Source of the DNA: Candidatus Anoxymicrobium japonicum
GTDB taxonomy: Bacteria > Actinomycetota > Geothermincolia > Fen-727 > Anoxymicrobiaceae
Reading direction: 5' to 3'
DNA: 49,230 bases
Assembly (NCBI GenBank): GCA_002843005.1
Contig: PHEX01000001.1
Location: 1-49,230 of the forward strand
In this document: positions 1 through 49,230 of the stretch, one piece after another
Numbering within the stretch: the first letter of the stretch is position 1
Layout: each line of letters opens with the position of its first letter
Position numbers and translations under genes: made by a program
The notes under the pieces: model-generated
The model's input: only the letters and a program-made list of their open reading frames with translations
What the model was told of the DNA's origin: nothing
The model's database searches: none

Positions 1-87
1 CCGGTCGGCCTACGGCCTCCCTCCATCCCTGGGGCAACGCCCATACCTCCTGGAACCTCTAACACCATTGATGTAGAGTAAAATTCA

Positions 88-150
88 ATGGTAGACCCCG
101 TCGGAATCAACTACGCGGGGTAGACGGAGAGGTAGACGGTGCCTGACCCC
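88..150 (+). repeat. REP-like palindromic element, copy 1 (GTAGAC repeats plus GCCTGACCCC box)
   Basis: 119-150 ggtagacggagaggtagacggtgcctgacccc matches 25573-25604 at 31 of 32 positions. A small hairpin pairs ACCCCG (95-100) with CGGGGT (116-121). The element lies just upstream of murI. Confidence 0.6.
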
Positions 151-172
151 GGATGCGGATGGAGCAAGCAGG

Positions 173-1021
173 ATGAAAGAAAAGCCGATAGGCATATTCG
201 ATAGCGGGGTAGGCGGGCTTACCGTGGCCAGGTCGGTGATTGACCGGTTGCCGGGAGAGCGCATAGTTTACCTGGGCGATGATGCGCGAGGGCCGTACGG
301 TCCTCGCGATATCGGCGAGGTCCGCGAGTTCGCGCATCAGATCATCGAGTACTTGATCGGCTTCGGGGTCAAGCTTGTCGTCATCGCGTGCAACAGCGCT
401 ACCGCCGCCGCGCTCGCGGAGGCCCAGCGCGATTACGATATTCCGATTGTAGGCGTTATAGCGCCGGGTGTTCGCGCCGCGCTGCGACACTCAAAACGGC
501 TGCATATCGGTGTAATCGGCACCAGGGTTACCATAGACAGCGGATCATACGAGAGGGCTATCGTCAAGATCGACCCGCGCGCCCGTGTTTTCGGCCAGGC
601 GTGCCCTGAGTTTGTCGAGTTTGTCGAGCGCGGGGAGGTGACCGGCGATCACGTGATGGAGATTGCGTTGGGCTACATCGAACCGATGCTCGAGTCGGGC
701 ATAGACACGCTCATCATGGGGTGCACACACTATCCATTGCTTGCGCCACTCCTGCGCGAGGTCGTGGGTTCGGGTGTGGATCTCATTAACAGCGCGGACG
801 CGACCGCCGCCGACATAGAAGAGATACTGGATCGTTTGGGCTGGCTTGCGGATAGGCGCTCCGGTTCAATAATATTTTTAACGACAGGCAATGTGGAGAA
901 ATGCCAGGAACTCGGGAGAATGTTTCTGGGGCCTGAGGTTCGCAAGGTGGTTGCCGTCAGTCTGGACGAGCATCCCGAGCTTGATTTCGCCGCTCTGGCA
1001 GAGGAGGATACAGATCAATGA
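173..1021 (+). CDS. murI: glutamate racemase
   Basis: 282-aa ORF with IGIFDSGVGGLTV at the N-terminus and the two catalytic-Cys motifs ACNSATA and GCTHYPLL. ATGA stop-start overlap with the next gene. Confidence 0.93.
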   Translation: MKEKPIGIFDSGVGGLTVARSVIDRLPGERIVYLGDDARGPYGPRDIGEVREFAHQIIEYLIGFGVKLVVIACNSATAAALAEAQRDYDIPIVGVIAPGVRAALRHSKRLHIGVIGTRVTIDSGSYERAIVKIDPRARVFGQACPEFVEFVERGEVTGDHVMEIALGYIEPMLESGIDTLIMGCTHYPLLAPLLREVVGSGVDLINSADATAADIEEILDRLGWLADRRSGSIIFLTTGNVEKCQELGRMFLGPEVRKVVAVSLDEHPELDFAALAEEDTDQ

Positions 1022-1791
1022 GTCTGAAGGTGACGGTCTGTGGCAGCTCGGGCGGCTACGCGGGCGCCGGCAAGGCGTGCTCCGGATTTTTGCTTCAGAG
1101 TGAAAGTGGTACTTTACTGCTCGATATCGGCGCCGGTGTTCTGTCCAACGTTCTCAAGCACATTGAAGCCGATCAACTTGACGGGCTCGCGCTGACGCAT
1201 ATGCACTACGACCACTACAGCGACATATACGGGCTGTGCACAGCGCGATGCTTTAGAGAAACGGCCCTGCCGGCTCTGCCCGTGCTGGCCACGGCCGACG
1301 CGAAAGACATCATCGCCTCGCCGCTCGCGGAGCGAAGCCGTCCCGGGTTTTTCAAGTGTGTGAAAATGATTGCGCCCATTCCGGGCGAAGAAATCGACAT
1401 AGCGGGTTTCAACGTGATGGCAAAGCCGTCCGAGCACGTTGTTGACGGCTTTATCTACAGGATCAATGTCGATGACAGGACGATCTGCTACTCGGGCGAT
1501 ACCGGCAGGTGCGACGCTGTGCTCGAGATGGCTTGCGACGTTGATCTCTTTATCTGCGAATCGACTTTCACGAGCGAATGGTTTCTCTCGCGGGAGGGGC
1601 ACCTGGACGCGTTTGAGTCCGGACAGATCGCGGCTGATGCCGGGGTCAAAAGCCTGTTGCTGACCCACCTGTGGCCGACTCTTGATCCGGAGATCGCTCT
1701 TGTAGAAGCAAGCACCAGATATAATGGCCCGGTGGATATCGCGGTGGAGGGCTTGATGCTCTTTGTCGGCCCATATCCGTGCGCTACGTAA
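1018..1791 (+). CDS. MBL-fold metallo-hydrolase (Rv1339-like position between murI and rph)
   Basis: HMHYDHYSD (HxHxDH zinc motif) and a later D/H-rich metallo-beta-lactamase pattern. Translationally coupled to murI. Confidence 0.8.
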   Translation: MSLKVTVCGSSGGYAGAGKACSGFLLQSESGTLLLDIGAGVLSNVLKHIEADQLDGLALTHMHYDHYSDIYGLCTARCFRETALPALPVLATADAKDIIASPLAERSRPGFFKCVKMIAPIPGEEIDIAGFNVMAKPSEHVVDGFIYRINVDDRTICYSGDTGRCDAVLEMACDVDLFICESTFTSEWFLSREGHLDAFESGQIAADAGVKSLLLTHLWPTLDPEIALVEASTRYNGPVDIAVEGLMLFVGPYPCAT

Positions 1792-1817
1792 TCGACACGC
1801 TTTAAAAGGAGACCGCT

Positions 1818-2552
1818 TTGATAAGGACGGACGGCAGAACTCCGGATCAGATGAGACCGGTGAAGATCACTCGCGATTACATACCACACGCGGAAGGCTC
1901 GGTTCTGATTGAACTCGGGCGCACGCGGGTTATCTGTACCGTGACGTACGAGGGGAAGGCGCCGCGATTCCTCGCCGGTACGCAGAGAGGTTGGGTAACG
2001 GCTGAGTACTCGATGCTACCTCGCTCGACAGGTATCCGCAGCAAGCGCGAGGCTACCTCCGGGCGTCAGGGAGGTAGGACTATGGAAATCCAGCGCCTCA
2101 TCGGGAGGTCGTTGCGTGCCGTGACTGACGCGAGCGTGTTCCCGGATAGCACGTTTTGGGTTGACTGTGACGTTATCGAGGCGGACGGCGGGACCCGCAC
2201 GGCCGCGATAACCGGCGCGTATGTGGCATTGCGCGACGCCTTTGACACCATGGTCGATGAAGGAGTGATCGCGAAATCCGGCGTTATCGGCAATATCGCC
2301 GCGATCAGCATTGGAGTGGTCGCGGGCGCGCCCTGTCTTGATCTCTGTTTTGAGGAAGACGTCCATGCGGATGTAGACTTGAACCTGGTAGCGACTGAGC
2401 GGGGCGAGATAATCGAAATACAGGGCACCTCAGAGCGCAGGCCCCTCGCGCGCGCGGATCTTGACACAATTCTCGATCTTGGACTGTCGGGCGTTCGTGA
2501 GCTTATCGCTTATCAAGATATCGTGCTGTCAGAAAAGCGGCCCGGCGTCTGA
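1818..2552 (+). CDS. rph: ribonuclease PH
   Basis: TTG start a few nt after AAGGAG. IRTDGRTPDQMRPVKITRDY, AEGSVLIELG and GGTRTAAITGA match the RNase PH family. Confidence 0.93.
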   Translation: MIRTDGRTPDQMRPVKITRDYIPHAEGSVLIELGRTRVICTVTYEGKAPRFLAGTQRGWVTAEYSMLPRSTGIRSKREATSGRQGGRTMEIQRLIGRSLRAVTDASVFPDSTFWVDCDVIEADGGTRTAAITGAYVALRDAFDTMVDEGVIAKSGVIGNIAAISIGVVAGAPCLDLCFEEDVHADVDLNLVATERGEIIEIQGTSERRPLARADLDTILDLGLSGVRELIAYQDIVLSEKRPGV

Positions 2553-2555
2553 TCC

Positions 2556-3173
2556 ATGGACGTCGTCGTCGCCTCGAAAAACCACGGAAAGATTCGTGAG
2601 ATCCGGGGAATTCTGGATCTTCCCGGATTGAATTTACTTACCTTTGAAGATCTCGGTGACTGGCCCGAGCGCGAGGAGACGGGCTTGACTTTCCAGGAGA
2701 ACGCGACCATGAAAGCCGCCTGGTTGCTTGACCGTTTCGGGCGCGCGACTCTGGCCGACGACTCGGGGCTCGAGGTGGACTGGTTGGGAGGCCGGCCGGG
2801 CGTGCGCTCCTCGAGATACGCGGGGCCCGAGTGCGATCACGACAGAAACATCGCGAAATTGCTCGAGGAGATGGAAGACGCGCCACCCGCGAGCCGAACG
2901 GCGCGTTTCGTTTGTGTCATCGCGCTCGCGCTGCCAGGCGGTGAAGTGAAGCTTGCTCGTGGTGATTGCGAAGGTGTAATTCTGGGCGAGCGCATAGGCG
3001 TCGGCGGCTTTGGGTACGATTCGATCTTCCAGCCCGCGGGGTTCGGCCAATCCATGGCCCAGTTGTCGCTCGAGGAAAAGAACAGTATCAGCCACCGCGG
3101 CAAAGCGCTTCGCGCGATTCATGCGAAGTTTGCGGTAGACGTAGAGGTGGACGGTAGACCCCAGGAGGATTAA
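2556..3173 (+). CDS. rdgB: RdgB/HAM1 non-canonical purine NTP pyrophosphatase
   Basis: VVASKNHGKIREI at the N-terminus, DDSGLEVD, FGYDSIF and SHRGKAL motifs. The last ~12 codons are encoded by a copy of the GTAGAC repeat element. Confidence 0.9.
   Translation: MDVVVASKNHGKIREIRGILDLPGLNLLTFEDLGDWPEREETGLTFQENATMKAAWLLDRFGRATLADDSGLEVDWLGGRPGVRSSRYAGPECDHDRNIAKLLEEMEDAPPASRTARFVCVIALALPGGEVKLARGDCEGVILGERIGVGGFGYDSIFQPAGFGQSMAQLSLEEKNSISHRGKALRAIHAKFAVDVEVDGRPQED
3132..3162 (+). repeat. GTAGAC-family element copy embedded in the rdgB 3' end
   Basis: gcggtagacgtagaggtggacggtagacccc aligns with gcggtagacggaaaggtagacggtgcctgacccc at 25571-25604. The first 10 nt are identical, with further matches and a short gap. 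Confidence 0.5.
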
Positions 3174-4711
3174 TAGGCGGGGGGAAGTTTGCCGCCACCG
3201 TAGCGCATGTGGTATCTGCGGGCCAGGTAGACGGTGAAACAGAAGAACAGGAGCCACGCGGCCAGAAGCGTGACAGACATCACGCCCGCGGGGTGCAGCA
3301 GCGGGAACACAGAGAGCAGGAACTTTTTCACGACATTGTTGCCCAGGAAGTGCGAGAGGAAGATGTTGTCCGTGCCCTCCATCCCGTATGTCCCTACCAT
3401 GAACCGGAACGCCCAGACAGTTGTCACGACCTGGTAGAGCGCAAGCAGCCCGGCTATTCCCCATGTGACTTTGGATCGCACGCGATCCAGGAAGAGCGCG
3501 ATCGACAACAGGAACATGGGCGCCAGCGGGACCAGGTACCTCTGGACGGGTGCCGCGCCGCCGTTCCACGATTGGAACACTCCAAGCATCAGCGTGTGAA
3601 GCCCGATGCAAACCGGGAAGAATATCCACCACCTCTCCCATTCGAGATCCGTTTTCTGGCAGATGAGCCCGTGCGTGAAGAGGGCGTAGAGTGGCGCGAA
3701 GATCAACAACCCCCACGCCCGGTCGAGGTACAGTCCCGGGATGCCCCAGACTGAGTTCGTCCCCCAGTAGCCGCACTGGAACTTGCTTCCGCCTGACGCG
3801 GTTAGCCCCTGGAGTATCCTGGGCCCGAAGGCGACGCTGGTGAGCGCTATCAGCAACGCCGCGCAGACGACGCTCGGAGCGAGCCAGGCGAAAAGCAGTT
3901 TGAGATCCTTGCCGGGTCTCACAATTAGGAACAAGATGAAGAAGCTGATGGTGATCGCTATGAACTTGGGGTGGAATAGCGTGATCGCGCTACCCGAGAA
4001 TCCCATCAAGGCGGCGTGGAACGGCCTCGCGGATTCCTTCAGGCGCCAGGCGCTCCACAGTCCGAGCGCAACCAGAAACACCCCCACTGTCTCGGGGTAG
4101 ATTTGCCGCGAGTAAAACAGCAACGGATAGCTGAAGAACAAGAACAGCGTAACACCAGCCGCGATCCCACGGCTCACAAATCGATCGGTTAGCAGGAACG
4201 AGAATAACGCCGCCGCGCTCATCAACAGTATCATCGTCATGGCCGCGCCGGGGTAGCCGAACAGCCAGAACCCTGGCAACACCATGATTGAGATAAACAT
4301 GGGGTGGGTTGACACGAACCTCCCGTTCTTGCCATGAGCCACGTGCCACATCGATATGTCCTGCTCGAAGTACGGCCTGTACTGCTGGGCCTTGTAGTTG
4401 TTGGTGAGGAAGACGTCGCCGTCGCGGATGATGCTCTCCGTGATAATGAGGTAATGCGGCTCGTCGCCTTGCGTCGAGGTCGCGCCGCGGAAGCGCGGCA
4501 CGGCAATGAACACAAGCGTGTAGACGATGAATGTCAGAAGGAAGATGACAATTCCCACACGCGTTCGCCCGGGCAGACGCAACCACCTGGCGCCAGGTTC
4601 ATGTGGGGCGTCGGTCACTTTCCACTTTTCTTTCCACTTTTTAAGCGTCACTGTTTCTTGCATACGAATATAAGGTCGAAGGCGCGGGACGGAGCGAGTC
4701 TCCCTGCCCAC
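3170..4711 (-). CDS. polytopic membrane protein, GT-C-like glycosyltransferase candidate
   Basis: 513-aa ORF with more than 10 hydrophobic segments. It has an acidic first-loop motif, GDEPHYLIITESIIRDGD, of the DE-type seen in ArnT/PMT-like enzymes. The GTG start at 4711 follows AGAGG; an alternative ATG lies at 4663. Its stop overlaps the rdgB stop (TTAA). Confidence 0.6.
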   Translation of the reverse strand: MGRETRSVPRLRPYIRMQETVTLKKWKEKWKVTDAPHEPGARWLRLPGRTRVGIVIFLLTFIVYTLVFIAVPRFRGATSTQGDEPHYLIITESIIRDGDVFLTNNYKAQQYRPYFEQDISMWHVAHGKNGRFVSTHPMFISIMVLPGFWLFGYPGAAMTMILLMSAAALFSFLLTDRFVSRGIAAGVTLFLFFSYPLLFYSRQIYPETVGVFLVALGLWSAWRLKESARPFHAALMGFSGSAITLFHPKFIAITISFFILFLIVRPGKDLKLLFAWLAPSVVCAALLIALTSVAFGPRILQGLTASGGSKFQCGYWGTNSVWGIPGLYLDRAWGLLIFAPLYALFTHGLICQKTDLEWERWWIFFPVCIGLHTLMLGVFQSWNGGAAPVQRYLVPLAPMFLLSIALFLDRVRSKVTWGIAGLLALYQVVTTVWAFRFMVGTYGMEGTDNIFLSHFLGNNVVKKFLLSVFPLLHPAGVMSVTLLAAWLLFFCFTVYLARRYHMRYGGGKLPPAY

Positions 4712-5733
4712 ATCAGGCCTCTGTAGATGAATTTATAGCGGGGATTGCTGAACAGCGACACCAGCATGTCCACACGCAGGCCCCTCGGTCTGTACCAGTT
4801 GAGGATCAACTCGAGGTATATCCCGGTCACGTTTCGGACATCGAATCCACTTGCGCGCAGGGTGGCCCTGGCCTCGAGGAGGTTCATCTCCCGGACGTGC
4901 TCCGGGTGCACCGGCATGTCGCGCCGATTGGCCCGGGAGAGCAGGCGGTCGCGGTTGGGTGTCGAGATGATGAGCACGCCGCCGGGCTTGAGCACGCGCC
5001 TCCATTCGGCGAGCGCCGCGGCGGTGTCGCTAACGTGCTCGATTATCTCGCCCGCGTAAACGGTGTCAAAGGATGCGTCCTCAAAAGGAAGAGTGAGGGC
5101 ATCTGCCACTATCCAATTCCACTGCGGCGCTAGGCCGCGCATCTTTTCCATGGCGGCGGAGTCGAGATCGCAACACGTGATGTCGAGATCCCATTTGTGG
5201 TTGATAAGGAAGAAGATGCTGTATCCCGAGCCGACGTCGAGCACCTTGCTGCCGACTGGGATGTTCTCGCGGAATATCCGAAAGAGCGATCGCAGGCGCG
5301 CCTCGTGAAAGCTATTGAAGAATGGGTGCTGGACCACGTACTCCTGCTGGTGGCCCTCAGCCTGGTAGTACCGCTCGAGCGCGCTGGTGTCAGTGACTTT
5401 GACGGCAAACTCCATGGCGTTTTCGGCGCACGTGAGACGGAGGATCATCTCGGGGCGCGTCATCATGTTGTCGCGGTGCGAGACGCTTGCCAGCGACGGT
5501 TGGCGCCGGCCTCCATCCACGGATAACGACAGGATGTCGTCTTTTGAGGCAAGCCAGTCAATATCAACTGACAGGCGTCCCGGCCCGGCGCCGTTAAACG
5601 TCCATGTGCCGACGAGGCTGTCGGGGCCATCGACGCCGGCGTACAGCACGGATACATCGAGAGATTTCTCGAGTCCCGGCCAATCCGGGAGTTCGAAGCT
5701 CACGCGCGATGTGGAAGCGTCGAGGTTCGTCAT
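4648..5733 (-). CDS. class I SAM-dependent methyltransferase with a ~150-aa beta-rich N-terminal domain
   Basis: Motif I is VLDVGSGYS, with GGVLIISTPNRD after motif II. The ORF track extends to 6105, but that Arg-rich extension overlaps the upstream GT4 gene. ATG at 5733 gives an ATGA overlap with the stop of 5730-6809. Confidence 0.85.
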   Translation of the reverse strand: MTNLDASTSRVSFELPDWPGLEKSLDVSVLYAGVDGPDSLVGTWTFNGAGPGRLSVDIDWLASKDDILSLSVDGGRRQPSLASVSHRDNMMTRPEMILRLTCAENAMEFAVKVTDTSALERYYQAEGHQQEYVVQHPFFNSFHEARLRSLFRIFRENIPVGSKVLDVGSGYSIFFLINHKWDLDITCCDLDSAAMEKMRGLAPQWNWIVADALTLPFEDASFDTVYAGEIIEHVSDTAAALAEWRRVLKPGGVLIISTPNRDRLLSRANRRDMPVHPEHVREMNLLEARATLRASGFDVRNVTGIYLELILNWYRPRGLRVDMLVSLFSNPRYKFIYRGLMWAGRLAPSRAFDLIFVCKKQ

Positions 5734-6809
5734 GGCGCACAAACCTCGAGCCTGGCGAGCGCGTTCTTGAGATCCTGCCGCACCGCGACGCCGGAGAACG
5801 CCTTGAGCCTCTCGCGCTGGCCACTTACAACGGTGTCGCACAAGAGAGCGTCGGCGCGAAGCGCCTCGAGCAGCTCGCCCACCATGGCGAACTCCTTGCG
5901 GTCGAAAGTCAGGCCCGCTCCCGCGAGCGTGTAGGGGATAGCGGTAGAGGAGTAGGCGACTATCGGCAGGTCGAACGCCATGCTCTCGACGAGAGGCACG
6001 GAAAACCCCTCGTGCTCGCTCATCGAAAGGAAGACGTCCGCGCCGCGGTAGTGCCCCGCGAGGTCGGCGTCGCTTACTCGTCCGGTGAAGCTTACGTTGT
6101 TCCACAAGCCGAAGGAGTCAATGAGCCACTGGAGCTGAGCGTCGTACCTGTTGACCCACGACGCGCCCACAATGAAGAGACGCGAGTTGGAGTTGACACA
6201 CCGGTTGTAGTAGAAAAAAGCGCGGAGCACGTCCTCGATACGCTTGTTTGGAACGTTGCGCCCGACGAAAAGCACGTTGAACGAGTCTTGATGGTTATCA
6301 GCAGGGCCGGCGCTCCGCCCGGCGTTTCGCAGGCCGTCATAGTTCACGAAGATCGGCAGCACTCCTGTCTCCGCCGGCTCGAAACCGGCATCGACCAGCT
6401 CGAGCCTGTTGAACTCGGAATCGCCGAGCGCCAGGTCGCACTCCGCGAGCCGGGGAAGGAGGTCGCGGCCCATGCGGCAGAACGCGGCGACGCCTTTGTC
6501 GTAAGGCTCGAAGAACTCTGGGGGCGTGATGTTGTGGTAGATAAGGACACGTTTCGCTTTCGACTCGAGGTACCGCGTGTAGTTCCGGCAGTAGACGGAG
6601 TAATGGTAGATAAGGACGTCTTCGGAGGAGTCGGCGGTGTGGGAGTATTCGGAGTCGGGACGTGAGACCTGCCGCCCGAACCCGTCGGCGGTGTTGGCGA
6701 ATATCTCGTTTTCGTAGCCCCACGATGAGAGCGCCCTGGCTATTTCGAGCGCCTGGTTACTTACCGCGTCGCCAAACTCCACGCGGGCGCAAAGCTGTCT
6801 GATTTTCAA
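5730..6809 (-). CDS. glycosyltransferase family 4 (GT-B)
   Basis: E-x7-E region EHEGFSVPLVESMAFDLPIVAY. TTG start in a TTGA overlap with the upstream gene. Confidence 0.85.
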   Translation of the reverse strand: MKIRQLCARVEFGDAVSNQALEIARALSSWGYENEIFANTADGFGRQVSRPDSEYSHTADSSEDVLIYHYSVYCRNYTRYLESKAKRVLIYHNITPPEFFEPYDKGVAAFCRMGRDLLPRLAECDLALGDSEFNRLELVDAGFEPAETGVLPIFVNYDGLRNAGRSAGPADNHQDSFNVLFVGRNVPNKRIEDVLRAFFYYNRCVNSNSRLFIVGASWVNRYDAQLQWLIDSFGLWNNVSFTGRVSDADLAGHYRGADVFLSMSEHEGFSVPLVESMAFDLPIVAYSSTAIPYTLAGAGLTFDRKEFAMVGELLEALRADALLCDTVVSGQRERLKAFSGVAVRQDLKNALARLEVCAP

Positions 6810-8038
6810 CTATCGCTCACTCCAAGCGCGTCAAAGAGACGTGTCAAAACCGAGTCCCAATTATACTCTCTCTCCACATAAGCCCGCCCCGCCTCGCCCA
6901 TGCGGCGCGCAAGTTCCGGTTTGTCGAGCATCATGCTGAGCCCAGAGGCGAATTCGTCGTATCCGCGAAATGCCAGACCCCCGCCGCTGGATGAGACGTG
7001 TTCTGATGTAACAGCGCAATCCCGGCGAACGAGCGCCGGCGCACCGGTGAGCCACGACTCCAACAGGACTATGGACAGGCTCTCGTTGACCGAGGGCTGG
7101 CAGAAAACCGCCGCCGCCGCGTAGCCGTCCCACTTTTGCTGTTCGCTGACGCGTCCAACGTCGAAGATGATGTGCGACGAGTCAGATGGGATAGTCACCT
7201 CGCCCGCGCCCATCATGACAAGCGAAGCGCGGCCCGGGTTCTCGACAGCGAAGCGGCGAAAGTAATCCACGAGCAACGGCGTGCACTTGCCCTCCTCGCG
7301 ACGCCCGGCGTACAGGACGAAGTCGCCCCGTACTGGCGCGCGGTCGCGGAAAGCGCGCGCGTCGCCGGCGAGCGCGTGGAAGCCCATGCCGACCACGGGG
7401 CCGGGATCGTCTACGCACAGCAATCTTGCGGCAAGCCTTCGCTCGCCGGCGCTGTTGAACATCAGCCCTTTGACGCTCGCGAGCATCCGGCGAATCAGTT
7501 CCAGGTGGGCGAACGGCTCGTCGTGCAGGCATGGGATGACATAAGAGGAATCCGGGCGGATGGCGCAGCCCAGGAACGTCGTTCCGAAAAGATAAGGCAG
7601 GAATATGAGGTGGGAGTAACGGCCGCCCTCGCGGCGGATGTGCTCAAAGAGCGCGTCGCTTGTCACGACGCCGGAAAGCCAGGCCCGCTGATCCCGTTCG
7701 TTTATGGTGTCGCCACGCATGATGGCCGACGCGATTCTGTGCATGTCAGGTTCCGCGATCCTGGTCTTCGCGTCGAAGCGGGTGACCGCGACGCCGTTTA
7801 GCTCGACTGTTCCCGGGGGGTAGTGATCGCGCCATGTGTGGTGGTCCAGCGCGCGTGTCGCGAGAGCGCTTACCTCAAAGCCACGGGAGGCAAGCTCCTC
7901 AGCGGTTCGCCGGGCGAGATCCTCCGCGCCGCCAACGACCTCCTCGCCGTACCGTGGGACGATAAACGCGGGGTGGAAACTGTCGCGGCTTGGGAGACGT
8001 GCGGGCAAGGCGCTCATAAGATCAGGGCTTGCGCGCAA
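6806..8038 (-). CDS. glycosyltransferase family 4 (GT-B)
   Basis: N-terminal VPRYGEEVVGGAEDLARRTAEELA and C-terminal NESLSIVLLESWLTGAPALV. Start is TTG 8038 or ATG 8017. Confidence 0.85.
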   Translation of the reverse strand: MRASPDLMSALPARLPSRDSFHPAFIVPRYGEEVVGGAEDLARRTAEELASRGFEVSALATRALDHHTWRDHYPPGTVELNGVAVTRFDAKTRIAEPDMHRIASAIMRGDTINERDQRAWLSGVVTSDALFEHIRREGGRYSHLIFLPYLFGTTFLGCAIRPDSSYVIPCLHDEPFAHLELIRRMLASVKGLMFNSAGERRLAARLLCVDDPGPVVGMGFHALAGDARAFRDRAPVRGDFVLYAGRREEGKCTPLLVDYFRRFAVENPGRASLVMMGAGEVTIPSDSSHIIFDVGRVSEQQKWDGYAAAAVFCQPSVNESLSIVLLESWLTGAPALVRRDCAVTSEHVSSSGGGLAFRGYDEFASGLSMMLDKPELARRMGEAGRAYVEREYNWDSVLTRLFDALGVSDS

Positions 8039-8978
8039 CGACGACGCGCCCGCCGGAGTCGCCGGGCCTTACCACGGAAATGTCGATGAAGCCGGCCATG
8101 GACAGCGCTTTTTTGACTACCGGAGCCGCGCACCACGCCGGGGCCGGGCCGCCGGAGGCGAATCCGTGAACCGTGACAGCCATCTTCCCGCGGGGCATGA
8201 GCGTAAGGTAGGAACGGCGAGCGAGCGAAATCAGCGCCTCGGGCCTCAGCCAGAAAGAAAGTTCGCTGACCACGAGCGCCTCCTGGCTTCCTTCATCGAG
8301 CTGGGCCAGAAAAGAGATTGGGGCCGCGGTCGTCGAGGTCTGCGTTCCGGCCGGCGCAACGTCCCACGCTGTTCCCTCTGAGACGCGCAGAACTTTGAAC
8401 CCGGCATCAGCAAGCGCTTTTGATAATGCGGAAGGGCACGGCCCAACGATCGTTGCCCGGTGAGTGCCCTTGAAATACTCCGCAATGGCCGAGGAGGACG
8501 CATCCGCTTCTCCTTCGGTCAGGAGAGCGCCGGCAAGCTCGCTCAAATCTTCCTCGGCTGCATGAGCCTCGGCCCTTTCGGCAACCGCTTGAGCGCGCAC
8601 GGCCTCGAGAGCGGCGGCCGCGTGCCTGTTGAACGTAGTCTGTTCGCGCTGGATAGGGCCGACGGCGATGCGCGCCCACAACCGGGCAAGCCGCTTCGCG
8701 AATATGATAAACGGTCGAATGAGGCGACCTTTTTCTGTTTGAACGGGGTAGGCGGCGCTGACTTCCCAGGATGAGAGCGCTCGCTTCGCGGCGTAATCCA
8801 ACTCCGCTATCGGCGGCAGGGCGCCGTACCCTTCCTCATCAGGCAGACGTTCGGCCAGCAACGCCTCGACATCGCGCGAGCAGGCGCCCGACAGTCTGCG
8901 CGCCTCGACCCTCTCCGCCAGCTCCGCCTCGAGCGCGGCGGTGTCGATTCCTTTGCCGTGTACTTTGAAGTCAGACAT
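8022..8978 (-). CDS. helical N-domain protein with a degenerate methyltransferase-like C-domain
   Basis: ATG at 8978 lies 8 nt after GGAGG. It shares the N-terminal module (ID..L..E...R, then KRLARLWARIAVGPIQREQTTFN) with 11361, 22410 and 25652. The motif I position reads IVGPCPSAL and lacks GxGxG. Confidence 0.6.
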   Translation of the reverse strand: MSDFKVHGKGIDTAALEAELAERVEARRLSGACSRDVEALLAERLPDEEGYGALPPIAELDYAAKRALSSWEVSAAYPVQTEKGRLIRPFIIFAKRLARLWARIAVGPIQREQTTFNRHAAAALEAVRAQAVAERAEAHAAEEDLSELAGALLTEGEADASSSAIAEYFKGTHRATIVGPCPSALSKALADAGFKVLRVSEGTAWDVAPAGTQTSTTAAPISFLAQLDEGSQEALVVSELSFWLRPEALISLARRSYLTLMPRGKMAVTVHGFASGGPAPAWCAAPVVKKALSMAGFIDISVVRPGDSGGRVVVARKP

Positions 8979-9210
8979 CAGGACAACCTCCGGAAGAATA
9001 GTAGTGGAATTATACCAACTTTTAGTTTTGTGGATCAGTCCCTTGATACCAAAAGGCATAGTGGGGTTGGCTCAAGGGGACAAGAATGCGAAAGTCCACC
9101 TCAAGGGCGGCGTGAATGCGCTATCTTTGAGAGGTGCGCTGAGCGCGCGAGGTCAGGAGAAAGTGCGAAAGTCAACGGATACGAAACGCGAATAATGATA
9201 TCCTTTTACC

Positions 9211-10077
9211 ATGAAGATACTTTTGACCGGCAGCAACGGACAGCTTGGCGCCGATTTCCGGCGCGTGGCCGGGCATGAGCACGAGGTCGTCGCCCACGAT
9301 CTGGATCTCGACATCACGGATCGCCGGGCGGTCAAGGCGCGCGTGTCCGAGGTCGAGCCTGACATTGTCGTGAACGCGGCCGCTTACACCAACGTGGATG
9401 CGGCCGAGTCCGATGAGCTCAACGCCTACAATGTGAACGCGCTGGGGCCCTGGAACCTCGCGCTCGCGTGCCAGGCGGCGGGGGTTCCTCTACTGCACGT
9501 GTCAACCGACTTTGTCTTCAGCGGCGAGTCCGACACCCCTTACACCGAGTTCGATCTGCCAGATCCCAGTGGCGTTTATGGGAAGAGCAAGTACGCGGGC
9601 GAGCTGTACGTCACCGGCCTGCTCGACCGCTATTACATCTGCAGAACGTCGTGGCTATACGGCGTGGGTGGAGGCAACTTTGTGAAGACCATGCTCACCG
9701 CAGGCAGAGAGCGCAACGAGGTGAAGGTCGTTGACGACCAGGAGGGCGCTCCCACATATTCACTCGACCTGGCGCGCAAGCTCCTGGAGATAATCGCGAC
9801 CGGAGCTTACGGCGTCTATCACTTGAGCAACCAGGGCAGCATCACCTGGAGACAGTTTGCTTGCGACATCTTCGAGATCGCTGGAATAGATACGCCCGTC
9901 TTGCCGATAACCACCCGCGAGCTTGACAGGCCCGCGCCGCGCCCGCGGTACTCGACAATGAGAGGGCTCGCGCTCGAGATGGCGGGCATGGCCCCGATGC
10001 GCCCGTACCGCGAGGCGCTTGAGCAGTTCATCTTAGAGGATATTCCTTCCTTCCATGCTGAGGTGAGCGCGCCTTGA
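9211..10077 (+). CDS. rfbD: dTDP-4-dehydrorhamnose reductase
   Basis: MKILLTGSNGQLG Rossmann start, STDFVFSG and catalytic YGKSKYAGE. Length 288 aa. Confidence 0.92.
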   Translation: MKILLTGSNGQLGADFRRVAGHEHEVVAHDLDLDITDRRAVKARVSEVEPDIVVNAAAYTNVDAAESDELNAYNVNALGPWNLALACQAAGVPLLHVSTDFVFSGESDTPYTEFDLPDPSGVYGKSKYAGELYVTGLLDRYYICRTSWLYGVGGGNFVKTMLTAGRERNEVKVVDDQEGAPTYSLDLARKLLEIIATGAYGVYHLSNQGSITWRQFACDIFEIAGIDTPVLPITTRELDRPAPRPRYSTMRGLALEMAGMAPMRPYREALEQFILEDIPSFHAEVSAP

Positions 10078-11318
10078 AGTGCCTTCACCTGATCCACAGG
10101 TACTGGCCCGCGCGCGGCGGCTCCGAGAAGTTTTTCATCGAGATCAGTGAGCGGCTGGTCGCGGACGGCAACGAGGTCACGGTCTTCACGACCGACGCCC
10201 TGGACATTCAGCACTACTGGCTCCCGAACAAGGAGCGCATCGATAATCCCCGCGAGACGCACAACGGGGTCGATATCCGCAGGTTTAACGTCAAGCGCCT
10301 CCCAAAGCATTCGCAGGCCCTGCGGGTGCTGGGAAAAATCCCCGGGCTCGCGCCCCGCAGCGTCTTCTCGTTCCCCTCGCCGCTGGCGCCGGGCATGCTC
10401 AAGAGTGTTTTTTCTTCCGAGAGGTTCGACATAGTCCACGCCACGGCGCTCCCGTACGATTCGATACTGTACTGCGCGTACCGCATCGCGAAGCGGCAGG
10501 AAATACCGCTTGTTTACTCGCCGTTTTTTCACCTTGGCGAGGAAGGCGTGAAAGACGTGCGCCGCTTCTACACGCGAGGGCATCAGATGCGGCTGATAAA
10601 GAGCGCCGACAGAGTTCTCGTTCAGACCGGCATCGAGCGCGATTTCCTGGCGGCGTCGGGGTTTCCCCATGAGCGGATGGTGCTTTTGGGCATGGGCATC
10701 AACCCGTCGGAGCTGGCGGGCGGCGACGGGACGCGCTTCAGGCGCAAACACGACATCGCCGGGCCGATCGTCTGCTATATCGGGCCCAGGACGTACGACA
10801 AAGGGACATTCCACCTTCTCGACGCGATGGAGAAGTTATGGGCCGGCGGCGACCCGTCCACGCTGGTTCTTGCCGGCATGGACATCGAGGATTTCAGGCG
10901 CTACCACGCGAAGTTGCCCGCGCGCCTGAAGTCGAAGTGCGTCCTGCTCGACTACGTCCCCGAGCAAGACAAACTCGACCTGCTGGACGCGTGTAACTTG
11001 CTGGCGCTTCCATCCAGGTCGGATTCGTTCGGCATCGTCTTTCTCGAGGCGTGGTTCTACGGCAAGCCGGTGGTCGGCGCGCTCGCCGGCGGCATACCCG
11101 GGCTGGTTCGCGACGGCATCGACGGCCTGCTCGTTTCGTTCGGTGACGTCAAGGAACTCGCGCTCTCGATACAGAAATTGCTATTGGATCAGGAGTACGC
11201 GCGCTCTCTGGGCGAGGCCGGCCGCCAGCGCACGCTCGCGGAGTTCACGTGGGACAAAAAGTACGCCGTGGTCAAGCAGTTGTACGAGGAGCTTACGGGC
11301 GCTGGCGTCGAATCGTAG
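10074..11318 (+). CDS. glycosyltransferase family 4 (GT-B)
   Basis: TTG start in a TTGA overlap with rfbD. N-terminus HRYWPARGGSEKF. E-x7-E region SDSFGIVFLEAWFYGKPVVG. Confidence 0.88.
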   Translation: MKCLHLIHRYWPARGGSEKFFIEISERLVADGNEVTVFTTDALDIQHYWLPNKERIDNPRETHNGVDIRRFNVKRLPKHSQALRVLGKIPGLAPRSVFSFPSPLAPGMLKSVFSSERFDIVHATALPYDSILYCAYRIAKRQEIPLVYSPFFHLGEEGVKDVRRFYTRGHQMRLIKSADRVLVQTGIERDFLAASGFPHERMVLLGMGINPSELAGGDGTRFRRKHDIAGPIVCYIGPRTYDKGTFHLLDAMEKLWAGGDPSTLVLAGMDIEDFRRYHAKLPARLKSKCVLLDYVPEQDKLDLLDACNLLALPSRSDSFGIVFLEAWFYGKPVVGALAGGIPGLVRDGIDGLLVSFGDVKELALSIQKLLLDQEYARSLGEAGRQRTLAEFTWDKKYAVVKQLYEELTGAGVES

Positions 11319-11360
11319 TCCGGCTTCACTTGAGGCGCGAGAGTTGTAGCACAAGCAGGT

Positions 11361-11843
11361 ATGGTTTTCATGCGGAACAACGGCATCGACGTAGAACAGG
11401 TGATGGAAGAGGTTAACCGCGCGATCGCTTCTCCGCACACACTGCTCGCCGATTTCTGGAAAGAGAAGCGTCCCACCGCGCCGTGCGTTTCCTTTTTGTA
11501 TCCGCCGCACTCCCGAACGTTGAGGGTCAACCTCGACATGGTCAGCAGGAACTGGGAGGTTGATCCCGAGTTCGAGGTGGGTTCGCGCAGACGCGTCGCC
11601 GGCCGGCTCGTGATAGCTTTCAAGAAGCTGACACGTGGCCTGCTGCGCTGGTACGTAAACCCCATCGTCCACCAGATCCGCAAGTTCAACATGTTGGTCA
11701 CGCGCACTTTATTTGACCTGGCTAACAACTTGGACGAGGTCTCAGGCAGGGTCATCGAACTGGAGAAGCAAGAAGTCGAGCGCAGGCTCAAAGAGCTCGA
11801 GCAAAAAATCTCGCGGCTCGAGGATGGGAGCGCCAGCTCATGA
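11361..11843 (+). CDS. coiled-coil protein, stand-alone copy of the methyltransferase N-terminal module
   Basis: 160 aa. NGIDVEQVMEEVNRAI and LLRWYVNPIVHQIRKFN match the N-domains of 22410 and 25652. It ends in the heptad-like VIELEKQEVERRLKELEQKISRLE. No methyltransferase domain follows. ATGA overlap with the next gene. Confidence 0.6.
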   Translation: MVFMRNNGIDVEQVMEEVNRAIASPHTLLADFWKEKRPTAPCVSFLYPPHSRTLRVNLDMVSRNWEVDPEFEVGSRRRVAGRLVIAFKKLTRGLLRWYVNPIVHQIRKFNMLVTRTLFDLANNLDEVSGRVIELEKQEVERRLKELEQKISRLEDGSASS

Positions 11844-13711
11844 CGCTTGAGCGCGTGAGGCCGGTCACTGTGATAGTGCTGACGTGGAACGGGCTCGAGG
11901 TCATCAAAAATTGCCTGCGAACCGTGTTCGAGAAAACGACCCACCCGGATTTCGAGGTTCTGGTGGTGGATAACGGCAGCACCGACGGCACAGTGGAGTA
12001 CGTCCGCGCGCTCGAGGGCGTCAGGCTCATCGAAAACTCGCGAAACCTGGGTTTCGTGGGCGGCAACAACGCGGGCATCGCGGCCACCACGGGCGATGTC
12101 GCGCTCCTCAACAACGACACGGAGATAATTCAGGGCGACTGGCTCGAGCGGATGCAGGCGCTCGCCTGTTCACAGGACGAGATAGGCGTTGTCGGGTGCC
12201 GGTTGATCAACGCTGAAGGCAATCTCGTTCATGCCGGAACTTACATGCCACGCCCGAGTTTCTGGGGGCAGGAGTATCCAGGCAATGAGCGGGATATCGG
12301 GCAGTACACTCGGGATCGCGAGGTGGAAGGTGTCATCGCGGCGTGTGTCTATATTAAGAGGCGCGTTATCGAGGACGTCGGCGCGCTGGACGCGGAGTAC
12401 TTCTCGTACTTCGAGGATACCGATTTCTGCTTGAAGGCGCAGGGCGCCGGCTTCAAGATCTACTGTTGCGGCGGCGTAACCGTCAAGCACCTCGAGAACG
12501 CTTCAACCGCCGTGAACCGCATGGATTTTTCGGGCACGTTCAGGCGCTCGCGCGAGGTGTTTCTGTCGAAGTGGAAAGAATTTTACGAAGAGAGCCGCGC
12601 CCACAGCCTTACCTGGCGCTCTTTCATATCGGGGCAGGGGACATATTCGAGGGCAAGCGCAAAACTTCTCTGGGCGCTCGATCGCGCCGGCGTGGATGTG
12701 AACCTGGCGTTTCTGGAGGGCGCGGAGAGCGCAGAGCTGAACGACTTCCGGCTCAACGACATGAAGAACAGGGGCGCCGACCGCAAACGCCCGCAAGTGC
12801 TTTTTGGGCCGCCCGACATGCTCGAGCGGGCCGATGGCTCGTACAACATTGGCTACGTCTTCACTCCTTACGACCGGTTTGACCATTCATGGGTGAAAGA
12901 GATGAACCGGATGGACGAGATCTGGGTCACAAGCGAGTTTCAAAGGAACGCGGCGCTCGCGTCGGGCGTGAAGAGAGAGATATTCGTGATGCCCTTCGGT
13001 GTTGATCCCGACTACTTCCACCCTCAGATCAAGTCGTTCGCGCTTCCGGAGCGGTTTGTGTTTCTGGCGCCGGTACAGTGGGGCGAATCATTCGCGTCGG
13101 AGACGTTGTTGCGCGCTTTCACCGACGAGTTTGCGCCCGACGAGAAAGTCGTACTGGTGATGAACGTGACGTCACCGGCTTTTGCTGAGAGCTCATGCTT
13201 GCCGCGAGGTTTGGCGGCTGTGCCCGCGGCTGCGGGCTGTAGCGCCGAGGTGGAAGAGGCTGTCGAAGCGATGGCTCTGCCGGCGGATCGGGCGCCGGTC
13301 GTGTTTGTGATCGACCACGAGATCGAGCCGTATCAGTCAGGTTGCCTGTATCGCTCCACCGACTGCGTGGTGCTCGCGGGCAGGGCGGCGGAGAGTGGCG
13401 AGGTCGCGGCCGACGCGCTCGCGTGCGGTGTGCCGATCGTTGCCGTTGACTGGGGCGCCAACTCGTCACTTATCGACGGCGTTCGCGCTATCGGGGTAGA
13501 GAGCGGAATGGTTCAGGCGCCAGAGGCTGGCCTTCGGTGGGCGGATCCCTCCTATGACAGTATGCGCGAGGCGCTGCGCAAGGCGGTCACGACGAGCGAC
13601 GCGGCGAAAAGGAGCGCGCTCGGGCACGGCGGGGAGTTGCGATCCAGGTTGTCGTGGGACGAACTGGCCGCGAAGATGACAAAGAGGCTGGATAGCATTG
13701 CCGGCGGATAG
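11840..13711 (+). CDS. bifunctional glycosyltransferase, N-terminal GT2 plus C-terminal GT4-like domain
   Basis: VTVIVLTWNG, VVDNGSTDGT, LLNNDTEI (DxD-type) and FEDTDFCLK define the GT2 half. DEIWVTSEF...VMPFGVDPDYFHP defines the GT-B half. Paralog of 23724-25520. Confidence 0.85.
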   Translation: MTLERVRPVTVIVLTWNGLEVIKNCLRTVFEKTTHPDFEVLVVDNGSTDGTVEYVRALEGVRLIENSRNLGFVGGNNAGIAATTGDVALLNNDTEIIQGDWLERMQALACSQDEIGVVGCRLINAEGNLVHAGTYMPRPSFWGQEYPGNERDIGQYTRDREVEGVIAACVYIKRRVIEDVGALDAEYFSYFEDTDFCLKAQGAGFKIYCCGGVTVKHLENASTAVNRMDFSGTFRRSREVFLSKWKEFYEESRAHSLTWRSFISGQGTYSRASAKLLWALDRAGVDVNLAFLEGAESAELNDFRLNDMKNRGADRKRPQVLFGPPDMLERADGSYNIGYVFTPYDRFDHSWVKEMNRMDEIWVTSEFQRNAALASGVKREIFVMPFGVDPDYFHPQIKSFALPERFVFLAPVQWGESFASETLLRAFTDEFAPDEKVVLVMNVTSPAFAESSCLPRGLAAVPAAAGCSAEVEEAVEAMALPADRAPVVFVIDHEIEPYQSGCLYRSTDCVVLAGRAAESGEVAADALACGVPIVAVDWGANSSLIDGVRAIGVESGMVQAPEAGLRWADPSYDSMREALRKAVTTSDAAKRSALGHGGELRSRLSWDELAAKMTKRLDSIAGG

Positions 13712-15365
13712 TCCCGCCCGCCTCAAGCGCCAGGTTCGCGAAAGGAAGCTCTCCGAGCGGGTGCTTAGACTCGCGCGCCAGCACCGGGCGGCGCTTGTGG
13801 TTATCGGGATAATGCTCGTGGCGTTTCTCCTCCGTTTGCACTATCTTTCGAAGCACACCGAGCATACGGCCGACAGCTATTATTTTCTCATCCTCGCGCG
13901 TTCGATCAGAGACACCTTCACGTACATGGTCAGGGGCGTCGCTCACACAAAGTACCTGCCGGGTTATCCCATAATGATATGGCTGGGAAGCTACATATTT
14001 GGTGATCTCGCGCGTTCGGCGAACATGATAGCGTTGCTGGGCGGTACGTTCACGGCGCTCGCGACCTACGGCATCGGCAGGGAGCTGTTCAACAAGTGGA
14101 CAGGAGTCGTTGCCGCGGTTGTAGTCGCGTTCCAGCCGACTTTCCTGAAGTGGACCGTCCTCTCCATGACCGAAGGGCTTTTCACTTTCCTGTTTGCCGC
14201 CGGCGTCTATCTGCTGCTTACCGGGTGCAAACGGGCGTCGCCGGCGAGGCGCGCGCTTGGCGCCGCGGCGGGCGGTCTGTGCTTCCTTGTGAGGTGGGAG
14301 GGGATGCTCTTTCTTCCTATCATGGGGCTTATCGCTCTCATCTACATCAAGGACTCGAAGTTTCGCTGGTGGGAGCCGGCGCTGGCGCTATTTGCCTTTG
14401 GCGCGCCGATGAGCGTATATGTCGCGCGAAACCTGATCGAGACGGGCAAAGTCACCTCGTACGTCGGCGAGTTCAAGGATTACAGCACTCAGGTTTCATA
14501 CCAGGTGCTCAAGCACAGGACGAAGGTCTACGCCTGGAACGGCATGTCGGACGCGTTGTTCTCCGCGCTGTTTTTCATCGGCGCGGCATACTGCCTCGCG
14601 CGCCGGAAGTGGAAAGGTTTCCTCGTCGCGGCAGGGTGGTTCGGCATTTTCGTGGGGTTTCACCTTTTCTGGTACTACGCTTACGAGAGGTTCATGGCGC
14701 CAGCGGTTCCGGCGGTCGGACTCATCATAGGATTCATGTTTGTGGATATGGCAACCCTGTCGTGGGCGTTTTTCTCAAAGGCCCGCGAACGCGAGAGCGC
14801 ATCGCCCGCCAGGTCAGCGGTACTGAGCGGCGCGCGGGTCGCCTGCCTTGTCGTTCTGGCGGCGTTGCTCGTGACCGTGGTCTCACACGGACTCGCGCGC
14901 GCGGATCTGGTCATCAAGCAAAACTACCTGGCGTTTGCCGACGATCACGGCGGCAGGGGGATGGAGCAGGCGGCCGGATGGCTTGACAGGAACGCGCGCG
15001 GGGAAACAGTCGCATGCGACGCGGGCCCGTATTTCCGGTGGCTGTACTATCCCGGCGACGTCCTCTACATGCGACCGGTTCCATGGGATCTTCCCGTGGA
15101 GCCCGCCGACGTTACCTGCCAGGACGCGGTGCGCCAGTTGAACGAGCGGGGCGTGAGATATATTGTCATAGGGCAGACAGAAAAGGGCGTGGACGACGAG
15201 CTCGGCGTCTTCGGGATTGTCGGCGCGTACAGGTCACAGATCAGGGAAGTAAAGCGCTGGGTCAATCATTATGACTACCCGTCGCCACACGACCTCACCA
15301 CTGTGATCTTTGAGATTGTCCTGAAGAGCCCCACTGTTGAAAGGAGTGACATTGAAGCCCGCTGA
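13698..15365 (+). CDS. GT-C membrane glycosyltransferase, ArnT/PMT_2-like
   Basis: 555 aa with ~12 hydrophobic segments, N-terminal loop HTADSYYFLILARSIRD, and a C-terminal soluble domain. The start is uncertain (TTG 13698). Confidence 0.72.
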   Translation: MPADSPARLKRQVRERKLSERVLRLARQHRAALVVIGIMLVAFLLRLHYLSKHTEHTADSYYFLILARSIRDTFTYMVRGVAHTKYLPGYPIMIWLGSYIFGDLARSANMIALLGGTFTALATYGIGRELFNKWTGVVAAVVVAFQPTFLKWTVLSMTEGLFTFLFAAGVYLLLTGCKRASPARRALGAAAGGLCFLVRWEGMLFLPIMGLIALIYIKDSKFRWWEPALALFAFGAPMSVYVARNLIETGKVTSYVGEFKDYSTQVSYQVLKHRTKVYAWNGMSDALFSALFFIGAAYCLARRKWKGFLVAAGWFGIFVGFHLFWYYAYERFMAPAVPAVGLIIGFMFVDMATLSWAFFSKARERESASPARSAVLSGARVACLVVLAALLVTVVSHGLARADLVIKQNYLAFADDHGGRGMEQAAGWLDRNARGETVACDAGPYFRWLYYPGDVLYMRPVPWDLPVEPADVTCQDAVRQLNERGVRYIVIGQTEKGVDDELGVFGIVGAYRSQIREVKRWVNHYDYPSPHDLTTVIFEIVLKSPTVERSDIEAR

Positions 15366-16893
15366 TGACAAGCTCAAAGATAGAATATTCTTTATCTTGT
15401 TGTTCGCGCTCATTGGCGGATACGTCGCGACGTTCCTTACGCTATCGCTGTTGCGCTATTCCAACTTCAGGGGCTCGGGGCTCGACACCGCGATCTACAA
15501 CCAGATCGTCTGGCTGTTTTCCAGGTTCAAGGCGCCCGTAAGCACGATAAGGGGCATGCACTTTTTCGGCGACCACATGTCGCCCATCCTCTTTCTTCTG
15601 TCGCCACTCAATTGGGGAGGAGGCAAGCCCACTGTGCTCCTCACTTTGCAGACGGTGGCTCTGGGCGCGGGAGCGATACCCCTCTACCTTCTCGCTGTGC
15701 GAAAACTCAAGAGCCGATGGGTGGGACTCGGCATCGCCGCGGCATACCTGTTCTACCCCGCGCTCCAGAACCAGAACCTTGCCGATTTCCATCCCGAAGT
15801 ACTGGGAACCGCCTTCCTTCTGTTCGCCTTCCTGGCGATAGACAAACGGCGGTTCGTGTGGTTCTACGCCCTGTGCATCCTCACGGTGATAACCAAGGAG
15901 GACATGGCTTTGCCTGTTCTGGTCCTCGGTGTCATCGTCTACTTACTGTACGACAAGCGCGCGGGAGTCATAGTCATGATCGGCTCGGCCGTGTACTTCC
16001 TGGCTTCCGTGCTGTTTCTGATACCCCACTTCGCTCCAGCGGGCTACCAGTACGCAGGCAGGCTCAATGCCTTCGGGACGACGACAGGAGAAGCAATCAA
16101 GAATTTCTTCCTGCGCCCGAGGCGAACCATCAGCATCCTCGCTACGCGCGAGAACCTGAGATACTTTTTCGACTTGTTGTTGCCTGTAGCTTTTCTCAGC
16201 CTTTTCGCCCCCGTCTTCCTGCTGCCAGCGTTCCCCGCTTTCCTTGTGAACATCATCAGCGACTTCCAGCCACAGCACACAATCACGTACCAGTACGCCG
16301 CGGCGATAATCCCGTTCGTCTTCATAGCCCTGGTGTTCGGCTTGAAGAGGATCTCCAAGTGGTCGGAGGGAGCATTCCGCTCGCAGTTCGTAATCGGTGG
16401 GATCGTCGTTGTCGTGCTGGCGTGCTCTCTCTCGGGCAACTTTTATTTTGGCCAGAGCCCGCTCGCGGCAGAGTTCCGTACAGCGAACTACGGCGCTGAT
16501 AAGCACATTACGGCGATCCGCGAGGGCCTGGAGCTGATACCCGCGGACGCCTCTGTCTCTGCGCAGACCTACATGCTGGCCCATCTGTCTAACAGGGAGA
16601 AGGTCTATCAGTTCCCCGAGCCGTTCAGGTATCTGGTAGACCAGAAGTACTACGATCAGCTCGGCACGATGTTGAACACGGTGCAGGATGACGCTAAAAA
16701 GTTGATCTTCCCCAGGACATACAGGGTGAAGGACAGGGGCAGGAGCATTGCCCCGCAGTACGTCATTGTCGACTCGGGCTCCACCTACAGGATCTCGAAA
16801 GAGATGTACGACGCGCTGATACGGCGCCTGCAGTCAGATGGTGGCTACAAGCAGATATACAACAAAGACGGCGTTCTAGTCCTGAAAATTTAA
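15337..16893 (+). CDS. DUF2079-family polytopic membrane protein (putative GT-C)
   Basis: LLRYSNFRGSGLDTAIYNQIVW and HFFGDHMSPILFLLSPL match my memory of the DUF2079 signature. Many TM segments. The start is uncertain (TTG 15337, GTG 15346 or TTG 15352). Confidence 0.72.
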   Translation: MKGVTLKPADDKLKDRIFFILLFALIGGYVATFLTLSLLRYSNFRGSGLDTAIYNQIVWLFSRFKAPVSTIRGMHFFGDHMSPILFLLSPLNWGGGKPTVLLTLQTVALGAGAIPLYLLAVRKLKSRWVGLGIAAAYLFYPALQNQNLADFHPEVLGTAFLLFAFLAIDKRRFVWFYALCILTVITKEDMALPVLVLGVIVYLLYDKRAGVIVMIGSAVYFLASVLFLIPHFAPAGYQYAGRLNAFGTTTGEAIKNFFLRPRRTISILATRENLRYFFDLLLPVAFLSLFAPVFLLPAFPAFLVNIISDFQPQHTITYQYAAAIIPFVFIALVFGLKRISKWSEGAFRSQFVIGGIVVVVLACSLSGNFYFGQSPLAAEFRTANYGADKHITAIREGLELIPADASVSAQTYMLAHLSNREKVYQFPEPFRYLVDQKYYDQLGTMLNTVQDDAKKLIFPRTYRVKDRGRSIAPQYVIVDSGSTYRISKEMYDALIRRLQSDGGYKQIYNKDGVLVLKI

Positions 16894-16977
16894 CTTTGGG
16901 AGCAGTCCCCCATGGCGTGCGGACGCGCCGCCACCATCCATGCCCCCTCGCCCGGGGTCACCGCGCGCGAAGCGCGT

Positions 16978-17060
16978 GGGGTGGGGAGAGGGTTGGGGCA
17001 GAACCCCCCTAGCCCCCCTTGTCAGGGGGGTACCTCGCCCCACACCTTAATCCTCCCGCC
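16978..17060 (+). repeat. G/C-tract palindromic intergenic element, copy A
   Basis: Box agagggttgggg (16987-16998), hairpin CCCCCC-ttgtca-GGGGGG (17013-17030), and box gccccacaccttaatcctccc (17037-17057). The same boxes occur in the same order at 36858-36910. Confidence 0.6.
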
Positions 17061-17111
17061 GTCTGAGGTGAAGGAGACCAGAAGAATGTTGGGGTGAGGG
17101 GTATAGTGGTA

Positions 17112-17137
17112 GCCTGAACGGGGGTTATTTTCGAAGC
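17112..17137 (+). repeat. conserved intergenic motif ctgaNc-ggggttattttcg, copy A
   Basis: The 13-nt core ggggttattttcg (17121-17133) is identical to 27982-27994, and the flanking ctga.c is also shared. Both copies lie upstream of TTG-started genes. Confidence 0.4.
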
Positions 17138-17185
17138 AGGTCTTTTTTTAAAGTTTGCCTGACCTGACACCAAAGTTAAGGGGGG

Positions 17186-19555
17186 TTGTTGAAAGAGAAG
17201 TGGGGCAAAAAAGATTGGTTGGTGTTGCTTGGGCTTCTTGCACTGGCGACGCTCGCGTGGTCGCGGGTGCTGTTCATGCGGCAGTGGTCGTTTGGGATCG
17301 AGACTGATTTCATCCGGCAGTTTTATCCGGCCCGTGTTTACGCGACCGGATCACTCGCGTCCGGCGTGTTCCCTCTCTGGAATCCGCATGTGCTCTCGGG
17401 GCACCCGTTTTTCGCTTCATATCAGACCGCTATGCTTTATCCATTGAACCTCTTGATGGTAGGCTCGTACGCCGCCGCCGGCGCGACGTTCCCGCTCAAG
17501 GCCCTGTGCGTGTTCGTGGTTTTCCATTTTTTCCTTGCCGGCGCCTTTACTTATATCCTTTCGCGCGATCTCGTGCTCGGCAGGGCCGGCTCAACAGTTG
17601 CCGCTGTCACTTTCATGTTCTCGGGATACCTGGCGGCGCACGCGGGGCACATAAACCAGGTTTCCGCCGCGGCGTGGATGCCGCTGATATTTTTTCTGTT
17701 CAACCGCGCGCTGGAACGCCGGCGCTTCTCATGGGCCGTTGGCGCGGGCGTCGCGCTGGCGGCGGCGATCCTGGCCGGACACGTGCAACCGGTCTTTTAT
17801 CTGTGCGCGCTCCTTGCTGGCCTGACGCTTTTTCGGGCGTGGCAACATTACCGCTGTGAGACTGAAGGAACCGGGATCGCATTCGGGATCGCGTCGCTCG
17901 CCATCACGGTTGCGGTCGGCGCGGGCCTGGCGGCGGCGCAGTTGTTCCCGATGTACGAGCTCATCGGGCTATCGACACGGAGTCGGATGCCTTTCGACAT
18001 CGCTCGAACCTCGAGCCTTCCCAGGTGGCAGACGCTGAACCTTGTGTTCCCAAAATTCTTTGGCGCCAACGTGGCCAACTACACCGGCGGATGGTTTATA
18101 TGGGAGACGTACGGCTACTGCGGAATAGTGGGGGGGGCGCTTGGGATTGTGGCGCTTTTGCGCCGCCAGCGCGCATTTGTTCTGTTCCTGATGGCGGCGC
18201 TTGTTGGATCGCTTATCCTCGCGCTTGGGCCGGCCGGGTACATTTATACGTTGCTTTTCAAGGCGGGGTTCTTTGTCAACCGTTTTCGCAACCCGGCGCG
18301 CATCCTTGTGGTGTTCGCGTTTACTTCCGCTCTGCTTGCTGGACTGGGGGCCGACCATATTGTCCGGACATTCGCCGAGGAGGGGCGCGCGCGCTACGCC
18401 GCCGCTACGCGCCTTGTCGGTTTTCTCGCGGCGCTGTTGCTCATCCTGACTGGCGCTCTTTCTGTGTTTCTGCTTTTGAGAGGTGGCAAGCCCGTCCAGA
18501 ACGGCATCGCCTTCAAGAGCATGATAATGCCGGTGGCGCTGCTCCTGTTGTTTCTGGGATTGCTCACGCTGGCGCGACGCGTGAAGCTGAACGCCAGGAC
18601 GCTGGCGATAGGCATACTTCTTCTGGTGGCGGTGGATCTGATAGCGCAAAACGTCCCGTGGGTGATGGTGAAAGTCAAACCTGGCGATTTTTACGGCGAC
18701 GCCGCGGCGTCGCGTTACGTGGCCTCACAACATGGCGCCTTTCGCGTCGAGACGGACGCGCATACCATGTATAAGTCGCTGGACAACGGCCCGTTGTACG
18801 GCCTGGATAAAGCCACGGGAGATGATTCGCTTGTCCTTGCCGACTACAACAACTACCGTGAGATCATTTTGCCGCAGGTTTCTCCCGGAGTGCAGATAGG
18901 GCTGTTCTATGATGGCGCTTTGAACTCCCCGATGCTGGATCCGCTGAATGACGCGTATTTTCTAACGCGCCAGCCGATCAACCCCGTGTTGCTGCGACAG
19001 GGCAAGCTCAAGCTTGACCGCCGCATGGGGGGGGTATACGTGTATCGAAACACCACCATCCTGCCGCGCGCCTGGATGAGCGACGCCCGCGCGTACAGCG
19101 ACAACCAGAGGATTTACGACGAGCTTGTCCGTACGCGCGGGAAAGACATTCGTAGCACGGCCCTGGTCGTGATGCCTGATGTGGCCGCTTCCCGCGGACA
19201 GGGCGCGCCCGTGCCGGCGGTCAAAAGGCCCGTGGTTCTACGCGAGCGGTCGGCGCACAGGTTGCTGCTCGAGTGCGATCCGATTAGCCGTGGTCTCCTC
19301 GTCCTCTCAGAGATGTACTACCCCGGCTGGCAGGCGTACATCGACGGCAGGAAGGCCGAGACGTTCAAGACGGACCTCATGCTTCGTGGAGTGATGCTTC
19401 CCGGAGGCCAGAAGGAGGTCGAGTTCCGCTTCGAGCCGCGAAGCCTTCGAATGGGAATCGCGGTCTCTCTCACTTTCGCCGCGCTTTTGTTGCTATACTT
19501 TGGAATCCTTGTTTTCGCATCGCTACGCCAACCGGCGCGAGAGGAAGAAGTTTGA
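17186..19555 (+). CDS. YfhO-family GT-C membrane glycosyltransferase
   Basis: 789 aa with many TM segments. The first loop is GIETDFIRQFYPARVY. The C-terminal YYPGWQAYIDGRKAE...GGQKEVEFRFEP is typical of YfhO. TTG start after AAGGGGGG. Confidence 0.75.
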   Translation: MLKEKWGKKDWLVLLGLLALATLAWSRVLFMRQWSFGIETDFIRQFYPARVYATGSLASGVFPLWNPHVLSGHPFFASYQTAMLYPLNLLMVGSYAAAGATFPLKALCVFVVFHFFLAGAFTYILSRDLVLGRAGSTVAAVTFMFSGYLAAHAGHINQVSAAAWMPLIFFLFNRALERRRFSWAVGAGVALAAAILAGHVQPVFYLCALLAGLTLFRAWQHYRCETEGTGIAFGIASLAITVAVGAGLAAAQLFPMYELIGLSTRSRMPFDIARTSSLPRWQTLNLVFPKFFGANVANYTGGWFIWETYGYCGIVGGALGIVALLRRQRAFVLFLMAALVGSLILALGPAGYIYTLLFKAGFFVNRFRNPARILVVFAFTSALLAGLGADHIVRTFAEEGRARYAAATRLVGFLAALLLILTGALSVFLLLRGGKPVQNGIAFKSMIMPVALLLLFLGLLTLARRVKLNARTLAIGILLLVAVDLIAQNVPWVMVKVKPGDFYGDAAASRYVASQHGAFRVETDAHTMYKSLDNGPLYGLDKATGDDSLVLADYNNYREIILPQVSPGVQIGLFYDGALNSPMLDPLNDAYFLTRQPINPVLLRQGKLKLDRRMGGVYVYRNTTILPRAWMSDARAYSDNQRIYDELVRTRGKDIRSTALVVMPDVAASRGQGAPVPAVKRPVVLRERSAHRLLLECDPISRGLLVLSEMYYPGWQAYIDGRKAETFKTDLMLRGVMLPGGQKEVEFRFEPRSLRMGIAVSLTFAALLLLYFGILVFASLRQPAREEEV

Positions 19556-20262
19556 AGCTTTCGGTGATCATGCCGACGCATAACGAAGAGGCGACAATCG
19601 AAGAAGTGATTCGCCGTGTCCGCGCGGTCGATCTCGGGGACGTGGCGCTCGAGGTCATTGTGGTGGACGACGCGTCCACGGATTCCACGCCTTCGAGGCT
19701 GGCCGCCTTCGAGGGGAAAGAGAACGTGACGGTTTTATCCCACCAGATAAACCGCGGCAAAGGCGCCGCTATCCGCACAGGGCTCGAGTCGGTCACCGGA
19801 GACATGGTGATCATCCAGGACGCCGATCTCGAGTACGATCCCGGCGACTACCCGCGTCTTATCGAGCCTGTAATGACCGGGCGCGCCGACGTCGTTTACG
19901 GCAGCCGCTTCAAGGGCAGTTGTGAGAACATGGCTTTCGCGAACCTTGTGGCAAACAAGATACTGGCGTGGACGGCCACGTTGCTGTTCGGGAAGCGTAT
20001 TACAGATGAGGCAACCTGCTATAAGGTTTTTAAGACGGACGTGTTGCGCTCGTTCGATCTTCAGTGCGAGCGCTTCGAGTTCTGTCCCGAGGTGACCGCC
20101 AGGGCGCTTCGGGGAGGGTACCGCCTGCTCGAAGTTCCGATTTCCTACCGCGCCCGGACGGTCGAGGCCGGCAAGAAGATTCGCGCGTCCGATGGCATCC
20201 AGGCGGTGTGGACGCTGGTGCGCTTCAGGTTCAAGCGCAAGCGCATACGGAAGAGCGCCTGA
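19552..20262 (+). CDS. GT2 polyprenyl-phosphate sugar synthase-like (DPM1/Ppm1-type, no TM tail)
   Basis: MKLSVIMPTHNEE, VIVVDDASTDST, NRGKGAAIRTG and IIQDADLEYDP. TTGA overlap with the yfhO-like gene. Confidence 0.8.
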   Translation: MKLSVIMPTHNEEATIEEVIRRVRAVDLGDVALEVIVVDDASTDSTPSRLAAFEGKENVTVLSHQINRGKGAAIRTGLESVTGDMVIIQDADLEYDPGDYPRLIEPVMTGRADVVYGSRFKGSCENMAFANLVANKILAWTATLLFGKRITDEATCYKVFKTDVLRSFDLQCERFEFCPEVTARALRGGYRLLEVPISYRARTVEAGKKIRASDGIQAVWTLVRFRFKRKRIRKSA

Positions 20263-20324
20263 TGATGTTCTGTTAGAATTAGTGGTCAACCCGAACGATA
20301 TTCAGACCAGGATTCATTTATCAG

Positions 20325-21173
20325 ATGATGATAGAAAGACTCAAAGATCTATGGTGCCACCGGGAGCTCCTCTTCAACATGACCAGGAAGGAGCTCAAGG
20401 TCAAATACAAGCGCTCAGTGCTGGGGTTCGTGTGGTCGTTCATGACTCCGCTCATCATGCTGGCCGTCTTCAGCCTCGTCTTTTCAATTCTGGCCAAAAC
20501 CCCCATGAACTGGTTTGTGATCTACCTGATGTCAGGCCTCTTCCCGTGGCTGTTTTTCGTGAACTCGCTCATGCAGAGCGTTGGCTCAGTCGTCGGCAAC
20601 CCGGGTCTCGTGAAGAAGGTTTACTTTCCCCGCGAGGTTCTGCCAATCGCCTCGGTAGGCGCGAACATATTCCACTTCATCCTGCAGATGCTGATCCTGC
20701 TGCTGTTTCTCGTCATTATCGGCTGGCACTTTTCAATATACATCTTGTACCTGCCGCTGGTGATGTTGCTCGAGATCGTCTTAACGATGGGCCTGGCCCT
20801 CTGCATCTCCTCGGCGAACGTTTACTTGAGGGACGTCCAGCACTTCACGGAAGTCGCCACAATGGCGTGGTTCTGGCTGTGCCCTATCGTTTACACGATT
20901 GGCGCAGTGATGGGCCAGTTGGGAAGTTTTTTCAAGCTGTACCTGTGCAACCCAATGACCAACATCGTGCAACTTTACCAGTTTATAATCTATAATCCGC
21001 GCTTCTACGCCCCAAAATCTTATATAGAAGCGCGTCCACCCAGAGGGCAGCCGGCCGTGATCTACCTGTCTTTCTGGGGCATATTCGCCACGATTGTCCT
21101 GTCGGTACTGTTGCTCGTCTTCGGCTACTACTATTTCATCATGAAGGAGCGCGGGTTTGCCGAGCAGATATAA
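20325..21173 (+). CDS. wzm: ABC-2 type polysaccharide export permease
   Basis: ELLFNMTRKELKVKYKRSVLGFVWSFMTPL signature, six hydrophobic segments, 282 aa. Confidence 0.88.
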   Translation: MMIERLKDLWCHRELLFNMTRKELKVKYKRSVLGFVWSFMTPLIMLAVFSLVFSILAKTPMNWFVIYLMSGLFPWLFFVNSLMQSVGSVVGNPGLVKKVYFPREVLPIASVGANIFHFILQMLILLLFLVIIGWHFSIYILYLPLVMLLEIVLTMGLALCISSANVYLRDVQHFTEVATMAWFWLCPIVYTIGAVMGQLGSFFKLYLCNPMTNIVQLYQFIIYNPRFYAPKSYIEARPPRGQPAVIYLSFWGIFATIVLSVLLLVFGYYYFIMKERGFAEQI

Positions 21174-21187
21174 CACGGTGATGTGAT

Positions 21188-22423
21188 ATGGGATCGAATT
21201 ACGCGGTAGAAATAAACGGCGTCTCCAAGATGTTTAAGCTCCATCACGAGAATGTGCGGAGTTTAAAGGAAAAAGCGCTCTTTTTCAACAAGCGAGGTTA
21301 CGAGAAGTTCTGGGCGCTCAGGGACATCGACATCAAGGTCGAAGGGGGCGAGACCCTGGGCATCATAGGGGCAAACGGATCAGGCAAATCGACGTTGCTC
21401 AAGCTGATGACGAAGATACTCTACCCGACGAGCGGCAACGTCGTCACCAGCGGCAGCATCGCCGCGCTCCTCGAGCTGGGCGCGGGCTTCCAGCCCGACC
21501 TCACGGGGCGCGAGAACGTATATTTGAACGCCTCTATTCTCGGTTTCTCAAAGAAAGAGGTTGACAGGAGGTTTGACGATATCGTCGCGTTCGCGGAGAT
21601 GGAACGGTTCATCGACAACCACGTGAGAAACTACTCGAGTGGCATGTATATCAGGCTCGGGTTCGCCGTCGCGATAAATGTCGACCCGGACATTCTGATT
21701 ATTGACGAGGTGCTGGCGGTTGGCGACGAAGCCTTTCAGCGCAAGTGCCTCGAGCGTATCGGAGAGATACAGGACGCCGGCAAGACGATCGTCTTTGTCA
21801 CGCACAACGTTGAAATCACCAGGGAGATTTGTTCGAAGGTCATCATGCTGGACGAAGGCGTCATCGTTAAGGAAGGCAACCCTCGCGAGGTCGTCAACTA
21901 TTACCATCAGCAGATGGAGAGCGACGACGCGGAGCGCTCCGAGCGCGGCAACCGCAAGATAGAAGTGCTTGGCGTCTCTCTTCTCGACGAGAAGGATCAG
22001 CCGGCCAACGATTTTTATACCGGGCAGGACATGAAGATACGGGTGGCGTATCGCGCCAACGAGCCTGTCGAAGACCCGGTGTTCGGCTTCTCGATAGACG
22101 ATTACCGTGGTTTCACGGCATACGGCACCAACACGAGGCTAAAAAATCTCAAGTGCGGCACGATCACGGGGGAAGGTTTCGTCCAGTTCGACCTGAAGTC
22201 GATGCCGATGCTGGAAGGCCGCTATCTCGTGAGCATAGCTATTCATAACAGGGACGAGAGCACGATCTATCACTGGCTCGATAAGCATTATCCGTTCAGC
22301 ATGCACTCGGACATCAGTGATGTGGGGCTGCTCTACATACCGTCGAGCGTCACTATCGTCCCAAACCCCGCTCATCGCCCGTCGCGGGGCCCGTCAGTGG
22401 AGGCTACTCATGAGCCCGGTTGA
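21188..22423 (+). CDS. wzt: polysaccharide ABC exporter ATPase with a C-terminal Wzt_C-like domain
   Basis: Walker A GANGSGKST, signature YSSGMYIRLGFA, Walker B ILIIDEVLAVGD. There is an extra ~155-aa beta-rich C-terminal domain (IEVLGVSLLDE...VSIAIHN...). Confidence 0.9.
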   Translation: MGSNYAVEINGVSKMFKLHHENVRSLKEKALFFNKRGYEKFWALRDIDIKVEGGETLGIIGANGSGKSTLLKLMTKILYPTSGNVVTSGSIAALLELGAGFQPDLTGRENVYLNASILGFSKKEVDRRFDDIVAFAEMERFIDNHVRNYSSGMYIRLGFAVAINVDPDILIIDEVLAVGDEAFQRKCLERIGEIQDAGKTIVFVTHNVEITREICSKVIMLDEGVIVKEGNPREVVNYYHQQMESDDAERSERGNRKIEVLGVSLLDEKDQPANDFYTGQDMKIRVAYRANEPVEDPVFGFSIDDYRGFTAYGTNTRLKNLKCGTITGEGFVQFDLKSMPMLEGRYLVSIAIHNRDESTIYHWLDKHYPFSMHSDISDVGLLYIPSSVTIVPNPAHRPSRGPSVEATHEPG

Positions 22424-23708
22424 GATTGACATCGAGGATCTCCTCACTGACGTGGCGAACGCGCTCAACGAGCGAGAGACAGGCAGGCGCCAGTCGTACC
22501 GCTCCGAGGTTCGCGAAGTAGAAGACGTCATCTATCTGATGCCTGGCGCGTGGCAGAGCATCACCAACAGCCTCACGGCGCTGGATCAGAGCCTCGCCCC
22601 GATCTCCTCGGCGTTCACTGCCACGGATACGTCGCCGCATGAGCGTGGCGGGATCGCGCACGGTGTAAAAGGGATAGTGAAACGCGCGATTCAGAAGTCC
22701 GTGTACTGGTATGTGAACCCGGTAGTCGCGCAGCTTCACAGCATGCACTCGTCCACGGTGCGCGCGATGCACGAAGTTGCCGATCAGGTGAAGAGCATGA
22801 ACGACCGCCTGGAGATTCTCGAGAAGGACAACCTGACGACGCGTGTGCGGGCCCTGGAGGGAGAGAGGTTCGACGAGAGGATAGGGCGGCTCGAGCGCGC
22901 GTGGAGGCAGAAGGACGCGGATATCCGTGAAGAATTTGAGCCAGCGGCGGGCCCGGCGCCCACACTCATAGAGAGTGATCGCGGCGCGGGAAAAGGCCGC
23001 GCGCCAGAGTGTGTGGATCCGCTGTTCCACTTTGACTACTACTGGTTCGAGAGCATCCACAGGGGCGACAGGGCGCTGATCAAGCGTCGCCAGCAGCCTT
23101 ACATTGGTTACTTCGAGGGATGCTCAAATGTGTTGGATATCGGGTGCGGGCGCGGGGAGTTCCTCGAGCTCATGACCGAGAAGGGCATCGGCGGCTACGG
23201 CATTGATATCGAGGGCGACTCGGTGCAATCATGCGCAGATCTGGGGCTCGACGCCAGGAAAGCCGAAGCACGTGAGCATCTTGCCGCGCTGGGAGAGAAC
23301 AGCCTGGATGGCGTATTCATCTCGCAGGTCGCCGAGCACATGACGCCGGGCGAGCTCATCGAGATGGTCGGACTTGCCTGCTCGAGGATAGAGCCTGGTG
23401 GATTCATTGTGGTCGAGACGCCGAATCCGCAGTGCCTGCTCATATTCGCGAGTTTCTTCTACGCGGATCTCTCGCACGTGCAGCCGATACACCCCGAGAC
23501 AATGAGATTCCTCCTGCTATCAGCGGGCTTCAAGGACGTGGAGATCAAGTTTGTCAATCCCGTGCCTCGCAATCAGAGACTTGGTAAAGTTGTGATACAG
23601 GACATAGCGCCGGGCGAGATATGGGTAGATGAGCTGAACGCGAACATGGACAAGCTCAACTCCGTGCTGTTCGGCGATATGGATTACGCGGCGATAGCAA
23701 AGAAATAG
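22410..23708 (+). CDS. coiled-coil N-domain plus class I SAM methyltransferase (chain-terminator-like)
   Basis: ATG 22410 follows GTGGAGG and overlaps the wzt end. SVYWYVNPVVAQLHSMH box, heptad-like LEILEKDNLTTRVRALEGERFDERIGRLE, motif I VLDIGCGRGEFLE. Confidence 0.85.
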   Translation: MSPVEIDIEDLLTDVANALNERETGRRQSYRSEVREVEDVIYLMPGAWQSITNSLTALDQSLAPISSAFTATDTSPHERGGIAHGVKGIVKRAIQKSVYWYVNPVVAQLHSMHSSTVRAMHEVADQVKSMNDRLEILEKDNLTTRVRALEGERFDERIGRLERAWRQKDADIREEFEPAAGPAPTLIESDRGAGKGRAPECVDPLFHFDYYWFESIHRGDRALIKRRQQPYIGYFEGCSNVLDIGCGRGEFLELMTEKGIGGYGIDIEGDSVQSCADLGLDARKAEAREHLAALGENSLDGVFISQVAEHMTPGELIEMVGLACSRIEPGGFIVVETPNPQCLLIFASFFYADLSHVQPIHPETMRFLLLSAGFKDVEIKFVNPVPRNQRLGKVVIQDIAPGEIWVDELNANMDKLNSVLFGDMDYAAIAKK

Positions 23709-23723
23709 TCACAGAAGGAAGAT

Positions 23724-25520
23724 ATGGACGAGCAACCGACTATCGTCATACATGATTGGGACGACACCGACGGGGCGTCAAAACTGGCCCGCTCTCTCTC
23801 GTCCGGCCCGCTGGCGGTCACCGCAAGGAAGATTGCCGTTGTTGCTCATGCGGAGCACAGAGCGGCGCGCGAGCTGCTTGCGTCGATGGGTTTTGAAGTT
23901 ATACAGGCTTCGGTTGGGGCCACGTCGGGTGAGCGAAAGAACATGGGGATCAAATCGGCGCGCGGCGACGTTGCGCTTCTGTCATCGAAAGCCCAGCTCA
24001 TAGATAACGAGTGGCTTTCAAAGCTCTCCGAGGAGGCGGGATCCTCCCTCGCGGGAGTGGTGGGGTGCAAGGTGGTGGACGATAGAGGGATGATCCTCAA
24101 CGCGGGCTTTCACGTGCTGTCTCCCGAATGCGAGCTTTTCCCGCTTGGCGGTGGCAAGAAAGATATAAACCAGTACTACTACGCGCGGGAGGTGGAAGGT
24201 GTCGATTCCACCTGCATGTACATCCGGCGCGAGGCGCTCGATCGCGTTGGCGGCTTCGACGCGGATCTCGACGGGCACTATGACGATCTTGATTTCTGCC
24301 TGAACGTCAAGTCCGAAGGGTTTCCCGTTATGTGCGCCGGTCGCGTGAAGGTAGCCGTGCACGGCGGCGCGGACACGGCGCGCCAGGTCACTGATGCCGC
24401 GCACGAGGCGTACCGTGAACGACGGGCGGCGTATTACGCCGACAGGTACGATACCCGTGTCATGTGGCACTCGTGGATCAACGCGCCCACGGGGTACGCG
24501 GTTTCTTCGCAGTACCTGGTGCTCGCTCTCGAGCAATTGAACGTGGATGTGCGCTACGGTTTTGTGTACGGCGTCGAGGAGGCGCCGAACGATGACAGGC
24601 GCATCATGGAGGTGCGCCGCAAGACGAAAGACCTGGATGTAACTCAGGTTGTGTACGGGCAGGGCGACGTTTTCTTCAAGAACAGTGGCGCTTACAGGGT
24701 CGGCTACTCAATGCTGGAGGTCACCGGCATCCCCGCGGACTGGGTCGAACAGGCGAACGCGCTGGACGAGGTGTGGGTTCCGTCTCAATTCAACAAAGAA
24801 ACGTTTGCCGCGAGCGGTGTCACAAAGCCTTTGTATGTGATGCCACTGGGCGTAGACACAAACTACTTTCATCCATTCATCGATTCGCGCGAGATCGAGG
24901 GCCGCTTCGTGTTCCTGTCCGTGTTCGAATGGGGCGAGCGAAAAGCCCCTGAGGCTCTGCTGCAAGCGTACAACCAGGAGTTTTCGTCCAGCGATGACGT
25001 GCTCTTGCTCCTGAAGGTCAACAACACCGACCCTGCCGTCAATATCGAACGTCATATCGAGGCTATGCGCTTGAGGGCCGAACGGGCGCCCATGGCGATT
25101 GTGCTCAACCAGAACATTTCCAGCTACCAGATGGGCTCGCTCTACTGCTCCAGTGATTGCTTTGTCCTGCCCACGAGGGGGGAAGGTTGGGGCATGCCCA
25201 CGCTGGAGGCGATGGCGTGCGGGTTGCCGACTATCAGTACCAGTTGGAGCGCGCAGACTGAGTTTTTCAACGATGATGTCGGTTATCCCATCAACATTAA
25301 AGGGCTCATTCCAGCGGTCGCCAAGTGCCCTTACTACGACGGCTTCGAGTGGGCGGATCCCGACGTTGACCACCTGGCTTCGTTGATGCGGCGCGTGTAC
25401 GATAACCGCAAGGAGGCGCGGGCAAAAGGGTTGCGCGCTTCTATCCAGGCGCGCGAGAAGTGGACATGGCTTGACGCCGCCAGGCGCATAAAGGCGCGGC
25501 TCTGTGAAATCTCCGGCTGA
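23724..25520 (+). CDS. paralog of 11840-13711 with a degenerate GT2-like N-domain plus a GT4-like C-domain
   Basis: It aligns along its length with 11840-13711 (GDVALL..., DLDFCLN, DEVWVPSQF...VMPLGVDTNYFHP, GEGWGMPTLEAMACGLPTIST). VVDNGSTDGT is replaced by VVAHAEHRAA and NNDTE by SSKAQ. Confidence 0.8.
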   Translation: MDEQPTIVIHDWDDTDGASKLARSLSSGPLAVTARKIAVVAHAEHRAARELLASMGFEVIQASVGATSGERKNMGIKSARGDVALLSSKAQLIDNEWLSKLSEEAGSSLAGVVGCKVVDDRGMILNAGFHVLSPECELFPLGGGKKDINQYYYAREVEGVDSTCMYIRREALDRVGGFDADLDGHYDDLDFCLNVKSEGFPVMCAGRVKVAVHGGADTARQVTDAAHEAYRERRAAYYADRYDTRVMWHSWINAPTGYAVSSQYLVLALEQLNVDVRYGFVYGVEEAPNDDRRIMEVRRKTKDLDVTQVVYGQGDVFFKNSGAYRVGYSMLEVTGIPADWVEQANALDEVWVPSQFNKETFAASGVTKPLYVMPLGVDTNYFHPFIDSREIEGRFVFLSVFEWGERKAPEALLQAYNQEFSSSDDVLLLLKVNNTDPAVNIERHIEAMRLRAERAPMAIVLNQNISSYQMGSLYCSSDCFVLPTRGEGWGMPTLEAMACGLPTISTSWSAQTEFFNDDVGYPINIKGLIPAVAKCPYYDGFEWADPDVDHLASLMRRVYDNRKEARAKGLRASIQAREKWTWLDAARRIKARLCEISG

Positions 25521-25528
25521 GAGGAAAA

Positions 25529-25537
25529 TGCTATAAT
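25529..25537 (+). promoter_or_regulatory. candidate extended -10 promoter element TGcTATAAT
   Basis: A perfect TATAAT (25532-25537) is preceded by TGc. It lies 9 nt after the stop of 23724-25520 and just upstream of a structured palindromic leader. No clear -35. Confidence 0.35.
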
Positions 25538-25544
25538 TTCTCTT

Positions 25545-25630
25545 GGGGTCAGGCAACGTCTACCGCTTTAGCGGTAGACGGAAAGGTAGACGGTGCCTGA
25601 CCCCTGGCGTCTACCGCTTTAGCGGTAGAC
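25545..25630 (+). repeat. REP-like palindromic element, copy 2 (compound)
   Basis: GGGGTCAGGCA (25545-25555) is the reverse complement of TGCCTGACCCC (25594-25604). The 22-nt hairpin gtctaccgctttagcggtagac occurs twice (25558-25579, 25609-25630). ggtagacgg occurs three times. Confidence 0.65.
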
Positions 25631-25651
25631 GGTGGGAAAGGTGGTGGATAG

Positions 25652-26929
25652 TTGTCGAAGAAACGGATGGGCGAGGAAGCAAAAACTGAGGCCGCGGTTG
25701 AGGAAACGCTTCAGGGCCTTTCTTTGCGCTTGCGCGAAAAATCTCCCAACGGGCATCGCATCCAGACTTTCGATGACGCGGCGCTTATGGAGAACCTTCA
25801 TCTGACGAACGCCGTCTATGACAGCAACCTGCCGGGGGATGCCACGAGCGAGCGCAAGATCGTGGCGCCGCTGGTCGCCTTCTTCAAGCGCGTTATCAGG
25901 AAGTTGACCGCGTGGTACATCGATCCGGCGATGGATCAGCAGCGCATTTTCAATGCGTCTACAACTCACACGATAAACGAGATGAAGCAGTATCTCGACC
26001 ACATCCAGATAAACGAGGACATTCTTTCTACCATAATGCACCGCGATATCGCGCTCTTCCGCGCGAACGTCCTTTTTCTCAACAGGTATCTGGAGCGGCG
26101 CATGGCGGAGTTCGAGAAGGAGCTCGCGCTGCTACGCGCTCACGAAGCATTGCTTGCGGCGCCCGACGGGGAGGTTGGCGGGAATGGCGCCGCCGCCGCG
26201 AGCGACCCGTTTGCGACTATTGACATCCTGACTCTGGAACAGCGGGTGCACGGCTCACCCAGGAAAGCGAAGGATCGTCTGCGCGCGTACGTCCCTTGCT
26301 TCAAGGGTTGCGAGAACGTCCTCGCCATCGGATGCGGCAGGGGCGAGCTCCTACAGCTCTTCGCGCAGGAAGGCATAAGTGTCAGGGGAACGGAGACTAA
26401 CCCGACCCTCGTTGGCTACTGCAAAGACAACGAGTTGGACGTCCTGATGGCGAATCCGGTCGATTATCTGGAGACGCTCGCGGACGGCTCGCTCGATGGC
26501 ATCATCCTCTCGAGATTCGCCGGGCACGAGCCGCCGGCGCGCCTGGTGAGGATGCTCGTATTGTGCAGAAACAAGCTGGCGAGTGGCGCCCCGCTTGTCA
26601 TAGAGACACCTAATCCGTTCTCGATTTATGTGGTTACTTCATACGCGATGGAGAGTTCCGAGCAGGCTCACCCGCTCCACCCTGAAACACTCAAGCAACT
26701 CTGCATCTCATACGGGTTCACCGAGCCGCAGGTCATGTTCCTCAACCCGCTACCGCCGGAGGAGCATCTCGAGGAGCTCGAGCTGGCGATGAGCGGGGTG
26801 TTGCTCGATACACGCCAGAAGGAGTTTTTTCAAAAGATCAACGAGAACTTCGGCAGGCTCAACCGCATCCTCTTCAGCCACCGCGACTACGCGATTGTGA
26901 CAAATCGTGGCGGCGGGGATGGTACATGA
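25652..26929 (+). CDS. helical N-domain plus class I SAM methyltransferase
   Basis: TTG 25652 (or ATG 25667) follows GAAAGGTGG. KLTAWYIDPAMDQQRIFN box, motif I VLAIGCGRGELLQ, LVIETPNP. Confidence 0.85.
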   Translation: MSKKRMGEEAKTEAAVEETLQGLSLRLREKSPNGHRIQTFDDAALMENLHLTNAVYDSNLPGDATSERKIVAPLVAFFKRVIRKLTAWYIDPAMDQQRIFNASTTHTINEMKQYLDHIQINEDILSTIMHRDIALFRANVLFLNRYLERRMAEFEKELALLRAHEALLAAPDGEVGGNGAAAASDPFATIDILTLEQRVHGSPRKAKDRLRAYVPCFKGCENVLAIGCGRGELLQLFAQEGISVRGTETNPTLVGYCKDNELDVLMANPVDYLETLADGSLDGIILSRFAGHEPPARLVRMLVLCRNKLASGAPLVIETPNPFSIYVVTSYAMESSEQAHPLHPETLKQLCISYGFTEPQVMFLNPLPPEEHLEELELAMSGVLLDTRQKEFFQKINENFGRLNRILFSHRDYAIVTNRGGGDGT

Positions 26930-27909
26930 TGGACGGGTTCAAGTACGAAGATAAAATCGACTTAAGCGATGAAAACCAGACGTACACGAAATCCATCGCG
27001 ATGGTCGGAAGCAACAAGAAAGTCGTAGATTTTGGTTGCGCGACAGGCTTTGTCGCGCGTGTGCTGTCAGAGAGCGGTTGCGCCGTTACGGGCATCGAGA
27101 TAGATCCTCAGGCGGCTGAAGAGGCTGCCAGGTACTGTGACGAAGTAATAGTCGGGAACCTCGATGAGATGGATATAGAGCAGGTTCTCGGCCCCGGGAA
27201 ATATGATGTCGGGTTTTTCGGGGACATCATCGAGCATCTCAAGAACCCGCGCGCGGCGCTCGAGCGCATGCGCGATTTGCTTGCGCCGGGAGGCTACGTC
27301 GTACTGTCCGTGCCGAACATCGCGCACGCAAGCATTCGGCTTGCCATACTGAAGGGCCGGTTCGATTATGAGGACACAGGCATTCTCGACGCGACTCACC
27401 TCAAGTTCTATACGCGAGAGAGCATTGGCGACCTGCTGGAGAGTTGCGGCTACCTGGTGGAGACCATAGACTCAGTTGATCAGAAAGTGGAAAAAGACGC
27501 GCTCCACGAAGCTCTTGACCCGCTGGGACTGGCCAACCTCGAGGAGGTGGTCAAGGCTTTTTCGGAGTGGGAGGCCGTTGCGTTCCAGTACGTGGTGAAG
27601 GCGTCGCCGGCGACCGAGGAGGCTCATATGCAAAGGTTGTCTGATGAGAAAGTGAAGGCGGAGCACAGGCTGAGGGTGCTCGAGCGTGAGGTCGTCGAGT
27701 ACCGCAAAATGGCGGACAACATGAAGAAAATGGAGGCACAGATCGAGAAGATGGAAGCAGAAATGAAAAGAACCAGTGAGTACGCGAAGGCGGAAGTCGA
27801 GAAGTCCGGCAAGTACGCGAAGGGCCTCGAGAAAGCTATCCAGGATAAGGACGCCTACATCGCGCAACTCGAGGAAGCGATGGCAGAGAGCAAGCGGCGG
27901 GCAGGCTGA
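26926..27909 (+). CDS. class I SAM methyltransferase with a C-terminal coiled coil
   Basis: ATGA overlap with the upstream gene. Motif I VVDFGCATGF, GGYVVLSVPN. The last ~100 aa are heptad-rich (RVLEREVVEYRKMADNMKKMEAQIEKMEAEMKR...). Confidence 0.85.
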   Translation: MMDGFKYEDKIDLSDENQTYTKSIAMVGSNKKVVDFGCATGFVARVLSESGCAVTGIEIDPQAAEEAARYCDEVIVGNLDEMDIEQVLGPGKYDVGFFGDIIEHLKNPRAALERMRDLLAPGGYVVLSVPNIAHASIRLAILKGRFDYEDTGILDATHLKFYTRESIGDLLESCGYLVETIDSVDQKVEKDALHEALDPLGLANLEEVVKAFSEWEAVAFQYVVKASPATEEAHMQRLSDEKVKAEHRLRVLEREVVEYRKMADNMKKMEAQIEKMEAEMKRTSEYAKAEVEKSGKYAKGLEKAIQDKDAYIAQLEEAMAESKRRAG

Positions 27910-27960
27910 AACGCAACACAGCGTTGGTGTTGCGTTGGGGTCAGGCCCCTGTGTTGCGTT
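27910..27960 (+). repeat. hairpin with a duplicated 3' arm flanking a GGGGTCAGGC box
   Basis: aacgcaacac (27910-27919) is complementary to gtgttgcgtt at both 27927-27936 and 27951-27960. ggggtcaggcccc lies between them (27937-27949). Confidence 0.55.
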
Positions 27961-27972
27961 TAAGGAAGTTGC

Positions 27973-27998
27973 GGTCTGATCGGGGTTATTTTCGGATC
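27973..27998 (+). repeat. conserved intergenic motif ctgaNc-ggggttattttcg, copy B
   Basis: See 17112-17137. The core at 27982-27994 is identical. Confidence 0.4.
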
Positions 27999-28018
27999 CC
28001 TGGCGAGAGGAACACACC

Positions 28019-29686
28019 TTGACTGAAAAACCCTCGAGGGGACAGAAAGTTGGACGCGTGTGGTCCGAGGACGCCGCCAGGCGCGCCCGGGGCCGCGCCG
28101 AGCCGCGGGTTGACTGGAGTACATCACCAGCCATCCAGAAGATAATCAACAGACGCGTCAGCGGCTCGCCTGACATCGACTGGCTGGAGTGGCTGCTGCA
28201 AAAGTATGTCCCTTCGACACTTTCACTTGGGTTTTCCATCGGATGTGGATCGGGTGTGCTCGAGAGGGATGCGATCTCGCGGGGTATCTGCCAGCGCATG
28301 GTCGGTTGTGACATTGCTGAAGGCGCCATCGAGAAGGCAAAAGAGAACGCGGGCGACCTGGCGATAACCTACGAGTTGTTCGACCTCGAGTCGGGCGCTC
28401 TGCCCAGCGAAAGCTACGACGTAGCGTTCGCGTCCGCGACGCTGCACCACGTCAACAGGCTGGGGCATTGCGCCGAGGAGCTCCACGGGGCGCTCAAGCA
28501 AAGCGGCCTGCTGGTGGTCTCGGAGTTCGTGGGCCCAGCGAGGTTCCAGTGGACGCCCGAGCAGCTTCGTATTGTGACCGACATCTACAGTCTGCTTCCC
28601 TGGCGTTACAGGTTCAACTATCAGTCGGGCGGGACGGTCGCCCATGTGATGCGTCCTCATCTCTGCTCAATGGTAAAGGACGACCCATCGGAGGCGGTTC
28701 GCTCCGCCGACATAGAGAGCGCGCTCGAGCCGTACTTCGAGCTGTTGGAGAGCCGTCCCATAGGAGGGACGATACTGAACCCGCTCCTCGGCGGCATAAT
28801 GGAGAACTTTGACGAGGAGAGCGAGGTTGATCTGGCTTTCCTCAATGCGGTGGCCGCGCTCGAGGACGCGCTGATGGAAAAATGCGCGCTCGAGTCCGAC
28901 TTCAAGATCATGGTGTACAGACGAAGGGAATGCTCATCACCCTCTGAAGCTTACCTGGAGGCTGAACAAGCTCGAGGCGATCGAATATCGGAGCAAGAGC
29001 GGCGGATAGAGCGTCTCCTCGAAGAGACCGGCTTGCTGTCCGTCGAAAACGAGAAGATTGAGGCCGAGCTGGCGCGGGTTCGTGGGTTCGCGGGAGAGGC
29101 CGGTCAGGCTGTCGCTCGGGCTGTCGCGGAGAACGCGCGCCTGAAATCCGGCGTTGTCTTTCGCGTGATACGGGCGCTCAGAGGCTCGGAGGCGGCGCCT
29201 CCCCCTACCGGCCCCCCCGATGCAGAAGGAGGCGTCGAAGAGCTTCAAGTCGACAACAGGAGGGATGTGCCGGCGCCGTTCGGTGAAGGCAGTTTCCTGG
29301 CGAGCGATCTCGCGCGCGCGGCCTTACGCTATGTCGCCGAAGCGCCGGGAGGGAACGATGAAGATATGACCAGGTCGCTGGCCGCTCTTGAGGTCTATGC
29401 TGACGCGGTTCTCGCGAGTAAGGGCATCGTGCCGGCGGCGCGCTCTATTCGAGACATTGCCGTTCTTCAGGATATGGAGATAGACAGGCTCACCAGGGGA
29501 ATCACGGCATTGCGCGAGTACAGCCAGTCTCTCTCGAGAGAAATCGGCTCAGTTTACGCGCAGATGGATGGCGCCAGGCTGGATCGTGAGAGGTTGGCCG
29601 CTGAGAGGGAGGTTCTCCGAAAGCGGGGGCCTCTCATGTACTGGCGGCTCTTCAAGCTGAAGGCGAACTCCTCACACCTCTCTTGA
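28019..29686 (+). CDS. class I SAM methyltransferase with a long C-terminal coiled-coil region (WbdD-like layout)
   Basis: TTG start. Motif I FSIGCGSGV, LLVVSEFVGP. The C-terminal ~270 aa have heptad-like stretches (ISEQERRIERLLEE..., LDRERLAAEREVLRK) and a terminal basic/aromatic segment GPLMYWRLFKLKAN. Confidence 0.8.
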   Translation: MTEKPSRGQKVGRVWSEDAARRARGRAEPRVDWSTSPAIQKIINRRVSGSPDIDWLEWLLQKYVPSTLSLGFSIGCGSGVLERDAISRGICQRMVGCDIAEGAIEKAKENAGDLAITYELFDLESGALPSESYDVAFASATLHHVNRLGHCAEELHGALKQSGLLVVSEFVGPARFQWTPEQLRIVTDIYSLLPWRYRFNYQSGGTVAHVMRPHLCSMVKDDPSEAVRSADIESALEPYFELLESRPIGGTILNPLLGGIMENFDEESEVDLAFLNAVAALEDALMEKCALESDFKIMVYRRRECSSPSEAYLEAEQARGDRISEQERRIERLLEETGLLSVENEKIEAELARVRGFAGEAGQAVARAVAENARLKSGVVFRVIRALRGSEAAPPPTGPPDAEGGVEELQVDNRRDVPAPFGEGSFLASDLARAALRYVAEAPGGNDEDMTRSLAALEVYADAVLASKGIVPAARSIRDIAVLQDMEIDRLTRGITALREYSQSLSREIGSVYAQMDGARLDRERLAAEREVLRKRGPLMYWRLFKLKANSSHLS

Positions 29687-29706
29687 GCCGCGTCTCTAAA
29701 GGCGCG
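29683..29706 (+). repeat. conserved 24-nt box ttgaNccgcgtctctaaaggcgcg, copy 1
   Basis: 19 nt (29688-29706) are identical to 44233-44251, and 23 of 24 match when the ttga prefix is included. The box can form a CCGCG/CGCGG hairpin. Confidence 0.55.
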
Positions 29707-29741
29707 GATCCATCTGGCATGGCCTTGAGAGGTGGAAGCGC

Positions 29742-29771
29742 GGACAGGCACGGCGCGAGGCCTGTTTTTTT
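29742..29771 (+). terminator. candidate intrinsic terminator after the methyltransferase block
   Basis: Stem ACAGGC (29744-29749) pairs with GCCTGT (29760-29765) and is extendable by two G-U pairs. It is followed by a T run to 29771. Located 56 nt after the stop at 29686. Confidence 0.55.
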
Positions 29772-29823
29772 GTATAGTTCCTTTGTATATCATGTGCTGA
29801 AATTCAAGTGTGTGGAGGCATCT

Positions 29824-31227
29824 TTGAGCAAGATTCTTGTGCTCGGGCACGCTCCCTTGCCGTGGGAGGATCTCGCCAAGTCATACGGGCCGGGAACGAG
29901 GACGTGGCAGTTCGCCCTTCCACTGCTTCAAGACGGCCACGACGTCACCGTCCTCGCGTCCCGCATACCGTTCGTTTACCCCGAGAACATCGAGCCGGTC
30001 GAGAAATGCGAGGAGCAGGGATGCACGGTGTACAGGGTCACACAGCCGGAGTTCGAGGTCGGCGGCATCACCGACCGGTTGATGACCGACCTGGATCCGG
30101 ACTGCGTCGTCGCGGCGACCGCTTACCCGTCTTACGTCGGGGCTACGTACGCGGGTGAGCGCCCGCTCTGGGCCGACGTCTTCGGGAGCTACCTTGCCGA
30201 GGCGCAGGCCAAGGCGGCCGTGTACTCCGACGACTCCTTCATCGACCATTTTCAGAGGGTTAACAACCACATCATCTCCATGGCGGATCGCTTCAGCACG
30301 GTCTCCGAGCGCCAGGCTTGTGAGTTGGTTGGACAGCTCGGGGTGAACGGCAGGCTCAACTCCGGGACCCTCGGTTATGACTTCGCGCGCTCAATACCGT
30401 GCGGAGTCGTAGACAGGGAGTTTCCGTCTCCGGCTTACCCGGACGAGAGGCTGGGCCCATTGGATTTCATCGTCCTCTGGAGCGGCGGCTTCAACACCTG
30501 GACAGACGTCCGCACCCTCTTTGAAGGGCTCGAGTTCGCCATGTCGGAGCGAGAGAACATACACTTTGTGTCCACCGGCGCCGAGATCGAGGGTCACAAT
30601 GACAGGACTTACCGGGATTTCGAGCGGATGGTCGCTTCATCCAGGTTCAGAGAGCGTTTTCACCTGCTGGGCTGGGTGAAAAGGAGCGAGGCCCTGTCGT
30701 TCTACGGCACAGCTTCGGTCGGGATCAACATTGACGCCATGCACTACGAGGTGATGTTCGGCAGCAGGAACCGTATTCTGGAGTGGGCGCTCGCCGGGCT
30801 GCCCGCCGTCTCCACCGACCTCTGCGAGCTCACGTCGGAACTGTTCTCAGAGGGCCTGCTGTTCGCTGTCCCGGTCGCCGATCCGCCCGCCCTCGCCGGC
30901 AGGCTCCTCGAGCTGGAGCGTTCCAGGGACAAGCTCATCGGGGTCTCCCGCCGGCTCAAGAGCCACGTCCTCGAGCGCTACTCGTTTGAAAGGACAACGG
31001 TTCCGTTGAGGGAATGGGTCCGGCGCCCGACGCGCGCTCCGGACTTTGCCGACAGGGTCGGCTTGCGGAACGAAGCGCTGGTTGCCGCGCGCCGGGTTTT
31101 CACCCCACCGATAACGCCGGATTCTCCGATTAGAGAGAAGCTTGTGTTTTATCTCAAGAACGAGGGAGTCGCGAGCACTTTGAGGAGGTCGGCCGGACTG
31201 CTCGGGAGGCGGGGCGCCGGGCGATGA
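29824..31227 (+). CDS. GT-B fold glycosyltransferase (GT4-like)
   Basis: TTG 29824 lies 5 nt after GGAGG (29814-29818). The ORF track start at 29683 would read through the terminator. KILVLGHAPLPWED N-terminus and GSRNRILEWALAGLPAVST near the C-terminus. Confidence 0.72.
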   Translation: MSKILVLGHAPLPWEDLAKSYGPGTRTWQFALPLLQDGHDVTVLASRIPFVYPENIEPVEKCEEQGCTVYRVTQPEFEVGGITDRLMTDLDPDCVVAATAYPSYVGATYAGERPLWADVFGSYLAEAQAKAAVYSDDSFIDHFQRVNNHIISMADRFSTVSERQACELVGQLGVNGRLNSGTLGYDFARSIPCGVVDREFPSPAYPDERLGPLDFIVLWSGGFNTWTDVRTLFEGLEFAMSERENIHFVSTGAEIEGHNDRTYRDFERMVASSRFRERFHLLGWVKRSEALSFYGTASVGINIDAMHYEVMFGSRNRILEWALAGLPAVSTDLCELTSELFSEGLLFAVPVADPPALAGRLLELERSRDKLIGVSRRLKSHVLERYSFERTTVPLREWVRRPTRAPDFADRVGLRNEALVAARRVFTPPITPDSPIREKLVFYLKNEGVASTLRRSAGLLGRRGAGR

Positions 31228-31329
31228 GTGTCCGCTTTTGTTGCTCGAGCGCGTATAAACAGCGTGAAGAAGTAAGTTGCCGCATGCTACGCGCACGCTG
31301 CGGATTTCATCCCGGACAGGAGATGATGT

Positions 31330-32523
31330 TTGAAGATAGCGTATTTCAGCCCGCTGAACCCAATAAAATCGGGCGTTTCTGATTACTCGGAAGAGCTCCT
31401 CGAGTACCTTGGCGGCTACGGAAAGATTGACCTGTTCATCGATGATTACCGCCCCTCCAACTCCTGGATATACGAGCAATTCAATGTTTTCAACTACCGG
31501 AGGATATTCGAGAACCACGGCAAGAACGATCACGATGTCAACATTTACCACATCGGAAACAACGACAATCACTCGTACATCTACCAGGTGTGCCTGGAGT
31601 ATCCTGGCATAGTCGTGCTCCACGAACCCATGCTTCACCATTTCATCTTTTCACAAACGATAGGGAATAACCGCGTGCGTGACTACCTGAGAGAGCTTGA
31701 CTACTGCTATAACTCACGGCGAGCCGAGATCATCAAGAGCACGCTCGAGGAGCGCGACGAGAACTCGTGGTACGACTACCCGCTGCTGGACAGGATAGTC
31801 GATTCCAGTCTGGGCGTTATAGTGCACAGCGAGTTCGCGCGCGCCAAAGTGCTGGAGGTAAATCAGTGCGCGCGGGTCAGGAGGATATCGCATCACTGGT
31901 CGCCGCCACCGCCCGACCACATGCGCACTCCGGAGAGGTTGCGCGAGACACTGGGCTTTCGACCGGAAGATTTTCTTGTCGGCTCGATGGGTTACATCAA
32001 CTCGAGCAAGAGGATAGACGCGCTCCTTCGCGTCATAGCGAAGGCTAAAAAGATGGGATACCCCGTGAAGCTTCTTCTCGTCGGGAAGATGCTGTCAGGT
32101 TCGGAGGTGCTCAGGTGGATCGAGGATCTTGATCTGGAAGATGATGTCCTTGTCTCCGGGTTTGTGGACACTATGACGTTTGCCGAGTACCTGAACGTGC
32201 CGGATCTGTTTGTGGCGCTACGCTATCCGAGCGCCGGCGAGACCAGCGGCAGCGTAATAAAAATGATGGGCGCCGGCAAGCCCGTGGTAGTGTCGGACCG
32301 GTACGCGTTCGGCGAGTTCCCCGACGACTGCTGCGTCAAAGTCGCAGCTGGCGAGAATGAAGAGGACGAGCTGCTCGAGAAGCTCGTTTATTACATGGAC
32401 AACCCCGACGAAAGGCTCGCGCTCGGGGAGCGGAGCCAGAGGTATATCCTGAAACATCACGACATCCAGGACGCCGCGCGCGGATATGTCCACTTCGCCA
32501 CGGAGCTGCTGTCGGGCGGTTAG
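31330..32523 (+). CDS. glycosyltransferase family 4 (GT-B)
   Basis: TTG start 7 nt after AGGAG. MKIAYFSPLNPIKSGVSDYSEELL N-terminus and AGETSGSVIKMMGAGKPVVVSD. Confidence 0.86.
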   Translation: MKIAYFSPLNPIKSGVSDYSEELLEYLGGYGKIDLFIDDYRPSNSWIYEQFNVFNYRRIFENHGKNDHDVNIYHIGNNDNHSYIYQVCLEYPGIVVLHEPMLHHFIFSQTIGNNRVRDYLRELDYCYNSRRAEIIKSTLEERDENSWYDYPLLDRIVDSSLGVIVHSEFARAKVLEVNQCARVRRISHHWSPPPPDHMRTPERLRETLGFRPEDFLVGSMGYINSSKRIDALLRVIAKAKKMGYPVKLLLVGKMLSGSEVLRWIEDLDLEDDVLVSGFVDTMTFAEYLNVPDLFVALRYPSAGETSGSVIKMMGAGKPVVVSDRYAFGEFPDDCCVKVAAGENEEDELLEKLVYYMDNPDERLALGERSQRYILKHHDIQDAARGYVHFATELLSGG

Positions 32524-32663
32524 GGCGCATGCTCGCCCACCATCTTTGCATATGCGGTAACATTACCGAATAGTTCAAAGGAGTTGTCGGTTCCAAAAGC
32601 AAATAAATACTTACACAAAAATATCTATCGTAAGTGGAGCTGAAACGAGACCGGAGGGGGCTG

Positions 32664-35084
32664 GTGATTCACATTAAATTACGAAGGACGACTATCTTGA
32701 GAGGAAGCGCGATCGCGGCGGGCGCGGCGATATTTCTTATTGCCATGACGTTGCCGTGGGGCTCGGGGCGCGGAACAACACGGCCCACGTCCGGTGGAAT
32801 ACAGAAAGCGCTTGCCGGCGACGTCGCTCCCAGAGATCGCCAGTTGCTCGGCCTTTTCAGCGAAAGCGTCGGGAACAACCTCAAGGTCAAGATCCCATCC
32901 TCGCAGTGGGGGAGTGTGCGAAACGTGCGCTTGTTCGTGAAGTGGAAGTTTGTCGAGGGCGCTGGCAAAGGCCGCTATACGTGGATCGGTCTCGACAGTG
33001 AGGTCAACAACGCTTTGAGCCTCGGCGTCAACAGCATCCTGTTGACCATCACCGGTCCGGTGCCCGTCTGGGCGACGAACCCCGCGAATCCCAACCCTTC
33101 TTATCAGGGACCCCCAAAGAAAATAAAGGATTGGGGCGACTTCTGCGGCGCCGTGGCGGCGCGTTACAAGAACTACGTGGATTACTACCAGGTGTGGCAG
33201 GAGCCGGGTTGGGATACCGACTCGCCGCCCGGACAGGCGGGCATGGTTTATTACTCGGGTGACTGTGACTACAGTTACCTGGGCATGCTCAGGGCCGCGT
33301 ACCCCGCGATCAAGAACGCGGATCCGGACTCGGAAGTGATCTCTGGAGCGATGCTCAACGGGATCACTCACAGCCCCGGTGACCTCAGTCACTACGAGAC
33401 GTTGCTCTCCGGCGCCAACCAGGATGTATCGATGAAGGTGACTGCGGACAGGAACATCGTCGCCGAGCGTCCGATGTACTTTAATTATCACGGCGCCTGG
33501 AAAGGCGGCACGGTGGAGCTCGGCGTCAAACAGCCCAATAAGGAATGGTATCTCGCCGAAGGCGCGACGCACCCCGGCTTCGAGGAGTGGATCTGCATCC
33601 AGAACCCGGGCAGCGCATCGGCCAGCGTCGGCATCACTTACATGTTCCCTGGAGGAAAGACACAACAGCAGAACCTGACGGTCAGCCCCAACTCTCGCTC
33701 GACTGTTGATGTCAATTTCGCTGTCGGGCTCTATAAGGACGTGTCGGCGCGTGTTACGTCGAACCAGCCGATAATCGTCGAGCGTCCGATGTATTTCATG
33801 TATCACGAGGCATGGGACGGCGGATCCGTCGAATCCGGCGTTTCCACCCTTTCGAAGACATGGTACCTGGCCGAGGGCGCGACACAGCCGGGATTCGAGG
33901 AGTGGATATCTCTCATGAACCCCGGATTGGCACAAACTAACGTCAAGATCACCTACATGTTCCCTGGAGGCGCGACGCAGGTTCAGCACTTATCTATGCC
34001 ACCCACATCACGAGAGACGGTGCTGGTGAACAAAATCGTCGGGCCGAACAAGGATGTTTCGGCAATGGTCGAGGCGGATCAGGCGATAATCGCCGAACGT
34101 CCGATGTATTTTATGTATCACGGCGCGTGGGCCGGCGGACACTCGCAGGTCGGCGCGACTTCAGCAAACACCTCCTGGTTTCTCTCAGAGGGTACAACCA
34201 GGAGCAACCAGTACGACGGAGCTTTCGAGGAGTGGATATCCATACAGAATCCCGGCAACGCGCCGGCCCACGTGAACTTCAAATATATGTTTACGGGCGG
34301 CGCGACTCAGGACGCTCAGAAGACCGTAGCGGCGCACTCGCGCGAAACAGTGCTGGTCAATGGCGTGGTCGGCCCCGACAGGGACGTGTCGGTTCAACTC
34401 GATTCGGACCAGCCCATAGTGGTTGAGCGGCCCATGTACTATAACTACCACAACAGCATCGCGGGCGGTGACGTGGAACTGGGCTGCACCGGCGCCGGCA
34501 AGACGTGGTATTTCGCTGAGGGCACTACCCGGTCCGGCTTCGAGGAGTGGACGACGCTTCAAAATCCGAATGCGGAGAGCGCCACCGCGACGATCACGTA
34601 CATGTTCTCGGATGGCACCACGCAGCAGCAGTCAGTCGGCCTTCCGGCTAACAGCAGGACGACAGTGGGTGTGAACCGCGCTCTGAGCATGGCGAACGTG
34701 TGCGACATGCTCGCCATCCACCCGTACGACTATCCGGAGCATTGGGCCTGGTACTACCAGTACGTCAGAGGCATCCAGCAGAGAATGGGCTTTGACGGCA
34801 AGGAGTTGACTGTAACCGAGATCGGGTGGCCGCACGCGGGCAACGTCGCGTTTTCCAATGAGGGGCAGAGGCAGGCGATTGGAGACAAGGGGGTAGGTTC
34901 GCTCTGGGGGGTGGGTTGCAGAAAGATATGGATATTTGAGGACGTTGACCCCGCCGTCTCGTGGGACAGCGCGTACAACGGCATGTACGATTACAACGGA
35001 AACGCGATGCCCGCCTGGAACGAGTACAAGAGATGGCAGGGCATACTGCTTGATTACGGGAACAAGCCAAACCACCTGTGGTAG
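32664..35084 (+). CDS. secreted clan GH-A-like glycoside hydrolase interrupted by four tandem beta-rich repeats
   Basis: GTG 32664 lies 6 nt after GGAGG (the ORF track starts at 32634). Signal-anchor KLRRTTILRGSAIAAGAAIFLIAMTL. Candidate acid/base YQVWQEPG (33192-33209), HxY AIHPYDY (34713-34733) and nucleophile TVTEIGW (34809-34829). Confidence 0.72.
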   Translation: MIHIKLRRTTILRGSAIAAGAAIFLIAMTLPWGSGRGTTRPTSGGIQKALAGDVAPRDRQLLGLFSESVGNNLKVKIPSSQWGSVRNVRLFVKWKFVEGAGKGRYTWIGLDSEVNNALSLGVNSILLTITGPVPVWATNPANPNPSYQGPPKKIKDWGDFCGAVAARYKNYVDYYQVWQEPGWDTDSPPGQAGMVYYSGDCDYSYLGMLRAAYPAIKNADPDSEVISGAMLNGITHSPGDLSHYETLLSGANQDVSMKVTADRNIVAERPMYFNYHGAWKGGTVELGVKQPNKEWYLAEGATHPGFEEWICIQNPGSASASVGITYMFPGGKTQQQNLTVSPNSRSTVDVNFAVGLYKDVSARVTSNQPIIVERPMYFMYHEAWDGGSVESGVSTLSKTWYLAEGATQPGFEEWISLMNPGLAQTNVKITYMFPGGATQVQHLSMPPTSRETVLVNKIVGPNKDVSAMVEADQAIIAERPMYFMYHGAWAGGHSQVGATSANTSWFLSEGTTRSNQYDGAFEEWISIQNPGNAPAHVNFKYMFTGGATQDAQKTVAAHSRETVLVNGVVGPDRDVSVQLDSDQPIVVERPMYYNYHNSIAGGDVELGCTGAGKTWYFAEGTTRSGFEEWTTLQNPNAESATATITYMFSDGTTQQQSVGLPANSRTTVGVNRALSMANVCDMLAIHPYDYPEHWAWYYQYVRGIQQRMGFDGKELTVTEIGWPHAGNVAFSNEGQRQAIGDKGVGSLWGVGCRKIWIFEDVDPAVSWDSAYNGMYDYNGNAMPAWNEYKRWQGILLDYGNKPNHLW
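33417..34691 (+). repeat. four in-frame tandem repeats of ~105-110 aa inside the hydrolase gene
   Basis: A recurring W[YF][LF][AS]EG(A/T)T..GFEEW(I/T)..(Q/M)NP......V.(I/F).YMF.(G/D)G.TQ......SR.TV.VN..VG...DVS......QPI(I/V).ERPMY(F/Y).YH pattern. ERPMY occurs at aa 278, 383, 488 and 598 of the 816-aa ORF numbering. Confidence 0.85.
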
Positions 35085-35088
35085 CCGT

Positions 35089-36714
35089 TTGACAAGAGTC
35101 GTTTCCGAGCGCTTCACTCCGGTGGCGCCTCCAAAGACGCGTTTCAGCGCAACACTGGAAAATAGCATCCTGGAAAAACCAATAAGTTTCGCGAGGCGAC
35201 ACTCCACCGGCATTGCGCTCACACTGATTTTCGCTCTTTACTTTGCGACAAGACTCATCGACCTCAAGAGCCTTCCAATATTCTGTGACGAAGGGGTTTA
35301 TATCAGGTGGTCACAGAAGGTGCTTTACGATCACAACTTCTTTGTTACCCTTCTGGATGGAAAGCCCCCGCTGCATCAATGGTTTGTCGCGCCTTTTCTG
35401 GCGGTATTGAAGAGTCGTCCATTGATCGCGGGGCGCCTTGCCTCAGGTAGCGCTGGAGCGCTTACGACCGTTGGCATGTTTCTGCTTGGCAGGGATTTGA
35501 AGGACTCGAAGTTTGGAGCATGGGCCGCCCTGCTTTACGTTCTCTGCCCGTTTGCCATCTGGTATGACAGGCTGGCGCTAACAGAGAGTCTCATGGTAGC
35601 GATTATCGTGTTTTCAATTTATTTCGCGATCCACGCGGCGGTTTCCGGCAATCTACTGTACCTCATCGGCACAGGGATTACAGCGGGCCTTGCGCTGCTC
35701 ACAAAGGGGACCGCGTTGGTCCTTTTTCCTGTCGTGCCTTTTGCGTATGTGCTCAAGCTTCCACATCAAAAAGATCGGGAGAAAGCGTGGCCGCAGCGAG
35801 GCTGGGTGTTTTCTGTTGCCTTTTCTCTTCTTCTGGGCTACGGAATTTACAGCCTGTTGCGCTTGAAGATCAGCTTCGGCCTCCTGCTTGATACCAGTTC
35901 CACCCGGACACTATCCCTCTCATATCTCCTGACCCACCCACTCGCCGTTTTCCCAAGAAATGTGGGGGCAGGATTCCGCGAGCTTTTTATAATGCTCACC
36001 CCTGTCTTTTTCGTCATGTGCTTTGCGGGGCTCATCCTTGGCCTGGCAAAGAAATGGAGGCCTTCCGCTTTCCTTTGCATATGGTTTATCGTTTCATTCG
36101 TTATGGTCTCCGCAACTTCCAAACAGCCCTGGTCCAGGTTCTTCCTTGTGGCGCTGCCGCCGATGCTTTTTGGCGCGGCACTGATCGCCACCGAGTTTGC
36201 AGCGCTGTTTCGCCGCGAGAGGAAACGCGCGAATGTGACACCCATGGTCGCCATCGCTCTTGTTGTCCTGATACTTGCAGCCGTCATTCCTCTTGGAGTG
36301 GAGATGGAGAGAGTAATCACAGATCCGGCAAAGGCCTGGTTGCCCTCCGAGGCGCGAACAGAGTTTATTGACGGTTGGACCGCGGGCCGGGGGATAGAAA
36401 AAACCGCGTATTACCTGGACAAGAAAAGCCAGAGCCGGAAGATCACCGTGTACACAAACCACGGGCTGTTCCCCGGTTTTGCGCTGGACATCTATTTCTA
36501 TGACAATCCAAACATCGAGTATTGGGTCGCCGCGCCCCTGAGTCAGCTTTTGGAAAAGATGAGGCAATCCGCGAAGGCGCGTCCTACCTACTGTGTGTTG
36601 AATGACATTTCCGAGCTACCCGCCCAATGGCCTTTGATAGAGATCAAAAGGTTTCACAAAGGTAAAGGCAAATACATGTTTCTTGCGCGGTATGACAGTG
36701 GGAATCCGCGTTAG
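35089..36714 (+). CDS. GT-C membrane glycosyltransferase, ArnT/PMT_2-like
   Basis: First-loop motif LPIFCDEGVYIRWSQ, ~12 TM segments and a C-terminal soluble domain. The ORF track start 34936 overlaps the hydrolase gene. TTG 35089 or GTG 35122 is more likely. Confidence 0.7.
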   Translation: MTRVVSERFTPVAPPKTRFSATLENSILEKPISFARRHSTGIALTLIFALYFATRLIDLKSLPIFCDEGVYIRWSQKVLYDHNFFVTLLDGKPPLHQWFVAPFLAVLKSRPLIAGRLASGSAGALTTVGMFLLGRDLKDSKFGAWAALLYVLCPFAIWYDRLALTESLMVAIIVFSIYFAIHAAVSGNLLYLIGTGITAGLALLTKGTALVLFPVVPFAYVLKLPHQKDREKAWPQRGWVFSVAFSLLLGYGIYSLLRLKISFGLLLDTSSTRTLSLSYLLTHPLAVFPRNVGAGFRELFIMLTPVFFVMCFAGLILGLAKKWRPSAFLCIWFIVSFVMVSATSKQPWSRFFLVALPPMLFGAALIATEFAALFRRERKRANVTPMVAIALVVLILAAVIPLGVEMERVITDPAKAWLPSEARTEFIDGWTAGRGIEKTAYYLDKKSQSRKITVYTNHGLFPGFALDIYFYDNPNIEYWVAAPLSQLLEKMRQSAKARPTYCVLNDISELPAQWPLIEIKRFHKGKGKYMFLARYDSGNPR

Positions 36715-36854
36715 CGCCTGAGTCAACTCTCAATTGTCGGGGAAAGCCGCGACACTTTGTTAGTTGCTATACTGTTTTTGGAAATATGGTTTGGTCGCAA
36801 TTATTCAGATTGTCCGCGTCTGAGAGACATGGCTCAAGCTCCCTCGCTCACCAA

Positions 36855-36926
36855 GGTAGAGGGTTGGGGTGGAGGGGTACAGGTAATACCGCCCCCACCT
36901 TAATCTTCCCCCCTTCAAGGGGGAGG
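36855..36926 (+). repeat. G/C-tract palindromic intergenic element, copy B
   Basis: agagggttgggg (36858-36869), gcccccaccttaatcttccc (36891-36910) and hairpin CTTCCCCC-cttcaa-GGGGGAGG (36905-36926). It sits between convergent genes. Confidence 0.6.
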
Positions 36927-36941
36927 AAAAACAGACGCGGT

Positions 36942-39587
36942 TCAAGGAACAGGCCCCAGCGCAATGCGCGAGATCGCAACTCCAAGTTGCCTGACGTCAT
37001 TGGATTTTTTGCCGAACACCTGGTTGGGCGCCCAGGTGGGAACCTCGATTCGGAACTTTATCTCCTTGGTTCCCGGGTCGGGGAGCGAAGCCTTGTCGAA
37101 CGTGATGGCGTACGGCACAAAAGCGCCGCTGTTCACAGCGAGTGTTCCAATAAGCTTGTCCTGCGCGTAGACGGCCACCGGAACCTTCTCCTCCGTGGAA
37201 AGTGGCCTGCTCCCTGTTGAGATGTCAAGGCTCAAGGTTAGATTGTTTTTTGTTTCCACGTTCGGCATCTTGAAGCTCGCTGTGCCCTTGCTCCAGCGGC
37301 ACGTGCCTTGCTCAGAGGGATAGAAGCCGTCGATGACGCACAAAGTGTCGGCGCCGCCTATTTTGACAGAGCACTGCTCTGCGGTCGGTTTGGCGGTGGC
37401 CTGATAAACCGCAAGAGTGAAGCCGAACGGCACGGTCTTCTTGGGCGCCAGGTCGTACTCTTGCTGTAAGACTTTGAAAGACACCGGGACGGCCCCGACA
37501 GGGCGCAGGAAAAGATTACTGACCGCGGCTGGCACGCCGTCTCCGAAGCCGACGAGATAGACCTTATGCCCTCCGGCCGCGAGCTTCTCATAGATATTGT
37601 CGAACGTGGGCGCGTCGCCGGCGGCCCCGACCAGCGGCACGGCGTGGATCCCGTATATGTATCTCATGATGTCGGTGTAATAAACCATGCTGTATCTGCC
37701 GTAGAAGACGGCCGCCGTGTTCGGCCCTCCGATGAGCGCGTTCAGATCGTTCATGGACTTGAGCGCCCCGTCGTACTGAACTATGGGGTATAGCTTCGCG
37801 GTGTAGAGAGACGTGAAGACGAGGGTGACCGCCAGCGCCCCGACCGCCAGCGCCCCGACCGCTCTCCGTACGAGCCTGCGCTTGAATACATCCGGCACCT
37901 TGACCACCGCGTACGCGATCATGATCGCCATGAACGGAATCACGACCGGCATCAGCCTTCTCAAGGCAAAAAAGTGAAGGGGATTGCAGGCGATGTTCCA
38001 AAAGAACAGAGCTGTAAAGAAGCATGAGATAACGAACAGCGGAACTGTCTTCACTCTCAGTCGATAGAGCACGAAGAGCGCGAGCCCCAGTATGAAGAGA
38101 ATGATGCCGATGTGCGTGAAGTACCAGGACATTCTCACAAAAGTCTGCGGCAGGCGCGAGCCGAAATTGGTGGCCGCGGGGAGCGCAAGTTGCCCCTTGG
38201 CCATAACGGGTCTGATGATGTAGCCGTATAAGCTTACCAGCGTGACAAGCGCGGCCACGATGGGCCTCCATGCTCGTTTGAGAAACTGGAGCGGGTGAGC
38301 GACACTGGCACGGGCTCTCTTTGAGAGGAGAAGGATCACGCATACGGCTGCCATAAACGCGAGCGCCGCTATAGACCCCCTTATGACAGGGGAATTCATG
38401 TAGCTTCGTACCGAATGGGCGCCCAATTCAGTCATGTATGATCCGGAGAAGCGTTTCTGGCTGTAGAGCGAGTGGGCAAGAAGGATGCCCATGGGTATCG
38501 CGAACCACAGGAAGTACAGAACAGAGCGCTTTTTTCTTATTGAATCGATGATGAAAACAACGAGGATCGCGAAGAGCGGCGCCATTATCGGATAGAGTTC
38601 AAAGCGAGCGGTAAAAGCGAGGCCGAAGGCCAGCGCCGCCAGCAAGCCGGCGTAGCCGCTTCCCTTGGGGTAATAAAGGACGAGGAAGAACAACCCAAGG
38701 AAAACAAGCAACTGGGTGAACATCTCCGGGATCGGGTATCTCGCGAACCAGACTGACAGCGGAATTAGAGACAGCGCCAAACCCGACAGCACGGCGGTTC
38801 TGGCGTCGAGGAGGCGCCGAACGAGGAGCATGATAATAAGCAAAGAGAGCAAAGCGAAACAGGGGTTCATCAATGTCAGCATCCACCGCAATCCAAGCAG
38901 CCTGTAGGCTATGGCTATGAGAACAGAGAAAAGGGGAAAGTATCTCGTATAGATCGTTCCGGATTTTTGATCCTTTATGCCAAACCCCGCCAGATATTCC
39001 CGCTCGCCTCTCACCGCCGGGGGACCGTACAGCATGCCGGCTTCGTCCGGCGTCAACTTCGACAGAGTTTCGTTCTTGAGGAACACACGCCCGTGGTCGG
39101 CGATGTTCACGCCCTCCACCAGGTAGGGACTCACGTCGCGCTCGGTCAGAACCGCTTCCCACCTGCCGATGAATAGAGCGGACGCCAGAATCATTACGGC
39201 AAGCACGCCGATTTGAAACCACCCGTGCTGGAAAACCATCGCAGCGTGAGGGCGAATGCCCTTTTTTTTCGCCAGCCAGAGGGCGGCGAAGACGACTGTG
39301 ACCAAAACCATCAAAGCCGCCAGCCTGGTGAGCGTGTAAACGGACAACTCGACCAACAGAAAGCCGATCAACAACGTGAGCATAAGGCTTGCGCCTGTCG
39401 AAAGCGCGACGATCTCGAAGACGAGGAGATCAACCTCGAAGCGGTCTCTGACGTACATGATCAAGGCCGCTCCCGGAAAGAAGAACAAGACAGGGCTGAC
39501 CATCAATATCTTCAGGATGTTTACCGGCTGCAAAAGGGGCCTCCTTGTCAGTTGACGTTTTTCATGGGCTCGCTCTAACCGCAACAT
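36942..39587 (-). CDS. large GT-C-like membrane protein with a ~250-aa C-terminal extracytoplasmic domain
   Basis: ATG 39587 lies 7 nt after GGAG (the ORF track TTG 39620 sits inside the operator repeats). About 16 or more hydrophobic segments, loop ERDVSPYLVEGVNIADHG, and a beta-rich C-terminus ending DVRQLGVAISRIAL. Confidence 0.68.
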   Translation of the reverse strand: MLRLERAHEKRQLTRRPLLQPVNILKILMVSPVLFFFPGAALIMYVRDRFEVDLLVFEIVALSTGASLMLTLLIGFLLVELSVYTLTRLAALMVLVTVVFAALWLAKKKGIRPHAAMVFQHGWFQIGVLAVMILASALFIGRWEAVLTERDVSPYLVEGVNIADHGRVFLKNETLSKLTPDEAGMLYGPPAVRGEREYLAGFGIKDQKSGTIYTRYFPLFSVLIAIAYRLLGLRWMLTLMNPCFALLSLLIIMLLVRRLLDARTAVLSGLALSLIPLSVWFARYPIPEMFTQLLVFLGLFFLVLYYPKGSGYAGLLAALAFGLAFTARFELYPIMAPLFAILVVFIIDSIRKKRSVLYFLWFAIPMGILLAHSLYSQKRFSGSYMTELGAHSVRSYMNSPVIRGSIAALAFMAAVCVILLLSKRARASVAHPLQFLKRAWRPIVAALVTLVSLYGYIIRPVMAKGQLALPAATNFGSRLPQTFVRMSWYFTHIGIILFILGLALFVLYRLRVKTVPLFVISCFFTALFFWNIACNPLHFFALRRLMPVVIPFMAIMIAYAVVKVPDVFKRRLVRRAVGALAVGALAVTLVFTSLYTAKLYPIVQYDGALKSMNDLNALIGGPNTAAVFYGRYSMVYYTDIMRYIYGIHAVPLVGAAGDAPTFDNIYEKLAAGGHKVYLVGFGDGVPAAVSNLFLRPVGAVPVSFKVLQQEYDLAPKKTVPFGFTLAVYQATAKPTAEQCSVKIGGADTLCVIDGFYPSEQGTCRWSKGTASFKMPNVETKNNLTLSLDISTGSRPLSTEEKVPVAVYAQDKLIGTLAVNSGAFVPYAITFDKASLPDPGTKEIKFRIEVPTWAPNQVFGKKSNDVRQLGVAISRIALGPVP

Positions 39588-39611
39588 TATACTACTCCAG
39601 CCTCTCTTGGC

Positions 39612-39655
39612 AATACTCAATGTATTGAGTAATAATACTCAATGTAATGAGTAAT
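39612..39655. promoter_or_regulatory. two tandem 22-bp units, each a palindrome (candidate operator in a divergent promoter region)
   Basis: aatactcaatgtattgagtaat (39612-39633) and aatactcaatgtaatgagtaat (39634-39655) differ at one base. TACTCAAT-gt-ATTGAGTA is a perfect 8-bp-arm inverted repeat. AT-rich in a GC-rich context. Confidence 0.55.
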
Positions 39656-39687
39656 TAATGACGAAAGACGGACAGGGGAACAACAGA

Positions 39688-40875
39688 ATGGCGCAACTCT
39701 ATGTCCGAACTATAAACAAACAGTTGGAAAGGCGTATCAGGGAACCCCGGCAATTCATGCAGGTGCTGTGCGGCCCGCGTCAGGTTGGCAAGACAACCGC
39801 GATAAAGCAGATTTTAGAAAAGATGAGTTGGCCGTCGCGGTACGCTTCAGCCGACCGGCCGGCGTTGCATGACTCTGCCTGGCTGGAGGAGCAGTGGGAG
39901 GTCGGGCGCTCACTTGCGAAACGGCGCAACGCCGTGCTTGTCATTGATGAAATTCAGAAGGCGCCCGGCTGGTCGGAAGTCGTCAAGCGATTGTGGGACG
40001 AGGACACTTTCGACGGGTCGTTGCTTCGAGTGGTTCTTCTCGGATCGTCCCCGTTGCTGGCGCAGAAAGGGCTCACCGAGAGCCTCGCGGGGAGATTTGA
40101 GATGGTCAGGGCGGGACACTGGTCTTTTGCGGAGTGCGAGGAGCACTTCGGCTGGGATCTGGACACTTACATCTTCTTTGGGGGATATCCCGGCGCGGCG
40201 CCTCTCCTCAAACAGCCGGAGAGGTGGGCGCGGTACATTCAGGAATCGCTCATCGAAACAACTATATCCAGGGATATACTGTTGATGACGCGGGTGGACA
40301 AGCCCGCTCTTCTCAGAAGGCTATTTGCGCTGGGTTGTGAATACTCCGGGCAGATCCTCTCTTATCAGAAGATGCTGGGACAGTTGCGTGACGCTGGAAA
40401 CACGACGACACTGGCTCACTATTTGGAGCTTTTGAGTGGCGTGGGTTTTCTGACGGGGCTTGGCAAGTTTTCCGGCCAGGCTGTCAGAAAAAGAGGCTCG
40501 AGCCCAAAGTTGCATGTGTACAATACGGCGTTGATCACGGCGCAGTCCGGATTATCCCTCAAGGAAACCAGGGAGGATCACGTACAATGGGGGCGTCTCG
40601 TTGAATCGGCGGTAGGCGGGCGCCTGCTGGAAATCTCAATGAAGAGAAACCTGGGGCTCTTCTACTGGCGCGAGGGAGACAGGGAAGTTGACTTCGTAGT
40701 GCAGGCGGGGAATAAGATAGTCGCAATCGAGGTCAAGAGCGCCCGGACCAGGCACGCGCTTCCTGGCATGGCCGCCTTCGCGAGCAAGTTTGCGCCCCGG
40801 CATAAACTACTGGTTGGCAAGGGCGGCATCCCGGTCGAGGAGTTTCTAAAGAGCGATTTGTCACAGTGGCTTTGA
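39688..40875 (+). CDS. COG1373-type AAA ATPase (AAA_14 plus DUF4143-like) with a PD-(D/E)xK-like C-terminus
   Basis: Walker A GPRQVGKTT, Walker B VLVIDEIQK. The C-terminal REVDFVVQAGNKIVAIEVKS (40690-40737) fits a D...ExK nuclease-fold motif. ATG 39688 follows AGGGGA; an alternative ATG at 39658 abuts the repeats. Confidence 0.82.
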   Translation: MAQLYVRTINKQLERRIREPRQFMQVLCGPRQVGKTTAIKQILEKMSWPSRYASADRPALHDSAWLEEQWEVGRSLAKRRNAVLVIDEIQKAPGWSEVVKRLWDEDTFDGSLLRVVLLGSSPLLAQKGLTESLAGRFEMVRAGHWSFAECEEHFGWDLDTYIFFGGYPGAAPLLKQPERWARYIQESLIETTISRDILLMTRVDKPALLRRLFALGCEYSGQILSYQKMLGQLRDAGNTTTLAHYLELLSGVGFLTGLGKFSGQAVRKRGSSPKLHVYNTALITAQSGLSLKETREDHVQWGRLVESAVGGRLLEISMKRNLGLFYWREGDREVDFVVQAGNKIVAIEVKSARTRHALPGMAAFASKFAPRHKLLVGKGGIPVEEFLKSDLSQWL

Positions 40876-40955
40876 ATGTTTACCCATAGTCATATTGATG
40901 TCACAAAGCAACGAGCTGTCGCGCATGATTGGCGCTTAACGGCACGGAGGTGTTT

Positions 40956-41930
40956 TTGGAAGATCGAGGTTTGCCACTCGCGGATGAGGCTCAACCCCGC
41001 GTCTCGATAATCATTGTGCTTTTCAACAGCGCCGATTACATAGAGGCGTGCATCGAGTCTTTGCGCTCCGTTGAGTACCCGAACATTGAGCTCATCATGG
41101 TCGATAACGGTTCACAAGACGGTTCCGCGCGGCTTGCCAGGGAGGCGGCGCGCCGTGCCGGAATCGAATGTTTCTTGAGCGTTCTCGGAAGGAACCGTGG
41201 GTTTGCCAGAGCCAACAACATGGGCTTCGCGCTATCCACGGGCGGTATCCTGCTGCTCTTGAACCCCGACACCGAAGTTTATCCCGATACCGTGACCGAG
41301 ATCGTCCGAGCCTTTGACGATCGGTCTGTCGGCGTGTGCGGGTGCAAGATATACGATCCCGATCGCCAGACCATCCAGCACGCGGGAGGGTACGTCCGTG
41401 ACAACGGGCTGTCGATGCACTATGGAGTTGGAGAGAAAGATGAGGGCGCATACGAGGAGCTCCGGGACGTCATGTACGTGACGGGCGCCGCGCTTGCCGT
41501 GAGGCGCGACATCTTCGAGAGAGCCGGTATGCTCGACCCCGGTTACTACCCGGCGTACTTCGAGGAGACAGACCTCTGCCTGAGTGTCCGCCGGATGGGG
41601 CACAGGGTTGTTTATGTTCCCGGCGCGCGTGTGATGCATCACGAATCGACGACTACCGGCAAGTTTACCGAGAGATATTACTACCTCTATCACAAGAACC
41701 GGATCAGGTTTCTGCTCAAGAACTTCTCGTGGCGGTTCCTGCTGGATCGGGCCCTGCCCATGGAACAACGCTGGACAGGGATGATAGCGCCGGAGGAGCA
41801 GGCGATACCGCTCAACAAGGCATATCTTGCGAACATAGCCGCACTTCCGCGAACGCTCGTGGCGAGGCGCGCCGCCGATCGCCGCCTGCGCGCTCCGCGG
41901 ATCGAGGACACCGTATCGCATTTCAACTGA
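40956..41930 (+). CDS. GT2 family glycosyltransferase (rhamnosyltransferase-like)
   Basis: TTG 40956 lies 5 nt after GGAGG (40946-40950). VSIIIVLFNSADYI, MVDNGSQDGS, LLLNPDTEV and FEETDLCLSVRR. Confidence 0.85.
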   Translation: MEDRGLPLADEAQPRVSIIIVLFNSADYIEACIESLRSVEYPNIELIMVDNGSQDGSARLAREAARRAGIECFLSVLGRNRGFARANNMGFALSTGGILLLLNPDTEVYPDTVTEIVRAFDDRSVGVCGCKIYDPDRQTIQHAGGYVRDNGLSMHYGVGEKDEGAYEELRDVMYVTGAALAVRRDIFERAGMLDPGYYPAYFEETDLCLSVRRMGHRVVYVPGARVMHHESTTTGKFTERYYYLYHKNRIRFLLKNFSWRFLLDRALPMEQRWTGMIAPEEQAIPLNKAYLANIAALPRTLVARRAADRRLRAPRIEDTVSHFN

Positions 41931-42037
41931 CGGATATTGACGGAAACCTGGCGCGGATGCAGCGGCGTTCGCTTGCGAGTATTTATGGAATGGAGCACTT
42001 AGATTGAGGAGAGTAATCGTCGCATGAATAGAGTGTT

Positions 42038-43081
42038 ATGAAGTTGATTGTCGTCATGGGCCGTGAGCCCGCGTACACCAGAAACAAGGTCATACTCGAC
42101 GGCCTCAGGGCTGAGGGCGTCGAGCTTGTCGAATGCGTCGATTCGGCGGGCAACTATCCCGCGCGTTTTCTCAAGGTGATGGGGAAGTTCCTTGCCGGGT
42201 CTCGCGGGGACAGCGACGCAGTGTTCGTCGGTTTCTTCGGGCAGCCACTGATGCCTTTTGTGAGCAGGCTTACCCGCAAGCCAGTCGCGCTCGACGCTTT
42301 CCTTTCGGGCTACGACACGATGTGCTTCGACAGAAAAAAGTTCCCACCCGACTCCGCGCGCGGCAGGCTATTTTATCGTCTCGACAAATCCGCCTGCGAG
42401 AGAGCAGACGTGGTTCTCCTCGACACGAACGCGTATGTCGATTACTTCGTGGAGACGTTTGGGCTTGCCCGTGAGAAGTTCAGGCGTGTTTTTGTCGGGG
42501 CTGAGACGAACGTTTTCTATCCGAGAGACGACGGAAAAAATGACGGCGCATTCAACGTTTTCTACTACTGCACGTTCCTCCCTGTTCACGGGGTCGAACA
42601 CGTGCTTGATGCCGCTCGCATCCTGGAAGGCGAGCGGGACATAAGGTTCAAGGTCGTTGGAGCGCAGAAGGACAAAGCCGGCACCCTGTCTGGCAACATA
42701 GAACTCGTGGAATGGATCGATTACAGCAAGCTTCCGGAATCGATTGCGGCGGCCGACATCTGCCTCGGCGGCCACTTCTCAAACGTCGCGAAGGCCAGCC
42801 GGGTGATAGCGGGAAAGACGTTCCAGTTTCTCGCAATGAGGAAGGCGACCATCGTGGGCGACAACCAGGCGAACAGGGAGCTTCTGACGCACAAGAAAGA
42901 CACACTGATGGTAAAAATGGCGGACTCCGAATCGCTTGCGAGCGCAATTCGCGAACTCAAGCAAGATGAGGGGCTGCTGAATCGGATAGCAGGCGAGGGT
43001 TACCGCACCTTTGAAGAAAACTGCACACCGGAGATCATCGGGGCGCAGGTGGCTCGAATCATCAGGGAAATCATCGGCTAG
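42038..43081 (+). CDS. GT-B fold glycosyltransferase (divergent GT1/GT4-like)
   Basis: 347 aa with a two-Rossmann-like layout. MKLIVVMGREPAYTRNKVILDGL N-terminus and KASRVIAGKTFQFLAMRKATIVGD in the C-half. No clean E-x7-E. Confidence 0.62.
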   Translation: MKLIVVMGREPAYTRNKVILDGLRAEGVELVECVDSAGNYPARFLKVMGKFLAGSRGDSDAVFVGFFGQPLMPFVSRLTRKPVALDAFLSGYDTMCFDRKKFPPDSARGRLFYRLDKSACERADVVLLDTNAYVDYFVETFGLAREKFRRVFVGAETNVFYPRDDGKNDGAFNVFYYCTFLPVHGVEHVLDAARILEGERDIRFKVVGAQKDKAGTLSGNIELVEWIDYSKLPESIAAADICLGGHFSNVAKASRVIAGKTFQFLAMRKATIVGDNQANRELLTHKKDTLMVKMADSESLASAIRELKQDEGLLNRIAGEGYRTFEENCTPEIIGAQVARIIREIIG

Positions 43082-44127
43082 CTGTTGATGGCGTCGGAGA
43101 GCCTTGTTACATAACGGCGGAGCATGTTTCGCGCGTCTGTGTCGTTACATATTTCGTTTTTGAACCGGCGCCTTTTCCTGACGCATGCAGGGATTCTCAT
43201 CAAGCCCTGCACAGTTCCTCTGATAACCGCGAGAAGCAGCGATGCGGTAGAGAGGTTTTCTCTGTATGACTCCAGCCGTCGGCCGCCCCCGCGGGAGGTG
43301 AGTCCGGCAACGACCAAACTGGCGAATCTGTACAAAGTGAACAGCGGCGAAACCGCGATGTCGCGCGTCGGATAGTTTTTTGCGAGAACACACATGCGGT
43401 TTCTCTCCACCAGGGAGATTTTTCGGGCCGGGTTTCCGCCGCTGGCGCCGTGCCGGTGCCTGCACATCGCCTCGGGGCACAGAAGCGAGCGATACCCCGC
43501 GAGTCGCCCCCGCCAGGCGATGTCGACGTCCTCCATGTAGGCGAAGAAATCCTCGTCGAAAAGACCTGTTCTTTCAAGTGCGGATCGCCTGTAAAGAGAT
43601 GCGCCAGCGCAGGTTCCGAAAATATCCGTTTCACCGTCGTATTGCCCGATGTCGGCATGGTTGATGCCCCTGTTGAACGCGGAGCCATCGCGCCAGATCA
43701 CTATGCCCGCATTGTTGAATATCTTTTTGCCCGAACCCTCATCGAAGAAGTACATTTTCGGCTGGCACGACCAGACATCGCCTGACGATGAGTTCATGGT
43801 GTCGACGAGCGACTCCAGGCAATTCTTGTCCAGTACGACGTCGTTGTTTAGCGTGAAAACGTACTCGGCGCTTTTTCTTTCGAGGATGTGTTCAATGACA
43901 CGGTTGTTGCCTGCGGCAAACCCCAGGTTGACAGGGGACCTTATAACCTTGATCTGAGGGAACCCGCGTTCGATGAGTTCAACGGAACCGTCGGTTGAAC
44001 CGTTATCGAGGAGCAGAACCGAGAATTGTTTGAACGTCTGCCGCTCGAGTGCCGCTAGGCACTCGGCGAGATACGCCTCCCCGTTGTAGTTGACAATCAC
44101 GACCGCGACGCGGTCTGCTTTCTCCAT
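43078..44127 (-). CDS. GT2 family glycosyltransferase (rhamnosyltransferase-like)
   Basis: ATG 44127 (MEKADRVAVVIVNYNGEAYL), LLDNGSTDGS, TLNNDVVL and YMEDVDIAWR. The ORF track N-terminal extension to 44292 is unsupported. Confidence 0.85.
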   Translation of the reverse strand: MEKADRVAVVIVNYNGEAYLAECLAALERQTFKQFSVLLLDNGSTDGSVELIERGFPQIKVIRSPVNLGFAAGNNRVIEHILERKSAEYVFTLNNDVVLDKNCLESLVDTMNSSSGDVWSCQPKMYFFDEGSGKKIFNNAGIVIWRDGSAFNRGINHADIGQYDGETDIFGTCAGASLYRRSALERTGLFDEDFFAYMEDVDIAWRGRLAGYRSLLCPEAMCRHRHGASGGNPARKISLVERNRMCVLAKNYPTRDIAVSPLFTLYRFASLVVAGLTSRGGGRRLESYRENLSTASLLLAVIRGTVQGLMRIPACVRKRRRFKNEICNDTDARNMLRRYVTRLSDAINS

Positions 44128-44227
44128 CACTACCCTGCTTTCTTCTGTGTCAACATGAATGAGACACCTGCTCCCCAATAGTTTACTGTACAACTGAGCA
44201 AGTTGAGGGCGGGAAGAAGGCCTCCCG

Positions 44228-44251
44228 TTGAACCGCGTCTCTAAAGGCGCG
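44228..44251 (+). repeat. conserved 24-nt box ttgaNccgcgtctctaaaggcgcg, copy 2
   Basis: See 29683-29706. It lies in the divergent intergenic region between 44127 (-) and 44387 (+). Confidence 0.55.
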
Positions 44252-44386
44252 ATTTCGTTTGGCCACAAGGCGGTCCGAGATGACGCCCACATCCGATCTC
44301 TCCCTTTCAGCGGAATAGCCGGCTTGCTGGCGCTGTCCCATTGGGATAATGTGTCATATACAACAGTCAGAGTCAGGGAGGCTCAC

Positions 44387-45268
44387 GTGAAGATCAACAA
44401 AGTCAGCGTCATAGTGCCCACATACAACGAAGAAGAGGCCATCGCCGGCGACCTCGAGGTCATCCTCGAGACCATGGAGGCTTCGCGGTGGGAGTATGAA
44501 GTCATTGTAGTCAACGACGGCTCGACCGACAGAACCGCCGAGGTTGTCAGGGGTTTCGAGAACGTGAAGCTTCTCGAGCACAGGGAGAACCGTGGCGGCG
44601 GGTTCGCGCGCAATACCGGTATAAAGGCCGCCACGGGAGATGTGGTCATGGTCACAGATGGTGACGGCACCTACCCGAACCAGGACATGCCGAAGCTCCT
44701 CGAGATTATGGAAAACGAAAACCTCGACATGGTGGTGGGAGCGCGCACCAAAGAGTCGGGGACGATGCGCTTCCTGCGGATGCGCGCGAAGTGGTTCATT
44801 CGCAAGCTTGCCGAAAAGCTTTCCGGCTTCAGCATCCCTGACCTCAACTCGGGCCTGCGTGCGATGAAAAAGGACGTGTTCATGCCGTTCATGGACATCC
44901 TGCCGTGGGGGCACTCCTGGGTTTCGACGATCACGCTCGCGATGTTGTCCTCCGGTTACAACGTTGACTTTGTGGACATCGACTATTTCCCGAGGAAGGG
45001 CGCCAGCACTTTTCATCCGATCAAGGATACTTACAGCTACATCACCCTGGTGATCCGCACGGTGACGTGGTTCAATCCTCTCAAGGTGTTCTTCCCACTG
45101 GCGCTCCTCACCATAGCGACCGGTATTGTCAAACTGATAGCAGACTCCATAATCCACAACTATTTCCGCGTGACTGGCGTCACCATCATCGTGCTACTGG
45201 TGGGCATACAACTGGTGGCGCTCGGCCTGCTCGCCGATCTTGTTGTGCAACGCGTTAGACGACCGTGA
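44387..45268 (+). CDS. GtrB/ArnC-like polyprenyl-phosphate glycosyltransferase (GT2 with two C-terminal TM helices)
   Basis: GTG 44387 lies 5 nt after AGGGAGG. VSVIVPTYNEEEAI, VVNDGSTDRT, NRGGGFARNTG and VTDGDGTYP. C-terminal FFPLALLTIATGIVKLI and VTIIVLLVGIQLVALGLLADLV. Confidence 0.85.
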   Translation: MKINKVSVIVPTYNEEEAIAGDLEVILETMEASRWEYEVIVVNDGSTDRTAEVVRGFENVKLLEHRENRGGGFARNTGIKAATGDVVMVTDGDGTYPNQDMPKLLEIMENENLDMVVGARTKESGTMRFLRMRAKWFIRKLAEKLSGFSIPDLNSGLRAMKKDVFMPFMDILPWGHSWVSTITLAMLSSGYNVDFVDIDYFPRKGASTFHPIKDTYSYITLVIRTVTWFNPLKVFFPLALLTIATGIVKLIADSIIHNYFRVTGVTIIVLLVGIQLVALGLLADLVVQRVRRP

Positions 45269-45281
45269 CGAAAGCACGTTA

Positions 45282-46526
45282 ATGTCAGCGTCATCTCTCG
45301 AGAAACGAATAGCGGATCGCACCGCTGTGGTTGGCGTTGTCGGGTTGGGATACGTCGGGATCCCGCTCGCGAGCCGCGTCATGGAGTCCGGTTATCCGTT
45401 GAGGGGCATCGACAAGTACGCAGGCGGCGAACGCCTGGAGGAGCTCGGCGAGCTTGGCATAGAAGCATCTAATGATTTTGACGTGCTGCGCGACTGTGAC
45501 ATCGTTTTGATTTGCGTGCCAACCCCGCTCGCGGAAGGGCAACTGCCCGACACTTCCTTTATATCTGATGCGACGGTTGACATTTGCGCGAATCTCGCGC
45601 GCGACGCCGGTCCTCGGCTGGTTGTTTTAGAAAGCACGTCTTACCCGGGCACGACAAGAGAGATAATGCTCCCGATTTTCGAGGACAATGGCTTCCAATT
45701 AGGTGAGGATCTCTTGCTGGCGTTTGCGCCCGAGCGCGTCGATCCGGGCACGTGCCCGTTGCCTTACAGGGAAATCCCTCGCGTTGTAGGCAGCCTCGAC
45801 GAAGCATCAGGTCGTGTGGCGCATGCTTTCTACAGCACGATTGTCGATGAGGTCGCGCTTGTCTCCACGCCTGAGGTCGCCGAGACGGCAAAGCTGCTCG
45901 AGAATATCTTCCGCGCCGTGAACATCGCGCTCGTCAATGAGATGGCCCTGCTTTGCCGGCGCATGGACATTGACATCTGGGAGGTTGTCGAGGCCGCGTC
46001 GACCAAGCCGTTCGGGTTCATGTCCTTCAAGCCGGGCCCCGGCCTTGGCGGCCACTGTATCCCGGTCGATCCGTTCTACCTCGCTTGGAAGGCGAAGAAA
46101 TATGATTTCTACCCGGAGTTCATCGAGCTCGCCGGAAAGGTCAACAGGGCTATGCCGTTCCACGTGGTGGAGTGGGTGTCGGAGGTTTTGAACGATGCCG
46201 GCAAGAGCATTAAATCTTCACGTGTGCTGGTGGTGGGTGTCGCGTACAAGGAGAAAGTCGCTGACACACGCGAGTCCCCCGCGCTCAAGATTATGGAGCT
46301 CCTGGCGGAACGTGGTGGCGACGTGATTTACCACGACCCGTTCGTGGGCGTCGTCGAGGTGGGCGGGAAAGAGTACGCTTCGACGCCACTGAACCACGAT
46401 GCGCTTGCTAGCTGCGACTGTGTCCTCATTGTCACCGCGCACCCAAACATCGACCTCGACCTCATCGCGTCATCGGGGGTACCGGTTGTTGACACGCGGA
46501 ACGCCCTGGGGCGAGGAGGCAAGTGA
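45282..46526 (+). CDS. UDP-N-acetylhexosamine 6-dehydrogenase family (WbpA/WecC-like nucleotide-sugar dehydrogenase)
   Basis: VGVVGLGYVGIPLA Rossmann motif, catalytic-Cys motif GLGGHCIPVDPFYLAWKAKKY and VGVAYKEKVADTRESPA. Confidence 0.88.
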   Translation: MSASSLEKRIADRTAVVGVVGLGYVGIPLASRVMESGYPLRGIDKYAGGERLEELGELGIEASNDFDVLRDCDIVLICVPTPLAEGQLPDTSFISDATVDICANLARDAGPRLVVLESTSYPGTTREIMLPIFEDNGFQLGEDLLLAFAPERVDPGTCPLPYREIPRVVGSLDEASGRVAHAFYSTIVDEVALVSTPEVAETAKLLENIFRAVNIALVNEMALLCRRMDIDIWEVVEAASTKPFGFMSFKPGPGLGGHCIPVDPFYLAWKAKKYDFYPEFIELAGKVNRAMPFHVVEWVSEVLNDAGKSIKSSRVLVVGVAYKEKVADTRESPALKIMELLAERGGDVIYHDPFVGVVEVGGKEYASTPLNHDALASCDCVLIVTAHPNIDLDLIASSGVPVVDTRNALGRGGK

Positions 46527-46532
46527 GGAGCG

Positions 46533-47852
46533 CTACGGCGCCGAGATCCTGTTGAGCTCATCCGCGATATTCGAAACCATGTTTAAGCTGCTGTACCTGG
46601 AGATTTTCTCGACGTCGCCATTGTACGCAAGCGTGCCCGTACGCTCGAACTCATCAAGCCAGTTCCCGAGGATGCCCGTGACGTCATCTGTGTTCCTGGC
46701 GATCACGCCGACGCGAGTGCTCTTCATGAACTCGTTTGACTTTTTGCCGGGAGTGGGCATCAGGGCGAGCACCGGGCGGCGCGCGCCAAGGTACTCAAGC
46801 AGCTTACCAGATTGATATCTCTCGCCTCCCGGTTCCCACTGGATGTAAAAGAGAGCGCTCGCGCCTTTTTGCCGGGCGATCGATTCTTTGTGAGGGACGA
46901 GCCCGAGCACGTTGACGTTGGATTCGACTCCTTGCTTGCGCGCGAGCTCGAGGAGAAGTTTCCCGTCGATGCCCGCGTAGTCGAACTGCATCATCGAGAT
47001 GTCTCTGCCAGCGTCACGCAGCCGGCGCAGCGCCTCGAGCAGCGGCCGGGGATCGCGGCTGGGGTAATTGAATCTTCCGGCAAAGAGGATGTTGAGCTTC
47101 AACCTGTCGCTCTCGATCGCCGCGACGCTGTTGAAATCATCTTCGTCGAACCCGTTGGGCTGCAGAACGGCATGTCCCTGTGGCGCCGTGACGCCAAGTT
47201 GGTCGATGATGCCGTCTGCCACCGCGATAATGCCATCGGCGCGCCCGAGCGTCAGCCGTTCGAGCTTCTTGTCCAAAGTGGCTGGAACGCGCCCGCGCGA
47301 TTCATTTATTTTGTTTGTCCATGGGTCTCGCATGTCGGCGAGCCATGGCGTGCCGAAGCGCTTCTTGACCGCGGCTGCGATGAGGTGTGTCGTTTCGGGA
47401 GGAGAAGAACTGTAGACGGCCGAGGGCTTGAATCGCTCGCAGAGCTTGAACGCTTGCTTGCGCCCGAATGGGTACCAATCGATCATTCTGTCAGGGATGC
47501 CAATCCACTGGCTCATGATATCGCTCGCTCGCGCCTTGAGACTGTCCGAGAACACGGCGTTTTCCAGTACTGTCAATTGAGACGAGTGCTGCTCGATCGA
47601 CATGCCCATCGTTTTCTTGAGCCGGAACGCGAGGTCGGGATTGGCGGTTCGGAATACGGTGACACCCGCCAGATCACCGTCAGCTTCATCGCACGCTATG
47701 ACCGCGAGCGTGTTTTTCGAGACCGTGAGGACGATCGGCGCCCATCCCAACGATGGCAAGTACTTCGCGATTTTTAGCGTCCTCAGGCTTCCGATGCCTC
47801 CGATCGGCGGATAGTAGTAGATGATCATGAGGAGTTTCTTGCCGGAGATCAT
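46533..47852 (-). CDS. GT-B fold glycosyltransferase (GT4-like)
   Basis: ATG 47852 is in an ATGA overlap with the wecB stop. KKLLMIIYYYPPIGGIGSLRTLKIAKYL N-terminus. The ORF track extension to 48050 overlaps wecB. Confidence 0.72.
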   Translation of the reverse strand: MISGKKLLMIIYYYPPIGGIGSLRTLKIAKYLPSLGWAPIVLTVSKNTLAVIACDEADGDLAGVTVFRTANPDLAFRLKKTMGMSIEQHSSQLTVLENAVFSDSLKARASDIMSQWIGIPDRMIDWYPFGRKQAFKLCERFKPSAVYSSSPPETTHLIAAAVKKRFGTPWLADMRDPWTNKINESRGRVPATLDKKLERLTLGRADGIIAVADGIIDQLGVTAPQGHAVLQPNGFDEDDFNSVAAIESDRLKLNILFAGRFNYPSRDPRPLLEALRRLRDAGRDISMMQFDYAGIDGKLLLELARKQGVESNVNVLGLVPHKESIARQKGASALFYIQWEPGGERYQSGKLLEYLGARRPVLALMPTPGKKSNEFMKSTRVGVIARNTDDVTGILGNWLDEFERTGTLAYNGDVEKISRYSSLNMVSNIADELNRISAP

Positions 47853-48934
47853 AGTCTCTCTCCAAGTATGTCCAGTATCCTCTCGCTGGCGTGCCCGTCC
47901 CATTGATGCGGGATCCGCCCTTGCCTGCCGCCCCCGTCGATAACGTCCACTGCAGTTTGCAGCAGCAACGCGCAATCCTCGGTGACTATAAGGTTCGTTC
48001 CGAACTCGACGGTCACAAGGAGCTCCGTTTCGTGACGAAGCGTCAGGCATGGCACGCCCAGAAAGGTAGTTTCTCCCTGGATGCCGCCAGAATCAGTGAT
48101 GACCAGGCGCGCGCTGGACATAAGGGCGAGAGAATCGATGTAGCCGACAGGGTCGATCGACTTTATTTTGTCGCATGCGATGACGTCCTCGCACCTTGCG
48201 CTCTTTATGTTCTTCAAGGTGCGGGGATGGATGGCAAACACAACTTTCAGGCTTTCCGAGACGCCGCGAAGCATCACCAGGATATCGCGCAACCTGCCGG
48301 GCTCGTCGACATTGCTCGGTCGGTGCAAGGTCACGAAGCAGTACTCCCCGGAAGCCAGCCCGAGTCGGCTCACGACGTCGCTCGCCTTCACTTTGTCCAT
48401 TACCAAGACGAGCGAGTCTATCATCGTGTTGCCGACCAGGAAGATAGAGTCAACGCCACGCCCTTCTCTGGCCAGGTTCCTGTTGCCGCTTTCCTCGGTG
48501 GTGAACAGGAAGTCGGCCAGGGCGTCGGTGGCTATCCGGTTCAGTTCCTCGGGCATGCCTCTGTTGAAGCTGCGAAGGCCGGCCTCGACGTGGGCGAGCG
48601 GGATGAACATCTTCGAGGCGGCGATGGCCGCGCCGAGTGTGCTGTTGACGTCCCCTACGACTATCACGGCGTCCGGCGTTTCCATGGCGAGATCGGCCTC
48701 GAGGAGCTTGATTACCTCGGCGCACTGGTAGCCCTGAGTGCCGGAGCCGACCTCCAGGTTGATGTCGGGCTGAGGAATGCCGAGCGCCATGATGAAATCG
48801 TCGCTCATGGAGTAGTCGTAATGCTGGCCCGTGTGCACAAAGCGAACCGGCACGCCCCTGCGTTCGCATTCCCTGATGACAGGGGCGACCTTCATGAAGT
48901 TAGGACGCGCTCCGGCGACGATAGTAAGTCTCAA
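47849..48934 (-). CDS. wecB: UDP-N-acetylglucosamine 2-epimerase (non-hydrolysing)
   Basis: TTG start. RLTIVAGARPNFMKVAPV, HVEAGLRS, TLHRPSNVD and TDSGGIQGETTFLGVPCLTLR. Confidence 0.92.
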   Translation of the reverse strand: MRLTIVAGARPNFMKVAPVIRECERRGVPVRFVHTGQHYDYSMSDDFIMALGIPQPDINLEVGSGTQGYQCAEVIKLLEADLAMETPDAVIVVGDVNSTLGAAIAASKMFIPLAHVEAGLRSFNRGMPEELNRIATDALADFLFTTEESGNRNLAREGRGVDSIFLVGNTMIDSLVLVMDKVKASDVVSRLGLASGEYCFVTLHRPSNVDEPGRLRDILVMLRGVSESLKVVFAIHPRTLKNIKSARCEDVIACDKIKSIDPVGYIDSLALMSSARLVITDSGGIQGETTFLGVPCLTLRHETELLVTVEFGTNLIVTEDCALLLQTAVDVIDGGGRQGRIPHQWDGHASERILDILGERL

Positions 48935-49230
48935 GTGACATCAAACCTTGCCAGTAGTGTGGCTCAAACTTAGTGCTCCATTCCATAAATCCATAAATGC
49001 GCTCACATTCGAACACCGCTGCATCCACAGTAACACATGTCATTTCGTGATTCATTCTGTCGGGCCGCCACGAACATTCCATCTGGTATAGTTAAAAAAT
49101 GGACATTGAGCGCTGCGGCAGTAAATGAAAGAGGGTCCTCACACAAATCGGTGGGTGACTGAACCCCAACAAACCTTGCCATAACGGCATTCTCCCCCTA
49201 TATTCCGGTTGTTGTATCAGCGACCAGAAC

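Follow-up and report, generated by a model that had tools for sequence, protein, structure and literature searches.

Does the dense array of glycan genes in an uncultured, deep-branching actinobacterium, a Candidatus Geothermincolia (Actinomycetota) MAG, serve a single envelope polymer, or do several pathways lie side by side? The window analysed here is the entire MAG contig (49,230 nucleotides), of which the glycan region occupies about 46 kb (Table 1); its 37 ORFs were scanned with Pfam, and NCBIfam was also searched. A preliminary description had pictured a polymer built in the cytoplasm, exported by Wzm/Wzt and decorated outside by GT-C enzymes, and knew of no locus with this density and mix. 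By analogy with known systems, the best reading is a two-part wall-polysaccharide line, in which an O9a/CPA-style methyl-capped backbone with rhamnose would leave via Wzm/Wzt and be modified outside by GT-C enzymes that draw on lipid-P-linked sugars or oligosaccharides.

Gene content of the window

The window encodes six polytopic GT-C or GT-C-family proteins, 11 soluble GT2/GT4 glycosyltransferases (including two GT2+GT4 two-domain proteins), two polyprenyl-P-sugar-synthase-like GT2s and one Wzm/Wzt pair. The synthases and the single exporter had been recognised before, but the earlier count of about 13 cytoplasmic GT2/GT4 enzymes beside the synthases was too high, 13 being the total with the synthases included. 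RmlD, the Wzt_C domain, the five methyltransferases, the two paralogous regulator and GT2/GT4 pairs, the DUF5719 repeat protein and the UDP-ManNAc(A) module were absent from the preliminary description. The operon structure is tight, with many overlaps of 4 to 17 nt, and GC3 is uniform, with GT-C5 (0.62) below the other genes.

Table 1. Features of the glycan region, with positions in the window.
Feature	Position	Strand	Remarks
GT-C1, ArnT/PMT-like glycosyltransferase	3170..4651	-	493 aa in public call, longest ORF to 4711; 9 TM
Class I SAM methyltransferase	4648..5733	-	~361 aa; Methyltransf_11 74 bits
Two GT4 glycosyltransferases	5730-6809, 6806-8038	-	Glycos_transf_1; 4-nt overlaps; conserved in all relatives
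Conserved soluble protein, 345 aa	8022..9059	-	Ala/Glu-rich helical N-terminal half
RmlD, dTDP-4-dehydrorhamnose reductase	9211..10077	+	RmlD_sub_bind 311 bits
GT4, translationally coupled to RmlD	10074..11318	+	Glycos_transf_1 98 bits, Glyco_trans_4_4; 74-83% identity in relatives
Pair 1: 160-aa coiled-coil protein and GT2+GT4 two-domain GT (623 aa)	11361..13711	+	GT2 88 bits
GT-C2, PMT_2-family GT-C	13698..15365	+	PMT_2 47 bits; at least 7 TM
GT-C3, DUF2079-family polytopic protein	15337..16893	+	DUF2079 234 bits, full length; 8 TM
GT-C4, divergent YfhO-family GT-C	17186..19555	+	Large extracytoplasmic C-terminal domain, terminal TM helix; 10 TM
Synthase A, polyprenyl-P-sugar-synthase-like GT2	19552..20262	+	GT2 113 bits; 0 TM; 4-nt overlap with GT-C4
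Wzm permease	20325-21173	+	ABC2_membrane 57 bits; 6 TM
Wzt ATPase with C-terminal carbohydrate-binding domain	21188-22423	+	ABC_tran 75 bits, Wzt_C 103 bits
Pair 2: coiled-coil N-terminal methyltransferase and two-domain GT2/GT4	22410-23708, 23724-25520	+	MetW/Methyltransf_23; Glycos_transf_1 46 bits
Methyltransferase, coiled-coil N-terminus	25652-26929	+	Methyltransferase Pfam match
Methyltransferase, C-terminal coiled coil	26926-27909	+	Methyltransferase Pfam match
Methyltransferase, long C-terminal coiled-coil region	28019-29686	+	Methyltransferase Pfam match
Two GT4 glycosyltransferases	29824-31227, 31330-32523	+	Glyco_trans_1_4, Glyco_trans_4_4, Glycos_transf_1; 71-76% identity in L006
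DUF5719 repeat protein	32664..35084	+	N-terminal TM anchor (1 TM), four or five ~105-aa tandem repeats; DUF5719 63-66 bits, several stretches
GT-C5, PMT/PMT_2-family GT-C	35089..36714 (ORF from 34936)	+	PMT_2 53.5 bits, PMT (PF02366) 33.6 bits; 8 TM
GT-C6, large GT-C	36942..39533 (ORF to 39620)	-	Four extra N-terminal helices, C-terminal CBM-like beta domain; 17 hydrophobic segments
AAA_14/DUF4143 ATPase	39658..40875	+	Pfam; observed only among assemblies of this organism
Three soluble GTs, right-hand module (40929..44292)	GT2 40956-41930, GT4 42044-43081, GT2 43078-44127	+, +, -	Pfam
Synthase B, polyprenyl-P-sugar-synthase-like GT2, GtrB/GacI/WpsA-like	44228..45268	+	GT2 117 bits; two C-terminal TM helices
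NDP-sugar 6-dehydrogenase	45327..46526	+	TIGR03026 350 bits, above cutoff
GT4 glycosyltransferase	46533..47852	-	Glyco_trans_4_4, Glyco_trans_1_4
WecB, non-hydrolysing UDP-GlcNAc 2-epimerase	47849..48895	-	Epimerase_2 303 bits; TIGR00236 286 bits (cutoff 210); last gene

Core gene content, namely RmlD, Wzt_C, five methyltransferases (several with coiled coils) and two coiled-coil/two-domain-GT pairs, points by analogy to a capped, length-controlled backbone of the O9a/CPA type. The two-domain GTs of the pairs are paralogous (32% over 555 aa, E 1e-101 by BLASTP), and that of Pair 1 is a candidate polymerase. Its 160-aa partner resembles the N-termini of the methyltransferases at 25652 (E 3e-9) and 22317 (E 4e-7), while residues 240-463 of the Pair 2 methyltransferase match the methyltransferase structure PDB 3dli. 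Heptad-rich Glu/Lys/Leu stretches occur in the methyltransferases of 25652..29686, a trio conserved in two relatives (L004 and L006). At the left end, the 485-aa ORF of the first methyltransferase is over-extended, its orthologs having 353-364 aa. The 345-aa protein gave no match in Pfam or NCBIfam, and its orthologs (54-71% identity) occupy the same position in relatives.

The best NCBIfam matches of Wzm/Wzt were TagH and galactan Wzt/RfbE. Both synthases scored best against polyprenyl-P-sugar synthases, in all cases below the equivalog cutoffs: AglJ, Dol-P-hexose transferase, ArnC and PpgS for synthase A, and AglJ, Dol-P-hexose transferase, PgfS and ArnC, over the full length, for synthase B. 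Only the latter, which has an ortholog of 82% identity in L011, carries the GtrB-typical pair of C-terminal TM helices. The neighbouring dehydrogenase is closest to UDP-ManNAc dehydrogenases, although those equivalogs stay below their own cutoffs. The DUF5719 protein is predicted to be an extracytoplasmic envelope protein; its gene contains 315-nt tandem repeats (33408-34624), and the protein has a 68% identical ortholog in L006 and a faint match to the Slr4 S-layer protein.

The polytopic GT-C proteins

All six polytopic proteins lie where they had first been placed. Between 7 and 17 TM segments are predicted per protein, and each carries an acidic motif after TM1. Their GT-C-like character is borne out by Pfam families in five of the six (PMT_2 in three, DUF2079 in one and a divergent YfhO in one) and by AlphaFold models of GT-C1 and GT-C6, the two modelled as the weakest sequence assignments. 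Pfam found no match in GT-C1 (3170-4711), and NCBIfam gave a weak one to the LA_3751/3752 putative GT. Its AF2 model (3170-4651; pLDDT 82.8, pTM 0.88) was compared with the PDB by Foldseek, and the best ~28 matches were all GT-C: ALG12, ArnT, Pmt4, AftB, STT3, AftA, PimE and PglB. Directly after TM1, G62-D63-E64..Y67 is invariant. GT-C6, whose PMT_2 match (27.5 bits) is barely over the cutoff, likewise gave a model (36942-39533; pLDDT 75.8) with GT-C proteins as its best 20 matches (AglB, STT3, ArnT, AftA and PglB), and its C-terminal domain matches BcsB, CBM6 and xylanase CBMs. The GT-C fold of both is thus confirmed at the level of predicted structure.

GT-C3, with an LDTAIY motif after TM1, is a putative GT-C, resting on its Pfam family, its topology and the clan membership by which we take DUF2079 to belong to GT-C. 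In GT-C4 the YfhO match (38 bits) covers the C-terminal 60 aa only, and the assignment is made because 29 of 30 distant relatives match Pfam YfhO (best E 2.4e-32). A start at 35089 retains TM1 of GT-C5, which is lost in the public call at 35320; the YDHNFF loop motif falls at the start of that short call. The six had been called unrelated, which does not hold for GT-C1 and GT-C6, which are distantly homologous (hhalign probability 97%, E 3e-11), nor for GT-C2 and GT-C5, related by BLASTP (E 9e-8). Between the profiles of GT-C2 and GT-C1 the hhalign probability is 64%.

Conservation in relatives

The co-localised genes form a conserved cluster rather than a chance grouping, since at least six independent relatives known from metagenomes keep the gene order, with 55-83% identity at the amino-acid level. 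Related genomes and HMM and structure searches had been proposed beforehand as checks, and they returned genes kept together and GT-C membrane proteins, respectively. The order from the GT4 at 6806 to the methyltransferase ending at 27909 is conserved in an Anoxymicrobiaceae MAG (61-83% identity), and in five relatives (L009, L010, L013, L017 and L018) PMT_2 comes after the left block, with rmlA/B/C adjacent. The blocks are separable, being shuffled or split in some genomes: the GT-C6 ortholog of L006 sits elsewhere, within a Wzt/methyltransferase/GT4/DUF5719 block, and L007 has no PMT_2 after the left block and only a remnant of RmlD.

One 84-kb relative contig, compared on either side of its middle 28 kb, has orthologs of left-end and right-end genes about 49 kb apart. 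These include GT-C1, the GT4 at 46533..47852 (43% identity) and the core of the right-hand module (GtrB-like enzyme 82%, dehydrogenase 77%, WecB 65%). The part at 40929..44292 is variable, as its three GTs lack close orthologs in the right module of that relative. That module carries, besides transposase fragments, a Wzx-like flippase of its own. The AAA_14/DUF4143 ATPase, which sits where the core gives way to the right-hand module, probably has no part in the pathway. The sequence analysis establishes domain identities, gene content and paralogy, together with the GT-C folds and the conservation of co-localisation.

A possible pathway, its alternatives and its parallels

We consider it somewhat probable that the locus works as a single modular assembly line making a heteropolysaccharide of the cell envelope, with a rhamnose-containing backbone that would be exported and then decorated outside. 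All chemical steps are inferred, as are the eventual acceptor and any sugars beyond rhamnose and ManNAc(A). Polyprenyl-P would be primed by a PGT encoded elsewhere, and cytoplasmic GT4s with the two paralogous two-domain polymerases would build the backbone, for which L-rhamnose is suggested because RmlD is in the window and RmlA/B/C adjoin the locus in relatives. Each polymerase gene is preceded by that of a coiled-coil partner (the 160-aa protein or a coiled-coil methyltransferase); these partners and three further methyltransferases may be responsible for O-methylation or capping of the chain and, probably, for its length, the role of WbdD in E. coli O9a (PMC3482155), and the methyltransferases can be likened to those of Pseudomonas CPA rhamnan, made with a bifunctional GT and an ABC transporter (PMC3560663, PMC7820976). 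The carbohydrate-binding domain of Wzt would recognise the finished, capped chain for export. The two GtrB/GacI-like GT2s would load sugars onto polyprenyl-P; synthase B, the WecB/dehydrogenase pair and neighbouring GT2/GT4s may make a polyprenyl-P-linked ManNAc(A) oligosaccharide, modelled on the lactococcal WpsA-F scheme. With donors moved outward by a flippase from outside the window, the six GT-C enzymes would add side chains, or polymerise the second glycan and attach it to the exported backbone, and the CBM of GT-C6 would hold the acceptor, as a GT-C with a CBM acts on ABC-exported O-antigen (PMC11127046). Attachment to peptidoglycan would fall to an LCP-type ligase with its gene elsewhere.

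Three of these steps rest on unseen genes, as the window holds no PGT, flippase or ligase. In agreement with the preliminary description, Pfam detected no PGT, Wzx/Wzy, Wzy_C ligase or LCP domain in the 37 ORFs, and no flippase of any type (GtrA, MATE, SMR, Wzx) was found within the window, where intergenic gaps are too small to hide such genes. This absence is weaker evidence than it appears, because the window is a whole contig ending at an assembly break (two independent assemblies both end ~300-380 bp beyond WecB), because the relative's equivalent module has a Wzx-like flippase, and because model systems encode WecA/GacO, LCP ligases and the CflA flippase away from the locus (PMC9574508). 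Systems that pair an ABC-exported rhamnan with GT-C enzymes likewise have their flippase gene elsewhere (PMC9574508, PMC8035078).

Co-localisation is no proof of a single product. Possible, though rather doubtful, is an island of independent pathways: a capped rhamnan-type polymer (RmlD, GTs, methyltransferases, Wzm/Wzt), PMT-like protein O-glycosylation from a polyprenyl-P-sugar donor with DUF5719 proteins as possible substrates, and a separate ManNAc(A) polymer (secondary wall polymer or teichuronic-acid-like) from the right-hand module. The ATPase gene and strand switches that set this module apart, the relative's flippase and transposase fragments, the block shuffling in L006 and L007, the PMT match of GT-C5 directly after the DUF5719 gene and its lower GC3 all favour such an island, as do SLH-domain proteins encoded by relatives, SLH domains being known to bind ManNAc-containing secondary wall polymers. 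However, one ~50-kb region holds the blocks together in a relative (44-82% identity), translational coupling links GT-C2, GT-C3, GT-C4 and synthase A with backbone genes and Wzm/Wzt, and GT-C6 moves with the core; with a GtrB-like primer enzyme but without a PGT of its own, the right module fits a side-chain role better than a free-standing polymer.

Glycosylation of a surface or S-layer protein appears unlikely. Here a methyl-capped rhamnan-type glycan would be assembled on a lipid carrier and leave through Wzm/Wzt, on the model of Geobacillus/Paenibacillus S-layer loci, and transferred en bloc by an OST-like GT-C to, for example, the DUF5719 protein. The G. stearothermophilus S-layer glycan is indeed a methyl-capped rhamnan with Wzm/Wzt, and the DUF5719 gene with its faint Slr4 match lies inside the locus; in relatives, though, DUF5719 occurs in fusions with wall hydrolase domains (M23, SpoIID, NlpC/P60), more in keeping with a module associated with the wall than with a dedicated glycoprotein substrate. 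The oligosaccharyltransferases AglB and STT3 are the best structural matches of GT-C6 (E 2e-8 to 1e-7), but ArnT, AftA and ALG score nearly equally, TM-scores are only 0.3-0.5, its CBM-like domain is unlike the OST peptide-binding domain, and no Wzy_C-type O-oligosaccharyltransferase occurs among the ORFs scanned. Very unlikely, in our view, is a membrane-anchored LM/LAM-like lipoglycan, started on a glycolipid by GT4s and extended outside by GT-Cs using the polyprenyl-P-sugars that the Ppm1-like GT2 would supply. The host is actinobacterial, synthase A lacks TM helices like the GT2 catalytic domain of mycobacterial Ppm1, and GT4 and GT-C genes are many, with no PGT or ligase in the window. 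Yet neither PimA/PimE-type nor GT87 matches were found among the window ORFs (Pfam/NCBIfam), and a cap-binding-CBM Wzt, RmlD and terminator-like methyltransferases with coiled coils are characteristic of polymers that are polyprenyl-PP-linked and ABC-dependent (PMC3482155).

The core of the logic first proposed, cytoplasmic synthesis, Wzm/Wzt export and outside GT-C decoration, fits all findings, whereas the claim of an undescribed locus type does not stand. The mycobacterial arabinogalactan cluster (Rv3779-Rv3809c) has Wzm/Wzt (Rv3783/Rv3781), GlfT1/2, AftA, EmbC/A/B, AftB, the GT-C Rv3779 and lipid-linked donor synthesis, the same mix as here with a similar GT-C count. Wzm/Wzt, galactan and arabinosyltransferases have been treated together (PMC13649706, PMC11127046), and lactococcal cwps, streptococcal GAC/SCC and enterococcal EPA likewise combine an ABC-exported rhamnan, GtrB/GacI-like synthases and several GT-C enzymes (PMC9574508, PMC8035078, PMC11754754). 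As this logic is known from streptococci, lactococci and mycobacteria, the locus is an unusually rich example of it and not a new kind of system.

The six GT-C membrane proteins

Six-frame ORF listing together with Pfam and NCBIfam scans recognized 37 genes in the window, the main features of which are collected in the table. All six polytopic proteins named in the preliminary description are present, with 7-17 hydrophobic segments in each, and their proposed identity as GT-C glycosyltransferases was largely upheld, five of the six being placed in GT-C families by Pfam. As GT-C1 (3170-4711) had no Pfam match and GT-C6 a low one, structure models were made for these two weakest cases; GT-C2 to GT-C5 rest on the Pfam families PMT_2, PMT, DUF2079 and YfhO.

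Features of the window, with the matches on which they were recognized
Feature	Position (nt)	Strand	Match or setting
GGTAGACGGAGAGGTAGACGGTGCCTGACCCC element	119-150		upstream of murI
murI, MBL-fold protein, RNase PH, RdgB/Ham1 (housekeeping)	173-3173		
GGTAGACGGAGAGGTAGACGGTGCCTGACCCC, degenerate copy	3134-3154		
GT-C1	3170-4711	-	
Pair 1, 160-aa ORF	11361-11843		
Pair 1, GT2+GT4 gene	11840-13711		
GT-C2	13698-15365	+	PMT_2, 47 bits
GT-C3	15337-16893	+	DUF2079, 234 bits
GT-C4	17186-19555	+	YfhO, 38 bits, final 60 residues only
Synthase A (GT2)	19552-20262		
Wzm	20325-21173		ABC2_membrane, 57.5 bits
Wzt	21188-22423		ABC_tran, 74.8 bits
Pair 2, methyltransferase	22410-23708		
Pair 2, GT2+GT4 gene	23724-25520		
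GGTAGACGGAGAGGTAGACGGTGCCTGACCCC, one-base variant	25573-25604		inside the glycan locus, after the second GT2/GT4 gene and before the following methyltransferase
CCGCGTCTCTAAAGGCGCGG motif, copy 1	29683-29718		upstream of the GT4 gene starting at 29824
DUF5719 gene	32664-35084		repeats at 33408-34624
GT-C5	35089-36714	+	PMT_2, 53 bits, and PMT, 34 bits
GT-C6	36942-39620	-	PMT_2, 27.5 bits
AAA_14/DUF4143 ATPase	39658-40875		
CCGCGTCTCTAAAGGCGCGG motif, copy 2	44228-44263		annotated start of synthase B, upstream of the alternative start 44387
Synthase B (GtrB-like GT2)	44228-45268		

Both AF2 models are helical bundles. The GT-C1 model (493-aa product of 3170-4651, from 33 homologs) reached a pLDDT of 82.8 and a pTM of 0.88, and its best PDB matches in Foldseek, about 28, were all GT-C proteins (ALG12, ArnT, Pmt4, AftB, STT3, ALG9, AftA, AglB, EmbA/B, PimE and PglB). 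The GT-C6 model (863-aa product of 36942-39533; pLDDT 75.8) had GT-C proteins as all of its top 20 matches. For both proteins the top matches were exclusively GT-C, at a probability of 1.0 and TM-scores of 0.3-0.5. The C-terminal beta-rich domain of GT-C6 resembles carbohydrate-binding modules (BcsB, CBM6 and xylanase CBMs), and a GT-C core with a C-terminal CBM is an architecture known from Emb, AftD and GT136 enzymes (PMC11127046). About four extra helices (residues 1-100) precede the GT-C core of this protein and carry the invariant, membrane-embedded Glu40 and Glu62. The sole match of these helices was to DUF1616, below threshold (E 0.008), and a fused GtrA-like flippase domain was rejected as unsupported; a donor-handling or flippase-like role for them would be pure speculation.

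The catalytic residues of GT-C enzymes sit directly after TM1, and an acidic motif was found at this place, the first extracytoplasmic loop, in all six proteins. It reads GDEPHY in GT-C1 (D63/E64 invariant) and ERDVSPY in GT-C6 (D133/Y137 invariant), the two being paired by hhalign, whereas ADSYYF (GT-C2), LDTAIY (GT-C3), ETDFIRQFYP (GT-C4) and YDHNFF (GT-C5) were recognized by inspection; conservation was checked in GT-C1, GT-C4 (D40 invariant) and GT-C6, and GT-C2, GT-C3 and GT-C5 were judged by inspection only. The public gene call for GT-C5, starting at 35320, drops TM1 and has the motif at its very start, so that the start at 35089 chosen in the preliminary description, which keeps TM1, is to be preferred. 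The six proteins had also been described as unrelated, but hhalign shows GT-C1 and GT-C6 to be distantly homologous (probability 97%), their catalytic loops being aligned, and GT-C2 and GT-C5 match each other in BLASTP.

GT-C4 matches PF09586 only at profile positions 776-835 (38 bits; cutoff 28.5). An exhaustive HMMER search with it gathered 43,761 representative relatives, and because 29 of 30 aligned full-length relatives (24-34% identity) match Pfam YfhO, GT-C4 is regarded as a divergent member of this family. The DUF2079 protein, GT-C3, is a putative GT-C by its Pfam family, its topology and the GT-C clan to which Pfam presumably assigns DUF2079. Single-sequence hhalign of this protein against the GT-C1 and YfhO profiles returned nothing. 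Searches of the PDB by sequence or profile were uninformative for GT-C1, GT-C6, DUF2079, GT-C5 and the YfhO family, the useful PDB matches having come from the fold comparison only. No published literature on DUF2079 or DUF5719 was found.

Backbone, export and sugar-donor genes

The core of the locus holds several components beyond those listed in the preliminary description: RmlD, a Wzt_C domain, five methyltransferases and two pairs of coiled-coil and GT2/GT4 genes. RmlD was matched in the window at 311 bits (Pfam), and RmlA, RmlB and RmlC adjoin the orthologous block in five loci of relatives (L007, L009, L013, L017 and L018). The single Wzm/Wzt exporter was confirmed, as two adjoining genes. 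Residues 251-382 of Wzt form the PF14524 Wzt_C domain (103 bits against a cutoff of 30.4), which is also present in the orthologs of L001-L003 and L006. Several of the five SAM methyltransferases have long coiled-coil-like regions by inspection, and the Pfam scan of the window found no kinase domain on the methyltransferases. One methyltransferase ORF (4648-6105) is over-extended; with the ATG at 5733 as its true start it encodes 361 aa, as its orthologs do.

The two gene pairs are paralogous, a coiled-coil protein gene preceding a two-domain GT2+GT4 gene in both. Homology to the N-termini of two of the methyltransferases was seen for the 160-aa ORF of pair 1, and identity between the two GT2+GT4 proteins is 32% over 555 residues. 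PDB searches with the two-domain GT gave generic GT2 matches only (chondroitin and heparosan synthases), and those with the methyltransferase a structural-genomics methyltransferase only, a WbdD-like match being absent. In combination, a Wzt CBM, multi-domain polymerases and coiled-coil methyltransferases or terminators are the signature of cap-dependent ABC-transporter pathways, such as those for E. coli O9a (PMC3482155) and, in Pseudomonas, for the CPA rhamnan (PMC3560663, PMC7820976). An N-terminal module with a W-Y-x-x-P...Q...F-N motif followed by a coiled coil is common to 11361-11843, 22410-23150 and 25652-26300, and was seen by eye in a 345-aa protein (8022-9059). A two-domain GT2/GT4 gene follows directly downstream of two of the genes with this module, those for the 160-aa protein and for the methyltransferase 22410-23708. 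This module, which has no Pfam family, could be a new polymerase-docking or chain-length module.

Eleven soluble GT2/GT4 genes were counted, which with the two polyprenyl-P-sugar-synthase-like GT2s make 13 in total; the preliminary description had put the soluble ones alone at about 13. For its two synthase-like GT2s, AglJ, dolichyl-P hexose transferase, ArnC, PpgS and PgfS are the best matches, although all fall below the NCBIfam equivalog cutoffs; the pair of C-terminal TM helices seen in GtrB-type enzymes is present in synthase B and missing from synthase A. The stop of GT-C4 overlaps the start of synthase A by 4 nt. Lipid-phosphate-linked sugars are the predicted donors of the GT-C enzymes, as the two synthase-like genes lie near those of the GT-C proteins. 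In the right-hand module (40.9-48.9 kb), the WecB equivalog exceeds its cutoff with 286 bits, and the closest matches of an NDP-sugar dehydrogenase are UDP-ManNAc dehydrogenases, so UDP-ManNAc is implied and UDP-ManNAcA probably as well.

In agreement with the preliminary description, Pfam matched none of the ORFs of the window to a PGT, Wzx/Wzy, Wzy_C ligase or LCP domain, and since intergenic gaps do not exceed 295 nt there is no room for an overlooked extra gene. Neither Glycos_transf_4 nor Bac_transf, which would mark a WecA-type initiating PGT, was matched in any window ORF; by analogy with model systems, such an enzyme may be encoded elsewhere in the genome. Dedicated flippases (GtrA/GtcA, Wzx, MATE, SMR) were likewise absent from the window by Pfam. 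This has a precedent in L. lactis, where a GtrA-type flippase common to several systems is encoded at another locus (PMC9574508).

Extent and conservation of the locus

All genes from 3170 to the end of the window are glycan-related except for the AAA_14/DUF4143 ATPase gene. The latter, seen only in same-organism assemblies, lies between GT-C6 and the right-hand module and interrupts the run of glycan genes. The housekeeping genes on the left have an order that is also found in mycobacteria. Gene overlaps of 4-17 nt are frequent across the locus, and Rfam and tRNA scans of the window gave no matches. A G-rich gap of 295 nt (16894-17188), also without an Rfam match, separates the DUF2079 and YfhO-like genes and is about 107 nt long in the Anoxymicrobiaceae relative; a public 61-aa ORF call within it (16912-17097) is not hydrophobic and probably spurious. 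Horizontal transfer of the right-hand module was considered, but GC3 is uniform (0.69-0.83) across the locus with the exception of GT-C5, and so gives no clear signal of it.

The contig JAEMOG010000502.1 (49,146 bp) of MAG GCA_017973855.1 corresponds closely to the window, and identical stretches are present in assemblies from JGI, ENA and Logan. Two independent same-organism assemblies end 300-380 bp past WecB (window 48896-49230; L015 1-377), the longer assembly, of 50.8 kb, stopping at the same place on the right. In one relative (L011 12730-14049), transposase fragments and a Wzx-like (Polysacc_synt) flippase gene adjoin WecB. At the window's right end a repeat has probably truncated the locus, and the absence of a flippase accordingly holds for the window only.

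A genome-collection scan returned two loci, and metagenome scans with GT-C6 and GT-C5 returned no relatives. Within the species-level genome collection, the window is most closely related to a Candidatus Anoxymicrobiaceae MAG (Actinomycetota, class Candidatus Geothermincolia). The preliminary description had considered that relatives might carry these genes scattered in unrelated loci. Instead, the blocks stay together. Locus L004, from the Anoxymicrobiaceae MAG, follows the gene order of window 6806-27909 with amino-acid identities of 61-83%, and in L006 a GT-C6 ortholog (52% identity) lies within a Wzt/methyltransferase/GT4/DUF5719 block at a different position; GT-C6 moves with the core. 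The left block is kept in five further loci (L009, L010, L013, L017 and L018), in the order PMT_2, GT2/GT4, an ORF of about 155 aa, GT4, RmlD, a protein of about 320 aa without assigned function, GT4, GT4, methyltransferase and GT-C1. On its other flank these loci have rmlB, rmlC and rmlA with DUF5719 proteins in place of the housekeeping genes of the window.

Both ends of the locus are found together on the 84-kb contig ERZ27294311:k141_64631 (ENA), where a GT-C1 ortholog (76%) and the right-hand module lie about 49 kb apart, against about 43 kb in the window, the comparison covering the contig on either side of its middle 28 kb (34.8-63.3 kb). Identities in the module are 82% for the GtrB-like GT2, 77% for the dehydrogenase, 65% for WecB and 43% for the end GT4, and its accessory GTs differ between relatives. 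That relatives keep these genes together indicates that the super-locus is real. The more distant L007 has the left block without PMT_2 after it and with RmlD reduced to a 56-aa remnant, an arrangement which shows the locus to be modular. There (GCA_020723485.1 DYIU01000003.1, 3064-5564), an ApbA/ketopantoate-reductase-like gene is part of the operon, and a B12-radical SAM gene stands where other relatives have PMT_2.

Related systems, possible roles and accessory elements

The Rha-CWPS systems of Lactobacillales (L. lactis cwps rhamnan+PSP, S. pyogenes GAC gacA-L, S. mutans SCC and E. faecalis epa) share with the window an rmlD at the head of the backbone operon, followed by GT4. As is proposed here, their backbone is rhamnose-based and exported by an ABC-2 transporter, and the genes for the PGT and the LCP ligase lie at other loci, as does, in L. 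lactis, that for CflA, a flippase of the GtrA type (PMC9574508, PMC8035078, PMC11754754). GacI/WpsA/GtrB-like GT2s load sugars onto polyprenyl-P in these systems, cytoplasmic GTs may extend a lipid-P-linked oligosaccharide, and the attachment or polymerisation of substituents outside the membrane falls to several GT-C enzymes that are unrelated in sequence. GT-C genes, however, number one to about four there compared with six in the window, which also differs in its Wzt C-terminal CBM and its five methyltransferases, several of them with coiled-coil-like regions; to our knowledge, cap recognition is not known in the lactobacillal systems. A GacH/LtaS-type glycerol-phosphate transferase and a GacJ-like activator were not found in the window. 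The lactobacillal and the window sequences are not orthologous, with generic GT4/GT2 NCBIfam matches only, and the present host is a deep-branching actinobacterium.

In the mycobacterial and corynebacterial arabinogalactan (AG) cluster (Rv3779-Rv3809c, about 35 kb), Wzm/Wzt occurs together with GT2 polymerases of the cytoplasm, the synthesis of lipid-linked donors and some six GT-C enzymes (AftA, EmbA/B/C, AftB and Rv3779). It is thus comparable in density and mix, contrary to the preliminary description, which knew of no such locus. Besides the actinobacterial host, the proposed likeness extends to multi-domain GT2s making a lipid-linked polymer in the cytoplasm, Wzm/Wzt export, elaboration outside by GT-C enzymes from polyprenyl-P-sugars, C-terminal CBMs on some GT-C enzymes and an RmlD needed for a rhamnose-containing linker (PMC13649706, PMC11127046). 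By Pfam and NCBIfam, the window lacks UDP-galactopyranose mutase (Glf), GlfT1/2 (a marginal GlfT1 match of 25.7 bits on one GT2), a UbiA-type DPPR synthase, DprE1/E2 and Emb/Aft (Arabinose_trans-family) GT-C enzymes, its GT-C families being PMT_2, DUF2079 and YfhO; it differs further in the CBM on Wzt and the many methyltransferases. The locus resembles the AG pathway in operation and is not a member of it.

Cap-dependent O-antigens (E. coli O9a WbdA/WbdD/Wzm/Wzt and the Pseudomonas CPA D-rhamnan) share the Wzt carbohydrate-binding module and have likely counterparts in the window for their coiled-coil methyltransferase/terminator proteins, their multi-domain GT polymerases and, for CPA, their rhamnan chemistry (PMC3482155, PMC3560663, PMC7820976, PMC11231755). 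The present host, in contrast, is expected from its phylum to be monoderm, with no WaaL ligase and no methyltransferase kinase domain in the window, and the backbone module is joined with six GT-C genes as against one in known O-antigen examples (PMC11127046). The 4-nt overlap of synthase A with the YfhO-family GT-C4 is the classic CsbB-YfhO arrangement of three-component systems (GtrA/GtrB/Gtr* and CsbB/GtcA/YfhO; PMC5836110, PMC8035078), although a GtrA/GtcA gene is absent from the window and synthase A is without the C-terminal TM helices of GtrB/CsbB. The locus works like the Rha-CWPS, AG and cap-dependent O-antigen systems and is an ortholog of none. It reveals no new mechanism and is a rich example of an already known type of system; what is unusual is the CBM-bearing Wzt together with a battery of coiled-coil methyltransferases and six GT-C proteins from three families (PMT_2/ArnT-like, DUF2079 and YfhO).

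In the proposed pathway, a PGT encoded elsewhere would prime polyprenyl-P, on which the GT4 enzymes and the two GT2/GT4 polymerases would assemble a rhamnose-containing backbone. The methyltransferases and coiled-coil partners would methylate or cap the chain and set its length, and the finished chain would be recognized by the Wzt CBM and exported by Wzm/Wzt. In parallel, the two GT2 synthases would produce polyprenyl-P-sugars, and synthase B, WecB, the dehydrogenase and neighbouring GTs may make a polyprenyl-P-linked oligosaccharide containing ManNAc(A). The latter route would have a parallel in the lactococcal scheme of WpsA-F/WpsG/WpsI/WpsJ, where a glycan flipped by Wzx is polymerised by GT-C enzymes and joined by them to an ABC-exported rhamnan (PMC9574508). 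The six GT-C enzymes would then decorate or join the glycans outside the membrane. This export of a capped backbone with outside GT-C decoration is judged probable by a narrow measure: the gene inventory, folds, paralogy and co-localisation are established, and the chemistry is predicted throughout. The interpretation in the preliminary description is partly supported.

The same genes might instead represent independent, co-located pathways, one for a capped rhamnan, one for O-glycosylation of proteins by PMT-type enzymes and one for a ManNAc(A) polymer of its own, which seems unlikely but quite conceivable. Glycosylation of an S-layer or other surface protein, with GT-C6 as an OST-like transferase, would fit the best fold matches of that protein, AglB and STT3; ArnT and AftA score nearly equally, however, and its C-terminal domain is CBM-like. 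This explanation is judged very improbable. An LM/LAM-like lipoglycan is more improbable again.

No published work on the cell envelope of Candidatus Geothermincolia was found. The locus offers a concrete and testable picture of a major surface glycan of this class and an entry point to its envelope. With building inside, ABC export and outside finishing by many GT-C enzymes brought together in a deep-branching actinobacterial lineage, one locus unites the cap recognition by Wzt known mainly from Gram-negative O-antigens with the multi-GT-C elaboration known from mycobacteria and lactic acid bacteria. For glycoenzymology it also provides new material, namely a DUF2079 protein, a divergent YfhO, a CBM-bearing GT-C and the coiled-coil methyltransferase/regulator pairs, and it tentatively links the DUF5719 domain to wall biology. 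A bolder and decidedly doubtful extension of the capped-backbone reading would make the product the principal wall heteropolysaccharide of Geothermincolia, an AG-like scaffold arisen independently or early in Actinomycetota. It would consist of a methyl-capped rhamnose backbone, exported by the CBM-bearing Wzt, elaborated by six GT-C enzymes of three families and joined to a ManNAc(A) glycan, with DUF5719 targeting hydrolases (M23, SpoIID, NlpC/P60) and beta-propeller proteins to the polymer.

The DUF5719 protein itself, encoded between the GT4 genes and GT-C5, is membrane-anchored, with 806 aa and 4-5 tandem repeats of 105 aa. In relatives (L007, L009, L013, L017 and L018), DUF5719 is fused to FG-GAP beta-propellers, Peptidase_M23, SpoIID, and NlpC/P60 with SLH, and these fusion genes always adjoin the glycan locus. 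The domain may be a wall- or glycan-associated module.

Two short repeated elements were also observed. The 32-nt element GGTAGACGGAGAGGTAGACGGTGCCTGACCCC, for which chance predicts no repetition, is absent from the fetched loci of relatives; its internal copy lies inside a hairpin at 25555-25625 (RNA MFE -35.6 kcal/mol, z -4.2), and the element resembles a REP-like element, terminator or operator specific to this organism. The 36-nt motif CCGCGTCTCTAAAGGCGCGG, with an 8-bp GC hairpin, occurs twice and could be a shared regulatory or 5'-UTR element, although its fold z-scores are weak (-1.3 to -1.9).

Follow-up and report, generated by a model that had tools for sequence, protein, structure and literature searches.

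Reciprocal domain degeneration predicted in two glycosyltransferases of a Wzm/Wzt glycan cluster from an uncultured Actinomycetota lineage

Known systems and the gene cluster

In E. coli O8/O9a, the Wzt_C domain binds the methylated end of the chain. The WbdD–WbdA systems of E. coli O9a/O8 and Klebsiella O3/O5 belong to the ABC-transporter pathway and pair a coiled-coil terminator with a multidomain polymerase (PMC3482155, PMC11231755): WbdA is built of mannosyl glycosyltransferase (GT) modules, and the coiled-coil protein of the known systems serves as a scaffold at the membrane and carries the terminator on its distal end (PMC11231755). Another precedent is human. The heparan sulfate co-polymerase EXT1–EXT2 and the chondroitin synthase CHSY–CHPF retain inactive domains, which stabilise the heterodimer making the alternating co-polymer (bioRxiv 10.1101/2022.06.19.496623; PMC13389171). 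Intact bacterial enzymes with both a GT2 and a GT4 domain are uncharacterised and are annotated only as 'glycosyltransferase'.

The window analysed here (49,230 nucleotides of Candidatus Anoxymicrobium japonicum; features are on the + strand unless marked (-)) comes from an uncultured Actinomycetota lineage, related records of which carry the labels Geothermincolia or Anoxymicrobiaceae, and is, judged by its gene content, a cluster for a cell-surface glycan of the ABC-transporter-dependent type (Wzm/Wzt with Wzt_C). The export system that defines the pathway (20325..22423) comprises a Wzm permease (20325-21173, PF01061) and a Wzt ATPase (21188-22423, PF00005) with a C-terminal Wzt_C carbohydrate-binding domain (PF14524, E 1.7e-29). 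Apart from glycosyltransferases A and B, the cluster has at least five GT4 genes and three genes for standalone GT2 enzymes, and there are several methyltransferase genes. After glycosyltransferase A (11840..13711, 623 aa) come genes for a DPM1-like GT2 and for PMT_2, DUF2079 and YfhO membrane proteins, and GT-C membrane enzymes are encoded at 13698-19555; glycosyltransferase B (23724..25520, 598 aa) lies after wzm and wzt. An rmlD gene (dTDP-4-dehydrorhamnose reductase, 9211..10077) and the top NCBIfam match of A, a rhamnosyltransferase subfamily scoring under that model's cut-off, are hints of a rhamnose-containing polymer.

The first-pass annotation had grouped A and B, each with the gene upstream of it (11361..11843 and 22410..23708), into a duplicated two-gene module, with the methyltransferase lost in one copy, the GT2 domain lost in the other, and the pairs specialised for elongating and capping. 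All four reading frames are present as described, and the quoted peptides are found in their translations. The degenerate GT4 domain of A and two further relatives of the upstream genes (25652-26929 and 8022-9059(-)) were absent from that description.

Domains of the two glycosyltransferases

A and B are homologous, as had been claimed, with 32% identity over 555 aa (BLASTP E 5e-103; residues 76-622 of A, 72-598 of B), but their alignment is not end to end by BLASTP: the initial ~75 residues are alignable by MAFFT only, because the N-terminus of B is degenerate. It is likely that both descend from a widespread two-domain enzyme in which GT2 is N-terminal and GT4 C-terminal. Reciprocal decay, as read from catalytic motifs, sits within these two proteins: the GT2 domain is intact and the GT4 domain degenerate in A, and the opposite is found in B.

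The GT2 (GT-A) domain of A (aa 1-250, 11840-12589) has the motifs DNGSTD, NND, EDTD and HLEN and matches PF00535 with 88 bits (cut-off 23.3, E 8.9e-25), and residues D44, D49 and N91-N92-D93 are present in 100% of clade A. Its GT4 (GT-B) domain (aa 255-623, 12602-13708) has Pfam matches of 23.8 and 17.5 bits, both under cut-off. There MLE is changed to FTP, ERK to ESF and GEGWGMPxLE to AAESGEVAADA (13388-13414), and KxxNxD is lost, so that the replaced positions include the first Glu, the GEGWG loop, the Lys of ERK, K442, N445 and D447. In B, the GT2-like domain (aa 1-240, 23724-24443) matched neither PF00535 nor PF13641 in Pfam; DNGSxD is replaced by VVAHAEHR and NND by LSSK (SSK at 23982-23990), and HxEN is lost. 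Its GT4 domain (aa 245-598, 24456-25517) keeps MLE, ERK, KVNNTD and EX7E (25182-25208) and matches PF13692 (48 bits) and PF00534 (46 bits). An intact GT2 domain in A and a degenerate one in B had both been proposed before, and both are borne out. A thus carries the class features of GT2 and lacks those of GT4, whereas B carries those of GT4 and lacks those of GT2; judged by motif loss alone, the GT4 domain of A and the GT2 domain of B would be dead.

The pattern is clade-wide. We took as conserved those columns with at least 90% conservation in 106 outgroup proteins (76 columns in the GT2 domain and 117 in the GT4 domain). Clade A (59 sequences) keeps 70/76 GT2 and 50/117 GT4 columns, and clade B (55 sequences) keeps 22/76 and 111/117; window protein A keeps 63/117 GT4 columns, and window protein B keeps 29/76 GT2 and 114/117 GT4 columns. 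Retention per sequence is 0.89-0.97 (GT2) and 0.42-0.62 (GT4) in clade A, and 0.29-0.45 and 0.91-0.97 in clade B, with no overlap between the clades in either domain. The outgroups (106 homologues from other phyla) retain at least 0.89 in both domains, and none is without either motif set. Precomputed Pfam matches of the A and B orthologues show the same reciprocal pattern.

The degenerate domains have maintained their length. Distances in the GT2 domain are 0.28 within A and 0.88 within B, and in the GT4 domain 0.50 within A and 0.18 within B; omega in B is ~0.4-0.5 for the GT2 domain and ~0.1-0.16 for the GT4 domain. Selection on the degenerate GT2 domain of B is relaxed yet still purifying, and the GT4 domain of B is the most strongly constrained among the four domains (distance 0.18, omega ~0.1). 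The degenerate GT2 domain is still predicted to be folded (pLDDT of the B model 94, N-terminal domain included), a confidence that may be carried by intact outgroup sequences in the alignment. The C-terminal domain of B matches retaining GT4 GT-B enzymes of solved structure (Foldseek E 1e-16 to 1e-11), e.g. PBCV NY2A 3oy2, GlgM 6tvp, 7qsg, MshA and BshA, in fold and in the EX7E region. These enzymes are, however, single-domain and only 10-19% identical to B, and no solved structure covers the GT-A + GT-B fusion. 7qsg is the M. hassiacum methylmannose-polysaccharide mannosyltransferase.

Features of duplication, degeneration and complementation are present: the outgroups are all bifunctional, the losses are complementary and both copies are co-retained. 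The proposed subfunctionalisation fits the pattern, but a role of B as a mere capping scaffold is at odds with the constraint on its GT4 domain. Likewise, the idea of a duplicated module holds in that the genes of each pair are paralogous, but a lineage-specific duplication was not recovered: A and B were sisters in 0/50 neighbor-joining (NJ) bootstraps for the full alignment, 0/50 for the GT4 domain and 24/50 for the GT2 domain. The two copies may accordingly have originated separately, though the test is a weak one because branches in the decayed domains are long.

This lack of recovered monophyly, the many other glycosyltransferases in the cluster, and the difference in surroundings (membrane-enzyme genes and a DPM1-like GT2 after A, wzm/wzt before B) would all suit another explanation, that A and B are monofunctional enzymes with no functional connection, each co-opted for a different step or glycan, their dead domains being leftovers with a folding role only. 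A, for example, could feed the GT-C membrane enzymes while B builds the exported chain. We consider this quite improbable, as the decay is exactly complementary, both A and B keep a neighbor of the same partner family, and both genes lie in a single co-directional cluster with one transporter, whose gene order is conserved in related genomes, L003 among them. Related MAGs also have both copies together in this conserved cluster: the orthologues are on one contig in GCA_020723485.1, and for nine further orthologue pairs both members are reported with a longest contig of the same size.

The partner-protein family

The genes upstream of A and B belong to an unannotated and previously undescribed family. 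The small partner protein (11361..11843, 160 aa; the public gene call starts at 11370, giving 157 aa) has no catalytic domain and shares 29% identity over 72 aa with the 22410..23708 product (432 aa; E 1e-8), and an orthologue of it matches the latter at E 7e-12, in agreement with the reported likeness of the two first genes. The similarity covers a region of ~70 aa. In the module common to the family, a cationic amphipathic helix (hydrophobic moment 0.66-0.76, net charge +5 or +6 per 18 residues) is followed by a WYxNP motif and then by a heptad-like helix, which is long. In the 160-aa protein these are found at aa 77-94, at aa 97-101 (WYVNP) and from there to aa ~155; AlphaFold predicts one continuous helix across residues 75-155, in a model that is poor overall (pLDDT 62). 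In the 22410..23708 product WYVNP is at aa 100-104 and the heptad-like segment at 106-150, followed by a class I SAM methyltransferase (~230-432; Pfam E 1e-11; PDB 3dli, E 3e-55) with DIGCGRGE intact, as the first-pass annotation had it.

The window holds four members of this family. The third (25652..26929, 425 aa), also a partner module with a methyltransferase, is the window protein closest to the 160-aa protein by BLAST (E 3e-9, 114 aa), ahead of 22410, and is paralogous to the 22410..23708 product (30% identity over 351 aa, E 2.5e-46). The fourth (8022..9059(-), 345 aa; its gene overlaps the start of a GT4 gene at 6806-8038(-)) has a partner module and a methyltransferase-like domain in which SAM motif I is replaced by IVGPCPSA, and is therefore likely a pseudo-methyltransferase.

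The 160-aa protein indeed has no methyltransferase domain (no domain in Pfam or NCBIfam), and a methyltransferase hidden by a frameshift after 11843, which the earlier description had allowed for, is contradicted by the overlap of the stop codon with the ATG of A (ATGA) and by the orthologue clusters, 79/79 of which fall within 140-178 aa; tblastn with both methyltransferase domains gave no match to 11000-14500 at E<=10. The short form is, however, the usual neighbor of intact GT2-GT4 enzymes in Chloroflexota, and about half of the best 147 family representatives are without any catalytic domain (~64 have a methyltransferase domain), so a local loss cannot be inferred. The reciprocity had been placed between a methyltransferase in one pair and a GT2 domain in the other; it lies instead between GT2 and GT4 within A and B.

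There is no Pfam model for the partner module, which 1511 representative clusters match at E<=1e-3. It is found alone, N-terminal to methyltransferases, and C-terminal to GT4 or GT2 enzymes. HMM matches to the family occur in 44 of 86 loci, many directly adjoining the GT2-GT4 gene, and fusions of the module with methyltransferases are also found upstream of intact GT2-GT4 genes.

Could the short protein and A elongate the chain while the methyltransferase-fused protein and B cap it, adding and methylating a terminal residue and thereby setting chain length and making the signal read by Wzt? In favor of this, two methyltransferase-fused partners flank B, both in this window and at loci L007-L015, Wzt bears a Wzt_C domain, the ABC-transporter pathway as a rule employs coiled-coil terminators (PMC11231755), and the GT4 domain of B could add one terminal sugar. 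But A has one intact catalytic domain where the outgroups have two, so its product alone would be a different, single-linkage polymer unless another glycosyltransferase substitutes, and none of the four domains is as tightly constrained as the GT4 domain of B. Intact bifunctional enzymes of other phyla pair with either short or methyltransferase-fused partners, so partner type is no indicator of elongation or capping; in GCA_020723485.1 it is a short partner, instead of a methyltransferase-fused one, that directly precedes B. The heptad-like helices, moreover, are only ~45-80 residues long. The setting, an ABC-transporter pathway whose known chain terminators include coiled-coil methyltransferases, agrees with such a split, but we regard the split as possible though unlikely, and as less supported than complementary co-polymerase halves.

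Comparison with described systems and a co-polymerase model

The locus resembles WbdD–WbdA in its Wzm/Wzt export with a carbohydrate-binding domain on Wzt, in a multidomain polymerase gene adjoining the gene of a helical protein that bears a SAM methyltransferase, and in an amphipathic helix next to the helical part, where a recruitment site close to the membrane would be expected. A terminating catalytic domain of the WbdD type is present in 22410-23708 and 25652-26929 and absent in 11361-11843. The differences are several: the domain order is inverted, with the methyltransferase coming after the amphipathic helix and the helix, the helices here are far shorter, the module also occurs without a catalytic domain and fused to glycosyltransferases, and the polymerase, a GT2-GT4 enzyme, appears to exist as two paralogues that are each half dead. 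No WbdD chain was among the PDB sequence matches at E<=0.01. The only protein here with a WbdD-like domain order is the product of 26926..27909, in which a methyltransferase precedes a heptad-rich C-terminal segment of ~100 aa (aa 229-327).

With EXT1–EXT2 and CHSY–CHPF, A and B have in common that they are paralogous two-domain glycosyltransferases with apparently inactive, retained catalytic domains. Those are, however, eukaryotic Golgi enzymes of unrelated families (GT47/GT64 and GT31/GT7), their inactivation, in the papers cited, is one-sided (the GlcA-T domain of EXT2; both CHPF domains) rather than cleanly reciprocal, and their heterodimer is demonstrated, whereas that of A and B would be a prediction. 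A third comparison is with the intact GT2-GT4 enzymes of Chloroflexota, Paenibacillus, Acidobacteriota and others, which are homologous to A and B over the full length (40-50% identity). Their genes often accompany wzm/wzt and the gene of a small partner-family protein, but 106/106 of the enzymes sampled have both motif sets where A and B have one each.

We estimate a probability of roughly 0.6 that A and B complement each other as the halves of a co-polymerase in the Wzm/Wzt export pathway, assembled on membrane-tethered helical adaptors. Of the two transferase activities that the ancestral co-polymerase had, each would contribute one. The pair would probably work as a heteromeric complex, with the dead domains perhaps retained as structural or glycan-binding scaffolds. 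The partner module may anchor the enzymes on the cytoplasmic side of the membrane and dock them to one another or to the GT2-GT4 enzyme, as a putative functional equivalent of the membrane-proximal end of WbdD, placed N-terminally instead. Members with a methyltransferase would hold a methylating/terminating activity at the far end of the helix, and the short member would serve as an adaptor that lacks a terminator. With so many other glycosyltransferase genes in the cluster, A and B may not share an acceptor, and a natural A–B fusion was not seen among the sequences.

More tentatively, and with greater doubt than the model above, A and B may form an obligate heteromeric co-polymerase with one live GT-A and one live GT-B site (a bacterial counterpart of EXT1–EXT2), held at the membrane by hetero-oligomers of amphipathic-helix/WYxNP/coiled-coil adaptors. 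In this reading the adaptor family, which would also carry the methyltransferases, would act as a WbdD-like ruler system of inverted topology, with a wide distribution across Chloroflexota, Actinomycetota and Bacillota.

We found no bacterial precedent for such a reciprocal half-dead split in the literature searched. The two proteins offer a clean, clade-wide natural case of a two-domain glycosyltransferase apparently split into two half-dead paralogues, with testable predictions on how alternating co-polymers are assembled in bacteria. Pseudo-domains of this kind are hidden by domain-level labels, such as 'GT2 family' or 'group 1 glycosyltransferase'. The partner family, in turn, defines a sizeable unannotated module that accompanies glycosyltransferases and methyltransferases in the ABC-transporter glycan loci of phyla that have been little studied, and that may be those phyla's equivalent of the WbdD scaffold.

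Complementary domain decay in two paralogous glycosyltransferases

Two glycosyltransferases with an N-terminal GT2 and a C-terminal GT4 domain, A (11840-13711, + strand; 623 aa) and B (23724-25520, + strand; 598 aa), can safely be called paralogous, as the first-pass annotation rightly claimed: they share 32% identity across 555 residues (E 5e-103). Translation recovered all four open reading frames of the two proposed modules (A with a 160-aa protein at 11361-11843, and B with a methyltransferase-fused protein at 22410-23708), including the peptides quoted from them. The two upstream proteins have about 70 residues around WYVNP in common (E 1e-8). A blastn comparison of the modules gave nothing significant (matches of at most 56 nt, E≥0.02), which rules out a recent DNA-level duplication and makes the relationship an old one.

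Homologues from database searches fall into three groups: A-orthologues (50–74% identity) have a GT2 Pfam match and a weak or absent GT1 match; B-orthologues (60–77% identity) have the GT1 match and, with few exceptions, no GT2 match; and a large outgroup (40–50% identity to A or B; Chloroflexota, Paenibacillus, other Bacillota, Acidobacteriota, Verrucomicrobiota and more) has both domains. From an alignment of 59 A, 55 B and 106 outgroup sequences, we scored the columns conserved in at least 90% of the outgroup. Clade A keeps 70 of the 76 such columns in the GT2 domain and 50 of the 117 in the GT4 domain, whereas clade B keeps 22 and 111, respectively; per-sequence retention ranges do not overlap, and the outgroup minimum is 0.89 in either domain. 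The outgroup GT2 motifs VVDNGSxDGT, LLNND, FEDTDYC and HxENxST read VVDNGSTDGT, LLNNDTEI, FEDTDFC and KHLENAST in A, versus VVAHAEHRAA, LLSSKAQL, YDDLDFC and a gapped AVHGG in B. Conversely, the GT4 motifs MLE, WGERKAPE and LLKVxNxD read MLEVTG, WGERKAPE and LLKVNNTD in B, versus VFTPYDR, WGESFASE and VMNVTSPA in A, and RGEGWGMPxLEAMACGLP is represented by RAAESGEVAADALACGVP in A and RGEGWGMPTLEAMACGLP in B. Distances in the GT2 domain are 0.28 within A, 0.88 within B, 0.72 from A to the outgroup and 1.94 from B to the outgroup; the corresponding GT4 values are 0.50, 0.18, 1.32 and 0.64. The window's A thus qualifies as a GT2 but not as a GT4 enzyme, and its B as a GT4 but not as a GT2 enzyme. 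The reciprocal decay in the window is real, and retention, motifs and distances place it, at the level of sequence, between GT2 and GT4 inside the two enzymes. The earlier proposal of reciprocal domain loss was correct about the decay of B's GT2 domain (motifs, 22/76 columns) but mistaken, or at least incomplete, about the reciprocity, having overlooked the decay of A's GT4 domain.

Decay is not leading to collapse of the domains: their length is conserved, and omega in the least saturated pairs of B is roughly 0.4–0.5 for the dead GT2 part versus ∼0.1–0.16 for the GT4 part (we used the between-domain ratio alone because dS is close to saturation). The AlphaFold model of B (pLDDT 94, pTM 0.92) has a folded N-terminal domain, although this confidence may come from the intact outgroup sequences aligned with it; its Foldseek matches are retaining GT4 enzymes, over the C-terminal part only. 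Evolutionary analogues of the pair are EXT1-EXT2, in which the GlcA-T domain of EXT2 is inactive (bioRxiv 10.1101/2022.06.19.496623), and CHSY-CHPF, in which the CHPF domains are inactive yet stabilising (PMC13389171). The literature searched contained no relevant precedent for reciprocal glycosyltransferase-domain inactivation in bacteria.

Age and origin of the pair

The A and B orthologues of GCA_020723485.1 share one contig, the same cluster order recurs in a related locus (L003) even though its A is just 51% identical, and the longest-contig value is identical within each of nine more pairs of A and B orthologues. The arrangement is therefore older than the diversification of this clade. 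Close homologues carry the labels Candidatus Geothermincolia, Anoxymicrobiaceae or Actinomycetota, and the A protein of the window is encoded in GCA_017973855.1. Neighbor-joining bootstraps recovered A and B each as monophyletic (42–50 of 50). A sister grouping of A and B appeared in 0/50 replicates for the full alignment, 0/50 for GT4 and 24/50 for GT2, a weak test given one fast-evolving domain per protein, and a duplication of A/B in this lineage is unproven.

At L089 (GCA_020723485.1, DYIU01000003.1) an extra 586-aa glycosyltransferase (1844-4029), whose first 372 aa are 47% identical to B's GT4 domain and which has no GT2 remnant, separates the methyltransferase-fused protein from the B orthologue, and a short partner protein of 141 aa (HMM E 1.4e-23) is encoded there as well; glycosyltransferase/partner modules have thus been reshuffled within the clade. 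L017 (uncultured actinobacterium DRR093004_bin.3) encodes a B-like enzyme (1494-3329) whose GT4 domain is intact and whose GT2 domain has partly diverged (retention 0.67; DNGxSD, DND and EDTD are kept, LTWNG, NLGFxxGNN and HxEN are lost), and a 161-aa partner-family gene lies upstream. This enzyme may represent an intermediate state.

An old family of partner modules

The region shared by the upstream proteins consists of an 18-residue cationic amphipathic helix (hydrophobic moment 0.66–0.76, net charge +5 or +6), an invariant W-Y-x-x-P and a heptad-like helix. The 160-aa protein has no Pfam match, one sub-threshold coiled-coil-like NCBIfam match and no PDB match by Foldseek; AlphaFold models a single helix (residues 75–155) at low confidence. 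By an HMM of this region the window has four members, 11361-11843, 22410-23708, 25652-26929 and, more weakly, 8022-9059 (− strand). The last (345 aa) shows homology to the methyltransferase-fused family along most of its sequence (hhalign 97.6%, E 3.7e-12), its gene overlaps with a GT4 gene (6806-8038, − strand) at the start of the latter, and its SAM motif I has changed from DIGCGRGE to IVGPCPSA, a replacement kept in orthologues (L001, L003). The protein is probably a pseudo-methyltransferase, which would bring the decayed catalytic domains of the cluster to three.

Searched with the profile, 1.84 billion representative proteins yielded 1511 matches (E≤1e-3); among the best 147, about 64 have a methyltransferase domain, two a GT1 domain and the others no Pfam domain. 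Short members are common in the family and in other phyla, so the short form is an old, common state; the idea that the 160-aa protein arose by local methyltransferase loss is not borne out. A frameshifted methyltransferase hidden beyond 11843, raised earlier as a possible artefact, is also excluded: the stop codon of the 160-aa frame overlaps the ATG of A (ATGA), tblastn with both methyltransferase domains found no remnant in 11000-14500, and the orthologues, all 'hypothetical proteins', are 140–178 aa long in 79/79 clusters. In many members of 220–310 aa (e.g. P0326, P0329, P0331 and P0345) the profile matches two separate stretches, which suggests tandem-duplicated modules within single proteins.

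Partner genes directly adjoin intact GT2-GT4 genes in other phyla: immediately upstream, often overlapping the glycosyltransferase start, in Chloroflexia, Anaerolineae and Ardenticatenaceae, and immediately downstream in Chloroflexus. The module is also N-terminal on methyltransferases whose genes lie upstream of intact GT2-GT4 genes (a Eubacterium-labelled, a Bacillota and an unclassified bacterial MAG). In Chloroflexota it is found at the C-terminus of single-domain GT4 (L018 2900-4711, L019 2750-4837, L026 2797-4692, L029 3-1235) and GT2 proteins (L038 479-1846, L048 1189-2733) encoded near a GT2-GT4 gene. These fusions are Rosetta-stone-type evidence that the module may work physically with glycosyltransferases; no fusion to a GT2-GT4 enzyme itself occurs among 226 glycosyltransferase homologues.

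Cluster setting and predicted function

The glycan cluster is a single co-directional run on the + strand from 9211 to ∼32500: rmlD, a GT4, the 160-aa protein and A; three GT-C-type membrane proteins (PMT_2, DUF2079, YfhO) and a DPM1-like GT2; Wzm and a Wzt carrying a Wzt_C domain; the methyltransferase-fused 22410-23708, B and a second methyltransferase-fused protein; and two further methyltransferases and two GT4s. The membrane-protein and DPM1-like genes (13698-20262, + strand), placed likewise in L001 and L003, look like a polyprenyl-phosphate-sugar route modifying the glycan outside the cytoplasm. Between B and 25652-26929, the gap 25521-25651 contains two exact copies of a 22-nt palindrome (GTCTACCGCTTTAGCGGTAGAC; 25558-25579 and 25609-25630; chance expectation none), the first nested in a longer inverted repeat (GGGGTCAGGCA...TGCCTGACCCC). 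This element has an RNA fold of −66.2 kcal/mol (z = −6.5) and only sub-threshold Rfam matches, and none of the 88 related loci searched contains it.

Neither upstream protein (11361-11843, 22410-23708) belongs to the WbdD family, and no WbdD sequence homology was detected for the methyltransferase proteins (best PDB match 3dli, deposited only as 'methyltransferase'). The window's system would resemble WbdD/WbdA-type systems in how it works, except that its topology is inverted and its helices are short. The sole cluster protein with the WbdD-like order, catalytic domain then coiled coil, is the methyltransferase at 26926-27909 (+ strand; best PDB match 3cc8, a putative methyltransferase), which has a ∼100-residue heptad-rich C-terminal tail (aa 229–327) and lacks the WYxNP module.

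The motif decay of A and B is complementary with both genes co-retained, and the partner genes have conserved adjacency to glycosyltransferases, with the module fused to glycosyltransferases and methyltransferases; functional statements beyond such conservation are predictions. The first-pass annotation saw in the two modules one elongating and one capping complex. This split is possible but weakened, given that one of A's own two domains is dead, that no domain is more constrained than the GT4 of B, and that the type of partner is not constant (GCA_020723485.1 has a short partner and a GT4-only paralogue before B). We favor complementation, in which GT-A activity from A and GT-B activity from B would make up a co-polymerase found elsewhere as one polypeptide; the dead domains would be retained as interface or glycan-binding scaffolds, probably within an A-B complex. 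The amphipathic helix would hold the partner proteins at the membrane, with the following helix docking or oligomerising them. The methyltransferases would make the modification read by the Wzt_C domain, a role of this domain established for E. coli O8/O9a, and glycosyltransferases and methyltransferases would form one assembly beside Wzm/Wzt.

Follow-up and report, generated by a model that had tools for sequence, protein, structure and literature searches.

Gene content of the locus

The window (the whole stretch of DNA analysed, 49,230 nt) belongs to an uncultured Candidatus Geothermincolia (Actinomycetota), the named records closest to it being MAGs of Anoxymicrobiaceae and Geothermincolia. 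The genes and features considered here, among them methyltransferases (MTs) and glycosyltransferases (GTs), are as follows.

4648-5733, minus strand: ordinary class I MT (4648 MT), last gene of a minus-strand sub-operon (Methyltransf_11, 2e-20)
5730-8038, minus strand: a pair of GT4 genes (6806-8038, 5730-6809) that follow the 8022 gene (Pfam; order preserved in the relative locus L089)
8022-9059, minus strand: 8022 protein, third MT1-family paralogue, N-module plus MT-like fold (hhalign against the MT1 family)
11361-11843, plus strand: 11361 protein, stand-alone N-module, 160 aa (BLASTP to MT2, 2e-9; to MT1, 2e-7)
11840-13711, plus strand: GT11840, polymerase-like GT2-GT4 fusion, paralogue of 23724-25520 (PF00535, 9e-25, plus GT4)
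20325-21173, plus strand: Wzm, ABC-2 permease of the glycan exporter (ABC2_membrane, PF01061, 1.8e-15; position preserved in relatives)
21188-22423, plus strand: Wzt, ATPase with C-terminal carbohydrate-binding domain (ABC_tran, PF00005; Wzt_C, PF14524, 1.7e-29)
22410-23708, plus strand: MT1, canonical N-module methyltransferase, candidate chain terminator (Pfam, 3dli-like domain, AlphaFold2, gene context)
23724-25520, plus strand: GT23724, polymerase-like GT of 598 aa, degenerate GT2 N-terminal half and GT4 C-terminal half (Pfam, NCBIfam)
25521-25651, plus strand: structured intergenic repeat element between GT23724 and MT2 (MFE -66 kcal/mol, z = -8.3)
25652-26929, plus strand: MT2, diverged MT1 paralogue, N-module plus MT fold (30% identity to MT1 over 351 aa, E 6e-47)
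26926-27909, plus strand: MT3, N-terminal MT (aa 1-228) and C-terminal coiled coil (aa 229-326) (Pfam aa 29-178, 1.5e-21)
28019-29686, plus strand: MT4, clade-restricted MT (aa 37-302), two long helices and a basic aromatic C-terminus (Pfam aa 74-167, 1e-14; AlphaFold2)
29683-31227, plus strand: GT4, start overlapping the MT4 stop by 4 nt (Pfam)
31330-32523, plus strand: GT4 (Pfam)

The initial annotation had placed four consecutive methyltransferases with helical modules after wzm-wzt. All four open reading frames were present, each with a class I MT domain by Pfam (more than expected by chance), and the four motif I strings agreed letter for letter with those quoted. All four lie downstream of wzm-wzt, but the 598-aa GT separates MT1 from MT2-MT4. 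The order GT2GT4-PMT_2-DUF2079-YfhO-GT2-Wzm-Wzt_C-MT1-GT-MT2-MT3-MT4 was preserved in relatives with 53-73% identity in MT1, and the left arm was preserved in L089. Overlaps of 14 nt between wzt and MT1 (the ATG at 22410 is backed by orthologues) and of 4 nt at MT2/MT3, MT4/GT4 and 11361/GT11840, the last arranged likewise for the L089 orthologue P0253, indicate translational coupling as judged from the gene layout. GT23724 and GT11840 are paralogues (32% identity over 555 aa, E 3e-102). The GGGGTCAGGC motif of the 25521-25651 element recurs in intergenic DNA only.

Wzt, in which Wzt_C spans aa 251-382 (nt 21938-22333), aligned over its full length with the Aquifex Wzt (8dku, 8e-77), its closest solved relative. 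In Aquifex aeolicus WzmWzt (8dku, 7k2t), the carbohydrate-binding domain binds 3-O-methyl-Man/Rha caps in a pocket that includes a Trp and an Ala (PMC9445017). The equivalents of Trp362 and Ala348 (Aquifex numbering) are retained in the window's Wzt, whereas those of Leu300 and Thr346 are both Ser, and the cap may therefore differ from that of Aquifex. Across the 49 kb, Pfam domain calls gave a single transporter and a single Wzt_C domain; neither an initiating phosphoglycosyltransferase nor a ligase of known type was seen within the window.

MT1 carries a portable N-terminal module linked to Wzt_C genes

The MT1 catalytic domain (aa ~205-432, motif I VLDIGCGRGE) matched Pfam models over aa 234-378 (Methyltransf_23, 3e-11; MetW, 9e-12), and its nearest solved fold was 3dli from A. 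fulgidus (3e-55; Foldseek TM 0.86 normalised to target). The corresponding fold for MT3 was 3cc8 from B. cereus (1e-32). Unlike the proteins of the window, 3dli and 3cc8 are structural-genomics catalytic domains only, without a helical module; these two nearest solved structures and 3bkw carry no assigned function. In the AlphaFold2 monomer model of MT1, a single unbroken helix at aa 82-171 (nt 22653-22922), with a pLDDT of only 55-65, is followed by a disordered linker and then by the MT domain (pLDDT >90).

This N-module, a ~90-residue helix with a basic and aromatic box, KRxxRKxxxWY(V/I)xPxxxQQxxFN, was matched by no Pfam model. The WY(V/I)xP...Q...FN box that had been ascribed to both MT1 and MT2 holds for MT2; MT1 has WYVNP...Q followed by 'MH', where the family consensus, MT2 and the 11361 protein have 'FN'. 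The module matched 1113 cluster representatives (E <= 1e-3), many of ~150 aa, and among 86 that were scanned its partner was a MetW-type MT in 27, an FkbM-type MT in 7 and a GT4 in 1. By these comparisons the module is portable: it exists as a stand-alone protein, joined to either of two MT folds and, in one case, joined to a GT4.

Homologues of MT1 number more than 3000, several of them labelled 'O-antigen chain-terminating methyltransferase' by JGI. Co-occurrence was assessed for the 44 N-module proteins that had sufficient sequence upstream. MT1-type proteins with the module lay directly 3' of a Wzt_C gene in 29 of the 44 cases, compared with 2 of 22 without it (Fisher p = 1.4e-5). Wzt_C was found elsewhere in the locus for 7 more (combined contrast with the 22 lacking the module, p = 1.2e-8) and was absent within 10 kb for the remaining 8. 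The downstream neighbour was a GT4 gene in 38 of the 44 loci, and an MT1-family protein was the sole MT in most Wzt_C loci. Co-occurrence with Wzm and Wzt_C, proposed initially as a check, was thus borne out. The wzm-wzt-MT1-GT order recurs across bacteria and archaea, as in Methanocalculus (Wzm-Wzt_C-MT1 homologue-1087-aa GT4).

Paralogues of MT1 form a decay series

The window holds four N-module copies (MT1, MT2, the 8022 protein and the 11361 protein), each followed by GT genes, which in two cases include the paralogous GT2-GT4 fusions. As read from the alignments, the copies form a decay series: canonical MT1, then MT2 with six invariant residues lost, the 8022 protein without the SAM loop, and finally the 11361 protein, reduced to the module alone. 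MT2 (motif I VLAIGCGRGE) gave a weak Pfam signal (MetW, 1.7e-6). The residues replaced in it, Y210, R218, D243, E309, D353 and H356, are invariant in the MT1 family and include the motif I Asp; at each of these positions all, or almost all, of five MT2 orthologues differ from the family. The description of all four MT domains as apparently intact is too strong for MT2. The glycine loop and the acidic residue that binds ribose are retained in MT2, whose sequence is conserved as strongly as that of MT1; the losses may reflect a new specificity rather than lost activity.

The 8022 protein, with no Pfam match, aligned with the MT1 family over 250 columns (hhalign probability 96.8%, E 2.7e-10). Its 'ATIVGPCPSAL' is placed against the family's 'VLDIGCGRGEF', and because the glycine-rich SAM loop is missing it is likely a pseudo-enzyme. 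Its start is probably M28 (nt 8978), and it has an orthologue in L089. The 8022 and 11361 genes had both been proposed as relatives of the four methyltransferases, and they are, the former as N-module plus degenerate MT fold and the latter as N-module alone. The third proposed relative, the 4648 MT, is an ordinary methyltransferase without an N-module, and the heptad scan found no heptads in it. Its long open reading frame is matched by a 364-aa orthologue from residue 124 onwards, and translation probably begins at M125 (nt 5733).

MT3 and MT4 carry C-terminal helices

MT3 and MT4 are MT lineages unrelated to MT1, each with C-terminal long helices or coiled coils, in line with the initial view that two of the four modules are N-terminal and two C-terminal. 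Coiled-coil status was judged from a home-made heptad score, with the 95th percentile of shuffled sequences as threshold, and from monomer AlphaFold2 models. The MT3 tail (aa 229-326) had a heptad score of 14.9, equal to that of tropomyosin. Above-threshold stretches in MT1, MT2 and MT4 were short (28-36 aa; 35 residues in MT1). The heptad signals are shared by 88-92% of family members, and each of the three families (MT1, MT3 and MT4) has conserved helices 67-98 residues long. Long helices of the kind initially proposed were predicted, by AlphaFold2 for MT1 and MT4 and by the heptad scan for MT3.

MT3 (motif I VVDFGCATGF) belongs to a family of 229 proteins, one labelled 'SAM-dependent methyltransferase/coiled-coil protein SlyX', and its homologues adjoin Wzt_C genes and polymerase GTs. 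MT4 (motif I FSIGCGSGV) has only 12 homologues, of 690-768 aa. Its modelled helices span aa 310-376 (67 residues) and aa 480-554 (75 residues), and it is without a ~160-aa central domain that all 11 homologues have.

Comparison with known capping systems

The parallel initially put forward was WbdD of E. coli O8/O9a; the corresponding Klebsiella types are O5/O3. Homology of the four MTs to WbdD was rejected, the matches being at noise level (E 0.02-0.16) and over the SAM-binding part only. The Wzt_C-linked context of MT1, its GT4 neighbours and the methyl pocket of Wzt together support a functional analogy to WbdD and its cap-reading Wzt. Both systems have the order wzm-wzt-terminator-polymerase (WbdA being the polymerase in O9a), a SAM-dependent MT fused to a long helix and a cap-binding domain at the C-terminus of the exporter; the order of N-terminal enzyme and C-terminal coiled coil is shared by MT3 and MT4 as well. 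Unlike in the WbdD systems, the kinase domain is absent, the helix of MT1 and MT2 is N-terminal (reverse topology), four helix-bearing MTs and two non-catalytic module proteins take the place of one terminator, and the host is an actinobacterium rather than a Gram-negative bacterium. The ruler model was described for WbdD, and coiled-coil terminators are a general solution (PMC11231755, PMC3482155), widespread according to a 2019 census as cited in PMC11231755. In Klebsiella O7 ORF6, O4 ORF7 and O12 WbbB, with methyl-phosphate or Kdo caps (PMC11231755), a coiled coil likewise carries the terminator at its far end and catalytic modules are variously split among polypeptides, but the domain families are others and each system has one coiled-coil protein.

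The initial claim that such an arrangement was undescribed proved too strong: the gene order has been published (PMC7820976, PMC2943079), and Wzt_C loci with three or four MTs exist in Calothrix (L086) and an archaeon (L088). The P. syringae CPA 'TET' operon reads wzm-wzt-wbdD-like MT-wbdA-like GT (PMC7820976). By gene order its cassette is identical, with an MT-only terminator followed by a bifunctional GT, but it has a single MT and its product is LPS O antigen. The S-layer glycan cluster of G. stearothermophilus (wzm-wzt-wsaE), in which WsaE adds a methyl cap in a Gram-positive organism (PMC2943079), is likewise ABC-transporter-dependent and O-methyl-capped, with overlapping wzm, wzt and MT-bearing genes. 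WsaE combines an MT and two GT domains in one polypeptide with no described ruler, whereas the window encodes its long-helix MTs as separate polypeptides. RmlD is encoded at 9211, which makes rhamnose chemistry plausible for this locus too.

Alternative explanations

Taken as a whole, the data are best explained if the region is the core for export, termination and elongation of a conserved polysaccharide locus of ~45 kb, whose cell-envelope or cell-surface product probably follows the ABC-transporter-dependent 'capped glycan' route. It is possible, though doubtful, that the helices serve solely for oligomerisation or membrane association, chain length being set by enzyme stoichiometry or the transporter. 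The shortness of the heptad signals in MT1, MT2 and MT4 would fit, as would the basic and aromatic box, which resembles interfacial helices; against this stand the conservation of 67-98-residue helices in all three families and the ruler role established for WbdD and WbbB (PMC11231755). That the four units of N-module protein and GT (8022, 11361, MT1 and MT2) make separate glycans or successive blocks, each with its own ruler or cap and sharing a single Wzm-Wzt, is rather unlikely. Every N-module gene does head its own GT group, two groups contain the paralogous GT2-GT4 fusions and the entire arrangement is conserved, but the presence of a single transporter and a single Wzt_C domain across 49 kb argues for one cap specificity, and a working MT is missing from two of the four module proteins.

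We consider it unlikely that the five MTs mostly modify internal residues of an exported, heavily O-methylated hydrophobic polysaccharide, with termination secondary. Rhizobial O antigens bear both internal and terminal O-methyl sugars, the locus has five MT-fold genes with SAM motifs, and three or four MTs occur in other glycan loci (L086, L092). However, long-helix MTs adjoining a Wzt_C gene are a published hallmark of terminal capping (PMC11231755), the MT1-family protein is the only MT of most Wzt_C loci, and the Wzt residues that bind the terminal methyl sugar are partly conserved. Modification of small molecules or lipids by MTs present in a glycan locus by chance is highly improbable: among annotated PDB and NCBIfam entries the nearest are enzymes of UbiG, MetW and BioC type, but these weak scores fall far under family cut-offs, and both the layout of the genes (order and overlaps) and their association with Wzt_C and GT4 persist from archaea to actinobacteria, so that gene context brings this reading close to refutation.

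Proposed role of the methyltransferases

Under the preferred reading of a capped glycan, MT1 would O-methylate the non-reducing terminal sugar of a polyprenol-linked chain and so stop elongation. Export would then require the Wzt C-terminal domain to bind this methyl cap, in the manner of E. coli O8/O9a, Aquifex and G. stearothermophilus. In this scheme the N-module would be the counterpart of the WbdD coiled coil in reversed orientation. It may oligomerise and dock the neighbouring GT polymerase (a binding suggested by gene adjacency only), and by keeping the catalytic domain at a distance it would influence chain length. MT2 and the 8022 protein could be mainly adaptor or scaffold subunits, or have altered specificity, and the separate MTs of the same sub-operons (MT3, MT4 and the 4648 MT) may supply additional methylations, giving a multiply methylated cap or methyl groups on further residues. 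Overall, a WbdD-like capping and ruler system with additional paralogues is the best reading. Systems in which helix-bearing methyltransferases cap glycan chains destined for an ABC exporter are already known, and the only unusual trait here is the presence of several helix-bearing MT-type proteins, some of them decayed into likely scaffolds.

Organization of the glycan-biosynthesis locus

Pfam mapping indicated that nearly the whole window (GC ~0.58) is a single glycan-biosynthesis locus containing glycosyltransferase (GT) and methyltransferase (MT) genes.

Genes of the locus, by position in the window (assignments from the Pfam map are marked)
8022-9059, minus strand: 8022 protein, without Pfam match; first in transcribed order of the minus-strand group
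6806-8038, minus strand: GT4 (Pfam); second in the group
5730-6809, minus strand: GT4 (Pfam); third in the group
4648 onward, minus strand: 4648 MT (Pfam); last in the group
9211-10077, plus strand: RmlD (Pfam)
10074, plus strand: GT4 (Pfam)
11361, plus strand: 160-aa ORF (11361 protein)
11840, plus strand: GT2-GT4 fusion (Pfam)
13698, plus strand: PMT_2 (Pfam)
15337, plus strand: DUF2079 (Pfam)
17186, plus strand: YfhO-like (Pfam)
19552, plus strand: small GT2 (Pfam)
20325, plus strand: Wzm (PF01061)
21188, plus strand: Wzt with its C-terminal domain, Wzt_C (PF00005 and PF14524)
22410, plus strand: MT1 (Pfam)
23724, plus strand: GT of 598 aa, between MT1 and MT2
25652, plus strand: MT2 (Pfam)
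26926, plus strand: MT3 (Pfam)
28019, plus strand: MT4 (Pfam)
29683, plus strand: GT4 (Pfam)
31330, plus strand: GT4 (Pfam)
32634-35084, plus strand: DUF5719 protein, 816 aa (Pfam)
3' of the DUF5719 gene, plus strand: further PMT_2, GT2 and GT4 genes and sugar-nucleotide enzymes

MT1 to MT4 are real genes with motif I strings as quoted in the initial annotation, and all four of the MT genes that it had described as consecutive are present; they are not strictly so, because the 598-aa GT sits between MT1 and MT2. Together with the 4648 MT, they give the cluster candidate chain-modifying enzymes. Overlaps of 14 nt between wzt and MT1, and of 4 nt both between MT2 and MT3 and between MT4 and the next GT4 gene, amount to translational coupling. 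Judging from orthologues, the longest-ORF starts are probably wrong for three genes: the 4648 MT (longest ORF 4648-6105, minus strand; orthologues point to M125, nt 5733), the 8022 protein (8022-9059, minus strand; M28, nt 8978) and MT1 (22317-23708, plus strand; ATG at 22410 favoured over GTG at 22317).

The 131-nt spacer between the GT gene and MT2 (25521-25651) has a predicted fold of -66 kcal/mol (z = -8.3), and no known RNA element matched the structured intergenic regions at the Rfam gathering threshold. A REP-like element lies at 25521-25651 and also at 100-172 and 27910-28018; GGGGTCAGGC has exactly four occurrences, all intergenic, GGTAGACGG.AAGGTAGACGGTGCCTGACCCC is found at ~120-150 and again at ~25575-25604, and the hairpin CGTCTACCGC-TTTA-GCGGTAGACG occurs twice in the 131-nt spacer.

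As to other neighbours, RmlA, RmlB and RmlC are absent throughout the 49-kb window that holds RmlD (9211-10077), and RmlD itself is absent from the orthologous left arm in L089, one of the comparison loci. The set at 13698-20262, directly 5' of wzm and kept in relatives, comprises membrane GT-C-type PMT_2, DUF2079 and YfhO-like proteins and a small GT2 of the polyprenol-phosphate-sugar synthase type; it resembles an extracytoplasmic decoration system for an exported polymer. The DUF5719 protein (32634-35084, 816 aa), which adjoins two PMT_2 genes, has four ~105-aa tandem repeats (ERPMYFxYH...W(Y/F)(L/F)AEG(A/T)T...FEEW...NPG...YMFxGG) and a faint S-layer (Slr4) match, and may be a glycan acceptor or envelope protein. 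An AAA_14/DUF4143 ATPase gene (39658-40875), mid-locus between PMT_2 and GT2 genes, is out of character with its neighbours.

MT1 belongs to a widespread family often encoded between Wzt and a glycosyltransferase

MT1 has more than 3000 relatives in databases, several of which carry the JGI label "O-antigen chain-terminating methyltransferase", a name not found in our literature search; the closest named records are from Geothermincolia and Anoxymicrobiaceae MAGs (73-75% identity). Functional naming of the MTs through NCBIfam was rejected, all matches lying far below the cut-off. In the family alignment, the box KRxxRKxxxWY(V/I)NPxxAQQxxFN stands at the start of a long helix, and MT1 has both this N-terminal box and every family-invariant residue of the catalytic domain. 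To our knowledge, this very widespread terminator family, marked by its ~90-residue N-terminal helical module (N-module), has never been studied experimentally.

We surveyed genomic context in 80 genome loci together with loci fetched earlier, which gave 44 N-module anchors with at least 2.5 kb of upstream DNA and 22 anchors without the module. An ORF with Wzt_C lay directly upstream of 29 of the 44 N-module anchors and elsewhere in the locus for 7 more, compared with 2/22 directly upstream of anchors lacking the module (Fisher p = 1.4e-5 for Wzt_C adjacency and 1.2e-8 for Wzt_C presence in the locus). The next downstream gene carried a GT4 domain for 38/44 N-module anchors. In the window, MT1 itself is directly 3' of the Wzt_C gene, and MT2 does not follow wzt. 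The methanogen Methanocalculus has the same order: Wzm, Wzt_C, an MT1 homologue and, last, a multi-GT4 protein of 1087 aa.

The N-module occurs in graded states

With the four N-module copies of the window combined in one profile (MT1, MT2 and the 8022 and 11361 proteins), 1113 cluster representatives matched at E <= 1e-3. Many matches are ~150 aa long, so these proteins consist of the module alone. Of 86 longer N-module proteins scanned, 27 carry a MetW-type MT, 7 an FkbM-type MT and 1 a GT4, the rest being without a Pfam domain; no Pfam model covering the N-module was found in the scan of window proteins. The FkbM-type partner is Methyltransf_21, and a large class of 220-320 aa has no recognisable domain (among P0253-P0401).

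MT1 and MT2 are paralogous (E 6e-47, with 30% identity over 351 aa), and MT2 has the N-module box. As seen in five sequences, the MT2 lineage retains the glycine loop and replaces Y210, R218, D243 (by Ala), E309 (by Gly), D353 and H356; across 24 bacterial and archaeal MT1-type sequences, none of these six residues varies. Since MT2 orthologues show the same degree of conservation as MT1 orthologues, we rejected the idea that MT2 is a decaying pseudogene. Alignment of the 8022 protein to the MT1-family profile extends over both module and MT fold (hhalign probability 96.8%), but the protein lacks the SAM loop, having "ATIVGPCPSAL" in place of the family's "VLDIGCGRGEF". The 11361 protein is the N-module alone; its stop overlaps the beginning of the gene at 11840, whose GT2-GT4 fusion product is paralogous (E 3e-102) to the GT encoded just after MT1. 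Judged by sequence, the locus holds a series from enzyme to probable altered enzyme, predicted pseudo-enzyme and bare module. Every copy in the window precedes GT genes, and the arrangement is kept in relatives. We infer that what these proteins share functionally is the N-module rather than the MT domain, and that the module works with the adjacent GTs.

Long helices accompany all four methyltransferases

In the AlphaFold2 monomer of MT1, built on a 25-sequence alignment, a single unbroken helix (aa 82-171, pLDDT 55-65) is followed by a disordered linker (aa 172-209) and an MT domain with pLDDT >90. In that of MT4, two helices follow the MT domain (aa 37-302), one at 310-376 and, beyond a disordered stretch, one at 480-554 that reaches the C-terminus. 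Heptads were scored on a simple scale of our own, calibrated solely on GCN4, tropomyosin and shuffled sequences. On this scale, MT3 aa 229-326 scored as high as tropomyosin, and MT1, MT2, MT4 and the 8022 and 11361 proteins had shorter segments barely over the 95th percentile of shuffles; no above-threshold segment was found in the 4648 MT. Such segments recur in 88-92% of members per family, in the MT4 family at identical positions. The predicted helices and the recurrence of heptad segments in the families bear out the long helical module initially described for MT1 to MT4. Its further designation as a coiled coil is strongly supported for MT3 and plausible for the 8022 and 11361 proteins and for MT1, MT2 and MT4, where heptads are marginal.

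MT3 and MT4 add further lineages

MT3 and MT4 are related to MT1/MT2 and to each other at fold level only, so that MT1/MT2, MT3 and MT4 are, by sequence comparison, three unrelated MT lineages. The MT3 family (229 matches) typically spans 310-365 aa, a length corresponding to an MT plus a predicted ~100-aa coiled coil; the names given to members include "SAM-dependent methyltransferase/coiled-coil protein SlyX" once and "O-antigen biosynthesis protein" several times. Of six distant MT3 homologues, three (in Calothrix locus L086, archaeal locus L088 and metagenomic locus L090) lie beside Wzm and Wzt_C and adjoin a large polymerase-like GT, two are in other GT-rich clusters and one is in an unrelated setting. 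MT4 has only 12 relatives, all within the same clade. Window MT4 is 555 aa long, compared with 690-768 aa in all 11 homologues, through in-frame loss of a ~160-aa central domain with both predicted coiled-coil segments retained. The homologues' central domain (LGLEP...YDLV...ADGGxLV) resembles an additional Rossmann-type domain in degenerate form. MT4 ends in a conserved basic C-terminus (RGPLxYWRLxRLR) that recalls the membrane-binding C-terminal region of WbdD, the E. coli O8/O9a terminator, a likeness that is suggestive only.

The exporter and comparison with known systems

Wzm permease (PF01061) and Wzt ATPase (PF00005) are encoded by adjacent genes. Wzt carries a C-terminal carbohydrate-binding module (PF14524, 1.7e-29, aa 251-382), and its aa 12-388 align with Aquifex Wzt (8dku, 8e-77) through the carbohydrate-binding domain of the latter, which binds 3-O-methyl-mannose or 3-O-methyl-rhamnose caps via Leu300, Thr346, Ala348 and Trp362 (PMC9445017). 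Of the equivalent methyl-pocket residues in this alignment, Trp and Ala are retained and Thr and Leu are each replaced by Ser. The pocket thus appears compatible with a methylated sugar cap, possibly of different identity from that of Aquifex. The presence of Wzm-Wzt argues for an exported product, as opposed to the cytoplasmic actinobacterial polymethylated polysaccharides (MGLP/MMP), whose MT families had no match in an NCBIfam scan of window proteins.

The nearest solved structures are 3dli for MT1 (3e-55; Foldseek TM 0.86 normalised to target), 3cc8 for MT3 (1e-32) and, weakly, 3bkw for MT4, none with an assigned function; after 3dli, Foldseek with the MT1 model returned generic class I MTs only. 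Kinship to WbdD, which the initial annotation had invoked, does not hold at sequence level: MT1 to MT4 are not WbdD orthologues, as the WbdD chains 4azs, 4ax8 and 4uw0 matched at E 0.02-0.16 over the SAM-binding part (motif I) only, and they were absent from the MT4 matches in the PDB sequence search. Judged from the predicted helices, MT3 and MT4 would have the WbdD topology, with N-terminal enzyme and C-terminal coiled coil, and MT1 and MT2 the reverse.

Gene order in E. coli O9a is wzm-wzt-wbdD-wbdA, and the window order wzm-wzt-MT1-GT is the same. The P. syringae "TET" operon has this cassette order as well (PMC7820976), and it is matched by wzm-wzt-wsaE in G. stearothermophilus, where the S-layer glycan is methyl-capped (PMC2943079). 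Mechanisms of this class are known and have been called widespread (PMC11231755, PMC3482155). The arrangement, held at first to be undescribed, therefore has published precedents in mechanism class and cassette order, and multi-MT Wzt_C loci exist elsewhere. Uniqueness of four MTs after wzm-wzt was likewise rejected, since in Calothrix L086 four MTs accompany Wzm and Wzt_C; at archaeal locus L088, two MTs and a radical-SAM enzyme lie beside the exporter genes. L086 (Calothrix sp. NIES-3974, AP018254.1 4707356-4724486) runs Wzm, Wzt_C, RMNT/CmcI-type MT, Methyltransf_11, MT3 homologue, 871-aa double GT4, MT, GT2, RmlC, and in the actinobacterial MAG locus L092 an MT3 homologue precedes two MT-GT2 fusions and an MT of the RMNT type. 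What differs here is the reverse topology with a conserved box in a very common terminator family, four helical-module copies in graded states, two additional helix-bearing MT lineages within one operon, and a host from an uncultured actinobacterial class.

A proposed WbdD-type capped-glycan system

Overall, the window core is best read, by analogy, as a probable WbdD-type system for capped glycans. In it, MT1 would act as chain terminator and the Wzt C-terminal domain as sensor of the cap, with the long helices as spacers and assembly elements; the extra MTs would add further methyl groups or cap other termini, and MT2 and the 8022 protein may be chiefly scaffolds or have changed specificity. 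The locus presents a conserved cassette, a broadly distributed module and a decay series; the chemistry, the ruler role of the helices and the module-GT contact are what we infer.

The several MTs might also methylate the chain internally at multiple sites, which we regard as unlikely beside a Wzt whose pocket appears compatible with a methylated cap, and it is also unlikely that the locus builds several polymers or blocks. That the helices serve oligomerisation only is doubtful, if somewhat easier to entertain. Returning to the capped-glycan reading, a bolder extension is tentative and, taken as a whole, would probably fail: the N-module may be a widespread but so far overlooked domain that serves as adaptor and ruler where glycan assembly depends on an ABC transporter, its ~90-residue helix docking GT4-type polymerases from the N-terminus, as WbdD does WbdA from its C-terminus; in Geothermincolia, the enzyme, pseudo-enzyme and bare-module series might co-assemble with the MT3 and MT4 coiled coils into a single hetero-oligomeric termination hub, installing a multiply methylated cap or coordinating several polymerases on one exporter.

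What is understood of capped-glycan systems comes from a few enterobacterial prototypes with one coiled-coil terminator apiece. The gain here is incremental, extending a known mechanism and revealing no new one. In the reverse-topology terminator family, the sharply conserved helical box could be a polymerase-docking site, and its naturally occurring copies, presumably active, degenerate or devoid of an MT, could help to tell scaffolding apart from catalysis. For an uncultured actinobacterial class that branches deeply, the locus also gives an initial view of how envelope glycans are assembled.
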